Below are positions 1 to 59,524 of a stretch of 59,524 nucleotides of DNA, piece by piece. Numbering within the stretch: position 1 is the first letter of the stretch; each line of letters begins with the position of its first letter. The translations under genes and the position numbers were made by a program. The notes beneath the pieces were generated by a model. The model was not told where the DNA came from, did no database searches, and saw nothing but the letters and a program-made list of their open reading frames with translations. Source of the DNA: Defluviitaleaceae bacterium (lineage in GTDB: Bacteria > Bacillota > Clostridia > Lachnospirales > WRAA01); NCBI GenBank assembly GCA_009780015.1, contig WRAW01000004.1, forward strand, positions 1 through 59,524. Direction: 5' to 3'.

Positions 1-112
1 ATTTCCCTCTGAACGTATTTCGCAGATCATGTCTCTGCTTAATAATCGTCCCAGAAAATCGCTTGGTTTTAAAACTCCTGCTGAACTGTTGCTCTTGACT
101 TGACAATTCACC
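1..112 (+). mobile_element. Right end of an IS30-family insertion sequence; terminal inverted repeat about 87-112
   Basis: TGTTGCTCTTGACTTGACAATTCACC overlaps the transposase stop and resembles Firmicute IS30 right ends. Confidence 0.75.
2..103 (+). CDS. IS30-family transposase, C-terminal fragment cut by the window start
   Basis: Frame 2 reads FPSERISQIMSLLNNRPRKSLGFKTPAELLLLT*. The LNNRPRK-LG-KTP motif is the typical IS30 C-terminus. Confidence 0.85.
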   Translation, partial: FPSERISQIMSLLNNRPRKSLGFKTPAELLLLT

Positions 113-192
113 GTCCCCGCGAAGCCCGATTTTGGCTTCGTGGGGTGGAGTTCGACCAAAAATGTTCCGAAAAATCTATTGTCGACACACCC
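113..192. mobile_element. Palindromic MITE-like element with a type-B end (...ACACACCC-TA); left part displaced by IS30
   Basis: Contains hairpin cassette Y (115-146). Ends GACACACCC|TA like the copies at 21282-21407 and 59277-59326. Confidence 0.65.
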
Positions 193-397
193 TAGGAAGC
201 TGTGACGCCCGGGGCCCCCGCGAAGCCCGGGTTTGGCTTCGTGGGTTGGACTGAACGAACCCGTAGTGGTTCGCAAGGATGCTGTGTGCCGGTGGCACAC
301 GTTTAGCATCCGAAGCGCCAGCGTAGGCGGAATAGCTGACGACGCAATGCGGCAAAAAGCCAAAAAAGCTCGAAGCCGCTTGTTGTTGGGCAGGCTC
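193..397. mobile_element. Right part of a type-A MITE-like element (core, cassettes Y and X, end CAGGCTC|TTA)
   Basis: Core TAGGAAG..GACGCC...CGCAAGGA...GCTGACGACG; cassette X at 280-331; the terminal GGGCAGGCTC is followed by TTA, which is the stop codon of the next gene. Confidence 0.65.
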
Positions 398-628
398 TTA
401 ATCCTCGTAATCGTGCGCGGCTTCGACAAGCATCTCCTTGAATACCTTTTTGTCGAATTTGCAATCAATTTCGATCTCAAAATCCTCAAGCTCGTCGTAC
501 TCAAGAGAGTAGCTTACAGAAAACGCCGCCGACAAGTCGGACTCAAAAAATACTTCGCCCTCGACCGCCCAAATGTCGTCATTCTTGTCGATGCTTATCA
601 CTACTACTTCGCTTATTACCTGTGACAT
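398..628 (-). CDS. Small acidic hypothetical protein (76 aa)
   Basis: ATG at 628 with a GGAGGA RBS. The ORF-track extension to 670 runs into a repeat element. Confidence 0.7.
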   Translation of the reverse strand: MSQVISEVVVISIDKNDDIWAVEGEVFFESDLSAAFSVSYSLEYDELEDFEIEIDCKFDKKVFKEMLVEAAHDYED

Positions 629-656
629 TTCATTCCTCCGGGATTTCGTTAATCTA

Positions 657-781
657 GAACCTGTGTACAATACCGCTCAACGCCGTCTGAAAGGTCAAAC
701 TCCACCCCGGGCGTCGCTCCTTCCTAGATTGGCGAAAAATTGCCACTTCCAGCCGACATTTCGGGTATTGAACACAGGTTC
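657..781. mobile_element. Type-A MITE-like element lacking cassettes X and Y
   Basis: TIR GAACCTGTGTACAATAC / GTATTGAACACAGGTTC, flanked by CTA/TTA. Confidence 0.8.
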
Positions 782-818
782 TTAGTTATCCTATGTATAT
801 GTTTAGTCCCATGCTTTG

Positions 819-2186
819 TTACAACGGGATGCCCCTTATCAGAAGCACGGCCGTCTCGATATGCGGCGTCTGAGGAAACATATCAGCCGCGATAACCCTC
901 TTGATAGTGTACAGGCCGTCGGCGCACAAGCCTTTAAGGTCGCGCGCGAGTGTGGCCGGGTCGCAGGAGACATATATAACACGCTCCGGCCCTAAGCTTC
1001 TCAGAGCGGCGATTACGGCAGGGTCGCAGCCCTTGCGCGGTGGGTCAAGTATTACAACGTCCGTGCTCGTCGTACTCAGGAAGCCGCTCAAGACATCTTC
1101 GGTCTTGCCTGCGGCAAAATCGGCGTTGGTGATACCGTTCAGCTTCGCGTTAGTTCGCGCGTCTTCCACGGCGGATTCGGATGACTCTATCCCAATAACT
1201 CCGGCGGCGCGGCGCGCGGCTATCAGCGATATCGCGCCGATTCCGCAGTACGCGTCGATCAGAGTCTTAGACGCGGTGAGTTCGGCCATCTCCAGAACCT
1301 TTTCATAGAGAAGCTCGGTAGCAGCGGTATTGACCTGGAAAAAAGACGGAGCGGATATCGCGAATGTTGTGCCGCACAACACTTCCCGTATATATGGATC
1401 GCCCCACAGGATATTTGTCTGCGAACCCATTATGACATTTGTCCGCTCCTGATTGACATTGATACATATCGAACATACTCCGTCTTTGTTTATCAGCGCA
1501 GGAAGCAGCCTGTCCACATGCGGAAACGCGGATCCGTTGGCTACGATAACCACCATTACATCGCCCGTGGCAAATGCTGTTCTTACCATAATATGCCGGA
1601 TAAGCCCAGTGTGCGAAGCCTCATCGTAAGTCTGTATGCCGGTCGAGTTAATATAGCTCTCTATGGATCGCAGGATAGTCGACACGCCCGGATGCGCAAT
1701 ATGACAGTCCCGAACCGGCACAAACCTGTGCGAATGCGCGGCGTAAAGCCCGGCCGCGGCCTGGCCGCCGTGATCCTTCTTCACGGGAAACACCGACTTG
1801 TTGCGGTAGCGATACGGATTCCCGGCGGCAATGACTTCATCCACCTTCACGCCGGAAAACCCGCCGATGCGCCTCAGGCTGTCCTGAGCCCTGACCTCCT
1901 TGGCGGCAATCTGCGCGTCATAGCTGATGTGCTGGAGGCTGCATCCGCCGCATTTTTCATACACCAGACAGGGCGGATCTTCTCGGAACGGCGATCTCCG
2001 GTCAATATTCTGGATTGCGCCGTAAGCGTGGCTACGCTCTGTTTTTACGATTTTAACCGTTAAAACGTCTCCCGGCGCCGCACCTTTTATAAAGATGGGG
2101 ATGTCCTTGTGCTTTCCCACGCCAAGGCCCTCACTTGTCAAGCCGCTTATCTCTAATTTTTCGCATATCTGATTCTTAGTCACCAT
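819..2186 (-). CDS. rlmD: 23S rRNA (uracil-5)-methyltransferase, RlmD/TrmA family
   Basis: N-terminal TRAM domain, CxxxxxCGGC cluster motif, SFFQVN, LDPPRKG, YVSCDP and DMFPQT motifs. Confidence 0.93.
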   Translation of the reverse strand: MVTKNQICEKLEISGLTSEGLGVGKHKDIPIFIKGAAPGDVLTVKIVKTERSHAYGAIQNIDRRSPFREDPPCLVYEKCGGCSLQHISYDAQIAAKEVRAQDSLRRIGGFSGVKVDEVIAAGNPYRYRNKSVFPVKKDHGGQAAAGLYAAHSHRFVPVRDCHIAHPGVSTILRSIESYINSTGIQTYDEASHTGLIRHIMVRTAFATGDVMVVIVANGSAFPHVDRLLPALINKDGVCSICINVNQERTNVIMGSQTNILWGDPYIREVLCGTTFAISAPSFFQVNTAATELLYEKVLEMAELTASKTLIDAYCGIGAISLIAARRAAGVIGIESSESAVEDARTNAKLNGITNADFAAGKTEDVLSGFLSTTSTDVVILDPPRKGCDPAVIAALRSLGPERVIYVSCDPATLARDLKGLCADGLYTIKRVIAADMFPQTPHIETAVLLIRGIPL

Positions 2187-2192
2187 GTCCCT

Positions 2193-3134
2193 CTAGAACG
2201 TCGTCCGACGTACATTCCTTCCGAATATTTTGCTGTAACCGGCCCACGCGCTCTGTGGGTTGCCTGCTTGCAAAGCTTCCTCAAACATCGTTATTTTCGC
2301 GTCCGCGTTGTCGGCGGTATAGAGTATGAACGCTTCAATGGTCTGCGGAAGCTTTGGCGACCCATACTCGAACTCCCCGTGATGCGACAGCACACAATGC
2401 TTGAGCAGCGCGGCAAGCCTCGGCGGGAACCCGGGTATTTCGGCGGCGGCCTTTGTAATGAGCTCCGAGCCTATAACGATATGTCCCAGTAATTGGCCGT
2501 CGTCTGTATAGTCGTTGCTCGGAAACGGCGACAACTCGTAGACTTTCGCGATATCGTGCAATATCGCGCCGGCGATTAATATGTCGCGGTTGACATACTT
2601 GTAGCGCGGCGACAAAAATTCGCAAATACCCACCACCGAAAGCGTGTGCTCCAGCAGTCCGCCCATATAGCTGTGATGATTGGCCTTCGCGGCGGAGTGC
2701 GTCTGCACTGCCTCCTTGATATATTCGTCCCGAACGATAATAATCTCCAGCAGCTCACGTATGTGCGGATTCGACACGGACGCGATAACATCGGTCAGTT
2801 GACTGTACAGCGAGGCTATATCCTTGTCGGTGCAAGGTATATAGTCCATAGGCTGATACTCGCCCTCCTGGCTTTTGCGTATCTTCGTGACTTTTAGCTG
2901 CAGATCATTCTGGAAAGACGTGACTAATCCGTCGATCTTGATAAAATCATTCTCCTCGAACGACTGGATATCATTTGTCATATCCCATACTTTCGCGTCG
3001 ATCATTCCCGTCTTGTCTACGAGCTTGAGCGAAAGGTACGCCTTGCCCGACTTCGACCTAAGGCTTTGCCGCGACTTGCAAAGATAGTGTTCTATAATGC
3101 GGTCGTCTTCTTTAAAATCTTCGATATATTTCAT
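2193..3134 (-). CDS. yhaM: 3'-5' exoribonuclease YhaM/CBF (OB fold plus HD domain)
   Basis: OB fold (YLSLKLVDKTGMIDAKVWD), HHSYMGGLLEHT, LHDIAK and SHHG..EYGSP motifs. Confidence 0.9.
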   Translation of the reverse strand: MKYIEDFKEDDRIIEHYLCKSRQSLRSKSGKAYLSLKLVDKTGMIDAKVWDMTNDIQSFEENDFIKIDGLVTSFQNDLQLKVTKIRKSQEGEYQPMDYIPCTDKDIASLYSQLTDVIASVSNPHIRELLEIIIVRDEYIKEAVQTHSAAKANHHSYMGGLLEHTLSVVGICEFLSPRYKYVNRDILIAGAILHDIAKVYELSPFPSNDYTDDGQLLGHIVIGSELITKAAAEIPGFPPRLAALLKHCVLSHHGEFEYGSPKLPQTIEAFILYTADNADAKITMFEEALQAGNPQSAWAGYSKIFGRNVRRTTF

Positions 3135-3417
3135 GTTTACCCCTCAAAATTTTCTGTGGAGTCCATTATACAAAAATTGTCTTCATGATTCAAGCATGAG
3201 TTGTATATGTTTCCATAACATTATGTAAAAACGCAGGGTTTGAGCCTCGGTCACTATGTTATACAAGCGCGCTATTTTAATATACATAACAATATTGTAT
3301 AATAAATACAGTGTTTCGTCAAATTATGACAAATTACGCCATATTCCGATGATTTATGGTGCTAATCTTGTATAATATGATTGACGGCTTGGCACAATAA
3401 TTGACAAGAGGTGACAT

Positions 3418-3864
3418 ATGTACATTGTATCTAACAATCTATCCGAAATACTAAAGCAAATTAGACACGAACGCGGCCTAAGCCTTAGAGATTTCAGCGA
3501 AATGTTGGGCATAAGCCACGCATATCTCAACAAGCTGGAAAAAGGACGAGACGTCCGAACCGGCAAGCCCATCACCCCAACCATTGAAACCCTTGTTAAA
3601 ATTTCCGAAGGCTTGAAAATTCCAACCAAGAAGTTCATGAACATATGCGGATATTTCGAGAATAACCTGTCGGCACGCGAACCATATCACGGTGACAACA
3701 TTAACATAGACACCGAGATCAGCGCGATTATCGCGCAAATAACATCCGATATGACCGTAACGGTCGGTGAAACTCAAATAAGCAAAGACGCCAAGGAAAG
3801 CTTGCGCGAGGAGCTCCGCCAAGTGCTCATGAAAATCCGCAAAAACTACGACATAGAAGGATAG
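3418..3864 (+). CDS. XRE-family HTH transcriptional regulator
   Basis: HTH LKQIRHERGLSLRDFSEMLGISHAYLNKLEKG; GAGGTG RBS. Confidence 0.85.
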   Translation: MYIVSNNLSEILKQIRHERGLSLRDFSEMLGISHAYLNKLEKGRDVRTGKPITPTIETLVKISEGLKIPTKKFMNICGYFENNLSAREPYHGDNINIDTEISAIIAQITSDMTVTVGETQISKDAKESLREELRQVLMKIRKNYDIEG

Positions 3865-3890
3865 CGGCCTGCCGCATAGTTTTTTACTTA

Positions 3891-4049
3891 GAACCTGTTT
3901 ACCAGTTTTTTGCCGTTCCAGCATGATATGGCGCCGCGTACCTGTAGAGTACGCAAGGGAATTGACGAAGAATGACGGAAAACCGGGGTCGGCTTCGTGG
4001 GGTGGAGTCTGGCCGCCAAGACAAGGGCGAAAAGATGGCAAACAGGTTT
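3891..4049. mobile_element. Degenerate type-A MITE-like element
   Basis: TIR GAACCTGTTTACCA / TGGCAAACAGGTTT, flanked by TTA/TTA; core GCCGCGTAC..GTACGCAAGG; partial cassette Y. Confidence 0.7.
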
Positions 4050-4143
4050 TTAGGTCACAGATCACAAATAAACGCCATGCACATTATGGAAAGAAAGCTC
4101 CATAATTGCACGGCTTTTTCAAATTATTCATCATCAGGATTAA

Positions 4144-4353
4144 GAACCTGTATTCAGTACGCCGGAACGCTGTCTTGGCGGCTGAACTCCACCCCACAAA
4201 GCCAAAATCGGGCTTTGCGGGGACCCCGGGCGTCGCTTCCTCCGCCTACGCTGGCGCTTCGGATGCTAAACGTGTGCCACAGGCACACAGCATCCTAGAT
4301 TGGCGTAAAATCAGGCTCGCCAATCCAACATTCCGGGTACTGAATACAGGTTC
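4144..4353. mobile_element. Type-A MITE-like element with cassettes Y and X
   Basis: TIR GAACCTGTATTCAGTAC / GTACTGAATACAGGTTC with a TAA/TAA duplication. Confidence 0.85.
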
Positions 4354-4428
4354 TAACAGGCGGCTCAGCTTTACCACCGGTCGGCCGGGCGCCTACCTCT
4401 GCTCAGCGACGTTGTTTTAACAAGGTTC

Positions 4429-7400
4429 TTAGGATGGAAATTGCTTTGCCTCCTCGGCGGCTTCTTCAAAGTGGCTATGGAGAACATGGGCGTCGATCCT
4501 AGCAAGAAGGTCTGTTACCTGTGAAGACCATTTGTACTCGCGCAACTGCGACATGGCTTCGCTTACCACATCGGAATCATAGTTTTCGCACGCCGTTGTT
4601 ATGGTTTGCAGTTTGTCGCGCAAAAGCTCCAGATCGTCCTCGACATATTCGTCCGATTCGGGTTCGTCGGGCTGCAGCTCCGCCACTATGCTTTTAAGAA
4701 TGGCAAGGAAGCTGGGAGTGTGCCTGGCCATGCTTTCGGTGTCGCCGGATCTGGCGGCGCTCTCAAGCTCGGCCGCAAACTCGGACAGCTTTGAACGGTC
4801 GATATTTGCCGCGGCGCTCTTCATGGCGTGGACATTGATGGTGTAGCTTCGGATGTCGTCGGCTGTGTAGGCTTCGCGGCGTGTATGGATATCCTCCAGT
4901 ATTCCGACGACCCGCTTTGAATCCCTTATAAATGACTCGACCAGCGGCTTAGGAAGATCGGCTGCTTGATCGCGCGCGATAGGTCTGTGCTCGGCAGGCT
5001 TTGCGGCGGCGCTCTGATCTCCGGCTTGCTGCTTTGCAAGCGCGGCGTCACGCCGTGCCGCTGCCAGGACTTCGGGCGTCTGCTTGTCGCGTATAAGCCG
5101 GCTCAGGTACGAATTTAAGTAGCGTACATCTATCGGTTTCGATATAAAGCCGTCGAAGCCGCTCTGCATAAACACATCCGCCTGACCGATGATCGCGTTT
5201 GCCGTAAGAGCCACAATAGGATGCGTGTAGCCCATCCCGCGGATACGCTTCACCGTCTCTATCCCGTCCATATCCGGCATCATGTGATCCATGAATACAA
5301 TGTCGTAAACATTGCCTTCCTGGATCTTATCAATGGCCGCAAATCCACTCTCGCACGTTTCAATAGTCAATCCGTAGGGCTTCATTAGATGCTTGGCTAC
5401 GTACAGGTTCGTATCCACGTCGTCTACCACAAGCACCTTGCCGTAAGGCATATATTCACGTTCCAAATCCGCCACCTTCTTTATCGAGCGCTGACCTGTT
5501 TCAAGATTCTGCAGACTTCCGGCAAGAGCGGCGCCAAGCACTGTTTCGCCGCACCTCTTGGAAGGTATGCGAATATAGAACTTGGTGCCTGCCCCGACCA
5601 CACTGGTTACCTCTATCCCGGCGTTCATCAGCTTGGCCAGATTATAGACTATGCTCATACCCAGGCCCGTACCCTCCACGCGTCGGTTGGCGGCCTCGTT
5701 AAATCGTGCATAGTCTTCGTGCAGCGCGTTCAACTGCTCCTGGGTCATACCCTGGCCCGAGTCGCTGACGCAAATCGCCAGCACCACGTCGTCGGCCTTG
5801 CCGCTTTGCGGCGGCTCCACCCAGAAGGACAGCTCCACCAGCCCTTTTTCCGTATACTTGAACGCATTGGACAGAATGTTGTTGATTATCTGGCGGATAC
5901 GTATCTCGTCGCCTATCATTTCGGCCGGGAGATTCTCGTCCACATGTATTCTAAACTCTATCTGCTTGCTGCCCAGGTACAGGATGTTAAGCTGCACGGT
6001 GTCGTTGATAAGGCTGCTGACCGCGTACATCTCACTGATAATATCCATCTTACCGGCCTCTATCTTCGACATGTCCAGGATATCGTTAATGAGTCGCAGA
6101 AGAGTGTTGGCTGAATTGTAGATTTTGGCGAATGACTCCTCGACATGCGGGGACAGCTTTGAGTCGCGCAGTTGTATCTCCGAAATACCTATAATGGCAT
6201 TCATGGGAGTACGTATTTCGTGGCTCATGCGCGCCAGGAACTTGGTCTTGGCCTCGTTGTTCTCTTCGGCTATTTCCAGACGGCGCATTTCCTCAAGCAT
6301 CGCTTTTATAACCCGCTGATCGAACAGATACGCGGCTACCACGTATTCCCCGTTGTACATAAGGCGCACAAACGTGACGATTACGGGAATAATGCCGCCC
6401 TCGGGCTTTTCAAGCTCCCACTCGAACTGGCTGTAGCCCTCGGAAATGGCTTCGTTGAACGACGCGCTAACTCTTACCATTTCCTGCATATCCAGATATT
6501 TGTCTCTGATAAATATTTCGCCGAATTTCCCTATGCACTCACCCTTTGTTGAAAGACCCAGCAAGTTCAGCGTCTCCATATTGCAATCAATTGCCACAAA
6601 ATGATTGTTCAACAAATAACACGCCAACGGCGTGGCGTCAAGCATAAGCTTTGAACGCTCGTCGGCTTCGCGCATCATCGCCAGGCTCTCCTTGAGCTCC
6701 CGAAGGTCTCGGCTATACACGGCCACTCTGCTGCTTTCATCGTGACCAAGGCGTACAAAGGTCGTGTCACATGGGATAAGGGTGCCGTCCTGCCGTTGGT
6801 ACGTCCACTCGCAGTGAGCGAAACCTTTGAGGAAAGCTTCTTCAAAGAGTTTTTTCAAGGCGCCGTACGATTCTTCGCCGTTCGGCTGTGTTTCAGGGGA
6901 AAGATTCCATGCGTTCTCTTCGTATTCCAAAATGGTATCAAGATCAAATCGGCTCAGTATCTCGTAGTTGCAGTGAAGCAGGTTCAAATCCTGCGTCCAG
7001 AACTCTACACCGATAGGCGCGTTATTAAGCAGCAGCTGGGCTCGCTCATTAGCCTCGCGTTCACGCTCGGCGCTGGCCCGCAGCTCGCTAACGTCGCGCA
7101 TGTATACCAGCAGGGCGAAGCTGTCTTCGTATTCGATGCGCACAATTGCGATTTCACAAGGCATCGGACGCCCCAGGATAGTGTTGTGCATCCACTCGAA
7201 TTCAGCCCTGCCTTCGTCCGCCGCTTTCATGAAATAGTACAGCGCAAGCTCGTTGGACGGCGTACCGCATGGCTGTAGCACCGGCGAAAGCTTGTCATAA
7301 CGCGTCAGATAGTCATATTTGGAGCTAAGCCCGAACATATTCAGACATTGCTCGTTGCAGTCGATGTTGTTGAAGTTTTCGTCAAAGAAGCCTATACCAA

Positions 7401-10179
7401 GCGGTGAAGCCTCGAACATAAGCCTTATGCGCTCGTTGGCCGCTTCCATCTTGGCCATGGCCTTCTTTAAATCACGCATATCGCGGCTGTAGGTAACTAC
7501 AATCGGCTCGGTATTGTAATTCATGCGTACGGCGGTTACATCGAACGGAATAACCTCGCCGTCCAGCCTCCGGCCCACAAATTCAAAGTTCGAGAAGCCG
7601 TTCGTAATCGCCTCCTTCGTCTTCTTTGTCCAAAATTCCCATGACGAAGTTCCGCATGGCTGCTTTATCGGCATTAGCCGGCGGCGTATCTCGAGGAATT
7701 CCTCCGTACCGGACAGACCAAATATTTTTACGCCTGTCTGGTTGGTGTATATGCAGTTGAAGTCCTTGTCAAAGTATTCAATAAGCAGCGGAGTATGGTC
7801 GAACATAAGCTGTACGCGCACACCGGTCTCGCGCTCGCGCTCCTGCGACGCGCGAAGCTCGCGAAGATCGCGGCTGTACGTCACCACCATCGTCTCGCCC
7901 TGGCTCACCACACGCACGCATATGACCTCGCTCGGTATCAGCTCGCCGTTAACGCTTTTATGCACAAAGTCGAATCGGCAGCGGCCATCCTTCATCGCAA
8001 GCCTGAGCTGAGTCATCCAGACTTCCGACGACTTCGCCCCGCAAGGCTGATACTCGGGCATCAGATTCATAAATTTTTCGTAAAATTCTTCCACGCTTGA
8101 CAGACCAAAGGTGCTAAGCCCTTCCCTATTGGTGTACACACAGTTGCACTCGCTATCCCAAAATTCTATTAACAGCGGCGTCGCGTCAAACATCAACTGC
8201 ACGCGCACATTAGCCGCGCGTTCCTTGGCCTGCGATTCCCTCAGTTCGCGCAAATCCCTCATGTAGGCCACCAGCGCAAACCCGCCCGAATACTCTGTGC
8301 GCACCAACGTGACTTCGCATGGGATAGTCTCACCGGATACGCCGCACTGCGTCCACTCAAACAGCGCCATACCGTCTTCAGCGGCATAGCTCAAATTTTG
8401 AAGCATTTTTATCATTGAAGGCGTACCGCACGGCTGGAGCGGCGGAGCAAGCTCGTAGAAACGCTCCAGGTATTCGGCTTTGTCCGCTACGCCGGATATC
8501 CTCACACACTCCTGATTGCAGTCGATGATGTTGAAGTTTTCGTCCCAAAAGTTGATTGCCAGCGGAGCCGCATCCATCATAAGCTTAGTACGCTGTGTGG
8601 CCTCGTGCACTTTCTCGGCGGCGCTGTGCAAGTCCCGCACGTCCCGTCCATATGTCACAACTACCGGTCGCCCCTGAATCATCATACGAACGGCGGATAT
8701 TTCCAGCGGAAGCGATTCTCCGTTGTTCGGATTAATCATCACAAAGTCGAATTTATGGCTTCCGTCCTTAAACACTTTTCGCAACTGATTGTTCCAATAT
8801 TCCAGCGAAGACAGGCCATCGGGCTGCGCGTTTGAGAAAACTTCGGTAACGCGCCTGTCATACTCATCCTTGTCGCGAAAATCCATCATCTTTAATGCCT
8901 CTCGGCTGACGCCGGTACAGCGAAGATCCTCGTCCCAGCACTCAATTAACAACGGGGCCGTGTCATAAATAAGCTGTATGCGAAGATTGGCCTCGCGCTC
9001 CTTTTCAAGCGCTATTCTGTATTCGCGCATGTCGCGGCCATATGTCACTATCGCGGGCCTGCCCTGCGCCGTAACCCCCACGGCAGTGATCTCCATCGGT
9101 ACGATCTCACCGGTATCCGGTATCTTCGCCGCAAATTCAAACTTGCGGAAGCCTTCGTCCATGGCCGTACGCAAATGCTTTTTCAAGTACTTCAAGGTTG
9201 GTGTGCCGCAAGGCTGGTACTTGGGCATGACCTCGCTAAAACGCCGGAAATATTCCTCCCGGCTCTGCATACCGAACATCCTGACGCCCGCCATGTTGAC
9301 ATATGTGCAGCTTAAACCGCTGTCCCAGTACCCCACAAGAAGCGGTGCGTCGTCGGAAATGATCCGCGCGCGTTCGCCAAGTTCCCGTTCCCTTGCCATC
9401 GAGTCGTGCAGTACGCGAACATCCATCGCGTATGAAATGCATACGTAATCGCCGCCCATTCGGCAGCGCACAACCCATACCTCCGACGGAACAGGCGTAC
9501 CGTCCGGCATTTGGTGCATCCAAAAAAACCTGACGCAGCCGTCAGAGAATCCTTGCGCAATATATTCTTTCGCCCTTTCGTCGGATAGTCTGCCGCACGG
9601 CTGGAGTTTTGGAGAAAAGTCGGAAATCCTATCAATGTATTCCTGCCTACTGGAAAGGCCGTAGCGTCGCACGGCCTCTTCGTTGCAGTCTATGATCTCA
9701 AGTTTACGGTTCCAGAAGTCTATAGCAAGCGGCGAGTGCTCGAACATCAGCTTCAGTCTTTCATCGGCTTCGCCTGACGCGCGTTCCGCCTGCTTTCGGC
9801 AAACGGCATCCCTGGCCCGCAAAAGTATCACCGGCGAATCGCCGGGCATACACGTCAAATCCACTTCAAAACAGAGCGTCCCGTTAGTTTCGTCGTCTAC
9901 ACATAGCTCGAAGCTTACCTTTCCGTCCTCCATCGCCTTGCAAAACATCTCTTGAAACATCTCAAACGAATAAATGCCGCAAGGCTGGAAGGGCGGCAGG
10001 CGCTCAAAAAAACGCTCGGCAAGCTCATCCTTGCCGTGGAAGTTAAACTTTTCGCACGCGGCTGAGTTGGCGGCCAGTACCCTTAGCTCAGAGTCAAAAC
10101 AGACGCAGGCCTCGGCGAATGTCTCGAACAGCATCTGCGGAAGCCGCAGCGGATCCAGCCCCAGCACGTCATAGAACAC
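4429..10179 (-). CDS. Cytoplasmic hybrid histidine kinase: 10 PAS, HisKA, HATPase, REC, Hpt (start uncertain: GTG 10179 or ATG 10134)
   Basis: Nine P..QP(C/D/N)G PAS repeats plus a tenth; H-box MSHEIRTPMNAIIG; G boxes DSGQGM and GTGLGM; REC VVDD..FMDHMMP; Hpt VHAMKSAA. Confidence 0.92.
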   Translation of the reverse strand: MFYDVLGLDPLRLPQMLFETFAEACVCFDSELRVLAANSAACEKFNFHGKDELAERFFERLPPFQPCGIYSFEMFQEMFCKAMEDGKVSFELCVDDETNGTLCFEVDLTCMPGDSPVILLRARDAVCRKQAERASGEADERLKLMFEHSPLAIDFWNRKLEIIDCNEEAVRRYGLSSRQEYIDRISDFSPKLQPCGRLSDERAKEYIAQGFSDGCVRFFWMHQMPDGTPVPSEVWVVRCRMGGDYVCISYAMDVRVLHDSMARERELGERARIISDDAPLLVGYWDSGLSCTYVNMAGVRMFGMQSREEYFRRFSEVMPKYQPCGTPTLKYLKKHLRTAMDEGFRKFEFAAKIPDTGEIVPMEITAVGVTAQGRPAIVTYGRDMREYRIALEKEREANLRIQLIYDTAPLLIECWDEDLRCTGVSREALKMMDFRDKDEYDRRVTEVFSNAQPDGLSSLEYWNNQLRKVFKDGSHKFDFVMINPNNGESLPLEISAVRMMIQGRPVVVTYGRDVRDLHSAAEKVHEATQRTKLMMDAAPLAINFWDENFNIIDCNQECVRISGVADKAEYLERFYELAPPLQPCGTPSMIKMLQNLSYAAEDGMALFEWTQCGVSGETIPCEVTLVRTEYSGGFALVAYMRDLRELRESQAKERAANVRVQLMFDATPLLIEFWDSECNCVYTNREGLSTFGLSSVEEFYEKFMNLMPEYQPCGAKSSEVWMTQLRLAMKDGRCRFDFVHKSVNGELIPSEVICVRVVSQGETMVVTYSRDLRELRASQERERETGVRVQLMFDHTPLLIEYFDKDFNCIYTNQTGVKIFGLSGTEEFLEIRRRLMPIKQPCGTSSWEFWTKKTKEAITNGFSNFEFVGRRLDGEVIPFDVTAVRMNYNTEPIVVTYSRDMRDLKKAMAKMEAANERIRLMFEASPLGIGFFDENFNNIDCNEQCLNMFGLSSKYDYLTRYDKLSPVLQPCGTPSNELALYYFMKAADEGRAEFEWMHNTILGRPMPCEIAIVRIEYEDSFALLVYMRDVSELRASAEREREANERAQLLLNNAPIGVEFWTQDLNLLHCNYEILSRFDLDTILEYEENAWNLSPETQPNGEESYGALKKLFEEAFLKGFAHCEWTYQRQDGTLIPCDTTFVRLGHDESSRVAVYSRDLRELKESLAMMREADERSKLMLDATPLACYLLNNHFVAIDCNMETLNLLGLSTKGECIGKFGEIFIRDKYLDMQEMVRVSASFNEAISEGYSQFEWELEKPEGGIIPVIVTFVRLMYNGEYVVAAYLFDQRVIKAMLEEMRRLEIAEENNEAKTKFLARMSHEIRTPMNAIIGISEIQLRDSKLSPHVEESFAKIYNSANTLLRLINDILDMSKIEAGKMDIISEMYAVSSLINDTVQLNILYLGSKQIEFRIHVDENLPAEMIGDEIRIRQIINNILSNAFKYTEKGLVELSFWVEPPQSGKADDVVLAICVSDSGQGMTQEQLNALHEDYARFNEAANRRVEGTGLGMSIVYNLAKLMNAGIEVTSVVGAGTKFYIRIPSKRCGETVLGAALAGSLQNLETGQRSIKKVADLEREYMPYGKVLVVDDVDTNLYVAKHLMKPYGLTIETCESGFAAIDKIQEGNVYDIVFMDHMMPDMDGIETVKRIRGMGYTHPIVALTANAIIGQADVFMQSGFDGFISKPIDVRYLNSYLSRLIRDKQTPEVLAAARRDAALAKQQAGDQSAAAKPAEHRPIARDQAADLPKPLVESFIRDSKRVVGILEDIHTRREAYTADDIRSYTINVHAMKSAAANIDRSKLSEFAAELESAARSGDTESMARHTPSFLAILKSIVAELQPDEPESDEYVEDDLELLRDKLQTITTACENYDSDVVSEAMSQLREYKWSSQVTDLLARIDAHVLHSHFEEAAEEAKQFPS

Positions 10180-10183
10180 ATTA

Positions 10184-11290
10184 TTAAAGCTCAAGTTCGA
10201 GCTCAAGTTCGAGTTCAAAGGAATCCCCACCGTTTTCCCAGGCTCTTCTAATTTCCGCAAACTTATCCCCAAGCTCGGGTAAGACTCTGCCTATTTCCGG
10301 GTCAAAGTAAGTTCCTACCTCCATCATCATGATTTCCATGGCCTCTTCGTCCGAAAGAGCGGATTTTCCCGGACGGCTCATGATAAGGTTGTCATAAAAG
10401 TCCACAACCGCCATCATACGCCCCTGGATGGGTATGTCCATACCCTTGAGTCCATAGGGATAGCCCGTTCCATCCCACTTTTCGTGGTGATACGCGGCGA
10501 AGTATTTTGCGTTCTCCAGCAGCTTATTGCCCCCTGTGCGGGCTATCATCGTCTCGATAATTATCTCGCCCTTTACGGCATGAGTACGCATTACCTCAAA
10601 CTCGGCGGGTTCAAACTTGTCGGTTTTTTTGAGAATTTCGTCAGGTATGCTTATTTTCCCTATGTCGTGGAGCATTGCCGCGCTCTCTATCGTTTTGTCG
10701 TCCAACTGCTTCATTTCGTCAACGTAGATGTCGCTGTCAATCATGGCTTGCTTGAGAGCCTTCATAAACCTGGTGGTGCGCCAGATATGCCCGCCGCTCT
10801 TCTCGTCGCGGCTTTCCACAAGGTCGGCAAGTACGAACATCATGTTGTAATGCATGTTCTCCGCCTGCGCCGTGCGTTCGCGTATTATCGCGTCGACCTC
10901 CAGATGCACCCTTACGCGGTTAAGAAGCACAGGGCCGGAAAACGGCTTTGATATGAAGTCCACAATGCCCATCTCCAGGCCTCTGACCTCGACCTTGGAG
11001 TCGCGAAGGCTTGTCAGAAATATAATCGGGATATCCTTGAGCCCCTCGCTGTTCTTCATCCGCTCGAGTATTTCAAATCCGTTCATTACAGGCATCTCGA
11101 TGTCCAAAAGAATCAAGTCGGGCCGAAATTTTTCCAAAAGCGAAAACAATCTCTCCCCTGTCGACACAGTCATAACCTTGAACTGCTTCTCCAAAACCTG
11201 CTTGGCCATTGCTAGGTTTGTGTCGCTGTCATCAACGACAAATATCATCTTCTTAATTCCCTGCAACACTGCTCGCACGCTCCCATTCAT
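10184..11290 (-). CDS. Response regulator with an HD-GYP cyclic-di-GMP phosphodiesterase domain
   Basis: REC (VVDD, LLDIEMP, KPF) plus HDIGK and HHEKWDGTGYP. Confidence 0.92.
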   Translation of the reverse strand: MNGSVRAVLQGIKKMIFVVDDSDTNLAMAKQVLEKQFKVMTVSTGERLFSLLEKFRPDLILLDIEMPVMNGFEILERMKNSEGLKDIPIIFLTSLRDSKVEVRGLEMGIVDFISKPFSGPVLLNRVRVHLEVDAIIRERTAQAENMHYNMMFVLADLVESRDEKSGGHIWRTTRFMKALKQAMIDSDIYVDEMKQLDDKTIESAAMLHDIGKISIPDEILKKTDKFEPAEFEVMRTHAVKGEIIIETMIARTGGNKLLENAKYFAAYHHEKWDGTGYPYGLKGMDIPIQGRMMAVVDFYDNLIMSRPGKSALSDEEAMEIMMMEVGTYFDPEIGRVLPELGDKFAEIRRAWENGGDSFELELELELEL

Positions 11291-11454
11291 CTATGCCTAT
11301 CTATAGCCGCGGGTTTTTCCCGCTCAATAACATCTCTAAAATAAATTTACCTATCATTATATACTGTCGGCTCGACTTTGTAAAGTCGTAATGTTAAATG
11401 TTCATGACAGTCTGATTTTAGTGAAATTGCTGACTGACTCTGAGGAATATTTCG

Positions 11455-11483
11455 TTGACAACCCATTTAATCTGCATCATAAT
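11455..11483 (+). promoter_or_regulatory. Sigma-A promoter
   Basis: TTGACA-17 bp-CATAAT upstream of 11529. Confidence 0.6.
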
Positions 11484-11528
11484 TGTGGAAAGATTTAAAT
11501 AATTCTTTAAGCGAGGAGAGATGTTATA

Positions 11529-12275
11529 GTGAGTACAATTAGAGGGTTTGTGCTGGGTGTACTGGCAACGGTATTATTTAGCGGCACGCTGGTTATGGCG
11601 AATCCTGTGCTGCGTGAAATTGCTTTCGGTGTGAATGTTTCCATAAATGGCAAAATTATTCGGTTCGAGCAGGACGAGCAGCCCTTTGTCATGGAGGAGA
11701 GAACCTTCCTTCCCGTGAGGGCAATCGCCTATGCCCTTGGCCTTGAAGTCGGCTGGGACGCCGAAACGTCAACCGTATTGCTGACCGGCGGCGCTCAATC
11801 TCCTCCGCCTTCACCGGATCCCGAGCAGCCGCAGCCTCCGGTTTCCCCCGAATCCGTACAGTCTTCCTCTTTTTCGGCGGCGATGTTTGACAGCGGAGGC
11901 GGCCTCGGCGGAAGCGTTACCGCCCTGCCTTCCGTCTCAATGTTTGGCAGTTCCTTTGAAAATGCCGTAGTTTATCAAAGCACGTCAACAGGCGCCAATC
12001 TGCGCGTTTTCTCCATGCATAACCTAAACGGCCGATACAGCCGCCTTGTTGGTACAATCGGCCGGGTCGACGGCTCGGGTTCAAGAGACATAATCTATAC
12101 AATCTTTGGAGACGGCACCATTCTAGCCCAGCACGAAATGACCGCCAACGACGCGCCTGTATCTATTGATATTGACGTTACCGGAGTCTCCCTGATAAGA
12201 ATTGAAGTTGGCCGCACAAATACCCAAGGATCAGGCACCGCCGAATATGCCGTCGCCGCCCGCTTATACAGATAG
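11529..12275 (+). CDS. Secreted protein with a copper-amine-oxidase N-terminal (stalk) domain, Pro linker and NPCBM/NEW2-like domain
   Basis: Signal peptide; ERTFLPVRAIAYALGLEVGWD; C-terminal LNGRYSRLVGTIG...IDIDVTGV..IRIEV. Confidence 0.75.
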   Translation: MSTIRGFVLGVLATVLFSGTLVMANPVLREIAFGVNVSINGKIIRFEQDEQPFVMEERTFLPVRAIAYALGLEVGWDAETSTVLLTGGAQSPPPSPDPEQPQPPVSPESVQSSSFSAAMFDSGGGLGGSVTALPSVSMFGSSFENAVVYQSTSTGANLRVFSMHNLNGRYSRLVGTIGRVDGSGSRDIIYTIFGDGTILAQHEMTANDAPVSIDIDVTGVSLIRIEVGRTNTQGSGTAEYAVAARLYR

Positions 12276-12377
12276 CGGCCATAAATATACATACCTCATC
12301 AGGCTAATGTCCTTGGCGGCTATACCCAGGAGATTGTTTCACGCACACTTTCTTTTTTACGCTTCAATATTCATGTG

Positions 12378-13370
12378 CTAAATATGCGCGTGGTATAGAA
12401 AATCCAGCTTAACCTGCCAGTCTCTGCCTGTGGTAAACGAATTGTTGCCGATCATATCAAGAAAGGCGTCCAGATCGACTTCACCGCGCAGCAAACAGTC
12501 AAAGCTCTCAATAAGCCGCACGGAATCATCCACCGATTTCTGGAACATGTCGGTAAACGCGTGACTTTGGAGGCTTGAGTCTTCGTTGGGATTGTCCCAC
12601 GGATATGCCCAGGGCTCGCGCCGCAGGTTCAGGTAGTCTTGGCCGTCGGTTCGCTGGTCGTGTATCAAGCTGGAAACATATCCGCTTTCCTTCATCAGCA
12701 GCCCTTCCACGGAACCTATAAGCCGTTTGCGCCTGCCCGTACGCGACTGCAGCAGCCTGGTGATTGTCACCATGCTTGACATCGCGCGGTAGACGCTCCT
12801 CTTTCCAAGCTTGATACCGTAAACATCACTCAGCCCGCTGCTTATTACGGACGCGGCTCCGGCGGCCTGGAGGCGGCTTACTCTTATCAGCCGCCACAGC
12901 CTCTTGTCGGCCGGTTCCTGACTTGCGGCCAGCTTCAGCATCTCAATGTCCACATTTGTCTCGAAGCTTTGATGCCGTATGCTGTAGTGCAGGCTCGGGC
13001 GGCTGTCGCCCTCTGTCTTAAAGCCCGACTTATAATAAATGTACGGGTGGGCGTTGCCGTCCAGCGCGTAGTGCGTCAGATAGCCGCAAATGTACGACAG
13101 CGCCGCTTCACGTTCGCCGCCCGTCAGCTTCATGCTGTGTTCCAGCATACTCCTAAAAAATTCACTTACTCGGCTGTTGTGTATCAAATTACCCAGCCTG
13201 TATATACTGGGCCGTATCAGGCACGGGATGTAGTAGAAAAAGAAGTCGGGGCCTTGCGTACCAAGGTTGTATATCTGTCTGTTGCGCTCTATCAATCCGC
13301 CTATCCCGCTTCCCGACAGGCGTGCCGCGCTGAGTTCTCCGCACAGATAATGTGATATCATTCCGGGCAT
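12378..13370 (-). CDS. Zinc-dependent phospholipase C family protein
   Basis: MPG.ISHY, GTQGPDFFFYY and GYLTHYALD..AHPYIY motifs. Confidence 0.8.
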   Translation of the reverse strand: MPGMISHYLCGELSAARLSGSGIGGLIERNRQIYNLGTQGPDFFFYYIPCLIRPSIYRLGNLIHNSRVSEFFRSMLEHSMKLTGGEREAALSYICGYLTHYALDGNAHPYIYYKSGFKTEGDSRPSLHYSIRHQSFETNVDIEMLKLAASQEPADKRLWRLIRVSRLQAAGAASVISSGLSDVYGIKLGKRSVYRAMSSMVTITRLLQSRTGRRKRLIGSVEGLLMKESGYVSSLIHDQRTDGQDYLNLRREPWAYPWDNPNEDSSLQSHAFTDMFQKSVDDSVRLIESFDCLLRGEVDLDAFLDMIGNNSFTTGRDWQVKLDFLYHAHI

Positions 13371-13440
13371 GTCTTACCTCCAAAAAGTCACTCCATGCCG
13401 GCCGTATGTCGGCCCCGCATGAAACGTCGAGCAAAAATCC

Positions 13441-13469
13441 TTGATTCTTTCGTATCGGTGTGTTATGAT
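13441..13469 (+). promoter_or_regulatory. Probable sigma-A promoter of rubrerythrin
   Basis: TTGATT-17 bp-TATGAT. Confidence 0.5.
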
Positions 13470-13527
13470 TTTACAGGGATATTCTTCCCCTGTAAATACA
13501 CAATATTTACTATAAGCATCAAGTTAA

Positions 13528-13784
13528 GAACCTGTGTTCATAGGTGGGGATGGCGTATTAGCGAGGCGATTTTTCGCCAATCTAGGAGGTGACGACGCCG
13601 CGTACCCACAGGGTACGCAAGGATGCTGTGTGCCGGTGGCACGCGTTTAGCATCCGAAGCGCCAGCGTAGGCGGAGAAACCGACGACCCGGGGTCCCCAT
13701 AAAGCCCGGTTTTGGCTTTATGGGGTGGACTGTGGCGGAAAATCGACCGCTAAGACGCTGTTCCCATCCTATGAACACAGGTTC
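13528..13784. mobile_element. Type-A MITE-like element with cassettes X and Y
   Basis: TIR GAACCTGTGTTCATAGG / CCTATGAACACAGGTTC with a TAA/TAA duplication. Confidence 0.87.
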
Positions 13785-13814
13785 TAAGACACAATTTTGA
13801 GAGGAGTACTCTGC

Positions 13815-14357
13815 ATGGAGTTTAAAGGTTCCAGAACCGAAGCCAATCTGATGGCGGCATTTGCCGGCGAATCGCAGGCGCGCAACAAATATACCTATTA
13901 CGCCGGCCAAGCCCGGAAGCAGGGTTTTGTACACATTGCCGAAATATTCGAGGAAACCGCGAACAACGAGAAAGAGCACGCAAAGATATGGTTCAAGCTG
14001 CTTCACGGCGACAAGATTCCCGGAACCGAGGACAACCTAAAGGACGCCGCCGCCGGGGAAACCTACGAGCATGATGTGATGTACGCGGAATTCGCCAAAG
14101 TCGCACATGAGGAAGGCTTCTCCAGAATAGCCAAGCTGTTTGAAGAGGTCGCCCTGATCGAAAAATCCCACGCCGACAGATACAACCAGGTGCTGTCCAA
14201 CGTAGAAAACAAGCGTGTCTTTGAGAAACCGGCCTCTGTAGTCTGGTACTGCTCCAACTGCGGCTACCTTCGTGAAGACAAGCACGCCCCCGAGGTCTGT
14301 CCCGTCTGCACCCATCCGCAGAGCTTCTTCTACCCTAAGAACGAGAATTACAAATAG
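13815..14357 (+). CDS. rbr: Rubrerythrin
   Basis: NLMAAFAGESQARNKY, EKEHA, EKSHA and C-terminal CxxC...CxxC; GAGGAG RBS. Confidence 0.95.
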   Translation: MEFKGSRTEANLMAAFAGESQARNKYTYYAGQARKQGFVHIAEIFEETANNEKEHAKIWFKLLHGDKIPGTEDNLKDAAAGETYEHDVMYAEFAKVAHEEGFSRIAKLFEEVALIEKSHADRYNQVLSNVENKRVFEKPASVVWYCSNCGYLREDKHAPEVCPVCTHPQSFFYPKNENYK

Positions 14358-14534
14358 ACCTCTTCAGAAATTGGGCAATGCCGGATTTGTGCGGATTTTT
14401 GCCGCAAGGCAAGGAATGACAAACGCCGGTACTCGCAGTGATACACAAGTGCGGAGTGACGCAGCATTGAGGCAATAAGACCACAAAGACGTGCGGGGCA
14501 TTAGTGTCAACACACCCTAATTTCCGAAGAGGTC
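14357..14534. mobile_element. Type-C palindromic element
   Basis: TA|GACCTCTTCAGAAATT ... AATTTCCGAAGAGGTC|TA with a degenerate AAGG..GACGC core. Confidence 0.75.
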
Positions 14535-14620
14535 TAGTAGTGACGCAAATCCTGCGACAGGAGGCCAGACCGTTCCATGGCCTCCTGTTTCCGGCTGGAG
14601 TATATATAGGACTGTAAAAT

Positions 14621-15823
14621 ATGTTACGTAGCAAACAAAGACTCAAATGGGTTCCATACATAGCTTTGACGGCCATTATCCTGGTCTGCCTGGCAGTACT
14701 TGGGCTGCTTGGCCAAACCGGCGGCCTGTTCACGGCCGGCGCCTCCGTTCGCAGCGCCTCCAGCTTCCGGGACTTGCCCCGGGGGGTCTCGTTTGAGGGC
14801 GCAAGCGGGCCTGTTTTTCATGCCTTCAACTCTGCCGGCTATGCTTTTGCCACCCGCGACGGCGTGCGCTTTATCGGAGCAAACGGCGAGATCACCCAGG
14901 AGTACGTATTCACGCTTGGAAACGTTCACCTTTACGCCAACCAAGACCACTTCATCGTTTACGAGCCGGGAGGAAGCGACGCGCGCGTCTTTTCACCCTC
15001 GGGAATGATGTACCATAGAGCCTTCGACGGCCGGATCCTGTCCGCAAGCGTCAACAGCTCCGGCAGTTCGGCGTTCGTCGTCAGAACTACAGCGTCCTAC
15101 AAAACGCGCCTGTTTGACCCAAGCGGAGCCGAGCCGCCCGCCATGAGATACATTGTCCACGCCGACGAAAACGTTTTCCCCGTAAGCGCCGCCATTTCCG
15201 AAGACGGCCGGATAGCGGCCGTAGCGCTGCTGGACGTAGACGGGGCGAACGTGCTCAGCCGGCTGGCCTTTTACTATCTTAACGAGCAGGCCCAAAGCCA
15301 CAGCGAAGGATTGTTCGCGCGGCTTCAATTCGACAACGAGGTAGCAGGACGGCTCATGTTCTTCCCTGACGGCAGCCTGGCCATATTCTCCGACAGAACC
15401 ATCAGGCAGATCAGCTTCTTGGGCGACGTTGTGGCCGAAACCTCCGTAATAACGCTTGGCAACCGCATCTCCCGCCTTACAAGAACGGGCGGCGGCTTCG
15501 CCGCGGCTCTTGGCGAAGGCTTCGTCGGCATGGACTCCGACCGCGCCGGAACCGTAATCTCATTCGACAGCGCTCTGTCAGAACGCTTCCGCTTCAACCC
15601 CGACCGCAACACCACATACATCTGGGCCAACGACAACGCCCTGGTCGTCGGGGCCGGAAGAAGCATCTACGGTCTGTCCCGCGACGGCCGCGTACTCTGG
15701 AACTACAACGCCACCCAGGACTACAGCCAGGTTTTAATGCTCGAAAACAGGGATACAATTCTATTTGCGGCACGAAGCGAGGCGCGTGTAATGCGCCGGG
15801 CCACCGGTTTCAGCTTGCAATAA
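14621..15823 (+). CDS. Membrane-anchored beta-propeller-like protein (DUF5711-like)
   Basis: One N-terminal TM segment, beta-rich repeats, located upstream of cvpA. Confidence 0.6.
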   Translation: MLRSKQRLKWVPYIALTAIILVCLAVLGLLGQTGGLFTAGASVRSASSFRDLPRGVSFEGASGPVFHAFNSAGYAFATRDGVRFIGANGEITQEYVFTLGNVHLYANQDHFIVYEPGGSDARVFSPSGMMYHRAFDGRILSASVNSSGSSAFVVRTTASYKTRLFDPSGAEPPAMRYIVHADENVFPVSAAISEDGRIAAVALLDVDGANVLSRLAFYYLNEQAQSHSEGLFARLQFDNEVAGRLMFFPDGSLAIFSDRTIRQISFLGDVVAETSVITLGNRISRLTRTGGGFAAALGEGFVGMDSDRAGTVISFDSALSERFRFNPDRNTTYIWANDNALVVGAGRSIYGLSRDGRVLWNYNATQDYSQVLMLENRDTILFAARSEARVMRRATGFSLQ

Positions 15824-15848
15824 ACCCTGCGACTTGAAAGGATATCTA

Positions 15849-16553
15849 ATGGACATCTCTGCAATAAGCGGACTCGACGTACTCATTGTAATAATACTGG
15901 TTCTCAGCATCTTCCACGGCTACCGGCGCGGGCTGATAAGGGCCGTATTTGATCTGCTCTCAAACATTATAGCGCTCGTCGCAACCTACTTCCTCTCGGG
16001 CGCGCTCGCCTCATTCCTGCGCCAAACGCCGCTGTTTACATGGATACAGACAGGCATAGCCAACGCCCTTGGTCTCAGCGACATGATAAGCGAGAACATA
16101 AACAACGTCATCGTCCAGGCGGACACAATCGCGGGGCTGCCCCTGCCCGAAAATATCCGCGCCATGCTGCACGAGCACAACAATCCCGAAGTTCACAGCG
16201 TTCTGGGCATAACAATGCTCGAAGACTACATCACGGGCTTCGTCGCGACAATGATAATCAACCTGATTAGCGCGATAGCCGTATTCCTGACGGTGTTCGC
16301 GATACTCATGCTGATCTCGCAGGGCTTGCGCGTATTTAACTATCTCCCTGTCTTCGGCAAGCTAAACCGAATGGGGGGGGCGCTGGCCGGAGCGGCAATC
16401 GGCACGTTCCTGATATGGCTGATCTTCGCGGTGATGACCCTTCTGCCGCTTACCGGAGATTATGATCTTACAAGAGACACGATAATAGCCGGCTTCTTCT
16501 ACGAGAACAATCTGCTGCTGGACTTCTTCGTCGACATATCATTGCAGCTATAG
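15849..16553 (+). CDS. CvpA (colicin V production) family membrane protein
   Basis: LDVLIVIILV.SIFHGYRRGLI and LNRMGGALAG motifs. Confidence 0.85.
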   Translation: MDISAISGLDVLIVIILVLSIFHGYRRGLIRAVFDLLSNIIALVATYFLSGALASFLRQTPLFTWIQTGIANALGLSDMISENINNVIVQADTIAGLPLPENIRAMLHEHNNPEVHSVLGITMLEDYITGFVATMIINLISAIAVFLTVFAILMLISQGLRVFNYLPVFGKLNRMGGALAGAAIGTFLIWLIFAVMTLLPLTGDYDLTRDTIIAGFFYENNLLLDFFVDISLQL

Positions 16554-16562
16554 CGGAAGTCA

Positions 16563-16597
16563 TATAGTGAAACAACTTGAGAAGTTGTTTCACTATA
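16563..16597. mobile_element. Collapsed type-E element (TIRs only)
   Basis: TATAGTGAAACAACTT-gag-AAGTTGTTTCACTATA, the same ends as 53788-53894. Confidence 0.75.
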
Positions 16598-16621
16598 AAA
16601 CCAGAATTTGATCCGCATTAA

Positions 16622-16786
16622 GAGCCTGTATTCAGTACCCGGAATGCTGGATTAGCGAGCCTGATTTTACGCCAATCTAGGAGAAAGCGACGCCGCGTAC
16701 CCGAAGCGGTACGCAAGGAGCTGACGACGACGAGTGGCGTAAAATCAGCCGCTAAGGCAGCGTTTCGGCGTACTGAATACAGGTTC
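16622..16786. mobile_element. Type-A MITE-like element with the canonical cassette-free core
   Basis: TIR GAGCCTGTATTCAGTAC / GTACTGAATACAGGTTC with a TAA/TAA duplication. Confidence 0.87.
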
Positions 16787-16808
16787 TAAAAACAGGAGGC
16801 TAGATACA

Positions 16809-17171
16809 ATGTACACCAAGACCAAGAACGACATCGGCGTCATAGCGATAGACTACGAGGTAATCGCGCGCGTGGCCGGGCTTGCCGCCATGGATTCCTA
16901 CGGCGTCGTCGGTATGGCGGCCAAGAGCATACGCGACGGAATCTCCCACGTGCTCAAGCGCGAGAGTCTTACAAAGGGCATTATACTCTCCCGCAAAGAC
17001 GACTTTATCAACATAGACCTGCATATAATCGTCGAATACGGCACAAATATTTCAGCAATCTCGCAGTCGCTTATGGACGCCGTAAAGTACCGCGTGGAAG
17101 AATACGTCGGCGTGAGAGTGCTGAACGTCAATATCTACGTTGACGGCATCCGGCTTACCAACGCTTACTAA
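16809..17171 (+). CDS. yloU: Asp23/Gls24 family protein (YloU-like)
   Basis: VIARVAG.AA..SYGVVGM and IDLHIIVEYGTNI motifs; upstream of the DAK2 gene. Confidence 0.9.
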   Translation: MYTKTKNDIGVIAIDYEVIARVAGLAAMDSYGVVGMAAKSIRDGISHVLKRESLTKGIILSRKDDFINIDLHIIVEYGTNISAISQSLMDAVKYRVEEYVGVRVLNVNIYVDGIRLTNAY

Positions 17172-17184
17172 ACAGGAGGACGCT

Positions 17185-18897
17185 TTGGAAACGCATCTGA
17201 AAATTACGCAAATAGACGCGCAAGCATTTAAAAACGCGCTTATCGCCGCCGCAAACGCTCTAGTCGAAAAACGCGACACAATCAACTCTCTGAACGTATT
17301 CCCCGTACCCGACGGGGACACCGGGACAAACATGTCCCTCACCCTGATGGCCGCCGCCAAGGAGGCCCGCTCCGTCATATCTCAAAACGTCAGCGACGTC
17401 GCCAAAGCAGCCTCTTCCGGCGCTCTTCGCGGTGCGCGCGGCAACTCCGGCGTCATCCTAAGCCAGTTGTTCCGCGGTTTTTCCCGCGGGCTGAGCTCCG
17501 CCGCCGCCGTAGCGACCATCGCCGCGGAAGACCTGTCCCGCGCGTTCGCCGGATCTACCCAAGCCGCTTACAGCGCCGTAATGAAGCCTCGAGAGGGTAC
17601 AATCCTGACCATCTCCCGAGCCATAAGCGAACGCGCCGCGAGCTTCCGCAAAAGCGACAACCCTGACCGCGACGACGTTGTAAAGCTGCTGGACGCCGTA
17701 CTGGAACACGGACGCAAGGTACTGCCCCAAACCACCAACATGCTGCCCGAGTTAAAAGCCGCCGGCGTGGTGGACGCAGGAGGCGAGGGCCTGCTGACTA
17801 TCTGGGAAGCCGTCCGCGAGTCCCTATTCAAATCCGGCGAAATCGAGCTGATCGAAGAAATGGGCGCGTCAACCGCAGCAGCAGCCTCCACCCATATCCG
17901 GGAAGTCGACATACAATTTACCTATTGCACCGAATTTTTTATAAACGTTGACCCTGCCCGCGTTAAACCAAATCTCGAAACCTCCATGATGAGCTACCTG
18001 GAAAAACACGGCGACTCTATCGTGGTCGTCCGGGACGAAGGGCTCGTCAAGGTACACACCCATACCAACCATCCCGGCAACGTGCTGGAATACGCCCTGA
18101 CCCTTGGTTCGCTGAGCAGCGTCAAGATCGACAACATGCGCGAGCAAAACCACGAGATGGCCTCATTTATTCCGCAGCCCTCCGGCAACACGCTCTCCTC
18201 AAATACGCTTGCGTCTCAGGCGGTGGTCCCCCTAACTGGCGACATCGGCTTTATCGCTGTGTCCAGCGGCGGCGGATTTGCCGAAATATTCACAAAATTG
18301 GGCGTTACGCACATAATTGAAGGAGGGCAGACAATGAACCCCTCCACAGACGACATACTCAAAGCCGCGGAATCAATCCCGGCTCCCGACATATTTGTCC
18401 TGCCCAACAACAAGAACATCATCCTAGCCGCCAGGCAAGCCGCCGAAATGATAAACGGCAAGACTCTGCACGTGCTGAACACCAAGTCCGTGCCGCAAGG
18501 CATCGCGGCCATGGTTTCCTTTGTACCCGGGGTCAGTGCCGCAGACAATTTCAGCCAAATGACGGATGCCGCCAAGTCCGTAACAACCGGCCAGGTAACA
18601 TACGCCGTGCGTGATACCGAGCTTGACGGCCGCACAATCTCCGAGGGAGACATCCTTGGCCTCGTCGAAAACGAAATTGTCGCAAGCTCCAAGACAGTGG
18701 CCGACTGCGCGGCTCAAGTTCTGGCAATGCTCGCGGTCGACGAGCCCGGCCTAATAAGCATCTACGCCGGAGCCGACGTACTCGAAACCGACTCCGGCGC
18801 GCTGCTCCAAGACTTCCAAACCAACTTCCCAGATATCGAAATAGAGTTTCACAACGGCGGACAGCCTCTGTACTACTACGTTTTCTCTGCCGAATAA
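17185..18897 (+). CDS. fakA: DAK2-domain fatty acid kinase subunit FakA (YloV)
   Basis: LNVFPVPDGDTGTNM, GARGNSGVILSQ, YCTEF, GGQTMNPS and GGQPLYYY motifs; TTG start after AGGAGG. Confidence 0.92.
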   Translation: METHLKITQIDAQAFKNALIAAANALVEKRDTINSLNVFPVPDGDTGTNMSLTLMAAAKEARSVISQNVSDVAKAASSGALRGARGNSGVILSQLFRGFSRGLSSAAAVATIAAEDLSRAFAGSTQAAYSAVMKPREGTILTISRAISERAASFRKSDNPDRDDVVKLLDAVLEHGRKVLPQTTNMLPELKAAGVVDAGGEGLLTIWEAVRESLFKSGEIELIEEMGASTAAAASTHIREVDIQFTYCTEFFINVDPARVKPNLETSMMSYLEKHGDSIVVVRDEGLVKVHTHTNHPGNVLEYALTLGSLSSVKIDNMREQNHEMASFIPQPSGNTLSSNTLASQAVVPLTGDIGFIAVSSGGGFAEIFTKLGVTHIIEGGQTMNPSTDDILKAAESIPAPDIFVLPNNKNIILAARQAAEMINGKTLHVLNTKSVPQGIAAMVSFVPGVSAADNFSQMTDAAKSVTTGQVTYAVRDTELDGRTISEGDILGLVENEIVASSKTVADCAAQVLAMLAVDEPGLISIYAGADVLETDSGALLQDFQTNFPDIEIEFHNGGQPLYYYVFSAE

Positions 18898-18915
18898 TAC
18901 AATGACTTGGATGTA

Positions 18916-21000
18916 ATGATAAAACTAACCGACCCTGTAACATCGCTCAAAAATGTTGGCGGTAAACGCGCCGCGTCCCTGGCCAAGCTTGGCATACGCA
19001 CCGTGTCCGACCTGGTTCGGCATTTGCCGCGCAAGTACCTTGACCGGACGAAGACAACCCGTCCGGCCGACCTGCTTCCCGGAAGTCTTGTGACATTGCG
19101 GGCCACCATAGCTTCTGACCCGGCTTACAAACCCACCGGCGGCCGCACATCCCTGACTACGGTAAAACTTCGCGATGCCGGCTCAGAATCCGATATCACA
19201 CCGGGCGCTATTATCGAAGCGGTGTGGTTTAACGTACCTTTCGTGCGGTACGCGCTCAAAAAGGGCAGAACTTACATATTCACGGGAAAGGCGGCGCGCG
19301 GCAAGTCCGGCGCGCTCCAGCTTATATCACCCGAATTCGATGAGGCCGGCGACACGGCCTCGCTTTCGCACGAGCGCATAGTGCCTGTCTACGCCACAAC
19401 CGCCGACCTTGGCCAGAAGACTCTGCGCGCGTTGATCCGGCAGGCGCTTGACGCGGTTCTCGACCAGACCGAGGACTTCCTTCCCAATTACGTTGCCGAT
19501 AGCTGCGCTCTGGCAGGCCTTGTCTTCGCTCTGGCCAATATTCACTTCCCCGCAGACTACGACAGCTTCTTCAAGGCTCGCCACAGGCTTGTCTTCGAGG
19601 AGCTTTTTGTCGTTCAACTGGCCCTCTTCTTCGTGAAGGGACACGCAAAGCAGCCCACGGAACTTATCATATCCCCGGCCGACTTCTCCCCAGCCCTTAA
19701 TCTCTTCCCATTTGAGCTGACCGATACGCAGCTTTCCACTCTTTCACAAATTCAGGCCGACTTTCAATCGGGGTACGCCGCAAACAGGCTGATACAGGGC
19801 GACGTTGGCTCCGGCAAGACCGCCGTGGCGATGTGCGCCGTCTACATGGCCGTATCAGCAGGCGCTGATTATCAGGCCGCGGTGATGACACCCACAGAGG
19901 TGCTGGCTGCCCAGCATTTCTCCACATTTGCGCCATTCTTCGAGCAACTTGGCGTCGATACCGTACTCCTGACGGGTAAGATGCGCAAATCCGAACGTGA
20001 CGAGGCGCTGGCCAAAGTTGCCGACGGCACGGCGCGGATCGTAATCGGAACCCACGCTCTTATCCAGTCAAAGGTTGAATTCGCGCGCCTTACACTGGTC
20101 GTCACCGACGAACAGCACCGCTTCGGCGTACGCCAGCGTCTCGCCCTTTCCGAAAAGGGGCGGGGCGTACATACCCTTGTTATGTCTGCGACACCAATCC
20201 CTCGCACCCTGGCCCTAATCCTCTACGGCGACATGGATATCTCCGTAATAGACTCCATGCCGCCGGGACGCAAACCAATCAAGACTTACTCAGTGACGGC
20301 GGCCTACCGCCCGCGCCTGTACAAATTCATCGAAAAGCTGGTAAACGAAGGCCAGCAAGCCTACGTAATCTGCCCTGCAATCGAAGAGAGCGAGCACGGC
20401 GGCACATCCGTACTGGAATACGCAGATACGCTCCGCTCCGCCCTGCCCGGTCTGCGCATAGCCCACCTCCACGGCCAGATGCCTCAGAACGACAAGAACG
20501 CCGTCATGCAAGCCTTCGCAGGCGGCGGCGCCGACGTGCTTGTATCCACAACAGTTATCGAGGTAGGCGTCAACGTGCCCCGCGCTACCCTGATGATTGT
20601 CGAGGACGCCGAACGCTTCGGCCTGTCCCAGCTGCACCAACTTCGCGGCCGCGTCGGGCGCGGCGGAGATCAGTCCTACTGCGTGCTCGTCTCCGACACA
20701 CAGGGCGACGTATATAAACGCCGCGCCGCCGCCATGACCGCCACAACCGACGGCTTCGCCCTATCCCGCCTTGACCTCGAGCTTCGCGGCCCAGGCGACT
20801 TCTTCGGCACGGCGCAACACGGCCTGCCCGAGCTTACCATCGCCAACCTGTACGAAGACATTTCCGTCCTGGAACAAGCGCAAGCGGCCGCCCGCCGCAT
20901 CCTTGACTCCGACCCGGCTATGACCGCCCCTTGCCACGCCGCTCTGTACGGGCGAATCCAGTCCTTCATATCAAACATGTCCTACCAGGGAGTGCTGTAA
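18916..21000 (+). CDS. recG: ATP-dependent DNA helicase RecG
   Basis: QGDVGSGKT, DEQHRFG, MSATPIPRTL, QLHQLRGRVGRG and DLELRGPG motifs. Confidence 0.97.
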   Translation: MIKLTDPVTSLKNVGGKRAASLAKLGIRTVSDLVRHLPRKYLDRTKTTRPADLLPGSLVTLRATIASDPAYKPTGGRTSLTTVKLRDAGSESDITPGAIIEAVWFNVPFVRYALKKGRTYIFTGKAARGKSGALQLISPEFDEAGDTASLSHERIVPVYATTADLGQKTLRALIRQALDAVLDQTEDFLPNYVADSCALAGLVFALANIHFPADYDSFFKARHRLVFEELFVVQLALFFVKGHAKQPTELIISPADFSPALNLFPFELTDTQLSTLSQIQADFQSGYAANRLIQGDVGSGKTAVAMCAVYMAVSAGADYQAAVMTPTEVLAAQHFSTFAPFFEQLGVDTVLLTGKMRKSERDEALAKVADGTARIVIGTHALIQSKVEFARLTLVVTDEQHRFGVRQRLALSEKGRGVHTLVMSATPIPRTLALILYGDMDISVIDSMPPGRKPIKTYSVTAAYRPRLYKFIEKLVNEGQQAYVICPAIEESEHGGTSVLEYADTLRSALPGLRIAHLHGQMPQNDKNAVMQAFAGGGADVLVSTTVIEVGVNVPRATLMIVEDAERFGLSQLHQLRGRVGRGGDQSYCVLVSDTQGDVYKRRAAAMTATTDGFALSRLDLELRGPGDFFGTAQHGLPELTIANLYEDISVLEQAQAAARRILDSDPAMTAPCHAALYGRIQSFISNMSYQGVL

Positions 21001-21724
21001 ATGATACTTCTACTTCACCTGGAAAGGGCTTTTGGGCTGCTTGGCATCCCATTTATCTGGTGGTATTCAACCGCAAAAAAGAACACTTCCTTTCTCAAGT
21101 ATGTCGGGCTGAAAAAATATGCATTACGTATAACCGCTTTGCGACCGCAATCGTAGCCGCAATAATATACACCCGCCTCATGCCCACGCTTTATTATAGG
21201 CTTGCGCCGGAGGCGTTCGCCTCTATTCAAATTGAACAGAACTTCGACAGCTCAAACGCTTGGATGATTATATACTTTATAGGGTGTGTTTGAAAACCCG
21301 CTTTTGGCGAATTTTCGAGTGATTTTTTCGTCAGGCTAGGAAGCGCTGACAACGACTGACGGGAAAAGCGCCGAAAATACGTCGAAATGGGATTTTCAAA
21401 CACGCCCTAATTATTAACACAATATTTCTGACGGGATTTTTGGAGGAAGTCGGATTCCGGGGCTTTCTCGGCAAACGCCTTATCGCAAAATTCGGCTTCG
21501 CCGCCGGAAACGCGGTTCAGGCAGCTATGTTCGGGCTTAGCCATAATGTTATAGGGGTATATCTGTCTTACGGCCTTATACAAGCCGCCGGCGTTTTTAT
21601 GATAACCGGAATCTTCGGCTGGATAGCAGGATACATAACCGAAAAGAAAGCTGGCGGTTCAATCGTTCCGGCCTGGATTCTGCACGCTATCGCCAATATA
21701 CCTGTATTCACATTTTTGTTGTAA
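21001..21724 (+). pseudogene. CPBP/CAAX (Abi) intramembrane metalloprotease broken by a frameshift and a MITE insertion
   Basis: N-terminus IPFIWW...YVGLKK; frame change near the A6 run at 21112-21117; element at 21282-21407; C-terminal EEVGFRG, FGLSH and LHAIAN motifs. Confidence 0.8.
21282..21407. mobile_element. Type-B MITE-like element inserted at TA
   Basis: TA|GGGTGTGTTTGAAAA ... TTTTCAAACACGCCC|TA with a shortened CTAGGAAG..GCTGAC core. Confidence 0.85.
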
Positions 21725-21777
21725 TATCTGTCCCCCTTCGCCTATATAATGTTAGAAAAAGGAACGAGGGGGCAATC

Positions 21778-22065
21778 ATGCCGGACGACAAGAAAACGGG
21801 CTCCAAGCACAGCGTAACGCTGGAACGCCGCGAAAACATCAGTGTAAGCGGAGTGCTGGACGTAATATCATTTGACGAAGATGCGATAGTCATAGACACA
21901 GAACTGGGCATTCTCATCCTCAAGGGCGTTGGACTGCACGTCAACCGCCTCAACCTGGACACCGGTGAGCTGGAAGTGGACGGCGACATTGTATCGCTAA
22001 ACTACGAGGAAGGCCACACCTACGGCAAGAACAAGCCCATGTTCCTGGGCAAGCTGTTCAAGTAA
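21778..22065 (+). CDS. yabP: Sporulation protein YabP
   Basis: RENISVSGVLDVISFDE and G.LILKG.GLHV.RLNL motifs. Confidence 0.92.
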   Translation: MPDDKKTGSKHSVTLERRENISVSGVLDVISFDEDAIVIDTELGILILKGVGLHVNRLNLDTGELEVDGDIVSLNYEEGHTYGKNKPMFLGKLFK

Positions 22066-22075
22066 GGAGCCGCGC

Positions 22076-22597
22076 ATGATTCTGTCTGTCTCGGAACAGG
22101 CGCGGCTCTTCCTGTTCGCGTGCGCCGCCGGGTTTGTCATCGGCCTGGTATACGACGCGTTTCGGATCATCCGCCTCGCCGTCCCTCACCCCTCCTTCCT
22201 GATCCAGCTCGAAGACGTCCTCTACTGGGCGCTGGCCTCCGCCGGGATGTTCATTTTTATGCAATACACCACAGGCGGCGAAGTACGGGCGTATTCCATA
22301 TTTGGAACCGCTCTTGGCGCGTTAATCTACTTCATGACTCTAAGCGCCTTCATCATGGCAGTGTCCACAGCAATTATAAACCTCGTCAAAAAGATTCTGG
22401 CGGCCATAATCACCGTCGCGCTTATTCCTGTTCGCCTGATACTTCATATTCTGGCCATTCCATACGGCGCCGCGAAAAAATTTTTGCGTTTGGCGAAAAA
22501 ACCTTGCAAAAAACTCTTGCAAAACTCGCTCACTTGTGCCAAAATAGGTAGGAAGAAACTCGCAAGGGATGTCTCGATAATCTTCAGGAAACGCTAG
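22076..22597 (+). CDS. yabQ: Spore cortex biosynthesis protein YabQ
   Basis: GLVYDAFRIIR, EDVLYW and GEVRAY motifs; follows yabP. Confidence 0.9.
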   Translation: MILSVSEQARLFLFACAAGFVIGLVYDAFRIIRLAVPHPSFLIQLEDVLYWALASAGMFIFMQYTTGGEVRAYSIFGTALGALIYFMTLSAFIMAVSTAIINLVKKILAAIITVALIPVRLILHILAIPYGAAKKFLRLAKKPCKKLLQNSLTCAKIGRKKLARDVSIIFRKR

Positions 22598-22619
22598 TAA
22601 AGGCTTTAAAGGTGATTCC

Positions 22620-22976
22620 ATGCGGCAAAACCCGGCTTCCGATCCGGCACAAGACTCATCAGACCTTCATGACGTTCCGTCGGACAGATGGCAAATGAAC
22701 CCCAAAACTCGGCTGCGCCTCTACATCGCTTTCTGGTTCGCCACAATTGTTTCGTTCACGATAACAATTATGACCCAGTTCTATCGCCTCGACGCCCTTG
22801 CCGCCCAGGAAGCGCAGCTCCAGGATCAGATCGCCGCAGCCCGCCAAGTCACCCGTGACCTCGAGCACGACCTGCACTTCCATTACTCCGACGCATTCGT
22901 CGAGCGCATCGCCCGCGAGCGCCTTGATTTTATACGCGCGGACGAAACGATCTTCATCAACGACGCTGCAAGATAA
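22620..22976 (+). CDS. divIC: Septum formation initiator DivIC/FtsB
   Basis: TM segment, coiled coil and SDAFVERIARERL..IRADETIF; follows yabQ. Confidence 0.8.
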   Translation: MRQNPASDPAQDSSDLHDVPSDRWQMNPKTRLRLYIAFWFATIVSFTITIMTQFYRLDALAAQEAQLQDQIAAARQVTRDLEHDLHFHYSDAFVERIARERLDFIRADETIFINDAAR

Positions 22977-22992
22977 CACCGAACAAGTATCC

Positions 22993-23064
22993 GGCCCATT
23001 GGTCAAGCGGTCAAGACGCGGCCCTCTCACGGCTGAAACAGGGGTTCGAGTCCCCTATGGGTCA
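22993..23064 (+). tRNA. tRNA-Glu (anticodon CTC); CCA not encoded
   Basis: Acceptor GGCCCAT/ATGGGTC, anticodon arm CGGCC-CT CTC AC-GGCTG, T arm AGGGG-TTCGAGT-CCCCT. Confidence 0.95.
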
Positions 23065-23091
23065 CTATCACCTCATTTTTGGAGTTGTCTT

Positions 23092-23298
23092 ATGCGTTTT
23101 AATGTTACGGTGGCAGTAGCACAAGAAGACCATTGGTATGTGGCAAAGTGTTTGGAGAATAGCATTGCTTCCCAAGGTAAGAGTATTGAGGAAGCTTTAA
23201 GCAACTTGAGGGAAGCTTTAGAACTGTACTTTGAAGATGGTGCGGAGATTCCAGTTTCAAAACAAACATTTGTTACTACAATGGAGATTGCTATATAA
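23092..23298 (+). CDS. hicB: Short HicB-like antitoxin (68 aa)
   Basis: WYVAKCLE..IASQGKSIEEALSNLREALELYFE; TAATG overlap with hicA. Confidence 0.85.
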   Translation: MRFNVTVAVAQEDHWYVAKCLENSIASQGKSIEEALSNLREALELYFEDGAEIPVSKQTFVTTMEIAI

Positions 23299-23531
23299 TG
23301 GGGTCAAAATATCCCGTTCTCAAGCCTTTTGAAGTTATCGGCGTTCTTAAAGTGTTCGGATTCGTATTCAAATCGCAAAAAGGCAGTCATGCAAAATATG
23401 TGAAAATAGAAAAAGGCACATCAACAAAAACTGTAATTGTTCCCATGCATGATGAAGTATCGAAAGGTACGCTCCAAAGCATTTTGGAACAATCGGGTTT
23501 GTCCCTTGATGAATTTTTAAGCAAGCTATAA
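23298..23531 (+). CDS. hicA: HicA-family mRNA interferase toxin
   Basis: GF...SQKGSH, VPMH.EV.KGTL.SIL.QSGL motifs. Confidence 0.9.
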   Translation: MGSKYPVLKPFEVIGVLKVFGFVFKSQKGSHAKYVKIEKGTSTKTVIVPMHDEVSKGTLQSILEQSGLSLDEFLSKL

Positions 23532-23588
23532 ACCTTGGACAATCATACCGCCGAGGTTTTTTGTTATGATGCACGAAAGGAGGATCAT

Positions 23589-24527
23589 ATGTCCGATTCC
23601 AAAGCATATTCCGCGATAGGCGGCCAGGCCGTAATCGAAGGCGTAATGATGCGCAGCAAGACAAGCTACGCAATGGCCGTCCGCAGCCCGGGGAACAGTA
23701 TAGTAATAGTCAAGAGCGCGCTGGCGACAACCGCCAAGCGTTCCAAAATACTCGCACTGCCCATAATTCGCGGCGTCGTAGCGCTGATCGACTCGATGGC
23801 GCTAGGCATGAAGCTGATGACGAAGTCCGCGGACATCGCCATGGAAGAAACCGCGCAGGAGCCGCCCTCCAAGTTCGAGAAGTGGCTCGAGGGCAAGCTC
23901 GGCGACAAGACCACCGACGTCATGATCTTCATATCAGTGGCCATCGCGTTGGTGATGGGAACGGGTCTGTTCATGCTGATGCCGGCATTTATCGCCTCAT
24001 TTACCAACCCGATTATCGGCGAACACACATGGGCGCTCGGCATCTTCGAGGGGCTGCTGCGCATAGCGATACTGGTCGGCTACATTCTGCTGATATCGCG
24101 CATGAAGGATATACGACGCGTGTTCCAGTATCACGGCGCGGAGCACAAATGCATAAACTGTCTCGAGAGTTCCCGCGAACTTACCGTGGAAAACGTAATG
24201 CAGTGCTCACGTCTGCACAAGCGCTGCGGCACAAGCTTCCTGCTCTTTGTAATGATTATAAGTATGGTCACATTCTTCTTCGTGCGAACGGACGTTGTTC
24301 TGCTTCGCTTCGGGATGAGAATACTGCTGGTTCCGTTCATCGCCGGGCTTTCTTACGAGGTTATCCGCTGGGCGGGGCGTTCGGAATCGCGCTTTGTAAA
24401 GCTCGTGAGCGTACCCGGCCTGTGGCTGCAACGCCTGACCACGCAGGAGCCCGACCCCGAGCAACTCGAAGTAGCAATCGCGGCTCTCAGCGAGGTACTG
24501 GATGACAAACAGCCGCTCACTGCGTAA
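23589..24527 (+). CDS. DUF1385 membrane protein
   Basis: IGGQAVIEGVMMR, FQYHGAEHK and RLHKRCGTSF motifs; upstream of prmC-prfA. Confidence 0.9.
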   Translation: MSDSKAYSAIGGQAVIEGVMMRSKTSYAMAVRSPGNSIVIVKSALATTAKRSKILALPIIRGVVALIDSMALGMKLMTKSADIAMEETAQEPPSKFEKWLEGKLGDKTTDVMIFISVAIALVMGTGLFMLMPAFIASFTNPIIGEHTWALGIFEGLLRIAILVGYILLISRMKDIRRVFQYHGAEHKCINCLESSRELTVENVMQCSRLHKRCGTSFLLFVMIISMVTFFFVRTDVVLLRFGMRILLVPFIAGLSYEVIRWAGRSESRFVKLVSVPGLWLQRLTTQEPDPEQLEVAIAALSEVLDDKQPLTA

Positions 24528-25377
24528 TTATCTGACATATGCCGCAAACGAGCTTCGCCGCCTGCACATCGAATCAGCAAATCTAGACGCCCAGCTGCTG
24601 GCCGCCCATGTCCTGAGGCAAAACCGCGTATATGTCCTGACCCACCCCGAAATTGAGCTTACACAGGAACAGGCGCGCAAATTCGACTCCCTGATAGAAC
24701 GCCGGAGCCGCCACGAGCCCATCGCATATATCTTGGGCTTCTGCGAGTTCATGTCGCTGACCTTCGCGGTTGACAACAATGTGCTGATACCCCGCGCTGA
24801 TACCGAAACTCTTGTAGAGGCCGCAATCTCCGAAGTACACGGACGCGGGGCGCGTCGCGTTCTGGAAATAGGTACGGGGTCGGGCTGCATAGCCGTATCC
24901 CTTGCCGTAAACTGCCCCGATATTCACATAACCGCCGTGGATATCTCACCCCCCGCGCTGGATGTCGCAAAGGACAACGCCGCCGCGCACGGTGTAAATG
25001 AGCGCGTCAGGCTCGTACACGGCGACATTTTCGACAATCGTCTGACGTCCGCCCTTGCCGCCTCCGGGCGCTTCGACATGCTGCTCTCCAACCCGCCCTA
25101 TATCACCGCCGCCGAAATGTCCGGCCTGCCGCCAAGCGTCCGTAGCTACGAGCCGCACACGGCTCTCCTGGGCGGCTCCGACGGCCTGAATTTTTACCGT
25201 GAAATCGCGCGCCGATCGCCCAGCCTGCTGAGCGCGCGCGCCGCCATATTGCTGGAAATCGGCTGCGACCAGGCAGACCAGGTGCGTGACATATATGGAG
25301 GCAAATTCACCAATATTGCCATACTGCAAGACCTGGCCGCCAAAGACCGAGTCCTTCGCGCCGACTACGTATCATAG
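24502..25377 (+). CDS. prmC: Release factor glutamine methyltransferase
   Basis: [26 protein letters not shown] and SNPPYI motifs. Confidence 0.95.
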
Positions 25378-25391
25378 AGAGGATTTTAACC

Positions 25392-26462
25392 TTGTTTCAC
25401 CGACTAGAAGAAATCGAGAGTAAGTACGACAGCCTGGCGGAGCGCGTAAACGACCCCGCAACCATCGCCGCGCAAGACACCTGGCGCGCGCTGATGAAGG
25501 AATATTCCGATCTCACTCCAATCGTAGAGACCTACCGCACATACAAGACCGCCAAGGCCAATGTGGAAGAATCCAAGCAGCTACTGCACGACAATCTGGA
25601 CGACGACTTCCGCCAGCTTGTCAAGGAAGAACTGAAAGAAAACCAAGAGCGCCTTGAAGAACTGACGGACAGCCTGAAAATACTGCTGCTGCCGAAAGAC
25701 CCCAACGACGACAAGAACGTTATTGTCGAAATCCGCGGCGGTGCGGGCGGCGACGAAGCCGCGCTCTTCGCGGGCGACTTGTTCCGCATGTATTCGCGCT
25801 ACGCCGAGCGCAGCCGCTGGAAAACCGAGCTTATGAGCGCCAACGAAAACGAGGTCGGCGGCTTCAAGGAAGTCGCGTTCCTGATAAACGGCAAGGGAGC
25901 GTACTCGCGCCTAAAGTACGAATCGGGCGTACACCGCGTCCAGCGCATACCCGTCACCGAATCCGGCGGACGCATCCACACTTCCACCGTAACCGTGGCC
26001 GTGCTGCCCGAAGCCGAAGAAGTCGACATCGACCTGGACATGGGCGACGTCCGCGTGGACGTGTTCCGCTCCTCCGGCAACGGCGGGCAAAGCGTCAACA
26101 CAACCGACTCCGCCGTACGCATAACCCACGCCCCCACAGGCATCGTAATAAGCTGTCAGGACGAAAAGAGCCAGCTAAAGAACAAGGACAAAGCGCTGAA
26201 AATACTGCGCGCGAAGCTCTACGACCTGGAGCTTGAAAAACAGCAGCGCCGCGAACGCCAGGAGCGCCAAAGCCAGATTGGCACGGGCGACCGCTCCGAG
26301 CGCATACGCACCTACAACTTCCCCCAGGGCAGAGTCACCGATCACCGGGTTTCGCTCACCCTCCACCGCCTCGACGCCATCCTTGACGGCGACATAACCG
26401 AAATTATGGACACTCTCATAACCTACTATCAGGCCGAAATGCTCAAAGCGTCACAAGTCTAG
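25392..26462 (+). CDS. prfA: Peptide chain release factor 1
   Basis: GGQ motif and the RF1 PxT motif (RIPVTE); [10 protein letters not shown]. Confidence 0.97.
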
Positions 26463-26470
26463 CAAATTTT

Positions 26471-26499
26471 TGTAAACTTTTCGCCCCGCACGCCGTATA
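26471..26499 (+). promoter_or_regulatory. Putative ECF (SigW-like) promoter
   Basis: TGTAAAC-16 bp-CGTATA upstream of a YvlB-like gene. Confidence 0.45.
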
Positions 26500-26551
26500 T
26501 GTAGATGATAGTTAAGTATAATATCGTTATATGAAAGAAGGAGGCTCCAAC

Positions 26552-26986
26552 ATGAAAGAAGAAAGAATGATGATCCTGCAAATGCTCAGCGAAGAAAAGA
26601 TCAGCGCCGAAGAAGCCGAAAACTTGATCCTTGCGCTGTCCAAGAGCGAAAAGCCGCATTGGCACGCCCCGAACATCGATATCGACAAAGAAAAGTTCAA
26701 CGAAAAGATGGGGCAATTCGCGGAATCGATGGATACTTTCGCGAAAGACTTCAGCAGCAAAGCCCACGAAGTCTATAAGGACGTAGAGCCTAAACTAAGG
26801 AGTGCGGCAAAAACGCTTATCGAAAAAACAGCCTCTCTGGCCGACGAAGTCTCCAAAAATCTTAACGAAAGCATCCGCAAGATGGATGAAGACGCCGGCA
26901 AAAAGTGCGACTGCGGCTGCCAGGACCACCAGCACCAATCAAGCGACGTAGTCTACAACAAGCCCGAAGACGAAAACAATAACTAA
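26552..26986 (+). CDS. Protein with a SHOCT-like (YvlB/LiaX N-terminal) domain
   Basis: MKEERMMILQML.E.KISAEEAE.LI.AL; AAGGAGG RBS. Confidence 0.75.
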   Translation: MKEERMMILQMLSEEKISAEEAENLILALSKSEKPHWHAPNIDIDKEKFNEKMGQFAESMDTFAKDFSSKAHEVYKDVEPKLRSAAKTLIEKTASLADEVSKNLNESIRKMDEDAGKKCDCGCQDHQHQSSDVVYNKPEDENNN

Positions 26987-26998
26987 AATCTAACTTAA

Positions 26999-27040
26999 AG
27001 GCTGACGCGGTTTAATGCCGCAATCAGCCTATTTATTTGT
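26999..27040. terminator. Intrinsic terminator between convergent genes
   Basis: Hairpin AGGCTGA.GCGG...CCGC..TCAGCCT followed by a T-rich tract. Confidence 0.55.
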
Positions 27041-27043
27041 CCA

Positions 27044-27508
27044 TCAAGCCAGATTGAACAGTGTCAGACCTCTTTCTTCCGCATACGACACCGCCTGAGC
27101 CGTAAGGCCCGAATCTTCGCCGCTAAGATACGCAACGCAAATATCGCTCATCTCCACCAGACGAATGTTGCGTCGTTTGGCGCTGTGCAAAGAATATCTT
27201 TTAGATATGCAGCTAATTTCATCGGAATTGTCCATTATTTTCTTGTAGATCGGATTGCTTAGCACATCCGATTGTACTTCACGGATACTGCATGGTAGCA
27301 CTGAAATAAGCCTTATTCTGTCGTATTTCTCTTTGAAGTCCACTACAAAGCTTCCCCCCATAGTGTCAAAGCCGCAGTTCCCACCGTAGATGAAGGAATC
27401 CACTTTATTGTGGAGAATAAGGCTGTGTATCGTCTCTTTAAGCCGACTCTCCAACGCTAAATATTCTCTTTTCGTAATCATATAATGGCCAATAAAACAT
27501 GCAGTCAT
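27044..27508 (-). CDS. SLOG/YspA (DUF1273-like) family protein
   Basis: TACFIGH, F.YGG..GFD, RRN..LVE.SD.CVAY and T...V.YA motifs. Confidence 0.7.
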   Translation of the reverse strand: MTACFIGHYMITKREYLALESRLKETIHSLILHNKVDSFIYGGNCGFDTMGGSFVVDFKEKYDRIRLISVLPCSIREVQSDVLSNPIYKKIMDNSDEISCISKRYSLHSAKRRNIRLVEMSDICVAYLSGEDSGLTAQAVSYAEERGLTLFNLA

Positions 27509-27621
27509 AACATCACCTCATATGCTATTGTATATATTTTTGTGCGATGAGCACACTGTTTAAACAATAGCATATTTTTGTGCTCAAAGCAATAGCCCAT
27601 AATGTATATAGGTGATAATAT

Positions 27622-27963
27622 TTGGATAAAGTTGTTATTGGAAAACGGTTGCGCCGTTCCAGAGAGAAACTTTCGTTAACAAGGGAACAGTTCGCGGAAA
27701 AGGTTGAACTATCTCCGCAATTTATTGCTCAAATTGAAAATGCCAACAGGGGAATGTCTGCTGAAACGTTGTACAAAATTTGTACAAGGCTTGACATTTC
27801 ACCGGAATATATATTACTGGGCAATCAACCAATGAACGAATTGCAGCTCCCATATGTGGATTTACTGCGCAAGATACCACCGGACTATTCCGGTGTATTT
27901 GAGGAATATGTAAAAAATTTCTTGGACGTCATCAAAATAGCCGAACGCAAATACGAACTGTAA
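27622..27963 (+). CDS. XRE-family HTH regulator
   Basis: IGKRLRRSREKLSLTREQFAEKVELSPQFIAQIEN; divergent from the SLOG gene across an ATATGCTATTGT/ACAATAGCATAT inverted repeat. Confidence 0.88.
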   Translation: MDKVVIGKRLRRSREKLSLTREQFAEKVELSPQFIAQIENANRGMSAETLYKICTRLDISPEYILLGNQPMNELQLPYVDLLRKIPPDYSGVFEEYVKNFLDVIKIAERKYEL

Positions 27964-27968
27964 GACAT

Positions 27969-28004
27969 AAAAAAGGATACCCTGCTTGTCAGCGTATCCT
28001 TTTT
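27969..28004. terminator. Bidirectional intrinsic terminator
   Basis: AAAAAAGGATAC...GTATCCTTTTT between convergent genes. Confidence 0.7.
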
Positions 28005-28016
28005 CTGTGCAAGCGA

Positions 28017-28898
28017 TCACAACCCCCGCGCCCATTCGTGTCTATATCCGATCTGCCCTTTCAAGGCTTCTTTAAGAATATTCTTCATCGGCTCGATATC
28101 CTGGTTCAGCGTACCCTTGAGCGCCACATAATTGGAAGGGTGGTTGGATCTGAATACACTGCCCTCACTGTCAAGATTCTCCAGCATCAACAGCGTTTCG
28201 GCGCTGATCTCCATCGGCCCCGGAACCTCGAACATCCCCGCCGCGCTTCTTTCGTAAAGAGGCGTCCCATCCACGATCATCAGCGCCAAAAGCCCGATAT
28301 AGTCAGGCTTCATCCGGGACAAGGCCTCTCCGGTTTTTATGGCGTGCTCCTCCCACAACGATGTTCCCCCAAGACCCGATATCGCCGTTACCGACAATGT
28401 CATTCCGGCGTCTTTCACTCTGATTCCCGCCTCGACAATTTCATCAACGGCCTCGCCCTTGTTCATATCTTTAAGCACGGTGTCACTGCCCGATTCCAAG
28501 CCCATATACACCATGTTCAGCCCAAGCTCACGCAAAAGCCTCAAATCTTCGGCGGACTTGCGCAAAACGCTGCGCGGAGAACCATAACAGCTTACCCGCG
28601 TACATTCGGGAAAAATAGAGCGGATATGCTCAAGCATCAGCCTCCAGTCGTCTGTCCGGCGAATAAGCGCGTCCCCGTCGGCGACAAATATACGCTCCAC
28701 ACCGCTGTAATCTCGGCGGGCGGCGGAAAGATCGTCCAACACCGCCTGAATCTCCCGCACGCGGAACGTCTTCTCCTTGTACATATCGCAAAAATCACAC
28801 TTGTTATGACTGCACCCTATGGTAGACTGAATTATGAGGCTGTACGCCTCGCTCGGTGGTCGGAAAACCCTGCCTTCATACATCATATAATCATCCAC
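28017..28898 (-). CDS. Radical SAM protein
   Basis: CSHNKCDFC (CxxxCxxC), YEG.VFRPPSEA.SLI and YMGLESG motifs. Confidence 0.9.
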   Translation of the reverse strand: MDDYMMYEGRVFRPPSEAYSLIIQSTIGCSHNKCDFCDMYKEKTFRVREIQAVLDDLSAARRDYSGVERIFVADGDALIRRTDDWRLMLEHIRSIFPECTRVSCYGSPRSVLRKSAEDLRLLRELGLNMVYMGLESGSDTVLKDMNKGEAVDEIVEAGIRVKDAGMTLSVTAISGLGGTSLWEEHAIKTGEALSRMKPDYIGLLALMIVDGTPLYERSAAGMFEVPGPMEISAETLLMLENLDSEGSVFRSNHPSNYVALKGTLNQDIEPMKNILKEALKGQIGYRHEWARGL

Positions 28899-29616
28899 AT
28901 CCTAATGTTTTATTGGGATCACCCTGGTTTAGCTCCTGTTGGCTTAGTTCTCGCTCCTGCGCCTCAATTTCCCCTATTTCGGCAAGGTCTACCCACTTAA
29001 ACTCAATTGCCTGTTCTTCCGCGTCAATTAATGCTGTGAAGCGTATACCCTTAAAAATTTTTAAAATCAGCCTGTATGGTATGTATCCCCAAATTGCTAA
29101 AAATACATATAGAAGGCACGTAAACAATAATCCGGCAAACAGGGACGCAGGCGTGTTATTTCCATGAACGATAATCGTACCCATATTAAGATAAAAAGGA
29201 ATATTTAAGGCTGTAACAATAATCATTACGATTTGCGTCAACAATCCCCCTATTATTCCTGCCATCAAAAAGAATTTCATATGTGAGCCAAAACTCAGTC
29301 TATTCACAGCTATTTTTATTATTCCGGCCTGTGTACCGGCTGGTTCGTATACATCTTCAATTATCGCCATAAACCTTAAATCTTTAAAAGCTCTCAAGAT
29401 CATCTCGAACGGCCAATAGGCCAACACTCCGAAGAAAGCGTACAGCAGGCCGAAAAGGATCGTTACGCCTATCCATACCAAGACCGATGAAGGTTGGGTA
29501 ACAAGAAGAGGTATAAACATTATCAGCAACAAGGGCAGGGGTATCGCTATCCCATACAGGCAGTAAAGCTTTACAAAAGCATCGAATGTCAGCTTGCGCA
29601 CAACTATTTCTTTCAT
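28891..29616 (-). CDS. Hypothetical membrane protein made of two homologous halves
   Basis: Hydrophobic; the two repeats run IVVRKLTF..WPFEMILRAFKDLRF and IAVNRLSF..YIPYRLILKIFKGIRF. Confidence 0.7.
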   Translation of the reverse strand: MKEIVVRKLTFDAFVKLYCLYGIAIPLPLLLIMFIPLLVTQPSSVLVWIGVTILFGLLYAFFGVLAYWPFEMILRAFKDLRFMAIIEDVYEPAGTQAGIIKIAVNRLSFGSHMKFFLMAGIIGGLLTQIVMIIVTALNIPFYLNMGTIIVHGNNTPASLFAGLLFTCLLYVFLAIWGYIPYRLILKIFKGIRFTALIDAEEQAIEFKWVDLAEIGEIEAQERELSQQELNQGDPNKTLGCG

Positions 29617-29648
29617 TGTATGTACCACCCTTCTTCTCGCAAACTTTG

Positions 29649-30419
29649 TCACCCTAATACTACAGTTATCAGCGCGCGGATCATCGCGAGAAATTCGCGC
29701 GAATAGTAGTTGGGCAACATAAACCACTGACTGGGCGCGGCAAGCCCTTCACCCGGTACGCCCACCTTCCACGCCAGCACCCGCGCGCGCAGCAGGTGGA
29801 AGTCGTTGGTTACGTATACCACAGTGTAAGCCTCCCCGCCGAAATGTTCGTCCAGCAATTCCCTCGAGAATACAAAGTTCTCGAAGGTTGACGTCGCCCT
29901 GTCCTCTTCGATAATGCGGCCCGGCTCGATCCCGTTCTCTACAAGATATCTCCTCATTGCGGACGCGGCCGTCACCGTCTCGGTGGTCCCCTGGCCGCCG
30001 CTTACTACGACCACGGCGTTCTCGTTATCCGCCAGATACCCCAGAGCCGTATCCAGCCTGTTCTGAAACCCCTGCGGAATGACGTCGCCGGCAAGCGCCG
30101 CCCCAAGCACTATAACCGCGTCGTGCCCGTTCTCCGGCACACCCCGCGCGTTCAGCCAAACCCCCGCAAGCATGACCGCAAACGACAGCACGCCAAACGC
30201 CGCCAAATATGTAATAACAAGCCGCGCGCTCCGCCGTCGGCCGCTTGCCGTGTACCCCAGTATCCATGGAAGGCCGAGACCTGCGCCAAACATCGCAAGA
30301 CCCGCCGCCCCAGGCAAGTAATTCCCAATACCGTAAGGCAAGAAAGCTATACACCACGCCGAATACAGCGCGAGCGCCGCCCCAAGCACCACAAGCGCTA
30401 TCCGCAAAACTTTAATCAT
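29649..30419 (-). CDS. YdcF/SanA/ElyC (DUF218) family protein
   Basis: AVIVLGA, RLDTA, VSGGQG, STFEN and VTNDFHLLRA motifs. Confidence 0.9.
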   Translation of the reverse strand: MIKVLRIALVVLGAALALYSAWCIAFLPYGIGNYLPGAAGLAMFGAGLGLPWILGYTASGRRRSARLVITYLAAFGVLSFAVMLAGVWLNARGVPENGHDAVIVLGAALAGDVIPQGFQNRLDTALGYLADNENAVVVVSGGQGTTETVTAASAMRRYLVENGIEPGRIIEEDRATSTFENFVFSRELLDEHFGGEAYTVVYVTNDFHLLRARVLAWKVGVPGEGLAAPSQWFMLPNYYSREFLAMIRALITVVLG

Positions 30420-30440
30420 TGTCAGTGTTCCTTTTCAGCA

Positions 30441-30601
30441 GACTTCTTGCGTAACCGACAAACGTCAGATTTGCGAGGCGATTTTTCGCCAGGCAAGGAA
30501 TCGACGCCGACGCGAACCCTCAGTGGTTCGCTAGAGGGATATGACGCCGCATGGCGGATAATCGACCGCAAAGATGGCGTTTGACAGTTACGCAAGTTAT
30601 C
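30441..30601. mobile_element. Type-F (C-related) palindromic element
   Basis: GACTTCTTGCGTAAC ... GTTACGCAAGTTATC|TA; core CAAGGAATCGACGCCGACGCGAAC..GTTCGCTAG..TGACGCCG. Confidence 0.72.
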
Positions 30602-30605
30602 TAAT

Positions 30606-30821
30606 TTATGAGTGACCGCACCTTGGGCACTTGGGATAATCAATGTCATGACACCTGCCGCAATTGGGGCAGGTCGTCATTGCTATGCTGTCTTCGTCTT
30701 CATCGTCGCCGCCGTCCATGCTGTTATGAGCCTCGACGACGCCGTTTCGCACAGCCGTCTTTACAACGAAGTACAGGACAATAAAGAACAGACTCGCCCC
30801 AAGGCTAATTTGAATTTCCAC
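30606..30821 (-). CDS. Small membrane protein with a C-terminal zinc ribbon
   Basis: One TM segment (LYFVVKTAVRNG) followed by CPNC..CPRC. Confidence 0.7.
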   Translation of the reverse strand: MEIQISLGASLFFIVLYFVVKTAVRNGVVEAHNSMDGGDDEDEDSIAMTTCPNCGRCHDIDYPKCPRCGHS

Positions 30822-32619
30822 CCTCCAGCACCCCCTCCAGCCATTCTATGAAGTAGGCCCCCGCAACGCGCGCCCCCGTATCGTTCAGGTGCCCGTGGTC
30901 GCGGAACATATAGTCGCGGAAAAGCTCCTGCTCCATGTTGCTCAGATGAAAGTCCAGGTACGGTATGCCGTGAAGCTCGGCGAATCCGCTGATCTCCCGG
31001 TGAATGTCTTCGTAGTTCAATATGTTGGCAAAAGACACGTTGGAGATCGGCGCGGTTACAAATATCAACTGGGAGCCTTGCTCAGCCGTAAGCCGTACCA
31101 TTTCCTCAAGGAAGTGACGCTGGCTGGGCGCTATCTGAAAGTTCAGACGGCGCGCGGGGGTACGGCTCAGCCGCTCGAACTCGGCCTGCGGCATAATCCG
31201 GCTGGAATATACGTAGCCAAGAGCGCGGTAGTACTCGATGTACGGCTGTATCTCCGGCGTATAGCCGTCCTGGAATATCTCGCTGTCCCTGGTAAAGTTG
31301 CGTATCCAGGCGTTGGCGAACGCGAAGGCCGCGTCCTGAAAGCGGATCGCCTCTATATCGTACTTTACTCGCTCGTTAAGCGGCAGAACCTCGTCTATAT
31401 AACGCTGGCGAAGCTCCTCGCTGCGAAGCACTCTAAAAAACGTCTCGACCTGCGCCGGCTCGAAGTCGCGGCGCATCACGTTCCAGTAAAGTTCCATCAC
31501 CACGATGTCCGGGCGCTGATAGTTGTAGACCTCCAGCAGCGTAAAGAAAGACGAATCGGGCGTCTGCAGCGGCATACCCAGTTGGAACGCGTTCCATCTG
31601 CCCTCGAACTGCGCCGGGTCAAATGTCGTAAAAGAATGTGACGACCCCAAGAACACCATGTCAAGCCATCCCTCGGGAAGCGCGTAAAAATCATCGAAAC
31701 GCTGCTGGCTCCACAGGTTGACGTGATTACGGTCGTTGGCCTCGGAATAAATCCCGCCGACCACACCCGTAAAGGCATAACAGGCCGCCGCGAATACGGC
31801 TATCGCAACAATCTGCTGAGTGCGCCGCGACAGCTTTGTTACCACCCAATTGTACAAGCGGTCGTGAAGACTGTCTCCCCATGTCTCTATGTCCGCGTCA
31901 ATCGGGCCCGCGGCCCCCAGAAGCGCAACCCTGGGGCGCATTACGACAGCGTCCGGGCTCTCGACTGCCATGTGCGCGGCGCTCACGGCTTCCGGGTTCT
32001 CGGCCTCGGGACTCGCGGCGATCCTTGCTTCCTTGCGCTCGACCCTTGGACGCCTTGTGTCTATGCGTATAACCTTGGAGCGCATTGATTCCTGACGCGC
32101 CGCTTCTTCCGCCTCTTTACGTTCGTCCTTTCGGCGCTCGGTTTCTTGACGTATGGATTCTTGACGTGCGGCTTCCCTTTGTTCCGCTTCCCGCAGTTCG
32201 ATTTCTTGGCGTATGGCCTCCTGACGCGCGGCCTCCCACCGTTCGGCCTCCCGACGCGCGGCTTCCCGGCGTACAGCCTCTTGGCGCGCGGTTTCTTTGC
32301 GTTCCGCTTCCCGTCGTACGGCCTCTTGGCGTTCGGTTTCCTGGCGTACAGCATCTTTACGAGCGGTTTCCCATTGCTCGGCTTCTCGGCGTTCGGCTTC
32401 CCGGCGCGCGGTATCTTGACGTACCGCTTCCTGGCGTGCGGTATCTTGACGCGCAGCCCGCGGGTTCGCGAAGTCAGAACCGGCGGCTCTAGGCTCGGTG
32501 TCATAATATTCCGCCGCGGAGCGATCCGCCTGCCGCATCTTCATTTCCTTGTACTTCTTCTCGAAACGCTCTCGGGCCTTACGCCTATCAGAATTGAAAA
32601 TAGATAAAATCTGTTCCAT
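30805..32619 (-). CDS. SGNH-like (DltD/AlgJ/PatB-type) acyltransferase partner with a long charged N-terminal repeat
   Basis: VFLGSSH and FRDHGHLN (DxxH) motifs after one TM segment; directly downstream of the MBOAT gene. Confidence 0.72.
   Translation of the reverse strand: MEQILSIFNSDRRKARERFEKKYKEMKMRQADRSAAEYYDTEPRAAGSDFANPRAARQDTARQEAVRQDTARREAERREAEQWETARKDAVRQETERQEAVRREAERKETARQEAVRREAARREAERWEAARQEAIRQEIELREAEQREAARQESIRQETERRKDERKEAEEAARQESMRSKVIRIDTRRPRVERKEARIAASPEAENPEAVSAAHMAVESPDAVVMRPRVALLGAAGPIDADIETWGDSLHDRLYNWVVTKLSRRTQQIVAIAVFAAACYAFTGVVGGIYSEANDRNHVNLWSQQRFDDFYALPEGWLDMVFLGSSHSFTTFDPAQFEGRWNAFQLGMPLQTPDSSFFTLLEVYNYQRPDIVVMELYWNVMRRDFEPAQVETFFRVLRSEELRQRYIDEVLPLNERVKYDIEAIRFQDAAFAFANAWIRNFTRDSEIFQDGYTPEIQPYIEYYRALGYVYSSRIMPQAEFERLSRTPARRLNFQIAPSQRHFLEEMVRLTAEQGSQLIFVTAPISNVSFANILNYEDIHREISGFAELHGIPYLDFHLSNMEQELFRDYMFRDHGHLNDTGARVAGAYFIEWLEGVLEGGNSN
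32095..32455 (-). repeat. 15-bp (5-aa) coding tandem repeat, (E/D)(A/T)(A/V/E)R(Q/R), at least 21 units
   Basis: DTARQ EAVRQ DTARR EAERR ... EAARQ ESIRQ ETERR. Confidence 0.85.
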
Positions 32620-34057
32620 CGTGAAACACCCCCAGCGCGATTATCAATAGTCCTATAAGCAAGTAGAAGGCGAAACGAAGGTCGGCGGGCTTGTCCATCA
32701 GCTTTTCGTGGATATTGCCCGTACCCGCGGCTATGTCGGTGATTATCAGCAGAATTATACATACTATGCTTGCCAGAAGCTGTGCCATGCCCAAGCCAAT
32801 GTCGGACAAGGTGCGGAATACATATGGTATTTCACCCCATCTATCGATGTCATAAAATAGGTTCGTCATTATAAAGATGCCGTCGTCAAGAGTCTCCGCC
32901 CTGAACAATATCCAGCCAAAACAGACAAGCCCGAACGTAATGGCGGTCTTGGCCGCGTTTACCACAAACAGGTTATCAATCGACATGAATTTTAGCAGCC
33001 CGTCCACGGGTTTCATGACGACGGTTTCAACAAGGAGGTATATCCCGTGCAGCGCGCCCCAGGCAATGAATGTCCAACTGGCTCCGTGCCATATGCCGCT
33101 GATTAGGAATGTGACCATTATGTTGCGCGCGTACCTTACCGGCCCAACCTTTGAGCCGCCCAAGGGGAAGTAGACATAATCCTTGAACCAGCTTGAGAGC
33201 GAAATATGCCAGCGGCGCCAAAACTCTCCGACCCCGCGCGACAGGTAGGGCTGGCGGAAATTGAGCGTGAGGTCTATGCCGAACAGTTTTGCGCAGCCTA
33301 CGGCCATGTCGGAATAGCCGCTAAAGTCGCAGTATATCTGGAACGCGAACAGGATCGTAGCCGCCACCAGCGCCAGCCCCGCGAAGTTTTCGGGCGCGCC
33401 GTACACCGTGTTTACCGCGATAGCGATCCTGTCGGCAATGACCACCTTCTTGAACAGGCCGAACAGGATGAACTTCAGCCCGGTCATAATGTTGTCCATG
33501 TCCAAGCGCTGAGCGCGCACAAGCTGCGGCATAAGCCCCGACGCGCGCTCGATAGGCCCCGCTATAAGCGGTGGAAAGAACGTGATAAACAATGAGAATC
33601 TGACAAAGCTCCGCTCGGCCTGTGTGCGACCGCGATATACGTCAATCGTATAGCCCACAGCCTGGAACGTGTAAAACGATATCCCAAGCGGCAGTATAAG
33701 GTCGAACTCGCGCGGCGTATACGCCACGCCTACCGCCGCGAACATGTATGTCAGCGTCTCGTCAAGCAGCGGCAAGTACTTAAACACAAACAATATCCCG
33801 AAGCTTATGACCAGCGCCGCCGTAAATACCGCCAGCCTTCGGCGCTCGTCCGAATAATAGTCTGTCACCAGTATCGCCGCGCCGTAATTTACCACCGTTA
33901 CAAACACCAGCAGCAATACAAACGGCACGCTCCACCACATATAGAAGATGTACGAACCAACCAGCAGTATATACATCCGTAGCTTAACAGGCGACACATA
34001 GAACGCCGCCACAATCGCCGTCATAAAAATCAAAAAGTCGAATGAGTTAAATATCAT
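32588..34057 (-). CDS. MBOAT family O-acyltransferase (AlgI/PatA/DltB-like)
   Basis: LPLGISFYTFQ, QIYCDFSGYSDMA, FWRRWHISLS and SGIWHGA motifs. Confidence 0.95.
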   Translation of the reverse strand: MIFNSFDFLIFMTAIVAAFYVSPVKLRMYILLVGSYIFYMWWSVPFVLLLVFVTVVNYGAAILVTDYYSDERRRLAVFTAALVISFGILFVFKYLPLLDETLTYMFAAVGVAYTPREFDLILPLGISFYTFQAVGYTIDVYRGRTQAERSFVRFSLFITFFPPLIAGPIERASGLMPQLVRAQRLDMDNIMTGLKFILFGLFKKVVIADRIAIAVNTVYGAPENFAGLALVAATILFAFQIYCDFSGYSDMAVGCAKLFGIDLTLNFRQPYLSRGVGEFWRRWHISLSSWFKDYVYFPLGGSKVGPVRYARNIMVTFLISGIWHGASWTFIAWGALHGIYLLVETVVMKPVDGLLKFMSIDNLFVVNAAKTAITFGLVCFGWILFRAETLDDGIFIMTNLFYDIDRWGEIPYVFRTLSDIGLGMAQLLASIVCIILLIITDIAAGTGNIHEKLMDKPADLRFAFYLLIGLLIIALGVFHDGTDFIYFQF

Positions 34058-34095
34058 GTTAGACCCCTGTTGAAGATATTATGCCATTTTAACAC

Positions 34096-34140
34096 AAAAA
34101 AAGACATAGGGCAACCATTTGCGACGGTTGCCCTATGTTT
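34096..34140 (-). terminator. Intrinsic terminator
   Basis: 13-bp stem ACATAGGGCAACC/GGTTGCCCTATGT with a poly-T tract on the minus strand. Confidence 0.75.
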
Positions 34141-34160
34141 ACCTGTCATATTCCTATATC

Positions 34161-34526
34161 CTACTTATCTTCGTCCGTATCCGGCACTTCCCCGTGCGTT
34201 TCGTCCCCGGTGTTTGCGCCCGGCAAGCTCCAGAAATCTTCTGCCTCTTCCTCCGTATCCTGCGCCTTAGGTGACTTATGCGGCGTGTTATTTCTAAGAA
34301 GAATCAGACCTCCCGCTCCTAAAAGCAGCGCATACACCAGGTTGAACATCACATTGTTGAAATAAAAACTGAAAATGTCGAACGCGGCAATGTCCTCGAG
34401 CTGCCCAAGAGCACGCATCTGCTCTACGGAATACATCGCCTCGGACAGCGTTTGCCACGCCAGAACCAGCAGCAGCACCGCCATAATAAACATCACGGCA
34501 CAATATACCTTGATAAACTTACGCAT
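34161..34526 (-). CDS. Hypothetical two-TM membrane protein
   Basis: GAGGTG RBS, two hydrophobic segments and an acidic tail. Confidence 0.7.
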   Translation of the reverse strand: MRKFIKVYCAVMFIMAVLLLVLAWQTLSEAMYSVEQMRALGQLEDIAAFDIFSFYFNNVMFNLVYALLLGAGGLILLRNNTPHKSPKAQDTEEEAEDFWSLPGANTGDETHGEVPDTDEDK

Positions 34527-34615
34527 TTCCACCTCTTGAAATTTGAGCCATAGGAGCATTATATTATAACCTGTCTGGAAATTCAAGGACGAATTGTGCC
34601 AAGGACAATTTCTTA

Positions 34616-34812
34616 GAGCCTGTTCAATATCTTTTTGTCTTTGGATTGGCGAGTCCAGTTTTTCGCCATTCTAGAAGGAGCTGACGCCGCGTACCTGTAA
34701 GGTACGCGAGGAATCGTCGCCGACCCCATAAAGCCCGGTTTTGACTTTATGGGGTCGACTGTGGCGCAAAACTGGCCGCCAAAACAAGGACGAAAAGATA
34801 TTGAACAGGTTC
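34616..34812. mobile_element. Type-A MITE-like element with cassette Y, inserted at the htrA stop codon
   Basis: TIR GAGCCTGTTCAATATC / GATATTGAACAGGTTC with a TTA/TTA duplication. Confidence 0.87.
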
Positions 34813-36183
34813 TTAGTGCTGCCTGAACTCGTCAAGGGTGATCGAGAACGACACCGTCTCGCCGTCTCGCATGACTTGCATCGATATCACTTCTCCGGGT
34901 GAAAACGTGTCGAGTATGGCGCGAAGCCCTTCAAATGACGACACGGAGCGTTCGTTCAGCGAAATGATTATGTCGCCGGACTGCACACCGGCCCTTTGCG
35001 CGCCTCCGCCGCCGGTCAAGGAGTCCACAAGTACGCGCGGCTCCCCGTCCAGCTCCGTCATGGTGATCTGCACACCCATAACGGCACGCCGTACAGAACC
35101 GTAGCTGATAAGATTGTCAGTCACCCTGCGCGCCACGTTGGACGGGATCGCAAAACCCAGACCCTCCACATCCATTCCGCCTGACTTGGCCGTTACCACA
35201 CCTACCACACGTCCCGTCATATCGACCAGCGGCCCGCCGGAGTTGCCTCGGTTTATGGCCGCGTCCGTCTGAAGCATTGTGCGGGGCACTCTGTCGATGC
35301 TTATCTCGCGGTCAAGCGCGCTCACCACTCCCACAGACATCGAGTTGGCGAATTCGCCCAAGGGGTTGCCTATTGCCGCAACCTGTTCTCCCACCAGCAG
35401 CGCGTCGGAGTCGGCAAAGCTAAGGTACGACAGCCCCTGCGCCTCGATCTTGAGCACGGCCAGGTCGCTGTGGAAGTCGCCGCCCACAAGTACCGCGGGA
35501 TAGCTGTTTCCGTCATGCAGCAGCACCGAGACGGAACTGGCGTTCTCGATCACGTGATAGTTGGTGACTATATAGCCATCCTCCGACACGAGAAAGCCCG
35601 ACCCCGCCGACGGCCGCGTAACCGGCCTTCCGAACACATTCATCCCCTGGGTCTGCGTGGATATCGCAACGACCGCCGGGTTCGCGCCCGCAAACAGCTC
35701 ACTAAGCTCAAGCGCCTCACGCCTTGGGTTAAACTCACCAACAGGGGTAATTAAACTGCTCTGCACCGTCGCGGCAACTTCATCGACAATCGCGCTGGTA
35801 TGCGCCTGCCTCTGCTCCAGGGCATCAAGAGCGGCGCTCATACGGCGTTCGGTCAGCGCCGCGCCGGCCACTCCGCTGCCGAGCATCAACGCGGCGACGC
35901 TCGTCACGCCAAGCATTGACCGAACCATACGCCCGCGGTTCTTATGCTTCTTCTCCTTGGAGTTAATCCGCGCGGACACGATATGACTCGGCACCGAATA
36001 TGTCTCGTCGTCGGCCGCCGCGCGCGAACTCTCGCGGATGTACGAGTTATATGAACCATACGGGCTGGATCTGCAATAAGTGTACCTCGGCTCACGCGCA
36101 AAGCCTTGCTCCGAATCGGCCGGCTTCTCGCCCTCTTCGCCCCCGAAACCATTCCTATCGTAATAGCTATTGTAATCCCTCAT
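34813..36183 (-). CDS. htrA: HtrA/DegP serine protease with a PDZ domain
   Basis: GSGF..GYIVTNYHV, DLAVLKI, AIGNP and TDAAINRGNSGGPL motifs; C-terminal PDZ. Confidence 0.95.
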   Translation of the reverse strand: MRDYNSYYDRNGFGGEEGEKPADSEQGFAREPRYTYCRSSPYGSYNSYIRESSRAAADDETYSVPSHIVSARINSKEKKHKNRGRMVRSMLGVTSVAALMLGSGVAGAALTERRMSAALDALEQRQAHTSAIVDEVAATVQSSLITPVGEFNPRREALELSELFAGANPAVVAISTQTQGMNVFGRPVTRPSAGSGFLVSEDGYIVTNYHVIENASSVSVLLHDGNSYPAVLVGGDFHSDLAVLKIEAQGLSYLSFADSDALLVGEQVAAIGNPLGEFANSMSVGVVSALDREISIDRVPRTMLQTDAAINRGNSGGPLVDMTGRVVGVVTAKSGGMDVEGLGFAIPSNVARRVTDNLISYGSVRRAVMGVQITMTELDGEPRVLVDSLTGGGGAQRAGVQSGDIIISLNERSVSSFEGLRAILDTFSPGEVISMQVMRDGETVSFSITLDEFRQH

Positions 36184-36248
36184 ATTTCAGCGCTCCTTTA
36201 CAATGTATTCAAACCCGGCGTTATATTGTATATTAAGAATAGTATGCG

Positions 36249-36289
36249 TTCTTGAAGTTTAACTGAACTTACGCTGAAACATACCTGAA
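36249..36289 (-). promoter_or_regulatory. OmpR-type direct-repeat array (TTCA x4, 11-bp period) upstream of htrA
   Basis: Minus strand reads TTCAGgtatgt TTCAGcgtaag TTCAGttaaac TTCAAgaa, then 7 bp, then TATTCT. Confidence 0.6.
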
Positions 36290-36321
36290 TTTACAAAATA
36301 TTCACAAAATCCGCAATTCCA

Positions 36322-36350
36322 TTGACATCGGCCTAATAAAGACGGATAAT
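36322..36350 (+). promoter_or_regulatory. Sigma-A promoter
   Basis: TTGACA-17 bp-GATAAT. Confidence 0.6.
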
Positions 36351-36359
36351 ACGTTGGAG

Positions 36360-37106
36360 GTGAAGCACGTGAAAAGCTGGAAAGCAAAACTGATACTGTT
36401 CGCCGGAACATTGTCCTTGATTAACGTAGCAATACAATCAACCGCGTCGAATATACACCTTGGCTTTATCGCACAGGCCATTATTTCAACCGCGCTGATA
36501 CTGTACGCCGTACTCTTTGACAGGCTCCCCAAGGCGGTTCATATTGCGGCGGCGACGGCTTGCGCCGTACCGCTGTGTTTCTCGGTCTTCCTGGGCGCTT
36601 ACGGCAGGCTCAGCGGTGCGGACTACACCGAAGACGTGGTAATAGTCCTGGGGGCGGGGCTTCGCGGCGAAGAAGTCGGCTCGCATCTTGCCAACAGGCT
36701 CGACAGAGCCGTGGACTATCTCGGCAGCAACCCTGACGCCATAGTAGTAGTAACAGGGGGGCTCGGGGCCGGCGCGCCCATTACCGAAGCGGAGGCCATG
36801 GAGCGCTACCTGATCGCAAGCGGCGTATCGCCGGAAAGAATCATCCTGGAGGATCAATCAACGTCTACATACGAAAACATCTCATTCGCGCGCGACATAT
36901 TGGATGAACAATTCTCCGGCGGCTTTCGCGCCGCACTGATCTCAAACGACTTCCATATTTACCGCGCCGTTCGTATGGCTCGTCATGTCGGAGTCTCCGC
37001 GTATGGCGTCGGGGCAAGCACTCCCTTGTTCGCCCTTCCCCAAAACTACCTGCGCGAGATGCTGGCCGTCGCGCATATGTGGGTTTTCTCACCCATCCGG
37101 CCATGA
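36360..37106 (+). CDS. YdcF/SanA/ElyC (DUF218) family protein
   Basis: VVIVLGAG, RLDRA, VTGG.G, STSTYEN and ISNDFHIYRA motifs. Confidence 0.9.
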   Translation: MKHVKSWKAKLILFAGTLSLINVAIQSTASNIHLGFIAQAIISTALILYAVLFDRLPKAVHIAAATACAVPLCFSVFLGAYGRLSGADYTEDVVIVLGAGLRGEEVGSHLANRLDRAVDYLGSNPDAIVVVTGGLGAGAPITEAEAMERYLIASGVSPERIILEDQSTSTYENISFARDILDEQFSGGFRAALISNDFHIYRAVRMARHVGVSAYGVGASTPLFALPQNYLREMLAVAHMWVFSPIRP

Positions 37107-37128
37107 CAGAATATTAGGAGAGATACAC

Positions 37129-37542
37129 ATGTGGGTAATTTATGCATTGCTTGCCGCCGTATTTGCGGCCCTAACCTCTATCTTCGCCAAAATCGGCATA
37201 GAGGGCGTTAACGCAAACCTTGCCACCGCAATACGCACGGTCGTAGTACTGGTTGTAGCATGGGGCATTGTCCTGTTCACAGGCCGCCACGCCGAAATCA
37301 CCAGCATTGAAGCACGCAGTTGGCTGTTCCTGATCCTGTCGGGGCTTGCCACCGGCGCGTCGTGGCTGTTCTTCTTCCGGGCTCTGCAAATCGGCGACGC
37401 GTCCCGCGTCGTCCCTATCGACAAGTTCAGCGTAGTTATCACGGTATTCCTGGCCTTTATCATACTGGGCGAAGCCATGACCGTCAAGGTCATAATCGGC
37501 GCGGTTCTGATAACTATCGGGATGCTGCTGATGATACTCTAA
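37129..37542 (+). CDS. Single-domain EamA/DMT family transporter
   Basis: FAALTSIFAKIGIEGV..NLATAIRT, SGLATGASWL and VVPIDKFS motifs. Confidence 0.9.
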   Translation: MWVIYALLAAVFAALTSIFAKIGIEGVNANLATAIRTVVVLVVAWGIVLFTGRHAEITSIEARSWLFLILSGLATGASWLFFFRALQIGDASRVVPIDKFSVVITVFLAFIILGEAMTVKVIIGAVLITIGMLLMIL

Positions 37543-37699
37543 AAACCTGTGTTCAATGTCCAAAATGCCGGCCAAAATCGGCGATTTTTCGCCAATCTGG
37601 GAGATGAAGGCGCCCGGGGCCCCCACAAAGCCCAATTTTGGCTTCGTGGAACGGAGTCCGACCTTCCAGACAGCGTTAAGTGGTATTAAACACAGGTTC
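37543..37699. mobile_element. Type-A MITE-like element with cassette Y, at the EamA stop codon
   Basis: AAACCTGTGTTCAAT / ATTAAACACAGGTTC, flanked by TAA/TGA. Confidence 0.78.
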
Positions 37700-37724
37700 T
37701 GAACTCCATTTACACTAAAAACTA

Positions 37725-37754
37725 TTGACTTGCCCAAGCTTGGGCAAGTATAAT
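37725..37754 (+). promoter_or_regulatory. Sigma-A promoter containing a perfect 22-bp palindromic operator
   Basis: TTGACT-18 bp-TATAAT; ACTTGCCCAAGCTTGGGCAAGT at 37728-37749. Confidence 0.7.
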
Positions 37755-37804
37755 TTAAATGTGCGAATTAAAGTGTACTAACTATATTACATGCGAGGTG
37801 GGTT

Positions 37805-39733
37805 ATGGTTAGAAATAACACAAGCAACAATATAGGGCCGCCTTTATCCGTTAACCCTACCGTTCGGCCTCCCTCCGGCCACCGTCCGGGGATGCCGCTG
37901 CATACGGCCGGAAGCGGCAGAAGCGGCGAAAGCAGCGCCGGCCCCTCGATATCATTCCACAACACAGCCTCCAGGTCAATTTCGAGAATACCTCCCTGGC
38001 TTCAAGCCGCCGATACCACCCGGCCATTCAACCCCAACGACCCGCGCGGCGAATATCCTCTGCTCGGCGGCCGCTTTTCAAGATGGTCGTCGTTCAATTC
38101 GGCAAACCGCAACATCCGAAACGCAAGCACATTAGCCGAAACATCCGCAAACACCCTTACCGAAATAAACCTGCTGCTAAGCACGGCCAGACGGCTTACC
38201 GAAGCCGCCGTCGAAACCGGAAACCTGCAAGACCAGCAAAGGATACAGAGCGAAATAGACAATATACTAGTACGCATAGACGCAATTAACGCAACCGGCA
38301 TACAGTCAATGAACCTGTCAATCCACGGCGCCAGAGCCGAAACGGACGCAATCGCCGCCGCCTCAAGCCGGGGGATCGCGCCCGCGGAGGACTTACCCGA
38401 CGACGCCGACATAGAATGGCCTGAACAGCTTCGTGGTCATGTATACTTCATTCTGTACTCGATAGGAATGCTAAACTACATACTTGATGAATATAACGAA
38501 TTACGCAGCTCCCTTGGCGCCAACCCAAGCGACGATCCCAACGATATTGACCCCGACACCATGAATCACATCGGAAGACTTGCGCTCCTGATGCAGGAAA
38601 CCACAGAGGCGATGAACAACGCGTTCCAGGAATTCGTTGAAATGGCCGAGGCGTGGATATCGGCCAATCCCAATGATCCGTTCAGCCCTGATTACGGCAC
38701 GATTGCCCACAACAGAACGATGTTTAATTATTTCATAACCAGCTTTGTACGATATCCGGCTATTTGGGACGATGATTTCCTTGGCGAGATTACTCGCGGT
38801 ACGGATCAAGCCGTTAGAGGCTACGCCGTCTTAGACCCTCCATACCCCGGCGCTCCCCTGCTTCCGCCGCCAGTCGGAGCCCCTAACATGAGGGAGGCTC
38901 TCGACGGCCTTAACATAGCGCTGTTTGGCGGAACTCGTCCTGACGGCGGTATGCTGGACGGCGGCTCACACGGTCAGCAGGATAATATGGACGGCTTAGG
39001 CGGCCTTACCGGCATAATACTTCGTGTACTAAGCTATGCGGGAGGTTCCTTCGGCAGTGATCCTTCCCCTCCCATCGGCGGCATCGTTCCGACACCACCG
39101 GATATTCCTGATGTCCCTGATTGGCTGCGCCCGGGTCCCGGCCCAAATCCTGAGCATCCCGAACGCCCGACGCGCCCGCCCTTGCCGCCGACCTCACAGC
39201 CGCCCGACCCGCCCGGCGGCATACGCCCTCCCGCGGAACTTGAGCCGCCCCAACGGGATGCGGCGAGTTCAATCTACTTCCATGTCGGCATAAACCGAGG
39301 CGACGGCTGGTGGATGGAGATCGTGTCCGTCAGTTCATCGACCCTGGCTCTGCGCGACGCCCTTGGCAATTCCGCCATAAACGTGGTAAACGCCGACCCT
39401 ATCCAGGCATCCGACAATCTGAGAAGGCTCGACAACGCCATAGCCTTCGTCCTGGGGGAACGGGCGACGCTCGAGGCATACCGGTCACGCCTGAACGCCG
39501 ACAGTTTCAGGGTCAATGAACAGCAGAGCCAGCTCGACCTCATACGCCCCGAGATAGCCGCGCTTGACCGCGAAAACTTCGACCCGGATATGTACGAACG
39601 CAGGCGCGTAGTGATGCTTCTGCAATGGCTTTCCGAAAACGCCGCCCGCTCAAGCCCCGCAAACAACAGGGAAGACCCCATGCCGCCAATTCCGGGCTTT
39701 GTCAGGCCGGCGGAGCCGCCGGGCCAGCAATAA
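37805..39733 (+). CDS. Divergent flagellin-like protein
   Basis: N-terminal D1-like RNASTLAETSANTLTEINLLL...QQRIQSEIDNILVRIDAI; C-terminal FHVGINRG...LRRLDNAIAFVLGERATLEAYRSRL; Pro-rich linker. Confidence 0.65.
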   Translation: MVRNNTSNNIGPPLSVNPTVRPPSGHRPGMPLHTAGSGRSGESSAGPSISFHNTASRSISRIPPWLQAADTTRPFNPNDPRGEYPLLGGRFSRWSSFNSANRNIRNASTLAETSANTLTEINLLLSTARRLTEAAVETGNLQDQQRIQSEIDNILVRIDAINATGIQSMNLSIHGARAETDAIAAASSRGIAPAEDLPDDADIEWPEQLRGHVYFILYSIGMLNYILDEYNELRSSLGANPSDDPNDIDPDTMNHIGRLALLMQETTEAMNNAFQEFVEMAEAWISANPNDPFSPDYGTIAHNRTMFNYFITSFVRYPAIWDDDFLGEITRGTDQAVRGYAVLDPPYPGAPLLPPPVGAPNMREALDGLNIALFGGTRPDGGMLDGGSHGQQDNMDGLGGLTGIILRVLSYAGGSFGSDPSPPIGGIVPTPPDIPDVPDWLRPGPGPNPEHPERPTRPPLPPTSQPPDPPGGIRPPAELEPPQRDAASSIYFHVGINRGDGWWMEIVSVSSSTLALRDALGNSAINVVNADPIQASDNLRRLDNAIAFVLGERATLEAYRSRLNADSFRVNEQQSQLDLIRPEIAALDRENFDPDMYERRRVVMLLQWLSENAARSSPANNREDPMPPIPGFVRPAEPPGQQ

Positions 39734-41051
39734 CCGGAAGCTCAACCCAGAACAGCACGCCGCCGCCCGTGTTCTCAAGCGCGAACCTGAGCCCCATACA
39801 CTCCAGCGTCTTAGCCACAATCGTGAGCCCGAGACCGCTGCGTCCGCCGTGCGTACGCGCCGTATCCACGCGAAAGAATGGGTTGAAGAGCTTAGGAAGC
39901 GTATCTTCATCAATATGAGCGCCGGTGTTCATCACGCACAGCCTTATGTGTTCGTCCGAAGACCCGGCGTTATCCGTCCATATGTGAATCCCGCCGCGCT
40001 CCGGCGTGTTCTGCACAGCGTTTATGACTACGTTGGACAGCGCCCGATCCAGCATCGCGGGATCAGTCACGCACGTGAGCTCCTCTGGAATCCGTAACTC
40101 CAGAGCGAGCTCTTTTTTGTCTATCAACGCCTGATAGCGCGGCAGGACGTCCTCCGCAAGCCCGCGAATACGCACCGTCTCAAGCCTGGGCTCGATCTTG
40201 CCGTCCGTCAGCTTCACAATCTCCAATATCTCGGTTATTATCTTATTTTGCTCGTTAGTCAACTTGAGGCACTCCCACAGGTACTTGGGATGATCCCTGT
40301 ATTCGCCGATGTCGTCGAGCATCCCTTGCAGCAGCGCGCCGGTCGCGGCAATGGGTGTCTTGAGCTCGTGCGACGCCGCCGCGAAGAAGTACCGCTGCGC
40401 CTCCTTCTCCTCCTCCAAGTCCGCGATTGTGTCCTTGAGCTTGCCGTACATCTCGTGCACAATCTCCGACAATGTACCAAGCTCGTCCTTGCGCGCGGGC
40501 GGCGGCGTAACGGGCTCAAGCCGCGACATCAGCATGGCGTCGTCCACCAGTGTCTTTATGGGCCGCGTCATCTGCCGCGCGAACGCCACGGTCGCCACAA
40601 AACAAATCGCTATCAGCACGAGCGACCCCAAAAATATCGTGTCGGTCAACTGCGACAAGTCCTCGCCGCCAAACGCCGGAGCGGACGCCGTCAGCGTAAA
40701 GCCGTCCCCCACCTGCAGCACGATGTTGTAAAGCTGATTGTGCTCCATTATGTCCGTAATATTTACCGACGCGAACACAACACGCCCCCACGGGTCTCGC
40801 ATCACAAAGCTGTACGACTGATTCCTGTCGGAAAAATTGCGCGCGATGCCCGCGTATTCGCTGCGATGCGCCGCCGAAAGCTCCTCCGTCAGTTCCGAAA
40901 AGCTCTCGCTAAGCTGACGTATCCTCGCCGTATTGTAAAACGACACAACCTGCTGGGCAAACAGCGCCGACGTAACGCCGATGACCATCAATATCAGCAG
41001 CATCGTATACAAAAGCACCTTCATAAAGATGCCGTGTCCATCGAATCTCAT
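39702..41051 (-). CDS. HAMP-domain sensor histidine kinase, VanS(B)-like
   Basis: Two TM segments; GIF.KV..YT...LFAQQ; FARQMT.PIK; QRYFFAAASHELKTPIAA; GRSGLGL. The resemblance to VanSB is from memory. Confidence 0.88.
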   Translation of the reverse strand: MRFDGHGIFMKVLLYTMLLILMVIGVTSALFAQQVVSFYNTARIRQLSESFSELTEELSAAHRSEYAGIARNFSDRNQSYSFVMRDPWGRVVFASVNITDIMEHNQLYNIVLQVGDGFTLTASAPAFGGEDLSQLTDTIFLGSLVLIAICFVATVAFARQMTRPIKTLVDDAMLMSRLEPVTPPPARKDELGTLSEIVHEMYGKLKDTIADLEEEKEAQRYFFAAASHELKTPIAATGALLQGMLDDIGEYRDHPKYLWECLKLTNEQNKIITEILEIVKLTDGKIEPRLETVRIRGLAEDVLPRYQALIDKKELALELRIPEELTCVTDPAMLDRALSNVVINAVQNTPERGGIHIWTDNAGSSDEHIRLCVMNTGAHIDEDTLPKLFNPFFRVDTARTHGGRSGLGLTIVAKTLECMGLRFALENTGGGVLFWVELPVIAGPAAPPA

Positions 41052-41080
41052 ATACCTCTCCTCGTCCCGGAACCCGTTTT

Positions 41081-41162
41081 ATTCGCGTTTCGTTGTCTAA
41101 AACCACTTAGACTGCGCCAACTTTTACATTGTGAAAGTTTTAGACAACATGAAAACACGAAT
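41081..41162. repeat. Imperfect inverted repeat between the regulator and kinase genes
   Basis: GTTGTCTAAAAC (41092-41103) / GTTTTAGACAAC (41137-41148), extendable to ATTCG../..CGAAT. Confidence 0.6.
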
Positions 41163-41816
41163 TTATTCCAGACAATACCCCGCCCCGCGCACAGTCTTTA
41201 TAATGTTCTCGGGCAGCTTCTGTCGCAAGTTCTTCATATGTGTCCAGACAGTTCCCTCGTCGCAGTCAAAATCGTAGCCCCACACGCGCGAAAGTATCAT
41301 TGCTGGCGAAAGCGTCCGCCCCTTGCTCTGCACAAGCAGCATAAGTATCTCGAACTCCTTGCGCGTAAGCGTGATCGGCGCGCCGTCGTACTCCGCGCGA
41401 AGCGCCTCGGGAAACAGCGCAAGCTTGTCGTGCCGCACCTCCTTGCTAAGAACGCCGCTCCGCCGCAAGAGCGCCTCGGATCGCATCACAAGTAGCTGTA
41501 TGTTAAACGGCTTCGTCACATAATCGTCGGCTTCGTTCGCAAACGCCTTGATCTGGCTCTCATCATCGGTCAGCGCGGTTATCATGAGCACGGGCGTGCT
41601 GTTCAGCTTGCGAAACTCGCGCAGCAGCTCGTGCCCGCCAAGCCCGGGCAGCATTATGTCCAGTATCACCAGATGATACGTCTTGTCATAAAACATCTCG
41701 AGCGCACGCGCCCCGTCCGCGCTTGTATCCACGGCATAGCCCGCCTGATTCAAATAATTCTTTATCATATCGCGAATGTGCTCGTTGTCCTCGACCACTA
41801 ATATCTGTATGTCCAT
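41163..41816 (-). CDS. OmpR-family response regulator, VanR(B)-like
   Basis: LVILDIMLPG..GHELLREFR, EADDYVTKPF, LTRKEFEIL.LLVQ.KGRTL and KNLR.KLPENIIKT.RG.GY motifs. Confidence 0.9.
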   Translation of the reverse strand: MDIQILVVEDNEHIRDMIKNYLNQAGYAVDTSADGARALEMFYDKTYHLVILDIMLPGLGGHELLREFRKLNSTPVLMITALTDDESQIKAFANEADDYVTKPFNIQLLVMRSEALLRRSGVLSKEVRHDKLALFPEALRAEYDGAPITLTRKEFEILMLLVQSKGRTLSPAMILSRVWGYDFDCDEGTVWTHMKNLRQKLPENIIKTVRGAGYCLE

Positions 41817-41854
41817 TAGCGCCCCCTTACTGATTCAATGCCGCAATTGCCACA

Positions 41855-41886
41855 ATAATACCACGTCTTCATGAAGTTTACATGAA
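41855..41886 (-). promoter_or_regulatory. OmpR-type tandem box and -10 element upstream of the response regulator
   Basis: Minus strand reads TTCATGtaaacTTCATGaa, then 7 bp, then TATTAT. Confidence 0.6.
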
Positions 41887-41929
41887 TTTTAAACGCCCTA
41901 CGGCTAAAAATAACTTTGCCTAGGGCGTT

Positions 41930-42148
41930 TCATATTCGTTTAGGATTATCGGAGCGGCCTGTTAAATAATCAATACTTACGTCGAAATAGTCTGCCAGAG
42001 TGGTTAGACTTTTAATGTTCATGTCTCTTTTGTCGTACTCGTAGTTCTGATAAGCGTTAGTTGCTATCCCAAGGTAGTCAGCAATTTCTCTTTGCGTAAC
42101 ACGTTTTTCCAGCCGTAATTGTTTTAACCGCTCTCCAAATGTAGGCAC
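41930..42148 (-). CDS. XRE-family repressor 1 (72 aa)
   Basis: GTG start after GGAGTG; FGERLKQLRLEK.VTQREIADYLGI...LADYFDVSIDYLTGRSD. Confidence 0.88.
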   Translation of the reverse strand: MPTFGERLKQLRLEKRVTQREIADYLGIATNAYQNYEYDKRDMNIKSLTTLADYFDVSIDYLTGRSDNPKRI

Positions 42149-42233
42149 AAAATCACTCCGCTGCAAAAAATATTAAAACCTCCTTGATGCCATTAAAATA
42201 ATGGTGCATGATATAATCATCATATTGATAGCT

Positions 42234-42443
42234 TTAACGGGTGTCGGAGCGGCCTAGCAAGTAATCGGCGCTGACTTCAAAGTAGTCGGCGAACTTAGAT
42301 AAAACATCTGACGGCGGTAAACGCTCACCCGTTTCATACCTATAGTAAGCCATCACCGATATTCCAACAGCTTCCGCAACGTCTTTTTTAAGCAGTTTGT
42401 GTTCTGTTTGAAGTTGTATAAGGCGCTCACCAAACGAAGGCAT
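42234..42443 (-). CDS. XRE-family repressor 2 (69 aa)
   Basis: FGERL...KKDVAEAVGISVMAYYRYETGER.P...ADYFEVSADYLLGRSD. Confidence 0.88.
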   Translation of the reverse strand: MPSFGERLIQLQTEHKLLKKDVAEAVGISVMAYYRYETGERLPPSDVLSKFADYFEVSADYLLGRSDTR

Positions 42444-42481
42444 AAACATCCCCTGAAAATATGAAAATATTATAAAAAGTA

Positions 42482-42594
42482 TTGACATAACCGTTTGGAT
42501 ATGTTAACCTATCAACAACATATAACCAATCGGTTATGTTAACACACCCGAATGGTTATGACACAACACTACCATACACCACCCCGAAAGTCAA
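42482..42594. promoter_or_regulatory. Face-to-face sigma-A promoters with three CATAACC-N4-GGTTATG-like operators
   Basis: Plus strand TTGACA-17-TAACCT (42482-42510); minus strand TTGACT-17-TAGTGT (42594-42566); operators at 42485, 42520 and 42542. Confidence 0.7.
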
Positions 42595-42609
42595 GGAGAT
42601 AACTTTTAT

Positions 42610-42837
42610 TTATATGCGTTCAGAGTTGTCGGATCGGCCTACCAGATAGTCAAGAGATACATCGAAATAGTCAGAAATGGCGATGAGTGTGTCCGCCGTA
42701 GCTGAGCTTTGTGCGCTTTCCATCATGCTAATAGCCGATTTACCTTTGCCAAGAGCCTTTGCTAATATCTCTTGACTAATATTGCGGCTTGACCTCAATA
42801 ATTTAAGTCTTTCAGAAAAAACTTTTTTGTTAAGCAT
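42610..42837 (-). CDS. XRE-family repressor 3 (75 aa)
   Basis: FSERLKLLR...SQEILAKALGKGKSAISMMES...SDYFDVSLDYLVGRSD. Confidence 0.88.
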   Translation of the reverse strand: MLNKKVFSERLKLLRSSRNISQEILAKALGKGKSAISMMESAQSSATADTLIAISDYFDVSLDYLVGRSDNSERI

Positions 42838-42846
42838 AAAAACCTC

Positions 42847-42948
42847 TTGACAAAAGTTCAATGGTATTGTACAATAACATTGTGTTCAATACCATTGAAC
42901 AAGACTATTTCTTTAGTTTATTTTAGCATGTCAAAATTCCAATGTCAA
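42847..42948. promoter_or_regulatory. Face-to-face sigma-A promoters with two GTTCAAT-N3-ATTGAAC operators
   Basis: Plus strand TTGACA-17-TACAAT (42847-42875); minus strand TTGACA-17-TAAAAT (42948-42920); operators at 42856-42872 and 42884-42900. Confidence 0.75.
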
Positions 42949-42971
42949 TCAACGTCAAAAAGGATGGTTTT

Positions 42972-43250
42972 ATGAAAAATATTTTAGAAGAACTATACTT
43001 CGGGAGCATCGACAAAAATTTTGAACTATACGGTAATAATCCAGATTATGTCGAGTCTGCCCAGCTAAAAGAAATTAATCATGAGAAGCTGGTGGCCGCC
43101 CTGAACGAATCCGAAAAAGAACGGTTTGAAAAATATCTTGTCGCAGACAGGGATTTAAAGGAAATAGAGCAATACAACACCTTCACATATGCCTTCAAGC
43201 TTGGAGTCCTGCTTATGACGGAGGTTGTTGCCCTTCATTCAACCGACTGA
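42972..43250 (+). CDS. Small helical protein, DUF6809-like
   Basis: MKNILEELYFG.I...L...EKERFEKY...F.YAFKLG.LLMTEV; divergent from XRE3. Confidence 0.7.
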   Translation: MKNILEELYFGSIDKNFELYGNNPDYVESAQLKEINHEKLVAALNESEKERFEKYLVADRDLKEIEQYNTFTYAFKLGVLLMTEVVALHSTD

Positions 43251-43725
43251 ACTCCATTTGATAGCAATAGAAATCTATATCGTACATAGATGTTTCACCG
43301 CATTTTGCAAATCCGTTTTTATCGTATAAAGCCAAGGCCGCGGCATTAGATTTGCTGACCGCCATCCTTATACCGTCGAAGCCCCTTGCTTTCACGGAGT
43401 CTATTACGTTTTGCAGAATTATTGTTCCGATTCCTTGCTGCTTCATCGTGGGAATAACGGCTAGTCTTGACAGTTCACAAGGGTTTTTCAGCGCCCATTG
43501 CAAATTATCCAATTCGCTTTCCCGCCCTGCCGTAGCGACAGCAATTATTTTGTCATCATCTTTTAAAATGTACAGCGACTCATTCTCTATATCCGATTTT
43601 GCCGTTTCATTATTGGGATAATACACATTCCAGGCACACCCCGGCGTACCTATCTGGCTATGATATAAATCAAGAATTTCTGGAATATCGTCATGACACG
43701 CTAACGAAAAATTGTATGATCTCAT
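43213..43725 (-). CDS. GNAT family N-acetyltransferase
   Basis: LSRLAV.P..KQQGIGT and N.AALALY.KNGF motifs. Confidence 0.88.
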   Translation of the reverse strand: MRSYNFSLACHDDIPEILDLYHSQIGTPGCAWNVYYPNNETAKSDIENESLYILKDDDKIIAVATAGRESELDNLQWALKNPCELSRLAVIPTMKQQGIGTIILQNVIDSVKARGFDGIRMAVSKSNAAALALYDKNGFAKCGETSMYDIDFYCYQMEFSRLNEGQQPPS

Positions 43726-43757
43726 TTCAACCCAACTTTCTGATAAATAGTATATTA

Positions 43758-44459
43758 CTAATCTCGGCTTCTTTGCCCATAATACGCGTTTGCGCCATGT
43801 TTTCTAAGGTAATGTTTGTCAAGCAGGCTTTGCTGCATTGGCTTGATCCGGGGATTGAGCATTATGGTATGATACGCCGTCATTGAAATTTCCTCAAGCA
43901 CAACCGCGTTATGAACGGCGTCCATGGCGCTTTTTCCCCAGACGAAGGGCCCGTGGCTGTATACGACAGCCGCCGGCATGTGGTTCGGGTCAATACCGCC
44001 CAAGCGTTCGATTATCAATTTGCCGGTTTCTTGTTCATAATCGCCGTTTATTTCAGCCTCGGTCATTTTACGCGTACAGGGTATCTCGTTATAGAAATAA
44101 TCCGCGTGGGTCGTGCCCAAGGCAGGTATGTCCATACCTGCCTGCGCAAAAATCGTCGCCCATCGGCTGTGGGTGTGCACAACCCCGCCCAAGCTCGGGA
44201 ACGCCTTATAAAGCGCGATATGTGTCGGCGTATCGGACGACGGATTAAGCCTGCTCTCAACGCTCCGGCCGCTCGCGATATCGACGACGACCATATCATC
44301 CGCGCTCATAGCGTCATACTCCACTCCCGAGGGCTTGATAACGATCAAACCCTCTTCACGGTCGATTCCTGAGACATTTCCCCATGTAAATGTTACCAAT
44401 CCATATTTCGGAAGCAGCAGGTTCGCTTCGAGCACCTGTTTTTTTAGTTGTTCCAGCAT
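43758..44459 (-). CDS. araD: L-ribulose-5-phosphate 4-epimerase
   Basis: [27 protein letters not shown] and [11 protein letters not shown] motifs. Confidence 0.95.
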
Positions 44460-44473
44460 AATTGGCTCCTCAT

Positions 44474-46048
44474 TTATCTCAAGTATGAGACGGCGGCGTG
44501 TTCGATTTTGAAACCTTGCACGTACCGTTCCATAAATGTGTTGAAACCCCGTACATCTTCGGCATCAGGCTCTATACGCGATCCTTTGCTGTTTGAGAAT
44601 ACCTTTCGCGAAAGGAAGTCTTCCAGCGTTTTGTACTCCGCCCTTTGATCCAAATAGGCCGCCAAAAGCGCGCCTCCCCAAGCTCCGCCGTCGCCCGCGG
44701 ACTCCATTACGGCCACGGGCACATTAAGCGCCGCCGCCAAAATCCGCTGCCCGACGCCCTTTGTTTTGAACAAGCCGCCGTGCCCAAGCAGAATATCCAG
44801 CCGGACATTCTCCTTTTCCGTTAAAATGTCCATGCCAAGCCTCAATGTCGCGACGGATGAACACAACAGAACTCGCATGAAGTTTGCCAGGTTAAGGCGG
44901 CTTCCGGCAGTACGCGCGACCAGCGGGCGGCCTTCCTCAAATCCTGTCGTATGTTCTCCTGAAAGATAGTTGTACGACAGCAATCCGCCGCAGTCGGCGT
45001 CTCCTTCCAGCGCCTTGTTGAATAAGGCGTTGTACATCTCCGCTTTTCCGGTGTCGGCGCCCATTAGTTCATGCGCCTCGCGAAATAGGCCGATCCACGC
45101 GTCCAAGTCGGATGAACAGTTGTTGCAATGCACCATCGCCACCGGCTTTCCCGTGGGCGTAGTCACCATGTCAATTTCAGGATAGACCTTTGACAACGCT
45201 CTTTCCAGCACAATCATGGCGAATATGGATGTTCCCGCCGAAACATTTCCCGCGCGCTCCGCCACGCTGTTAGTCGCGACCATGCCGGTTCCGGCGTCGC
45301 CTTCCGGCGGACATAGCGGAATTCCGGGCTTTAGCGCACCGGAAGCGTCAAGCAGCTTTGCGCCTTCCGCAGTCAGCGCGCCCGCGTTTTCTCCCGCGGC
45401 CAGTACGCGGGGCAGGATGTCGGCCAGCTTCCAGTCAAAGCCCCGATCCGCGACAAGGCCGTCAAATTCGCCTAATATACGCGCGTCATAATCATTTGTC
45501 GCACTGTCAATTGGGAACATGCCCGACGCGTCTCCTACGCCAAGCACCCTTTCTCCGGTCAGCTTGTAGTGCACATAACCGGCCAAAGTAGTCATAAACG
45601 CGATATCCTTGACGTGCTGCCGTTCATCCAGTATTGCCTGACATACATGGGCGACGCTCCAGCGCTGAGGGATGTTAAAGCCGAACTTCTCCGTCAGAAT
45701 GACCGTAGCTTTTTCTGTGCTTGTGTTTCGCCACGTGCGGAACTCGGCAAGCTGATTGTCGTCCTTGTCAAACGGCAAGTAACCGTGCATCATAGCGGAA
45801 ACGCTTATGCCGCAGATATGTTCAAGAGGTTCGCCGTACCTTGCGCCGTAGTCTTCGGAAAGAGATTTATAGCTTGCCTGCGCCCCCGCCCATACGTCGT
45901 CGAGGTGATAAGTCCATACTCCGTCTTCAAAGCGGTTTTCCCAATCGAAGCCGCCGGACGCAACCGGGTTGCAATCATCGTCTATGAGAACCGCCTTTAT
46001 ACGTGTAGAGCCAAACTCAATACCGAGGAACAGTTTTCTTTTCTCCAT
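44474..46048 (-). CDS. FGGY-family carbohydrate kinase (Firmicute L-ribulokinase/xylulokinase-like)
   Basis: [35 protein letters not shown] and GHGGLFKT motifs; adjacent to araD. Confidence 0.9.
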
Positions 46049-46073
46049 GTCACGCCACCTCTCGTCCATAATA

Positions 46074-46237
46074 TATAGCTGATCCGGTTGAAAACCATCC
46101 CATCAGGCTTGTCTTTTTTGTGCAATACGTCGTCAGTTCCGCCTAGCGTGCCTATAGGCACGCGTCGTTGTCACTTCCTAGTCTTGCGCAAAAAATCCTG
46201 CGCCTGACAGCAACGGTTTTCAACCGGAACAGCTATA
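46074..46237. mobile_element. Type-D palindromic element
   Basis: TATAGCTGATCCGGTTGAAAACC ... GGTTTTCAACCGGAACAGCTATA; shared core in reverse orientation (CGTCGTCAG..CCTAGCGT..ACGCGTCG..TCCTAG). Confidence 0.82.
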
Positions 46238-46345
46238 GTAATATAATATAATAAAAAGAGGTCTGCCGCAAGTCCACAAACAAAATAGCTGCGACAGCCT
46301 CCTTACTCAAGTGAAAAATATTTACCCTACGGCGGGTTAGCTGCA

Positions 46346-46804
46346 TTACCTCATTACTTTTGACTCAATATCACAGATTTCTTGTATCTTTGGGGTGGAT
46401 GATCCGTCCACATATTCTAGCCGTATCCATTCCTTGGCGATTTTTTTCGCAAGCTCAATCCCAATTACCCGCTCCCCCATACAGAGGACGTTTGCGTTGT
46501 TGCTGAGGATGGAACGTTCCGCCGAAAAACTGTCGTGACAAACCGCCGCCCGTATGCCCCGGAATTTGTTGGCCGTCATTGCCATACCGATCCCGGTACC
46601 GCAGACCAGTATCCCCCGTTTTTCAAAACCGCTGTCTATTATGGATCGACAGACTCGAGAAGCTACCGTGGGATAGTTGATGGGGTCGTCAGGGCTGTCG
46701 CAGCCCATATTTTCCACCACCATGCCCTGTTCTTCCAGGAGGGACGCAAGAGCGTCCTTCATGCGTACAGCCGCGTTATCACAGCCGATTACAAAGGTAC
46801 GCAC
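46346..46804 (-). CDS. RpiB/LacAB-family sugar-phosphate isomerase (DerI-like)
   Basis: IGCDNA, GILVCGTGIGM..ANK..GIRAAVCHD and NNANVLCMGER motifs. Confidence 0.9.
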   Translation of the reverse strand: MRTFVIGCDNAAVRMKDALASLLEEQGMVVENMGCDSPDDPINYPTVASRVCRSIIDSGFEKRGILVCGTGIGMAMTANKFRGIRAAVCHDSFSAERSILSNNANVLCMGERVIGIELAKKIAKEWIRLEYVDGSSTPKIQEICDIESKVMR

Positions 46805-46808
46805 GGGC

Positions 46809-47447
46809 CTACACCCCCATTTCCAAAATGCCGTCAGCCATTGCGTTCAGGAGGACAGCGCATGACACGGCTCCCGCATCCAGCACCCCGCGGGATCTCT
46901 CACCCAGCCTGCTGGATCGCCCATATTTTGCCACAAGCTCCTTTGTGGACTGACAACCCGCGTCCGCGGCGGCCTTCATTTGCTCTAAGGCGTCGGCCAG
47001 ACCCGCGCCTTCCGCCTCCGCCTTGCGCAAGGCGTCCATAGCGGGGGAGATGGTGTCTACCAATGTTTTGTCCCCAACCTTGGCGTCCACAATATCGCAC
47101 AATTCACGCAGCCCAGCGTCCAGCATAGCGGCTATTTCGGCCGTACCAATTTCCTCAAAGCGCCCGCCGGCTTCGCCCATGCCGGTAAACACCGCGCCGT
47201 AAATCGGCCCCATAGAGCCTCCGATCTCGCCAAGTAGCAACTCCCCCAGCGCCGAAAGCCCGACTGTGAAGGAAATGCCCCTTGCCGCAATGCGTTCACC
47301 GAACACGGTAAAACCCTTGTTCATGTTCATACCATGATCGCCGTCGCCAATCAGTCCGTCTATCTCACTTAAATATGCCTTGTTCTCTTGTATCGCCGCA
47401 ACCATGCGCAGCAGTACGGGTTTCCCCTTTGAGTTTTGAAATGCCAT
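46809..47447 (-). CDS. dhaL: Dihydroxyacetone kinase family L subunit
   Basis: DG.IGDGDHG.NM, GDKT.VD and GRSSRLGERS.GVLDAGA motifs. Confidence 0.9.
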   Translation of the reverse strand: MAFQNSKGKPVLLRMVAAIQENKAYLSEIDGLIGDGDHGMNMNKGFTVFGERIAARGISFTVGLSALGELLLGEIGGSMGPIYGAVFTGMGEAGGRFEEIGTAEIAAMLDAGLRELCDIVDAKVGDKTLVDTISPAMDALRKAEAEGAGLADALEQMKAAADAGCQSTKELVAKYGRSSRLGERSRGVLDAGAVSCAVLLNAMADGILEMGV

Positions 47448-47456
47448 CCGCCGCTC

Positions 47457-48452
47457 CTATTTCTGCTTCATGCCGACACTGCGGCAAGGCGTATCGATAA
47501 GTGTTTTCAGCTCGTCGTCAAGCTTCATAACCGTAAGCGTAACACCCATCATCTCCAATGACGTGAAATAATTTCCGACATAGCTGCGATGCACCCGGAT
47601 ACCCTGCCCCGAAAGCAGACGCTCGACCTCGTCATACAGCACATACAGCTCCATCACAGGCGTAGCGCCAAGCCCGGAGATAAGAACAACCACTTCATCC
47701 CCACTTACAAAGGGATAATCAGGGACGACTACGTCAACCATCCGCTTCGCCATATCGCCAGCTTTTTCAAGCTGACAGATTTCAATACCGGGCTCTCCGT
47801 GATGCCCTATACCGACTTCCATCGTACCCAGCTTGACCTCGAAGTTCGGGTGTCCCACAGCGGGCAATGTACATGGAGTCAGGCCAATACCCACGCTTCG
47901 GCAGTTGTCAATTGCCTTTTGCGCGGCGGCAATGACCTCGCCCAGCGGGGCGCCGCCCGCGGCTTTTGCGCCCCCCACCTTCCACATCAGGATTTCTCCC
48001 GCCACGCCGCGGCGGTTTTCCGGCTGATCTTTCGGGGCGGAGGGTACGTCGTCGTTGGCGACCACCGTTTTCACCTCGATGCCCTCTTTTGCAGCCATTT
48101 TAGCCGCCATTTTGACATTCATGTTGTCGCCGGAATAGTTGCCGTAAAGGCAGGCCACGCCCTTCCCCCGATCCGCCGCCCGGAAAGCGTCCAGGAACGC
48201 CGCTGCGGTCGGTGAGGAAAAAATCTCCCCAATCGCGACCGCGTCACATAGATTTTCGCCGACATATCCCACAAAGGCGGGTTCGTGTCCGCTGCCGCCG
48301 CCGGTTACAACGCCCACGCAGTCCGGCCGCATATGGGCGCTTTTGACGACACGGGAATTTTCGGTCAAGCTCAATATATCGCCGTGCACCTTAACCAGAC
48401 CTTGGACAAACTCATCCACAACAAAGTCCGGGTTATTCAATATTCTCTGCAT
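47457..48452 (-). CDS. dhaK: Dihydroxyacetone kinase family K subunit
   Basis: GGGSGHEP, NYSGD.MN, RRGVAG, GIGHHGEPG and TSLEM.G motifs. Confidence 0.92.
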   Translation of the reverse strand: MQRILNNPDFVVDEFVQGLVKVHGDILSLTENSRVVKSAHMRPDCVGVVTGGGSGHEPAFVGYVGENLCDAVAIGEIFSSPTAAAFLDAFRAADRGKGVACLYGNYSGDNMNVKMAAKMAAKEGIEVKTVVANDDVPSAPKDQPENRRGVAGEILMWKVGGAKAAGGAPLGEVIAAAQKAIDNCRSVGIGLTPCTLPAVGHPNFEVKLGTMEVGIGHHGEPGIEICQLEKAGDMAKRMVDVVVPDYPFVSGDEVVVLISGLGATPVMELYVLYDEVERLLSGQGIRVHRSYVGNYFTSLEMMGVTLTVMKLDDELKTLIDTPCRSVGMKQK

Positions 48453-48479
48453 AACACAACTCCTTAATTGCGGATTTTC

Positions 48480-49553
48480 TTAGAAGGTAATCGCTACCTT
48501 TATATCTCCATGCTTACCGCCGGCATAATCAAACGCTTCCTCCCATTTATCCAGCGGGAAGGACTTTGTGACCATACCGCTTGTTTTGAGGTTGCCGTTG
48601 GCAATGTTCTCAATAACAAAGGGGAAACAATACGGGGAAAGGTGAGCTCCAAGCACATCTAATTCCTTGCGGTCGCCAATTATAGACCAATCCACGGTAG
48701 TGGCCTCGGAAAACACGGAAAACTCTACATAGCGGCCCAGTTTACGGATCATGGTCAGACCCGTCACAACCGCCGGAGGATATCCCGTAGCGTTAATGTA
48801 CACATCACATCCGTATCCGCCGGTAAGCTCCTTCACCCTTGCTATTACATCTTCCTTGCCGGGGTTCATTACGATGTCCGCCCCAAACTCTTTCGCTTTT
48901 TCAAGACGCGATTCAATCATGTCAAGCACAATCAGCTTGGCTGGGTTTCTCATATGAGCGTATGTAATCATACCCAGACCCAACGTGCCCGAACCTGCTA
49001 TGACCACTACGTCGTCAGACTGTATATTGGCGCGGTCTACCGCGTGTTTGGCGCAGCCATAAGGCTCTATCATAAGCGCCGCGCCCATGGGAAGGTCTTT
49101 AGGCACTTTGTGTATGACCGAATATTTGGGATAGCGTACATATTCCGCCATTCCGCCGTTGTTGGCCGCTTGGAATCCGAATATGCCGTGAGGTTCACAC
49201 ATCCAATACTTTCCTGTTGTGCAAAAACGACATTCCCCGCACGGCGCGATCTGGTCCGCGGTAACTCTATCGCCAATGGCAACGCCTTTTATATTTTCGC
49301 CGACAGCCGCTACAATTCCATAGAATTCATGCCCGGGTATAAACGGCGGCTTGACCCAGGACGGCTGTACATCATCCCCCCAAAACATGGCCGCTTCGCC
49401 CTTGCACTTCAAGTCTCCGGCGCAAATGCCGCAAGCTTCGGTTTTGATTATGACATCGTCCGGGCCGCAGGTTGGCGTGGGATAATTTTCCTCCAGGCGA
49501 TATTCGCCTTTTCCGTACGACACAAGAGCCTTCATTGTTTTTGGAACGCTCAT
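48480..49553 (-). CDS. Zn-dependent polyol dehydrogenase (erythritol/L-threitol dehydrogenase EltD-like)
   Basis: CGICAGDLKC, FWGD, PGHEF, CGECRFC, G.GTLGLGM and DWSIIGDRKELDV.G.HL motifs. Confidence 0.85.
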   Translation of the reverse strand: MSVPKTMKALVSYGKGEYRLEENYPTPTCGPDDVIIKTEACGICAGDLKCKGEAAMFWGDDVQPSWVKPPFIPGHEFYGIVAAVGENIKGVAIGDRVTADQIAPCGECRFCTTGKYWMCEPHGIFGFQAANNGGMAEYVRYPKYSVIHKVPKDLPMGAALMIEPYGCAKHAVDRANIQSDDVVVIAGSGTLGLGMITYAHMRNPAKLIVLDMIESRLEKAKEFGADIVMNPGKEDVIARVKELTGGYGCDVYINATGYPPAVVTGLTMIRKLGRYVEFSVFSEATTVDWSIIGDRKELDVLGAHLSPYCFPFVIENIANGNLKTSGMVTKSFPLDKWEEAFDYAGGKHGDIKVAITF

Positions 49554-49600
49554 TTACATTCACAACCTTTCTATAAAGTTATATTCAGTCGATGGATACA

Positions 49601-50734
49601 TTAATTCGCCCTGATTCGCTTTCCGGTCTCTGGGTCAAACAAGTGGGTTCTTTCAGCGTAAAATTCAAGCTGAACCTCCTGCCCTCGTTCGTACACCACA
49701 TTATCTGTTGTAATCATGTTCATCAGCGAATCTCCGACACGGACGCTGATCCGTCGTTCATCGCCCAAATTTTCGTAAATGGCAATCGGGATATAACTTC
49801 CCGCTGTTGTTTGCTTTGCGACCATTACGTCCATGGGCCGCACGCCAAGAGTTACTTTCTTGCCGCTTTCCAATATGCCAAGGTAACGCTTAGGCACTTC
49901 CACACGCAGCGGACTGTTTTCAAATGTGAAGAAAAGCGTCCCTTCTTCCTTCTGAATGACCGACGGCAGCAGATTCATGGGCGGTTCGCCTATAAACCCC
50001 GCCACAAACTCGTTTTCAGGGTTGTCGTAAACTTCCATAGGCGTTCCCATTTGCTGCAGCTCGCCGTCCTTCATAATCAGGATACGGTCAGCCAGCGACA
50101 TAGCCTCCATTTGGTCATGGGTCACAATAATTGTCGTACACTTTATTTCGTGGTGCATACGCTTAATTTCGTGGCGCATACCCTGGCGCATCTTACCGTC
50201 CAAATGGCTGAGCGGCTCGTCAAGCAGCAAGAGCTTGGGTCTGCGGACAATTGCCCGGGCAATATTGACGCGTTGTTTCTGGCCGCCGGAAAGGGAGGGC
50301 GGTTTTTGATCCAAGAGATCATCCACTTTGAGCAAGGGCGCGACATAATCGATAGCCTTTTGAATTTCCTCGTTCGACATTTTCTTGGCGCGCATGTTAA
50401 ACGCCAGGTTGTCATAAACCGTCAAAGGAGGATAGAGGGCATAATCTTCAAAAGCCAGGCCAATGTTGCGATCCTTGGGCAGCAGGTTGTTGATACGGGT
50501 TTCGCCGATATAAATATCTCCGTCGGTAACGGTCTCAAGACCCGCCAACATGCGCAAAGTCGTGGTTTTACCACAGCCTGACGGCCCAAGGATTCCGATA
50601 AATTCACCGTCATTGCAGGAAAAGGACAGGTTCTTTACGGCGAAATCGAGCTTCTGTGCCTTTTTCTTCCTAAACCAGCTTTTCTCAGTATTTTCATATT
50701 GCTTGTAAACATTGCGTAATACGAGTTCCGCCAT
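49601..50734 (-). CDS. Sugar ABC transporter ATP-binding protein
   Basis: GPSGCGKTT, LSGGQKQR and LLDEPLS motifs. Confidence 0.95.
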   Translation of the reverse strand: MAELVLRNVYKQYENTEKSWFRKKKAQKLDFAVKNLSFSCNDGEFIGILGPSGCGKTTTLRMLAGLETVTDGDIYIGETRINNLLPKDRNIGLAFEDYALYPPLTVYDNLAFNMRAKKMSNEEIQKAIDYVAPLLKVDDLLDQKPPSLSGGQKQRVNIARAIVRRPKLLLLDEPLSHLDGKMRQGMRHEIKRMHHEIKCTTIIVTHDQMEAMSLADRILIMKDGELQQMGTPMEVYDNPENEFVAGFIGEPPMNLLPSVIQKEEGTLFFTFENSPLRVEVPKRYLGILESGKKVTLGVRPMDVMVAKQTTAGSYIPIAIYENLGDERRISVRVGDSLMNMITTDNVVYERGQEVQLEFYAERTHLFDPETGKRIRAN

Positions 50735-50737
50735 ATC

Positions 50738-51892
50738 CTAGCCCTCCTCCTTTGTCCCCGGCGCGTCACTTACGTGCTGCGCCGCGTTGCTGCGGACAAT
50801 ATATGTACCCTTTTCGGCACAAAAGAATATGGCATGCTGCATATTCAACGATAAAAACACCGGCTGATCGATCTTAGCACGGGTGTCGTTCGGCACTACC
50901 AGGGACAAACGAACGCCGCCCACGTCAGCTACAAGGATAACCTTATTTCCGATAGGTTCATTGACGTACACGCTTCCCCGTAGCCATCCCGGCACTTCAT
51001 CAAAAGAAAAGCTGATGTCGTTACCGCGAATTCCTACCCGCACTTTCCGATGCTCGCCGCCACGCAAAACCTTGGCTGCGTCGGGCGCAACCGGCAGAAG
51101 AGCCGCCTGTCCAAACGCCCGCACCGCAAGCTCACCGCTCCGCTCGGTCAATTCGCCGTCAAAAATGTTGATTTCCGGCTCACCAAACAGCCTTGCGACA
51201 AATTCATTATTGGGCGTGTAATACATCTCCATCGGAGTCCCCAATTGTTCAATTTTCCCAAGGTTAAGCACGGCAATGCGATCCGCCAGCGACATAGCCT
51301 CCATATAATCATGGGTAACGTAGATTGTCGTGGTATCAAAGGAGCTCTGCATCTCTTTAAGTTCCCCGCGCATATGGTGACGGAGCTTTGCGTCCAGGTG
51401 CGCCAGCGGTTCGTCCATCAGGAACGCGTTTGGCTCCCTGACAAGACACCGGCCAATAGCGACGCGCTGTCTCTGCCCGTTGGACAACTGACTGGGGCGG
51501 CGCTCCCAAAGATGGTCTATCTGCATCATCTTGGTAACACGTTCCACCTGCCGGCGAATATGCGCTTCATCCTTTTTGTAAAGCTTACTGCGCATAGGCG
51601 ACGCGATGTTGTCATACACGGTCATATGCGGATAAAGCGCATAGCTTTCAAAAACCATGGATATGTTGCGGTGCATGGGTTCCTTGTGGTTCACAATTTC
51701 CCCATCAATTTTGACCAGTCCCTTTTGTGGGAATTCCACACCGGCAATGGTTTTAAGCAGGGTCGTTTTACCGGCGCCGGCCGGGCCGAACAGCACAAAA
51801 AACTCGTTGTCCTTCACTTCCAGACTCACATCATCCAGAGCGTTTATTTTTCCAAACGCTTTTGTAATATTCTCTAAAGCAATACTTGCCAA
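50738..51892 (-). CDS. Sugar ABC transporter ATP-binding protein
   Basis: GPAGAGKTT, LSNGQRQR and LMDEPLA motifs. Confidence 0.95.
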   Translation of the reverse strand: MASIALENITKAFGKINALDDVSLEVKDNEFFVLFGPAGAGKTTLLKTIAGVEFPQKGLVKIDGEIVNHKEPMHRNISMVFESYALYPHMTVYDNIASPMRSKLYKKDEAHIRRQVERVTKMMQIDHLWERRPSQLSNGQRQRVAIGRCLVREPNAFLMDEPLAHLDAKLRHHMRGELKEMQSSFDTTTIYVTHDYMEAMSLADRIAVLNLGKIEQLGTPMEMYYTPNNEFVARLFGEPEINIFDGELTERSGELAVRAFGQAALLPVAPDAAKVLRGGEHRKVRVGIRGNDISFSFDEVPGWLRGSVYVNEPIGNKVILVADVGGVRLSLVVPNDTRAKIDQPVFLSLNMQHAIFFCAEKGTYIVRSNAAQHVSDAPGTKEEG

Positions 51893-51904
51893 ATGACTGC
51901 CCCC

Positions 51905-52789
51905 TTACCCTTTTACAGCGCCGAAGCTAAGCCCGCGCACAAGATGTTTCTGGATGAACAAACAGGCAATAAGCTGCGGCGTGATAGCCACCAGCGCCGC
52001 TACGGCAACCTGCCCGAAGCGCACCGTATCCGACGCGATATAGCGCATAGAGGTAACGGTAATCGTCTGTACCTGGAATCCGGTAAGTACCAGCGGGAAT
52101 GTAAAGCTGTTCCACGCGAAAATAAACGCAAGCAGGCACGCCGCCACCAAACCGGGCTTAATTAAGGGAATCAATATCTTTATAAATACTTCAAACCATC
52201 TGTAGCCGTCTAACTGGGCGGCCTGTTCGACCTCCACGCTGATATCCTCGAAATATCCGCGCACAACCCAGATAACCAGCGGCATGGTAATAAGCTGATA
52301 TACCCAGATCAAGCCAAGATATGTGTCTAAAAGTCCAATATTCTGAAAGATCAAGAATATCGGCACAACGACCATGATCTCAGGGGCAAATCTAAACGAC
52401 AGAATCTGGAAAGCCACCCCTTCCTTGTGCTTGAAGTTATACCGGGCAAGAGCATAGGCCACGGGAACGCCGGCAACAACCGTGACCAGCACCGCGCCGC
52501 CGGATACTATCAGGTTTTGGAAAAACGCCATAAAGTAGTCGGTTCTCAACAGCACCGCTTCGTAGTTTTCCAAGGTCGGAGTAAATATGAACAGGGTGTT
52601 GAACATTTCCCGATCCGACTTGAATGAGATGAGAACCATCCAAAACAGCGGAAACAGCGCGAACAGCGAATACAAACCCAGACCCAGGCTTCTGCCGAAA
52701 GTCTGAAGCGCGGTAACGGCCCTCTTGTTTTTCTGCGTATCCACCAGGGTTTCCGTGTTGCTGTATGTATTACCAGTAGGTGCACTCAT
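51905..52789 (-). CDS. Sugar ABC transporter permease (MalG-like)
   Basis: EAA-like loop EVEQAAQLDG; FIFAWN. Confidence 0.93.
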   Translation of the reverse strand: MSAPTGNTYSNTETLVDTQKNKRAVTALQTFGRSLGLGLYSLFALFPLFWMVLISFKSDREMFNTLFIFTPTLENYEAVLLRTDYFMAFFQNLIVSGGAVLVTVVAGVPVAYALARYNFKHKEGVAFQILSFRFAPEIMVVVPIFLIFQNIGLLDTYLGLIWVYQLITMPLVIWVVRGYFEDISVEVEQAAQLDGYRWFEVFIKILIPLIKPGLVAACLLAFIFAWNSFTFPLVLTGFQVQTITVTSMRYIASDTVRFGQVAVAALVAITPQLIACLFIQKHLVRGLSFGAVKG

Positions 52790-52804
52790 AGAACCGCCTC
52801 CTTA

Positions 52805-53740
52805 TCAATAGCCTTGAGCTTCCTTGGCGGCCTTGCGCTGACGTTTCACCAAGAACTGCGCCGCTATATTTACGATTACCCACAGCGTCAGCAGATACGG
52901 AAGCGATTCTCCCAAGCGCTGAAACCGAAAACCAATTTCATATCCCGTCATTGACAGATTCATAAGTGTTCTGCCGGGGCCGCCCCTTGTAAGCGCGAAG
53001 ATAATACCGAACTCTTGGAGGGCCACCATAAGACGGAACAGCAAGGCAATGTACAGGTACGGTTTTAACATGGGAAGAGTCAAGGTCTTGAAAATAAACC
53101 AGGGGCTTGCCCCGTCAACCTGAGCCGCCTCGAACGGAGATTTAGGAAGGGATTGCAGCCCCGCCAGCACCAAGAGCATTATAAACGGAGTGTAAACCCA
53201 GGTATCGATCAGCACGGCGGTAAACATGGCCGTATGATGACCGGCGGCCCACGGGAAATTGTATACGCCGAACGCCCTGAGAATCGGCTCCAGGATACCA
53301 ACCGAGTTGGACGTCATAAGCTGCCAGATAAGCACGGCAATGGCCGGAGCGACCATCAGCGGAAAAATAAGCGCAACTTTCAATATCCGAGTGATGGGCG
53401 AATCCTTTCTTAGCATCATCGCCACAAGCGTTCCCAGTATCATCTGGGTAGTCACAGCGAAAAACGCATATCTCAGCGTTACGCTCAAAGCGTGAAAGAA
53501 GTCCGGGTTCTGAAATGCTCGTATCCAGTTGCGCAATCCCACAAACTCCCATGTCGGCATACGAAATGAGAAGTTTGTAAAGGACAGAAAAATCGCCGTA
53601 GCAAATGGAATCAAAATACCAATCAGGACAAGAAGCCCAGGCGCGATGATTAAATATGGCCTCAGCCGTACGCTTCTTGGAATTTCATTATAATTAATCC
53701 CCCCGGGATGTTTCTCCGTCTTTTTTGTCATAGAAGCCAT
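52805..53740 (-). CDS. Sugar ABC transporter permease (MalF-like)
   Basis: FVGLRN, LAGLQSLP..PFEAAQVDGA and TRGGPG motifs; AAGGAG RBS before 53740. Confidence 0.93.
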   Translation of the reverse strand: MASMTKKTEKHPGGINYNEIPRSVRLRPYLIIAPGLLVLIGILIPFATAIFLSFTNFSFRMPTWEFVGLRNWIRAFQNPDFFHALSVTLRYAFFAVTTQMILGTLVAMMLRKDSPITRILKVALIFPLMVAPAIAVLIWQLMTSNSVGILEPILRAFGVYNFPWAAGHHTAMFTAVLIDTWVYTPFIMLLVLAGLQSLPKSPFEAAQVDGASPWFIFKTLTLPMLKPYLYIALLFRLMVALQEFGIIFALTRGGPGRTLMNLSMTGYEIGFRFQRLGESLPYLLTLWVIVNIAAQFLVKRQRKAAKEAQGY

Positions 53741-53760
53741 AATAAAAGCTCTCCTTAATA

Positions 53761-54025
53761 GACCTCTTCCGAAACCTGCTTTCGTCGTATAGTGAAACAA
53801 CTTGAAAAGTGAACCAATATTTTCTGGAAGCATCGGCCTACTGCCGCCGACGTTCCACAAAATATTGGTCTGATATTGAAGTTGTTTCACTATATTTGCG
53901 AGCGTTTTTTCGCCTGGCTAGGCGCGCCCGACGACGCACACCCTATAGTGTTTGCTAGGAGCGCGCAACAACGCCAGGCGGAAAATAAGCCGCAAAGACG
54001 GCGGAATGAGGTTTCGGAAGAGGTC
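53761..54025. mobile_element. Type-C palindromic element containing a nested type-E element
   Basis: TA|GACCTCTTCCGAAACC ... GGTTTCGGAAGAGGTC|TA. Confidence 0.85.
53788..53894. mobile_element. Type-E element nested at TA
   Basis: TATAGTGAAACAACTT ... AAGTTGTTTCACTATA. Confidence 0.85.
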
Positions 54026-54129
54026 TAGTATTGCGGCGGAACGCCGGGCAACAGTGTTTGACCGCCGTACTTTTGCACAGCGGCCAAACCGTATTTTCAA
54101 TTATCGGAACCAATAGACCTCTTCGGAAA

Positions 54130-55638
54130 TTAGTTAGGTATTACTACGTCCTGAACAATTCTGTTCTGTGTGGCGGCAAGTTGATCCAACCCTTCTTGCA
54201 CGCTGGAAAACTGTCCCGCTACGATATCTTGCAAGGTTGCCGCCCATTCCGTGGTGGTTTCAAAGAAGTAAGGCTGAGGCGTAAACAGAATGGTCGTGCT
54301 GTCGATTGTGGCTTCAAACGCTTCCATGTATCCGGGGTGGTCTTCCATCCTGACAAGGAAGGCCGGATGATTCCACACGGAGTAACGGGACGGGTTCATG
54401 GAATTCATTACCGTGGAGGCATGAAGAGCAAACTCCGCGCCTGTAAAATACTTTATGAACAGCCAAGCCGCATCCTTATTCTGGGAATAATTGTTCATAG
54501 CGATAGACCATGTCCAGTAATTGGAGTACGGCGTGTCTCCCACATTGCGAACCGGCAGAGTCGTCCAGGCGATGTTTCCGGCTTCCTGGGAAGCTCCGGG
54601 CCAGTTCTGGTGGATGCCGGTCTGATCCGCGTCAAACAGTATGGCCGCCATTCCGGCTCCCAGGTCGGCGCCGGCTTCATACCAGCTATATCTTGCCCAG
54701 TCCGGCGCGCCGCCGCGGTGAACCAGCTCAACGAACCACTCCGTCATTTCAACGGCTGCGGGGGAATTAACCTGGGAAACAAGCCTTCCGTCCTCAATGA
54801 TAAAATCTACAGCGCCGAAGTTTGCGAACGAGCTCATGAAACCGGGATGAATAGTACCCCAGTCACGGGCGCCGCGCAGCGCGATGCCGTAAGAACCCGG
54901 GCCGTTCCAGCCCTGCAGCCGCTCCGATACATAGAGGAGTTCGTCAAATGTACGCGGTACTTCCAGATTGTTTTCCTCAAAGGCACGCACGTTAAAGGCA
55001 AGTGAGTAAAGCTCCCATTGCATAGGCAGTCCCAACTGGGCGCCCGTTCCCACCGGGTTGCCGGGAATGCCGTTCCAGCGCAGGGCGTCGCGGGCGCTGC
55101 CGATAAGGTCTTCAAAGTCGTAATCCGAGGTCATGTTGTCGGGGTTTGTCAGGAATACGTTCAGGTCTTGCACAAAGCCGGCTCTGGAATAATCCCACAA
55201 CTGATAGGCTCCGGCCATAAATACGTCGGGCTCACCCGAGCGGCTGGACAGCGCGGGAACCAACTGGTCGAAATAGCTGAGTTCCGGCGTGACGGAAAAC
55301 TCTACGCTGATGCCTGTTAACGCTTCAAACTCTGGTATTTGAGACACAAGAGCGTCGGAAACGCCGTGCTGCACCAAGCTGACGCGCAAAGTGGTTCCTT
55401 CATGGGCTCTCCAATCAAACTCACTCGAGGGCAGAGCCGCCGACTGCGCCGCAAGGACGTCCGCCAGGGTTACGTCTGTCAGATTAGCCGACGCGCCTCC
55501 TCCGTTTCCTCCGATGTTGCCAACGACCGCCGCCTCCTGCTGGGCGGGAGCGCAGCTAACCAGAAGAGCTAATACCAACATAATAGAAATCGAACCTGTA
55601 AAGATTTTAATTTTTTTGATGGTTTTGCCAAACATCAT
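54130..55638 (-). CDS. Sugar ABC transporter substrate-binding lipoprotein
   Basis: Lipobox LVSC; FEALTGI.V, VPRTFDEL and KDAAWLFIKY motifs. Confidence 0.92.
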   Translation of the reverse strand: MMFGKTIKKIKIFTGSISIMLVLALLVSCAPAQQEAAVVGNIGGNGGGASANLTDVTLADVLAAQSAALPSSEFDWRAHEGTTLRVSLVQHGVSDALVSQIPEFEALTGISVEFSVTPELSYFDQLVPALSSRSGEPDVFMAGAYQLWDYSRAGFVQDLNVFLTNPDNMTSDYDFEDLIGSARDALRWNGIPGNPVGTGAQLGLPMQWELYSLAFNVRAFEENNLEVPRTFDELLYVSERLQGWNGPGSYGIALRGARDWGTIHPGFMSSFANFGAVDFIIEDGRLVSQVNSPAAVEMTEWFVELVHRGGAPDWARYSWYEAGADLGAGMAAILFDADQTGIHQNWPGASQEAGNIAWTTLPVRNVGDTPYSNYWTWSIAMNNYSQNKDAAWLFIKYFTGAEFALHASTVMNSMNPSRYSVWNHPAFLVRMEDHPGYMEAFEATIDSTTILFTPQPYFFETTTEWAATLQDIVAGQFSSVQEGLDQLAATQNRIVQDVVIPN

Positions 55639-55799
55639 GCTTTCCTCCATTTCAGTTTTAGTATATATGTATACTACTTATGTATGATACAATATGAGTA
55701 AATTATTTGAAATGCATAATTCTTCGATTTCATACAATATCTTTATAATTTCTTTACAACAAACTTGAAAAACACAAAATTTTTATGGTTTTTAAAAAA

Positions 55800-57377
55800 T
55801 TATTCAGCTTGAGCCGCAGAAAGGGTATGCTTTTCCCTATATTCTTTGCAAGTTATTCCCTTTTGCTCCTTGAACACCTTGCTAAAGTAATACGGACTGG
55901 GAAACCCTACCTTTTCCGCTATCTCATATATTTTCATATTGGTGTCCAGCAGTAGCGCTTCCGATTTGGCAATGCGAATTTGTGTTAGGTATTGCACAAA
56001 GCTTATGCCCATTTCCTGCTTAAAAGCCATAGAAAGATAGCTGGGGGTAATGTTCGCGGCTTTCGCCGCGTCTTCCAGCGTAATAGACTTTTCATAGTGC
56101 TTGGATATGTAGTGAAGGCATTTCGCAATAGTAGGGCTGTGATAATTGCCCCGGTTGCTCATTACATCAAAAATTGTGGCGTAAAACTCAATGATATAAT
56201 GGCATACACGATCCAGCGAATGCATCTTTGACAAAACCGCGTAGTCAAACTTGTCTTGGCTTAACCCGGCGGTTTGGCGGAGAGACGCTTCCTCGCAGAC
56301 CGATTTAGCGCATGATATGAAATCCACAAAAACACTTTGGAGCGCCGCGTAAGAGTGAAGCTCCCTTAATTCGGAAAATATCTGGTGTATGTACGCGGTG
56401 AGCGACTGACGCTCCCCCCGGTATAAAAGCCGCTTAATCTTGCTATGGCTTACGTTAATACGATCTGTCCCGCAAGGTACGGTAATATCTCGGAAAAAGG
56501 TAACGCTCCGTTCCGAAAAAAAACCGTCGCTTCGCGCCGCCTCCGCCTGTGACAAAAGAATTGGAAGCAGAGGGGCGCTAAGAAATTCGCTAACCCCCAT
56601 GCGGATCGAAACATCAAGATAGTTTTTGCTGTTGCGCACGATCAAGGCGCACTGTTCGGCCAGCCGCTCCATTGTTGTGCATGAAACCGAACCGATCACC
56701 GACAAGTACACCGCGCCCTGATACATAGAGGTACAGTAGGTCGCGTCCGGCAGGGTCAGCGATGATATAACGATGGACTGTAAGGTTTGCATAGGTTTAT
56801 CCATCGGTTCGACATCATCGGCCTGCATGTTCATGATACAACCGCACTTTATCGCGACATATTCGGAATGTGTGAACAGGCCCGCCGGCGGTGCTTCCAG
56901 CCTGTCGGCGGAAATTGACTCATTGGGAGGGAACCCGAATAGCTGTCCCTGCAGATATTGATGACGCGCCTCCCACATTATGTCCGTTCGTTTTGGCTTA
57001 CTGCTCAAATCAATACTGATATTGCGCAAAACTTCGACCAGGCTTGCTTCACTCAGCTCCGATTTCAGCAGATAGTGTGTGACACCCAGCGACATAGCCT
57101 TGCGCGCAAAACCAAATTCATCGTAATTTGTCAGAATTACCAGCACGATATCCTTTTTCTGCTTTCTGATTTCTTCCAGCAGCGTAATTCCGTCCATGAC
57201 CTGCATTTTAATATCGGTTATCAAAATATCCGGCTGTATCTCGTCAATCAGCGCTAAAGCCTCTTGCCCGTTGTGGGTTTCAGCGACAATTTGATAACCA
57301 TAAACATTCCAGTTGATGATAGATTTCAAACCCAATCGAACCAGATATTCATCGTCTACAATTAGGACACGTTTCAC
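55800..57377 (-). CDS. YesN-like response regulator (REC plus AraC HTH)
   Basis: LIVDDE, ITDIKM and IYEIAEKVGF.SPYYFSKVFK motifs. Confidence 0.93.
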   Translation of the reverse strand: MKRVLIVDDEYLVRLGLKSIINWNVYGYQIVAETHNGQEALALIDEIQPDILITDIKMQVMDGITLLEEIRKQKKDIVLVILTNYDEFGFARKAMSLGVTHYLLKSELSEASLVEVLRNISIDLSSKPKRTDIMWEARHQYLQGQLFGFPPNESISADRLEAPPAGLFTHSEYVAIKCGCIMNMQADDVEPMDKPMQTLQSIVISSLTLPDATYCTSMYQGAVYLSVIGSVSCTTMERLAEQCALIVRNSKNYLDVSIRMGVSEFLSAPLLPILLSQAEAARSDGFFSERSVTFFRDITVPCGTDRINVSHSKIKRLLYRGERQSLTAYIHQIFSELRELHSYAALQSVFVDFISCAKSVCEEASLRQTAGLSQDKFDYAVLSKMHSLDRVCHYIIEFYATIFDVMSNRGNYHSPTIAKCLHYISKHYEKSITLEDAAKAANITPSYLSMAFKQEMGISFVQYLTQIRIAKSEALLLDTNMKIYEIAEKVGFPSPYYFSKVFKEQKGITCKEYREKHTLSAAQAE

Positions 57378-57405
57378 GGCGGCAAATCCTCCCCTGCACT
57401 ATTAT

Positions 57406-59151
57406 TCAACTATTCGGCTCCGTTTCGTAATTCAATGGCAAAATAACCTCAGCAATTGTTCCGACATAAGGCTCGCTGCTGTAAATCAGATCGTACGAGT
57501 CTCCAAAAATAAGCTTGATGCGCTCCCGTATATTATATACGCCGATGTGGTTGTACCGGTTTTTGCTTATCATGCCGCTATTCACCTTCTGGATATGCTC
57601 CGGCGTCATGCCGGAACCATTATCAATCACCTTAATGTGGAGCGCCTCACCTTTGACAAATGAAGATATCCGCAAATGATAGCTTTCACCCACATCTTCA
57701 AATCCGTGTACAATACAGTTTTCCACCAGCGGCTGCAGTATGAAGCGCGGAACAACACAGCGCAAAGTATTCGGATCCAGCTTTTCAGAATAGTCGAAAT
57801 TGTCAGAATAGCGAAACCGCTGAATTTTAACATAATGCCTGACGCTCTCCAACTCGTCCTGCAGCGTGGCGTTTTCGTCAGGCTGCGCCAGGTTGTATTT
57901 AAGAAGGCCCACAAGCGCCTGACTCATCTCCGCGATGTTGTTGGCATTTTGCATGACTGCCAGCCACCTGATAGAGTCCAGTGTGTTATACAGGAAATGC
58001 GGGTTAACCTGAGCCTGCAATATTTGCAGTTCCATCTCCGTTCTTCTCTTCTGGTTTAAAATCTCCTGCTCAAGAGACTGATGAAGCTGAGAAACCATGG
58101 CGTTAAAAGTCTTTCCAAGATCGCCCAGTTCATCGTAAGAGTTAATAGTCACCTGTGTCTCAAAATCGCCTGACTCCACACGCTTACACGCGGATACGAG
58201 ATTGCGCAAGGGCTTTGTAATAAACCTGGAAAACCACAGGCTGTATATAAGGCCAACCAATAAACTCACCACAAGCATGTTTGTCAGGATTGCGTCAAGC
58301 CGGCGCGTTTCCTCCGTAACGCGCTGCAAGTCGATAAGGCGGATAATGTGCCAATTATTCATGGCGATTCGCTCGGATACAATTAAGGTATCCAAGCCGT
58401 GCACAACGGCCTCTTTTTGAAAATGGCTCGTTTGCAGCACTTCGGGATGCTGATCCAAAAACGGCCTGTATGATATGTGAAAAGGGAACTGGAAAATTAT
58501 CTGCCCCGCACCGTTTACGATCAGCGCACGCTCGTTGGCGCGAATAGCCGAAGACATCAAATGCCTGTTCAAAAAGCCATAGTCGATATCAAGCGCCGCA
58601 AGACCCACTATCCTTCGCGGGTTTGTCATAAAAATAGGCATAATATACGACTGCCGATTGTCAATGCCTTCGCTCCAGAACTCAATTCCCGCCCCCCCGG
58701 CAGATTTTTCGATATACGGCGCATAGCGCGCGATCAGTTGTTGCTCATCCGTAATCTGCGCGCCGGAGAGGATTGTATCGCCAACCGTAATCAAATGAAT
58801 ATTCGCTATGAATGTGTGCATCTCCAGCGTACGGCTCAGAAGGTTCTTTACGGAATACAGATTATATTCATCCTTGTAAATATCGCGTTCAACCTCCAAA
58901 AGCAACTGCCGGACATTTTCGTTATTGGAAAGAGAAGACGTGGTGGTTCTTAATAGAGTCGTGACAAAGTCAAGCTGCAGCTTAATTTCATTGCTCGTAA
59001 GCAAGTTGAAGGTTATTTCGTTTGTCTTCAGCACCTCCGCGTAGGTGTTGTTGATAAATACTCTGATAAGAATCCAAAAAAACATAATTAGTACAAAAAA
59101 ACCAACAAACAGCTTTACGCTCACAGGAAACATACCCTTTTTCAAATGCAT
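57406..59151 (-). CDS. YesM-like sensor histidine kinase
   Basis: HAMP domain, LQAQVNPHFLYNTL, LQPLVENC..HG and DNGSGM motifs. Confidence 0.93.
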   Translation of the reverse strand: MHLKKGMFPVSVKLFVGFFVLIMFFWILIRVFINNTYAEVLKTNEITFNLLTSNEIKLQLDFVTTLLRTTTSSLSNNENVRQLLLEVERDIYKDEYNLYSVKNLLSRTLEMHTFIANIHLITVGDTILSGAQITDEQQLIARYAPYIEKSAGGAGIEFWSEGIDNRQSYIMPIFMTNPRRIVGLAALDIDYGFLNRHLMSSAIRANERALIVNGAGQIIFQFPFHISYRPFLDQHPEVLQTSHFQKEAVVHGLDTLIVSERIAMNNWHIIRLIDLQRVTEETRRLDAILTNMLVVSLLVGLIYSLWFSRFITKPLRNLVSACKRVESGDFETQVTINSYDELGDLGKTFNAMVSQLHQSLEQEILNQKRRTEMELQILQAQVNPHFLYNTLDSIRWLAVMQNANNIAEMSQALVGLLKYNLAQPDENATLQDELESVRHYVKIQRFRYSDNFDYSEKLDPNTLRCVVPRFILQPLVENCIVHGFEDVGESYHLRISSFVKGEALHIKVIDNGSGMTPEHIQKVNSGMISKNRYNHIGVYNIRERIKLIFGDSYDLIYSSEPYVGTIAEVILPLNYETEPNS

Positions 59152-59223
59152 CCCCCTTTTATAGAATTTTGACTCACACATAGCCCGAATTAACAAAAAC
59201 ATAGCTTCCATATAATTATTGGT

Positions 59224-59273
59224 AAGAGTCAAATAAAACCGCGTCCATGCAGGCGCGGTTTTATTTGACTCTT
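59224..59273. terminator. Perfect 20-bp inverted repeat (terminator or mini-element)
   Basis: AAGAGTCAAATAAAACCGCG-10 nt-CGCGGTTTTATTTGACTCTT. Confidence 0.55.
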
Positions 59274-59276
59274 GTA

Positions 59277-59326
59277 GGGCGTGTTCCCACTAAACAAAAT
59301 ACACTTTTGGCAGTGGGAACACACCC
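59277..59326. mobile_element. Miniature type-B element
   Basis: TA|GGGCGTGTTCCCACT ... AGTGGGAACACACCC|TA. Confidence 0.7.
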
Positions 59327-59383
59327 TAGCTATTTGAACCGAAAACAGCTATACCATTTAAGAGACCTCGGAGCCGGTTCTTA

Positions 59384-59524
59384 GAACCTGTATTCAATAA
59401 CGCTCAACGCCGTCTAGAAGGTCGATTTCCCGCCACCCGTCGTCAGCTCATCCGCCTACGCTGGCGCTTCGGATGCTAGACGTGTGCCACTGGCACACAG
59501 CATCCTAGCGTACCGCTACGGGTA
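59384..59524. mobile_element. Type-A element with cassette X, truncated by the window end
   Basis: TTA|GAACCTGTATTCAATA; cassette X at 59451-59502. Confidence 0.8.

Follow-up and report, generated by a model that had tools for sequence, protein, structure and literature searches.

The window, by which we mean the whole stretch of 59,524 nucleotides analysed here, contains miniature inverted-repeat elements (MITEs) in about 19 pieces, which very probably belong to one superfamily of non-autonomous fold-back elements whose ends have been altered repeatedly around a shared interior. The interiors of the different end types are homologous and shared by descent, and mobility is shown by target duplications, by an exact pair of empty and filled sites and by nested copies. 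We infer the enzymes that move types A and C, the mode by which ends are exchanged and the reason that the interior is kept. An initial annotation had read these repeats as one core carried between interchangeable ends; the observation itself is confirmed here, and its interpretation is partly supported.

Elements in the window

Paired inverted ends were located in the window, and the core was assigned by searching with a profile trained on 21 type A copies only. The pieces are listed below, with the limits of the inverted ends in brackets.

1..113, plus strand: 3' end of an unassembled IS, outside the MITE family, inserted beside the CCCC..GGGG hairpin module of a MITE
114..195, plus: type B right part, a hairpin module and right arm ending ACACACCC, TA at 196-197; it sits as a nested copy at the TA within the following piece's CTAGGA linker
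198..397, plus: type A right part with core linker, two hairpin modules and end CAGGCTC, TTA at 398-400; direct repeat, 92% to 13612-13687
657..781 (656-782), minus: type A, 125 bp, flanks CTA/TTA, half core (710-743, minus strand, E 4.3e-5)
3891..4049, plus: type A, TTA/TTA flanks, one end decayed to AAACAGGTTT, core present (3903-3985, E 2.5e-11)
4144..4353 (4143-4354), minus: type A, 210 bp, TAA duplication, minus-strand core and two extra hairpin modules
13528..13784 (13527-13785), plus: type A, 257 bp, TAA duplication, with core (13566-13626, E 1e-14), GGATGCTGTGTGCC..GCATCC module and CCCC..GGGG module
14357..14534 (14350-14541), plus: type C, 178 bp, TA flanks, decayed core (weak match, 14395-14461, E 0.67); right arm includes what is left of a type B right end
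16565..16595 (16563-16597), no strand: type E mini-element, ends only, 31 bp, TA on both sides
16622..16786 (16618-16790), plus: canonical type A, 165 bp, TAA duplication, full core (16661-16750, E 1.5e-23)
21282..21407 (21280-21409), plus: type B, 126 bp, TA flanks, shortened core (weak match, 21333-21366, E 0.18)
30446..30596, plus: decayed C-like element, ends CTTGCGTAAC.. and ..GTTACGCAAG with the outermost bases gone, full core (30477-30567, E 4.2e-14; covariance model 106 bits)
34616..34812 (34612-34816), plus: type A, 197 bp, TTA duplication, core (E 3.2e-12) and CCCC..GGGG module
37550..37699, plus: type A, truncated left end, half core (37580-37613, E 7.6e-3), hairpin module
46076..46235 (46074-46237), minus: type D, TAGCTG..CAGCTA, 160 bp plus TA flanks, minus-strand core (46116-46194, E 3.6e-10)
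53761..54025 (53756-54030), plus: type C, 160 bp of its own, core (53903-53990, E 2.4e-7), carrying the next element
53790..53892 (53788-53894), no strand: type E, 103 bp, coreless, within the C element, TA duplication
54116..54135, plus: solo type C end GACCTCTTCGGAAA.. after TA
59277..59326 (59275-59328), no strand: type B mini-element, arms only, 50 bp, TA/TA
59329..59353, plus: type D right-end remnant ..AACAGCTATA, read from the sequence
59384..59524, minus: type A interrupted by the contig end, minus-strand core and GGATGC.. module

Positions 113-397 form a nest in which a B remnant lies within an A remnant and is interrupted by another IS. The IS end at 1..113 has seven near-identical copies (99-100%), each at a contig end, and a 98% identical counterpart in the related genome G001; a C-terminal motif suggests that it may be IS30-like, and an NCBIfam search with its 33-aa piece gave no match. 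The type C element at 14357..14534 is bridged unchanged by a contig from an independent run. The palindrome at 41879-41942 was rejected as a family member, being single-copy with one BLAST hit. The right TTA of the element at 34616..34812 is also the stop codon of the minus-strand open reading frame 34813-36183.

One interior between different ends

In the genome, which has 2.77 Mb and is 83.6% complete, the core profile makes 242 hits at E<1e-3, against none in the reversed or the block-shuffled genome. The families span at least 56 kb, or 2.0% of the assembly, in 390 intervals. Although trained on type A, the profile also detects cores in D, C and decayed C-like copies of the window. Among paired copies in the genome, the core is present at the same threshold in 66/80 A, 7/7 A2, 3/5 A3, 11/21 B, 8/15 C, 2/6 C2, 5/5 D, 5/10 D' and 2/4 F; it is found in 0/10 paired copies of type E, which had been described as lacking an obvious core. 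The interior of ~115 bp is thus common to elements of ~165 bp with different ends, and total length is 161-168 bp regardless of end type. Longer copies (~207-216, 257-263, 305 and 347 bp) have between one and four additional hairpin modules, set between linkers of the kind described below. Many copies are truncated, halved or decayed, and there are mini-elements that consist of the two ends alone.

The ends read GARCCTGT after TWA (A), GGGYGTGT after TA (B), GACCTCTT after TA (C) and TAGCTG or TAGTC after TA (D). Across the genome, GARCCTGT and ACAGGYTC pair 80 times at a spacing of 40-460 bp, and 64 of these pairs have identical 3-bp flanks (TAA 36, TTA 25, TGA 2, TCA 1), bearing out the TAA/TTA duplication originally assigned to type A. 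For types B, C and E the flanking sequence is TA, which stands on both sides in at least 14/21 B, 13/15 C and 10/10 E pairs; in type D, TA flanks are indistinguishable from the end itself unless an empty site is at hand.

Mobility and switching of ends

The E insertion into a C element is documented exactly: the C copy at C7:36697 is the empty site for the insertion found in the window (C4:53761) and at C11:10299, so that the composite is present at two loci, with TA duplicated. A B element is likewise nested in C17:24316 with a TA duplication, and the type A copy at 657-781 is missing between the orthologous genes in G001.

In a tree of cores, end switches number 6 for A, 5 for B and 2 for C, and starred branches force at least two origins each for A, B and C, whereas the D cores form one clade (support 97). 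The labels change 9 times on this tree, against a possible minimum of 4 and 25.8 for shuffled labels, with 0 of 200 shuffles as low as 9. Cores therefore cluster by end type, and the ends are not freely interchangeable; of the modularity first suggested, repeated switching stands and free exchange does not. In one hybrid copy (C24:7675-7828) the left end is B-like and the right end A-like.

Probable transposase partners of the ends

As had been noted, no cognate transposase lies in the window: none of the transposase families searched has a domain on this contig. Elsewhere, a clade of ~885-bp ISs with a DUF4096-type, IS5-family transposase has the same ends as type B and as the GAGCCTGT (GAGCC) variant of type A. 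On contig C149, a DUF4096 gene at the contig edge follows TA and GGGCGTGTTTGAAAA, and the end GGGTGTGTTTGAAAA of the type B element at 21282..21407 matches this IS end at 16/17 bases (0/500 shuffles equally good). Complete ISs of 858-890 bp with such ends are present in relatives of the order. At 55/80 metagenome loci of the clade the ends fit G-R-G-Y-S-TGT, among them GAGCCTGT at L137 and L143. The assignment of GA ends to the IS5 family thus holds for the match of the ends, but the clade bearing GAGCCTGT duplicates TA at CTAG rather than TWA, so the partner of type A is one that we infer. Neither the assembly nor the relatives examined yielded a complete IS whose ends are of type A (GAACCTGT, TWA) or type C. 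The TATAG/TATAC ends of D/E type match an IS630-type (DDE_3) IS of the genome at 25-27/30 bases, in agreement with the resemblance first noted; the ends of the DDE_3 IS on C151 share 25 and 27 of 30 bases with those of core-bearing MITEs in G001.

Matches to both IS5-type and IS630-type ISs indicate that two unrelated transposase families serve one interior. The wider claim of several unrelated transposases holds for these two families, but the ends of A and B, and probably those of C, are variants of a single drifting IS5-type end (GAGCC/GGGCC/GGGCG). Beyond the ~17-25-bp ends, the interior has no clear likeness to an IS; a weak match to an IS ribosome-binding region was equalled by 5/500 shuffles.

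Fold, linkers and strand

The interior is a long imperfect hairpin, capped by a short G+C hairpin that has a purine-rich linker on either side, both on the same strand (WAGGAG, 3-5 bases, GACGAYG). Across 38-40 elements from many genomes the linkers are nearly invariant while the stems covary: paired cells amount to 91.4%, compared with 66.9% in shuffled and 35-45% in slid controls, and compensatory change is seen in 44/47 pairs. Wobble falls on one strand (116 G-T vs 25 A-C; 72 vs 22 without the three commonest columns), and the reverse strand on its own predicted structure gives 20 vs 56. The plus strand gives the better fold in 40/40 and 52/52 elements; for the canonical element the RNA folding energy is -99.7 kcal/mol for the plus strand (z -14.2), compared with -83.9 for the minus strand. 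The better-folding strand is the C-rich strand in 98/156 loci (p 0.0017), and in 52/74 where the skew is clear, a bias that is similar in both directions of the neighbouring genes (29 vs 21, 11 vs 6). The invariant linkers and one-strand wobble are not accounted for by selection on the element alone, the reason for keeping the interior that is proposed below.

Spread among relatives

A covariance model finds the core in 39/151 genomes and 34/111 genera of the order, with a patchy distribution across its families. Named carriers are metagenome-assembled genomes (MAGs) of termite-gut "Defluviitaleaceae", and 24 of the 26 pattern loci lie in MAGs titled Defluviitaleaceae or Clostridiales bacterium. 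Elements of G000 and G001 are 83-89% alike, above the 65-76% of orthologous genes, which could reflect horizontal spread rather than descent within lineages.

Proposed mechanism and alternatives

The basic element has ~165 bp, with terminal inverted repeats of 20-30 bp enclosing the homologous ~115-bp interior. The elements are noncoding and, we propose, moved by transposases encoded elsewhere: A, B and probably C/F ends by IS5-family enzymes of the ~885-bp clade, which are expected to duplicate TA at C-TA-G, or TWA, and D, D' and E ends by IS630-family enzymes, with TA duplicated. Ends may have changed by point drift among the IS5-type forms GAGCC, GGGCC and GGGCG, and by one or more transfers of the interior to ends of IS630 type, for which nested and hybrid copies are a plausible route. 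Selection on the element itself, whose fold-back would join the two ends and survive replication, may keep the interior, and we prefer this explanation to a service rendered to the host.

Taken in its strong form, the reading of the initial annotation amounts to the latter: the core would be a cargo useful to the host, as a structured RNA or as a binding site for a protein or the ribosome, and would itself be the selected unit, carried about by unrelated transposases. Its covarying stems around nearly invariant single-stranded linkers, the confinement of wobble pairs to one strand with the converse result on the reverse strand, and the same core between IS5-type and IS630-type ends would all suit such a cargo, as would linkers that are Shine-Dalgarno-like and contain GGA in a genome with a CsrA gene. 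Orientation relative to flanking genes is unbiased, however (44 co-directional, 51 opposite, p 0.54), which leaves a host RNA function unproven; the many halved and decayed copies indicate that single insertions are not kept intact, no Rfam family matches even at E<=1, and the elements scanned share no recurrent promoter-like site. We therefore consider this reading unlikely, and the claim of a selected core was not borne out despite its conserved structure and linkers. It is decidedly unlikely that the complementarity of the arms arose from copying (arm conversion or template switching at palindromes) in a young, horizontally spread interior under no structural selection. The greater likeness of elements than of orthologous genes between G000 and G001, the patchy distribution and the end-only mini-elements, which palindrome-driven deletion is expected to leave, agree with copying, but conversion predicts equal kinds of mismatch, and G-T exceeds A-C about 4 to 1 on one strand. 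Stems also differ between genomes by full compensatory pairs with the linkers held, which calls for time and constraint.

It is very improbable that the core is a small mobile element in its own right which entered several unrelated MITEs. Nested copies are frequent in this genome (E within C, B within C, and B within the CTAGGA linker of an A element at 196-198), but homology continues through the arms (GGATTTGCGAGG.. and ..CCGCAAAGACGG) to 20-30 bp from the tips in A, B, C and F and more loosely in D, and the core sits constantly mid-element without a flanking duplication, in elements of constant length across end types. Scarcely credible is a family of REP-like or attC-like single-strand substrates, spread by an HUH/Y1 transposase or a recombinase with the inverted ends secondary; a strand-specific fold, its preference for the C-rich strand and the varying number of hairpin modules between conserved linkers recall such substrates. 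No Y1_Tnp gene was found in the 83.6% complete genome, the inverted repeats have TA/TWA duplications and ends equal to those of DDE-type ISs, and the modules all lie on one strand rather than alternating in orientation.

Relation to known elements

Hairpin MITEs are a known class of bacterial element, and the variation seen here, with swapped ends on one interior, is widespread. The initial annotation had suggested possible likenesses to BOX, Correia and RPE repeats. Searches that included Rfam, and that sought a single described element matching the whole family, gave none. The enterobacterial ERIC/IRU repeats are also intergenic imperfect palindromes of similar size, and the canonical element had no blastn match (E<=0.01) among 20,395 E. 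coli records and no ERIC-like similarity. Integron attC sites are imperfect palindromes conserved in structure rather than sequence, whose folding strand tends toward the leading-strand template; the likeness, in palindromes, structure over sequence and one-strand folding, is by analogy only, and here there are inverted ends and TA/TWA duplications but no integrase context or cassette array. REP/BIME mosaics with RAYT transposases are likewise present in very many copies, with hairpins that are strand-specific and hairpin units arranged in mosaic arrays, whereas our elements have inverted ends with target duplications, units on one strand and no Y1 transposase found.

MITEs derived from IS5 and IS630 elements in bacteria are similarly small, noncoding, intergenic and numerous, with long hairpins, inverted ends equal to those of resident ISs and TA/TNA target duplications; here, by contrast, one interior without clear IS likeness lies between ends of two IS families and variants of the IS5 type. 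The Correia elements (CREE/NEMIS) of Neisseria, ~100-160 bp long, have TA duplications, TATAG-like ends, RNA hairpins and subtypes in which end variants are combined with one interior, features that resemble those of the present family. It differs from them in belonging to another phylum, in having ends of different transposase families and in an interior with repeated hairpin modules.

Repeat families and their ends

The assembly to which the window belongs (2.77 Mb in 183 contigs, 83.6% complete) carries Clostridia-like genes here, among them FakA, RecG and a YesM/YesN-type two-component pair. Repeat finding in the window returned direct-repeat families together with inverted-repeat pairs spaced 35-275 bp apart, whose arms of 16-42 nt are 82-100% complementary. 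Combined with a reading of the window, it yielded the end types A to E below, which the initial annotation had named, in about 19 pieces that are whole, nested or broken. The annotation's statement that the window holds no cognate transposase also stands, as no domain of the transposase families searched was found there.

End types, their terminal sequences, and paired copies genome-wide with a core match at E<1e-3
Type A; GARCCTGT..ACAGGYTC; 66/80
Type A2; GAACCRGCGG; 7/7
Type A3; 3/5
Type B; GGGYGTGT..ACACRCCC; 11/21
Type C; GACCTCTTC..GAAGAGGTC; 8/15
Type C2; 2/6
Type D; TAGCTG..CAGCTA; 5/5
Type D'; TAGTC; 5/10
Type E; TAGTGAAAC..GTTTCACTA; 0/10
Type F; TAGTGTTCC; 2/4

A 64-bp palindrome at 41879-41942, with arms ending ..AAACGCCCTA and TAGGGCGTTT.., resembles two outward-facing type B tips. 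It was ruled out as a member of type B, being a single-copy palindrome with one BLAST hit in the genome.

Evidence for transposition

The window copies have tens to hundreds of BLAST matches on up to 98 contigs. Type A end pairs at spacings of 40-460 bp number 80 genome-wide, and 64 of them are flanked by identical 3-bp sequences (TAA 36, TTA 25, TGA 2, TCA 1). The duplicated TAA or TTA is the stop codon of the neighbouring gene in 15 of 92 type A copies. Copies of types B, C and E have TA on either side.

Direct proof of insertion is given by the C family, in which E has an exact empty and an exact filled site with the TA duplicated: a 160-bp C copy at C7:36697, on another contig of the genome, has a single TA at the point where 53761-54025 in the window and C11:10299 hold a 103-bp E element between two TAs. 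This composite of C and E is present at two different loci and therefore moved after E had inserted. A further C copy, at C17:24316, holds a B element with a TA duplication. The empty sites expected of mobile elements in the initial annotation were thus found, exactly for E and with an inexact junction for the type A copy at 657-781. The latter is absent from the intergenic region of the same-genus relative G001 that is orthologous to window 640-834, where the flanks are too diverged to place the junction exactly. A second metagenome run has the same strain background as our genome; among the Logan contigs of the two DNA runs no empty site was found for 2501-22500, the contigs ending at elements, and one X2 contig spans the C element at 14357 unchanged.

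Some copies consist of ends only. Mini-elements of this kind lie at 16565-16595 and 59277-59326 in the window, and palindromes of 18-21 bp, made of two type A tips with TTA/TAA flanks, occur elsewhere at C1:105661, C15:40568, C16:10813, C33:13012, C30:20976 and C44:9054. The 18-21-bp palindromes may be excision footprints or extreme internal deletions.

One interior under different ends

The 24 type A copies of 160-170 bp can be aligned end to end, with polarity. A profile of their core (91 positions) was built from 21 of them, three being set aside since their apex hairpin is swapped for another module. At thresholds of E<10, E<1e-3 and E<1e-5 this profile has 389, 242 and 212 matches in the genome, respectively; neither the reversed genome nor the genome shuffled in 100-bp blocks has any at E<1e-3. 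The MITE copies are 31-412 bp long and non-coding, and the families amount to 2.0% of the assembly.

Core matches accompany every end type but E, whose lack of an obvious core had been remarked on in the initial annotation. The central claim of that annotation, a single core beneath different ends, is upheld: the alignment between cores from unlike end types is better than that of shuffled palindromes. In the alignments of cores and of whole elements the homology reaches to within 20-30 bp of the tips, and the overall length is 161-168 bp irrespective of end type. The window's own D copy, its C copy at 53761 and a decayed copy at 30446 illustrate this well; its B copy (E 0.18) and its other C copy, at 14357 (E 0.67), do so poorly.

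Element lengths cluster at about 164, 207-216, 257-263, 304-306 and 346-348 bp, the extra length consisting of hairpin modules between repeated purine-rich linkers (WAGGAG, a few bases, GACGAYG). The usual apex hairpin is itself exchanged for a module in some copies.

Hairpin modules
Module 1; GGATGCTGTGTGCC..GCATCC
Module 2; CCCC-RYAAAGCC..GGCTTYRT-GGGG

A strand-specific fold

For a set of 40 whole elements that spans all end types and at least 10 genomes, RNAalifold predicts a single long hairpin of 47 pairs. Paired cells make up 91.4% of the total, compared with 66.9% when partners are shuffled and 35-45% when they are slid, and 44 of the 47 pairs have changes on both sides; these pairing and covariation figures are strong but are inflated by related sequences, as the test ignores phylogeny. 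Near-invariance is seen in the columns of the unpaired linkers and at the foot of the apex hairpin.

The fold distinguishes the two strands. On the plus strand, which bears WAGGAG..GACGAYG, G-T/T-G pairs outnumber A-C/C-A pairs by 116 to 25 (72 to 22 without the three commonest columns). Folding the reverse strand separately gives 20 against 56, so the wobble bias is not produced by predicting on one strand. The plus strand is also the better-folding one in all 40 aligned elements (mean -91.4 versus -74.8 kcal/mol) and in all 52 typed copies of the genome. For the canonical type A copy, at 16622-16786, the RNA fold gives -99.7 kcal/mol (z -14.2) for the plus strand and -83.9 kcal/mol (z -9.4) for the minus strand; the corresponding values of the DNA fold are -50.9 and -46.7.

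Genomic context

Gene calling was crude, relying on long ORFs and a codon score (2301 genes), and the context of 203 core loci (E<1e-5) was analysed. The centre of 13 of these lies within a called gene, mostly close to the gene end. Of the 95 loci between same-direction genes, 44 run with the genes and 51 against them (p 0.54); a further 22 have divergent neighbours and 10 have convergent ones. No promoter or terminator carried by the elements recurs in 13400-16900.

Relative to base composition, orientation shows a modest bias. With strands assigned from GC skew, the core plus strand is on the C-rich strand at 98 of 156 loci (p 0.0017), and at 52 of the 74 loci with |skew|>0.05. The G-rich strand carries 562 genes and the opposite strand 204, and the bias of the cores is similar for either direction of the flanking genes (29 versus 21, and 11 versus 6). 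If the G-rich strand is taken as the leading strand, as in Firmicutes replication, the strand that folds better would more often serve as template for leading-strand synthesis, a modest effect in a single genome.

Descent, end switching and distribution

The core tree comprises 58 full-length cores and 89 columns, with four of 62 cores excluded (one internal deletion, three replaced apices), and leaves many forks without resolution. Cores group by end type, with 9 label changes against 25.8 for shuffled labels. Label changes number 6 for A, 5 for B and 2 for C, and well-supported branches force at least two origins for each of these; the type D cores form one clade (support 97). Taken with the hybrid copy at C24:7675-7828 and the nested copies, the tree fits lineages that mostly retain their ends, with several putative switches within the IS5-type group and one to IS630-type ends.

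Across the order Lachnospirales, a blastn search with the canonical copy as query detects related elements in 5 of 41 genomes, one of them the source genome. With a covariance model built for the interior from 38 sequences (114 positions, 32 pairs), matches are obtained in 39 of 151 genomes, or 34 of 111 genera, and the counts by family are patchy. Elements in 11 further genomes measure 158-172 bp (one is 199 bp) and have A-, B-, C- and D-like as well as new ends. The exact apex-hairpin pattern occurs at 26 loci in one-genome-per-species contigs, 22 of them in Defluviitaleaceae bacterium MAGs; a MAG titled Clostridiales bacterium has 2 more, and the remaining two, in Chloroflexi (no profile match) and Gammaproteobacteria (hairpin only), are probably chance. 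Between our genome and G001 the repeats are 83-89% alike and the orthologous genes 65-76%. The higher likeness of the repeats may reflect constraint, horizontal spread or best-of-many matching.

Probable transposase partners

An IS5-type partner of the type B elements is on contig C149, where a gene with a DUF4096 domain (the N-terminal domain of IS5-family transposases) is cut by the contig edge. The sequence TA|GGGCGTGTTTGAAAA, a type B end, lies 95 bp upstream, and the end of the type B elements agrees with it at 16 of 17 bases. A decayed gene with DUF4096 and DDE_Tnp_1 is present on C10. Relatives of the C149-type transposase occur in 10 of 151 genomes of the order; the complete ones lie in ISs that measure 858-890 bp and have, for example, TA|GGGCGTGTCTGAAAA as an end. 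Of 80 metagenome loci belonging to this IS5-type clade, 55 have a clear inverted repeat, with ends of the form G-R-G-Y-S-TGT.., mostly in C-TA-G context, and GAGCCTGT ends are found within the clade at one locus (L137) and at the right end of another (L143). From the C149 IS, the ISs of its relatives and the ends of the metagenome loci, we assign the B ends and the GAGCC form of the A ends to one IS5-type clade. A GAGCC copy and a GGGCC copy from named MAGs have arms that differ essentially at that one base.

In type B the target duplication is TA, as in the IS5-type clade with its C-TA-G flanks. Type A duplicates TWA, which the ISs found here do not show; 3-bp duplications of the form TNA are produced by some IS5 subgroups. 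No complete IS that combines GAACCTGT ends with duplication of TWA was found, and none that has type C ends; repeats are poorly assembled in this genome. Regular-expression and inverted-repeat searches around all DDE_Tnp_1 matches gave no type A or C partner, and neither did PF01609 in four further genomes (G001, G005, G006 and G026), where it has two broken matches; searches with PF13359 and PF13586 gave no match. The 126 unpaired type A ends belong mostly to copies interrupted by a contig end, and not one of them runs into a coding region.

A second transposase family, to which the D, D' and E ends are assigned, is represented by an IS630-type IS on C151 (DDE_3, E 1.8e-32), whose 28-bp ends start TATAC/TATAG. 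The ends of core-bearing MITEs in G001 match the left end of this IS at 25 and 27 of 30 bases, a closer agreement than that between the left and right ends of the IS itself (21 of 30). The D and E ends of the window match the IS end at 16-20 of 30 bases, and for E the TA duplication is demonstrated.

At C149:202-290 the IS5-type IS with the type B end sits inside another transposase gene, and the frame upstream of the insertion ends in a motif that we take to be that of IS256-family enzymes. Derivation of the interior from an IS was considered and set aside: the likeness is weak, the left linker resembling the ribosome-binding site and start of the C149 transposase in a comparison in which 5 of 500 shuffles did as well. 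As it concerns one copy picked after the fact, we treat it as a lead and not as a finding.

Relation to known systems and interpretation

Inverted ends, target duplications, small non-coding size, many copies and empty sites are all present in the window elements, and the elements are MITEs, a known kind. A MITE family is usually recognised by its ends and assigned to a single parent IS, whereas here one conserved, strand-specific interior crosses IS families; it is this interior, shared across IS families and order-wide, that is new. The match to a single described element that the initial annotation had considered did not appear in Rfam, plasmids, E. coli genomes or phages. With the whole window at gathering scores Rfam returns one tRNA gene, at 22993-23064, and at E<=1 in 13400-16900 just a chance lncRNA match; blastn against plasmids, E. 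coli genomes and phages gives no match to the element. Full-text search listings and the opening parts of abstracts contained no description of this MITE family and none of bacterial MITEs with an interior common to several IS families. A REP/RAYT system was rejected, the assembly, which is 83.6% complete, having no Y1_Tnp (PF01797) match.

The safest reading is that of a superfamily of fold-back MITEs mobilised in trans by IS5-type and IS630-type transposases. On this reading the interior is common by descent, its ends having been re-tuned or replaced several times. A host RNA function at each insertion is disfavoured because there is no gene-orientation bias, many copies are decayed and Rfam has no match. 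That something acts on a single strand of the master copies is suggested by three features: linkers that do not vary, wobble pairs biased to one strand, and the replication-strand bias. Our preferred reason for the interior's conservation is selection on the element itself: the fold-back might join the ends, or might be a form tolerated at the replication fork. We give a small chance to the stronger proposal that the interior is a strand-specific structured RNA or ssDNA module with two invariant WAGGAG..GACGAYG linkers, itself the unit under selection, carried as a passenger on IS5-type and IS630-type MITE chassis and spread through this order of gut Clostridia. If that proposal were true, the module might be a ribosome- or CsrA-binding decoy, a transposase regulator, or a replication-sensitive fold-back aiding its own mobilisation. 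The genome has a CsrA gene, and the GGA motifs of the linkers make a CsrA decoy one role they might play.

One interior would have survived repeated replacement of its ends, at one point moving between transposase families that are unrelated, and has spread through at least 34 genera. This raises the questions of whether the interior of a MITE affects its success (through end-joining fold-back, survival at the fork or RNA activity) and of how new MITE families are born, for which the nested and hybrid copies of this genome look like intermediates. In practical terms the elements break up assemblies, 63 of the 203 core loci being at contig edges, and they are useful markers for a poorly known termite-gut lineage.

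Other features of the window

1-113: end of an unassembled IS, putatively IS30-like from a C-terminal motif
4429-10272, minus strand: 1947-aa hybrid histidine kinase with many PAS domains as well as HisKA, HATPase, a receiver and Hpt
13797-14357: 186-aa ORF between a type A and a type C element, possibly rubrerythrin-like
32205-32434: 15-bp periodic repeats (direct-repeat family D1) within ORF 30805-32619

The 33-residue piece encoded in 1-113 has no NCBIfam match. This IS end has seven copies, 99-100% identical and every one at a contig end, each of which abuts a MITE at its CCCC..GGGG hairpin module, so the IS may prefer this hairpin as a target site. In G001 the IS end is 98% identical, though the genes of G001 are just 65-76% alike. 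The block 13520-14600, which contains the 186-aa ORF, is absent as a whole from the syntenic site in G001. Periodic repeats of about 385 bp inside the histidine kinase account for direct-repeat families D4 and D13, and ORF 30805-32619 has a weak HC2 (histone H1-like) match, under the cut-off.

Follow-up and report, generated by a model that had tools for sequence, protein, structure and literature searches.

A tandem array of three XRE repressor genes as one instance of a recurrent XRE-DUF6809 cassette in a Defluviitaleaceae bacterium

Why would a bacterial chromosome keep three small repressor genes in a row, each with operators of its own, beside a single gene that they could control? This question is raised by a locus in the window analysed here, the whole stretch of 59,524 nucleotides from a Defluviitaleaceae bacterium of the termite gut. 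The locus lies in an islet of about 1.9 kb, in which the composition profile gives a GC content of 0.31–0.44 vs. 0.55–0.62 in the left flank and 0.47–0.61 in the right flank. The islet is flanked by housekeeping genes, and the neighbours are a two-component system, the GNAT gene, araD and a sugar kinase; in the sister genome G001, which is strongly diverged and fragmented, a different gene follows the response regulator. Among 39 window ORFs, chosen from a greedy set (51 ORFs of at least 90 aa) and the ORF list, NCBIfam named no integrase or phage family (at E 1e-10, 14 of these ORFs stayed without a match), nor any mobility family that would point to integrase/recombinase, replication, transfer or lysis genes around the array. 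No ImmA-like gene was seen beside the XRE genes, and Rfam found one tRNA and nothing else over the window. The genes and related features of the islet are as follows.

41820..43750: low-GC islet with the three-XRE array, the DUF6809 gene and a convergent GNAT gene
41880..41930, minus strand: hairpin directly 3′ of the XRE1 stop, from folding of 41865–41945
41930–42148, minus strand: XRE1, 72-aa HTH_3 repressor with a GTG start, distal orphan (HTH_3 E 1.5e-11)
42234–42443, minus strand: XRE2, 69-aa HTH_3 repressor, orphan with a complete control region (HTH_3 E 5.3e-11)
42593..42618, plus strand: DUF6809 remnant, AAGGAG at 42593–42598 and ATGCG at 42614–42618, overlapping the last XRE3 codons
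42610–42837, minus strand: XRE3, 75-aa HTH_3 repressor, proximal, partner of the surviving DUF6809 gene (HTH_3 E 1.2e-13)
42972–43250, plus strand: DUF6809 gene, 92 aa, the sole cargo gene left in the array (PF20648 E 2.9e-19)
43213–43725: GNAT gene, convergent, within the islet (PF00583 E 4.8e-14)

The three co-oriented repressors of about 70 aa that were described in the original prediction are intact ORFs, whose starts were placed by ribosome site and homology (the ribosome site of XRE1 is GGAG, 7 nt 5′ of the GTG). All three belong to Pfam HTH_3 (PF01381), with 44.6, 42.8 and 51.3 bits for XRE1–3 against a cut-off of 23, and they consist of a bare HTH without a C-terminal oligomerisation or cleavage domain; weak similarity to antitoxin and capH-type HTH proteins was also found. 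Their scaffold is conserved (RL..L, then ADYF.VS.DYL.GRSD) and carries a hypervariable helix 2–3 region, in agreement with the differing recognition helices noticed at the outset. The 41865–41945 segment folds with −26 kcal/mol (z −5.1; none of 200 shuffles was equally stable), and the hairpin in it is probably the end of the leftward XRE transcript, a terminator role that is only inferred because a clear U-tract is absent.

The description of the genes as a paralogous tandem array holds in that three related XRE genes stand in a row; it fails in that each of them has closer relatives elsewhere. The three share 37–46% identity with one another, whereas identity to copies on other contigs is 49–60%: XRE2 is closest to copies on contigs C46 (59%) and C8 (57%), and XRE3 to an XRE at a phage-like locus on C87 (49%). 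Since these relatives are closer than the neighbours, the array was assembled from already diverged cassettes and not by local duplication.

The control regions, in which all promoters and operators are predicted, can be listed from left to right.

42184..42217, plus strand: truncated control region of module 1, rightward, antisense into XRE2; TTGATG at 42184–42189, palindrome CCATTA-N3-TAATGG at 42190–42204, extended −10 TGATATAAT at 42209–42217
42482..42594: module 2 switch region, two facing promoters and three operators
Plus strand: module 2 rightward promoter, TTGACA at 42482–42487, weak extended −10 TGTTAACCT at 42502–42510
Minus strand: module 2 leftward promoter, TTGACT (reverse complement of 42589–42594), 17 nt, TGGTAGTGT; extended −10, reverse complement of 42566–42574
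42487–42502, 42522–42537 and 42544–42559: module 2 operators, with one mismatch, perfect (6+6) and with a degenerate left arm, respectively
42847..42948: module 3 switch region, two facing promoters and two operators
Plus strand: module 3 rightward promoter, TTGACA at 42847–42852, 17 nt, TACAAT at 42870–42875
42856–42872 and 42884–42900: module 3 operators, the former with one mismatch, the latter a perfect 7+7 palindrome
42948–42920, minus strand: module 3 leftward promoter, TTGACA at 42948–42943, 17 nt, TGCTAAAAT

An opposite-strand promoter with a palindrome of its own thus precedes each repressor, as had been proposed, the module 1 promoter being the weaker one: it offers two candidate −10 sites, CATGAT at 17 nt and the perfect extended −10 TGATATAAT at an awkward 22 nt. 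A promoter scan found 10 promoter-like sites compared with 4.3 ± 1.6 in shuffles. Module 1 has the single palindrome attributed to it and no facing promoter for XRE1 was found there, while the facing repressor promoters claimed for modules 2 and 3 are recovered from consensus −35 and −10 sites. Both copies of GTTCAAT-N3-ATTGAAC in module 3 can likewise be accepted, whereas the count of three for CATAACC-N4-GGTTATG in module 2 is generous, because one copy is mismatched and the left arm of another is degenerate. In the assembly that was searched (2.77 Mb, 83.6% complete), the module 3 palindrome occurs once in perfect form and twice at one mismatch or fewer, both at the array locus; the module 2 palindrome occurs once in perfect form and seven times at one mismatch or fewer, two of these at the array locus; and the module 1 palindrome has two perfect copies, the second in coding-like DNA on C23. 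No further site that could be a trans target of the array operators was found in this 83.6%-complete assembly.

The array exemplifies a recurrent, apparently undescribed XRE-DUF6809 cassette. A complete cassette comprises an XRE gene of about 70 aa, a control region of 130–200 nt and a divergent DUF6809 gene, and the control region holds two facing promoters with two or three cassette-specific palindromes between or over them (predicted). The repressor promoter directly adjoins the ribosome site of the DUF6809 gene, and the DUF6809 promoter lies 35–45 nt before the XRE start. In an alignment of ten control regions from this genome, a backbone with variable operator cores is common to eight; those of module 1 and of gene Xc on C89 are truncated and fall outside the eight. 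Read from the DUF6809 side, the backbone opens with the start and the ribosome site of that gene, followed by the repressor promoter (−35, then extended −10); toward the XRE gene come the variable operator core, the DUF6809 promoter (extended −10, then TTGACA) and finally the XRE start. Facing consensus promoters are predicted in eight cassettes altogether, modules 2 and 3 included, with transcript overlaps of 30–45 nt overall and about 30 nt in module 3.

The cassette is unusually frequent in this genome. PF20648 has 18 matches here vs. 0–5 in 40 relatives; at E 1e-8 there are 13 here, whereas none of 400 other genomes of the order has more than six and 65 of the 400 have at least one. XRE matches of the array type number 16 here vs. 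at most 11 in 150 other genomes, and further arrays lie on C89 (six genes), C46 (two) and C32 (two). On C87, a DUF6809 gene that faces away from an XRE gene is the first gene of a TerL-portal-scaffold-capsid-like operon; five other copies are preceded by a ribbon-helix-helix gene in place of an XRE gene. The cassettes are often found near toxin-antitoxin pairs (ParE, YoeB/RelB, HepT/MNT, HicAB). No integrase, relaxase or transposase was found beside them, either here or in metagenomes, and their neighbours are housekeeping genes. The immunity-switch architecture read from the array is borne out and shared by eight cassettes, with DUF6809 as the predicted target, but no mobility family was named among the window ORFs scanned around the array itself.

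The one divergent target gene was said to survive in module 3, and its product does match PF20648 over the full length of the family (70.1 bits against a cut-off of 27, profile positions 1–85 of 85). What was called an orphan AAGGAG in module 2 is real as well: it served as ribosome site for a DUF6809 gene that has been deleted and of which ATGCG still abuts the XRE3 stop. A junction profile matches 42617–42561, beginning exactly at the start codon (profile positions 24–76), and the intergenic region of module 2 has homologues on C46, C89 and C8. Such 5′ remnants, of 2, 5, 13 and 14 codons, separate tandem XRE genes at C4 (the array locus), L083, C89 and L100, and another precedes an orphan XRE gene on C21. 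In total, DUF6809 is deleted at five array junctions and the C46 copy has an apparent one-base frameshift, while 13 of 13 aligned XRE ORFs of DUF6809-linked modules in this genome are intact, each with a ribosome site. These sequences suggest that the cassette family tends to shed the cargo gene while retaining the repressor. At each of five junctions examined, the joining point falls 0–3 nt past the stop codon of the upstream XRE gene, a regularity that is not explained by random deletion.

Comparison with metagenomes links the recognition helix to the operators. XRE1 has 78–92% identity, in full-length matches, to 11 metagenome genes, mostly within complete cassettes, and XRE1-type repressors with matching operators occur in complete XRE-DUF6809 cassettes on eight of 12 metagenome contigs inspected, where the palindrome type of module 1 is present twice, next to the −35. 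Eight XRE1-like loci have the same recognition helix; the seven with upstream sequence all carry two palindromes of the same type. In four others (L080, L086, L088, L089), changed helix residues are accompanied by changed palindromes. Operators thus co-vary with the recognition helix across the 12 metagenome loci with XRE1-like genes, which, together with the private operators of modules 2 and 3, supports predicted binding of XRE dimers to the adjacent palindromes. Pairwise dN between XRE1 and its relatives is 0.06–0.13, with dS about 1 or beyond the range of the method; the ratio mostly reflects history in complete cassettes and is no proof of constraint on the orphan.

In metagenomes, DUF6809 is followed by one, two (L083, L087, L093, L094, L100), four (L092) or five (L131) XRE genes, and in G067, from another family, a DUF6809-like gene precedes five. 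The XRE genes of G067, L092 and part of C89 (Xc–Xe) are packed 12–80 nt apart as operons, with no internal control regions. The present array itself recurs in an independent termite-gut run of another study (X2), whose contigs span both the boundary between XRE1 and XRE2 and the region that extends from XRE2 as far as DUF6809, with 0–3 differences; none of the runs listed is recorded as RNA. The array is therefore the same in both runs and no turnover was observed, in a strain comparison that consists of the contigs of two runs, one of them possibly the source, and in which rare variants are invisible.

DUF6809 is predicted by AlphaFold2 (mean pLDDT 83.8) to form a short N-terminal helix and a long helical hairpin. 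L5 is the sole invariant residue, I4, G11, F71, G78 and F86 are nearly invariant, and the alignment contains no conserved polar or catalytic residues; we regard DUF6809 as a non-enzymatic helical-hairpin protein. No match was found for the fold in the PDB (Foldseek, best E 8.9), for the sequence profile against the PDB (best E 0.23), for the protein in PHROGs, PADLOC or NCBIfam (in Pfam, PF20648 alone), or by tblastn against plasmid and phage collections. The ESM Atlas returned only unnamed clusters (0.85–0.86). A scan with alignment A2 gave no relatives in viral contigs and six loci only in genome contigs; the family has 4,743 clusters at 50% identity. A predicted XRE3-DUF6809 complex scored 0.00, which is evidence neither way, and a full-text literature search for the name DUF6809 found no paper.

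In other genomes, DUF6809 genes are found in conjugative or mobilisable elements: beside TnpV (L027, L033, L054, L057, L058, L059, L061), directly upstream of TrbL (L062, L063, L064, L066, L069, L073), between ParB and RepA_N (L050), and beside NikA or Mob_Pre (L060, L061, L067). Pairing with XRE is a minority context of the family, because a divergent HTH gene accompanies only about five of 39 DUF6809 loci in the order sample.

Phages provide the textbook cases of immunity by repressor and operator, and the heteroimmune regions of temperate phages, lambdoid cI-OR-cro and CTXphi rstR, are the closest models for the cassette. As in these regions, a small Cro/C1-type HTH repressor lies opposite the controlled gene, several palindromic operators overlap the promoters, and helix and operators vary together; opposition of repressor and target with multiple operators over promoters also characterises ICE immunity regions. 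The best NCBIfam model for XRE1–3 is the RstR subfamily (NF041951; 56.9, 64.4 and 47.2 bits, below the 80-bit cut-off). Unlike in lambda or CTXphi, the promoters face each other and are not back to back, the repressors are bare HTH proteins, prophage, integrase and replication genes are absent, and the controlled gene is DUF6809 instead of Cro or a replication protein. Convergent promoters with overlapping transcripts are found for the HTH repressor and target operon of pCF10 (prgX/prgQ) and coliphage 186 (pR/pL). The predicted facing promoters of the cassette, with predicted overlaps of about 30 and 45 nt, would resemble these, so that repression could be reinforced by transcriptional interference and by antisense pairing. 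In pCF10, the overlap is far longer and the repressor, PrgX, has a domain for sensing a peptide; the XREs, by contrast, have no sensing domain and no peptide gene was found among the ORFs. Among the papers listed in a literature search, none matched facing promoters combined with a repressor and a conjugative system, and none concerned tandem XRE arrays with recognition helix and operator, as judged from titles and abstract openings.

In pLS20, the gene for the XRE repressor Rco lies opposite the conjugation operon, whose first gene encodes ConAn1, a protein of about 100 aa (PMC8191782). To that extent, DUF6809 is comparable, heading the packaging operon on C87 and preceding TrbL in six loci. 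An identity of DUF6809 with ConAn1 was rejected: Pfam gave no PF17362 match at E 0.01, hhalign assigned a probability of 0.1% against a PF17362 protein, and PF17362 was found in one of 301 genomes of the phylum. Rows of protective genes beside a surviving effector are formed by CDI/Rhs orphan modules, acquired immunity clusters and orphan antitoxins. The XRE genes similarly line up beside one DUF6809 gene, with the short 5′ remnants of displaced copies between them; unlike in those arrays, the immunity would be transcriptional repression and not protein neutralisation, and DUF6809 is not known to be toxic.

The reading that we prefer, with about even confidence, is that the array represents three accreted heteroimmune switch cassettes whose orphan repressors have been kept, probably as trans-acting immunity. 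Each XRE dimer would bind its own palindromes over the spacer and start site of the DUF6809 promoter and shut it, while the XRE message would begin at the facing promoter and run through the operators; repression, polymerase collision and the 30–45-nt antisense overlap might together produce a two-state switch. Diverged cassettes would have been brought together and cargo genes lost: cassette 3 retains both XRE3 and DUF6809, cassette 2 has lost DUF6809 except for its ribosome site and first five bases, and cassette 1 has lost its repressor promoter as well, so that XRE1 would have to be transcribed from the XRE2 and XRE3 promoters. What keeps the orphans would most likely be their action in trans against incoming DNA whose cassettes share their immunity type; they may also hold shut the serial rightward promoters that are aimed at the single DUF6809 gene. 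This is close to the library of captured repressors imagined in the original prediction, which is compatible with the data and gains indirect support from the complete XRE1-type cassettes elsewhere, the intact XRE ORFs and the operon-packed arrays; however, no mobile element with the array operators was found, and the cassettes lie between housekeeping genes without mobility genes.

Chance could have produced much the same picture. If adjacent or recombined cassettes had simply been wrecked by accidental DUF6809 deletions, the orphans would be functionless genes that have not yet decayed, and the lost promoter of module 1, the degenerate operator, the frameshifted copy on C46, the lack of any trans target in the assembly and the absence of nearby mobility genes are all in line with this. 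We regard this as rather unlikely, given that every one of the 13 XRE ORFs is intact with its ribosome site, that loss is one-sided at five or more junctions, that the packed arrays of G067, L092 and part of C89 look streamlined, that two independent samples hold the same array, and that dN is low while dS is about 1 or beyond the method's range. One-sided loss with the cargo going first would also be natural if DUF6809 were harmful and the XRE protein its transcriptional antidote, in the manner of toxin-antitoxin or abortive-infection systems, with the orphans as anti-addiction leftovers. Small, low-GC, multi-copy cassettes scattered between housekeeping genes, often close to toxin-antitoxin pairs, are in line with such a role, as is the resemblance, weak as it is, of the XREs to antitoxin and capH-type proteins. 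Toxin genes often follow a ribbon-helix-helix gene in the same direction, and some DUF6809 copies do so; these genes are 110–230 nt from DUF6809, however, and hence not translationally coupled to it. XRE and DUF6809 are divergent with predicted promoters of their own and are not co-transcribed as in type II systems, DUF6809 has no conserved polar or catalytic residue and belongs to no known toxin family (Pfam other than PF20648, PADLOC, NCBIfam, PHROGs), and elsewhere it sits in transfer operons without a dedicated repressor; addiction is accordingly a distinctly doubtful explanation.

The second proposal of the original prediction concerns the rightward promoters: three of them, each shut by its own XRE, would feed one DUF6809 gene, the module 1 and module 2 transcripts running antisense through XRE2 and XRE3, so that any release would turn DUF6809 on and silence the downstream repressors. 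All three do aim at DUF6809, no terminator-like site was found in 41700–43400, and the loss of its cargo has cost orphan module 2 neither of its promoters nor the consensus −35; control regions are likewise retained at C89 Xb, L083 and L100. The rightward transcripts would nevertheless have to cross two strong opposing promoters, and such a chain cannot be the general reason for arrays because many of them (G067, L092, C89 Xc–Xe) have no internal control regions. We consider it quite improbable.

It is also tempting to speculate beyond the accretion of heteroimmune cassettes with trans-acting orphans, at low probability, that XRE arrays serve as an archive through which transcriptional immunity is inherited, in which cassettes of a new type are captured beside the resident DUF6809 gene and the old repressor is kept. 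A defined joining reaction would then place the junction 0–3 nt past the XRE stop and reduce the displaced DUF6809 gene to a short 5′ stub, and the old repressor would finally join an operon, so that later elements of its type stay shut; a family of small mobile elements in gut Clostridia would share DUF6809 as its trigger protein. If true, the arrays would be the repressor-based counterpart of orphan immunity-gene arrays. More generally, trans action of the orphans, should it occur, would make such arrays a new bacterial way to record and resist mobile DNA.

Phage-type immunity logic here takes the form of a very small cassette that stands by itself and is multiplied 18-fold in a single gut bacterium. 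The genome offers at least 13 small candidate orthogonal repressor-operator pairs (about 70 aa, 15–18-bp site) that may be of use for circuit design in Firmicutes. For DUF6809, the predicted dedicated repression, together with its place next to transfer, replication and packaging genes in mobile elements, provides a first handle. Cassette arrays reach six or seven repressors. A gradient of decay away from DUF6809 is unsupported along them: the spacing is mixed, and the most distal gene of the C89 array keeps a long control region.

The locus at 41930-43250 is taken, on sequence comparison, to represent three accreted and mutually distinct switch cassettes, two of them without cargo. With gene starts set by ribosome sites and comparison of paralogs, and domains assigned by Pfam, the original prediction of three co-oriented repressor genes and a divergent DUF6809-like gene at module 3 was borne out: all three minus-strand ORFs match HTH_3, and a plus-strand ORF matches the full PF20648 profile.

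41930-42148, minus strand: XRE1, 72 aa, GTG start (HTH_3, E 1.5e-11)
42234-42443, minus strand: XRE2, 69 aa (HTH_3, E 5.3e-11)
42610-42837, minus strand: XRE3, 75 aa (HTH_3, E 1.2e-13)
42972-43250, plus strand: DUF6809 gene, 92 aa (PF20648 over the whole profile, E 2.9e-19)

These genes occupy a low-GC islet (41820-43750; GC 0.31-0.44, against 0.55-0.62 in the left flank and 0.47-0.61 in the right), bordered on the left by a response-regulator and histidine-kinase pair and followed, to the right of DUF6809, by a convergent GNAT gene, araD and a sugar kinase. An NCBIfam scan of 39 window ORFs, chosen from a greedy set (51 ORFs of at least 90 aa) and a further ORF list, named no integrase, transposase or phage protein, in agreement with the claimed absence of integrase and phage genes; 14 of the 39 had no match at E 1e-10.

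A sequence scan of the control regions gave the following features.

42847-42875, plus strand: module 3 rightward promoter, TTGACA-17-TACAAT
42948-42920, minus strand: module 3 leftward promoter, TTGACA-17-TAAAAT with TG extension
42884-42900: module 3 palindrome, perfect 7+7
42856-42872: module 3 palindrome, one mismatch
42482-87, plus strand: TTGACA of the module 2 rightward promoter, -10 extended but weak
Minus strand: module 2 leftward promoter, TTGACT-17-TAGTGT with TG extension
42522-37: module 2 palindrome, perfect 6+6; a second copy has one mismatch and a third is half-degenerate
42190-42204: the one palindrome of module 1, with TTGATG and a perfect extended -10 22 nt away, an awkward spacing

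In module 3, two consensus promoters stand face to face, and the palindromes lie in the spacer of the rightward promoter and just downstream of it; module 2 has the same layout. The facing repressor promoters expected for modules 2 and 3 are thus found as predicted promoters, and module 1 has the single palindrome and weaker promoter ascribed to it. The palindrome counts hold in part: of three copies claimed for module 2, one is perfect, one carries a mismatch and the third is half-degenerate, and of two claimed for module 3, both are present and only one is perfect. The perfect palindromes of modules 2 and 3 occur at no other site in the 2.77-Mb assembly (83.6% complete), so their clustering is not due to chance. 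Each repressor would be expressed from its facing promoter and would shut its own rightward promoter. Since module 1 contains no leftward promoter for XRE1, this gene would be readable only by read-through from upstream; a stable hairpin is predicted 3' of its stop codon (-26 kcal/mol, z -5.1).

Co-variation of recognition helix and palindrome is the best evidence available that the XRE proteins read their adjacent sites. A metagenome scan with XRE1 gave 80 loci, including 11 full-length relatives (78-92% identity) and a twelfth, L091, cut by the contig end (87% over 45 residues). DUF6809 lies opposite and close upstream in 8 of the 12; at L085 it occurs only ~2 kb away, and the profile found none at L081, L082, L086 and L088. 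Eight loci share the window's recognition helix, and all seven of these with upstream sequence carry two copies of the XRE1 palindrome type, of which the window retains one. Where helix residues differ (the four loci L080, L086, L088 and L089), the palindromes differ as well.

By its sequence, the window array exemplifies a recurrent cassette. Its genome contains 18 PF20648 matches, against 0-5 in each of 40 relatives; 65 of 400 other genomes from the order have matches, at most 6 apiece, compared with 13 here at the same threshold. Five of the 18 copies face XRE genes of the window type (contigs C4, which carries the window, C89, C46, C87 and C8), one (C32) faces two tandem HTH genes of another type, five follow a same-direction ribbon-helix-helix gene (two on C23, plus C11, C7 and C9), and seven have no Pfam-recognised regulator as partner. 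DUF6809 is followed by six tandem XRE genes on C89 and by two on C46. In an alignment of ten control regions from this genome, eight share a common backbone and two (those of XRE1 and of the C89 gene Xc) are truncated. The backbone runs from the DUF6809 start codon and ribosome site, through the repressor-promoter -35, which overlaps that ribosome site in most aligned cassettes, and its extended -10, to a variable core with cassette-specific palindromes, and then to the DUF6809 promoter with its extended -10 and TTGACA; the XRE start lies 35-45 nt beyond this TTGACA. On C23 (L011, 4645-5578), a ribbon-helix-helix gene (phrog_876, 'repressor') precedes two tandem DUF6809 genes of different subfamilies, with a PD-(D/E)XK transposase-like gene and a GNAT gene downstream. 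Genes of rlmH and/or murA type adjoin cassettes on C7 (L015), C109 (L017) and in G067, a genome of another family (L074); their presence in two families means that some insertion sites may be old or preferred.

The three repressors are 37-46% identical to one another, and for each of them a copy on another contig reaches 49-60%; with closer relatives elsewhere than within the array, the array is not a local duplication. The orphan AAGGAG reported in module 2 is present and proves to be a DUF6809 ribosome site: the XRE3-XRE2 interval retains it together with an ATGCG remnant that runs into the XRE3 stop codon. Besides this stub, a DNA profile built from the segment with the DUF6809 5' end and repressor promoter recovered matching stubs in four other places.

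C89, between XRE genes: 13 codons left
Metagenome locus L083: 5 codons left
Metagenome locus L100: 14 codons left
C21: before a lone XRE

In all five junctions examined, the far side lies 0-3 nt past the stop codon of the neighbouring XRE. In the window, the XRE3 tail and the DUF6809 start have a common 8-9-nt stretch, and it is only a suggestion that this guided the one deletion there. Separately, on C46 the DUF6809 gene belonging to the two-XRE array (L024, 19899-20290) lies in two frames, as if an extra A followed ~codon 29; either pseudogene formation or an assembly error could account for this.

Loss has been one-sided, DUF6809 being removed at the examined junctions and apparently frameshifted on C46, with XRE ORFs kept (13 of 13 aligned are intact); for XRE1 and its metagenome relatives, dN is 0.06-0.13 and dS ~1 or beyond the range of the method. 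Neutral decay of accumulated cassettes appears unlikely. The orphan repressors are intact and elsewhere packed in operons without operators of their own, which points to a function in trans, most likely the silencing of same-type cassettes or elements that enter the cell. An addiction-type module is quite improbable, and a cascade of serial promoters feeding the single DUF6809 gene is very doubtful.

Runs of XRE genes recur elsewhere. The XRE1 scan found DUF6809 followed by two XRE genes in five loci, four in L092 and five in L131; L126 has seven XRE genes in a run. In G067, a complete genome, a DUF6809-like gene stands opposite a five-XRE operon with spacings of 12-53 nt. Housekeeping genes flank cassettes in metagenomes as well, and a common position beside fba holds one XRE in L068 and L113 and two in L094. 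The window array itself is bridged by contigs of an independent termite-gut run, with 0-3 differences. Also in G067, L078 (C1, 3274000-3286000) has three DUF6809-like genes, two encoding 92 aa and the third truncated to 58 aa, interleaved with repeated small-gene sets in a cassette array of ~7 kb, and looks like a variable toxin/immunity-type locus. Metagenome loci L110 and L119 have a different layout, in which back-to-back pairs, each made up of a short HTH gene on the minus strand and an XRE gene on the plus strand, recur every 650-700 nt, four or five per locus.

The DUF6809 family comprises 4,743 clusters at 50% identity (E up to 0.001). In its model (mean pLDDT 83.8), a long helical hairpin is preceded by a short N-terminal helix, and its conserved positions are hydrophobic and glycine only. 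No known fold or other family was found in PDB (fold and sequence), PHROGs, PADLOC, NCBIfam or ESM Atlas, a literature search on the name found no paper, and the ConAn1 antitermination protein was rejected as its identity. In the order sample, TnpV lies beside DUF6809 in seven loci, TrbL directly after it in six, and NikA or Mob_Pre beside it in three, and one copy lies between ParB and RepA_N; on C87, the first gene of a TerL-portal-scaffold-capsid-like operon is DUF6809, with an XRE gene opposite. Judging from these contexts, DUF6809 is a small accessory protein of mobile elements, frequently at an operon head. In the C87 phage-like head operon (420-8057; L018, 1629-5258), DUF6809, TerL and an SPP1-type portal are followed by genes for proteins of 162 and 334 aa, with a repeat insertion between them, and then by several small genes; no small terminase gene is recognisable there, and DUF6809 occupies the position expected for one.

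Around the array, the GNAT acetyltransferase gene (43213-43725, within the islet) converges on DUF6809 with a 38-nt overlap, and C23 and genome G026 (L028) likewise have GNAT genes in the vicinity of DUF6809. At 41000-41241, between the histidine-kinase and response-regulator genes, the summed contig depth in both runs is 320-460 where nearby sequence has 10-20; a 'goes back 50' joint lies there, an ORF in the stretch resembles ORFs of other contigs, and it is probably another dispersed repeat. Directly before the sugar-kinase gene lies a ~165-nt repeat (46074-46237); the sister genome G001 contains dozens of copies of it with 74-98% identity.
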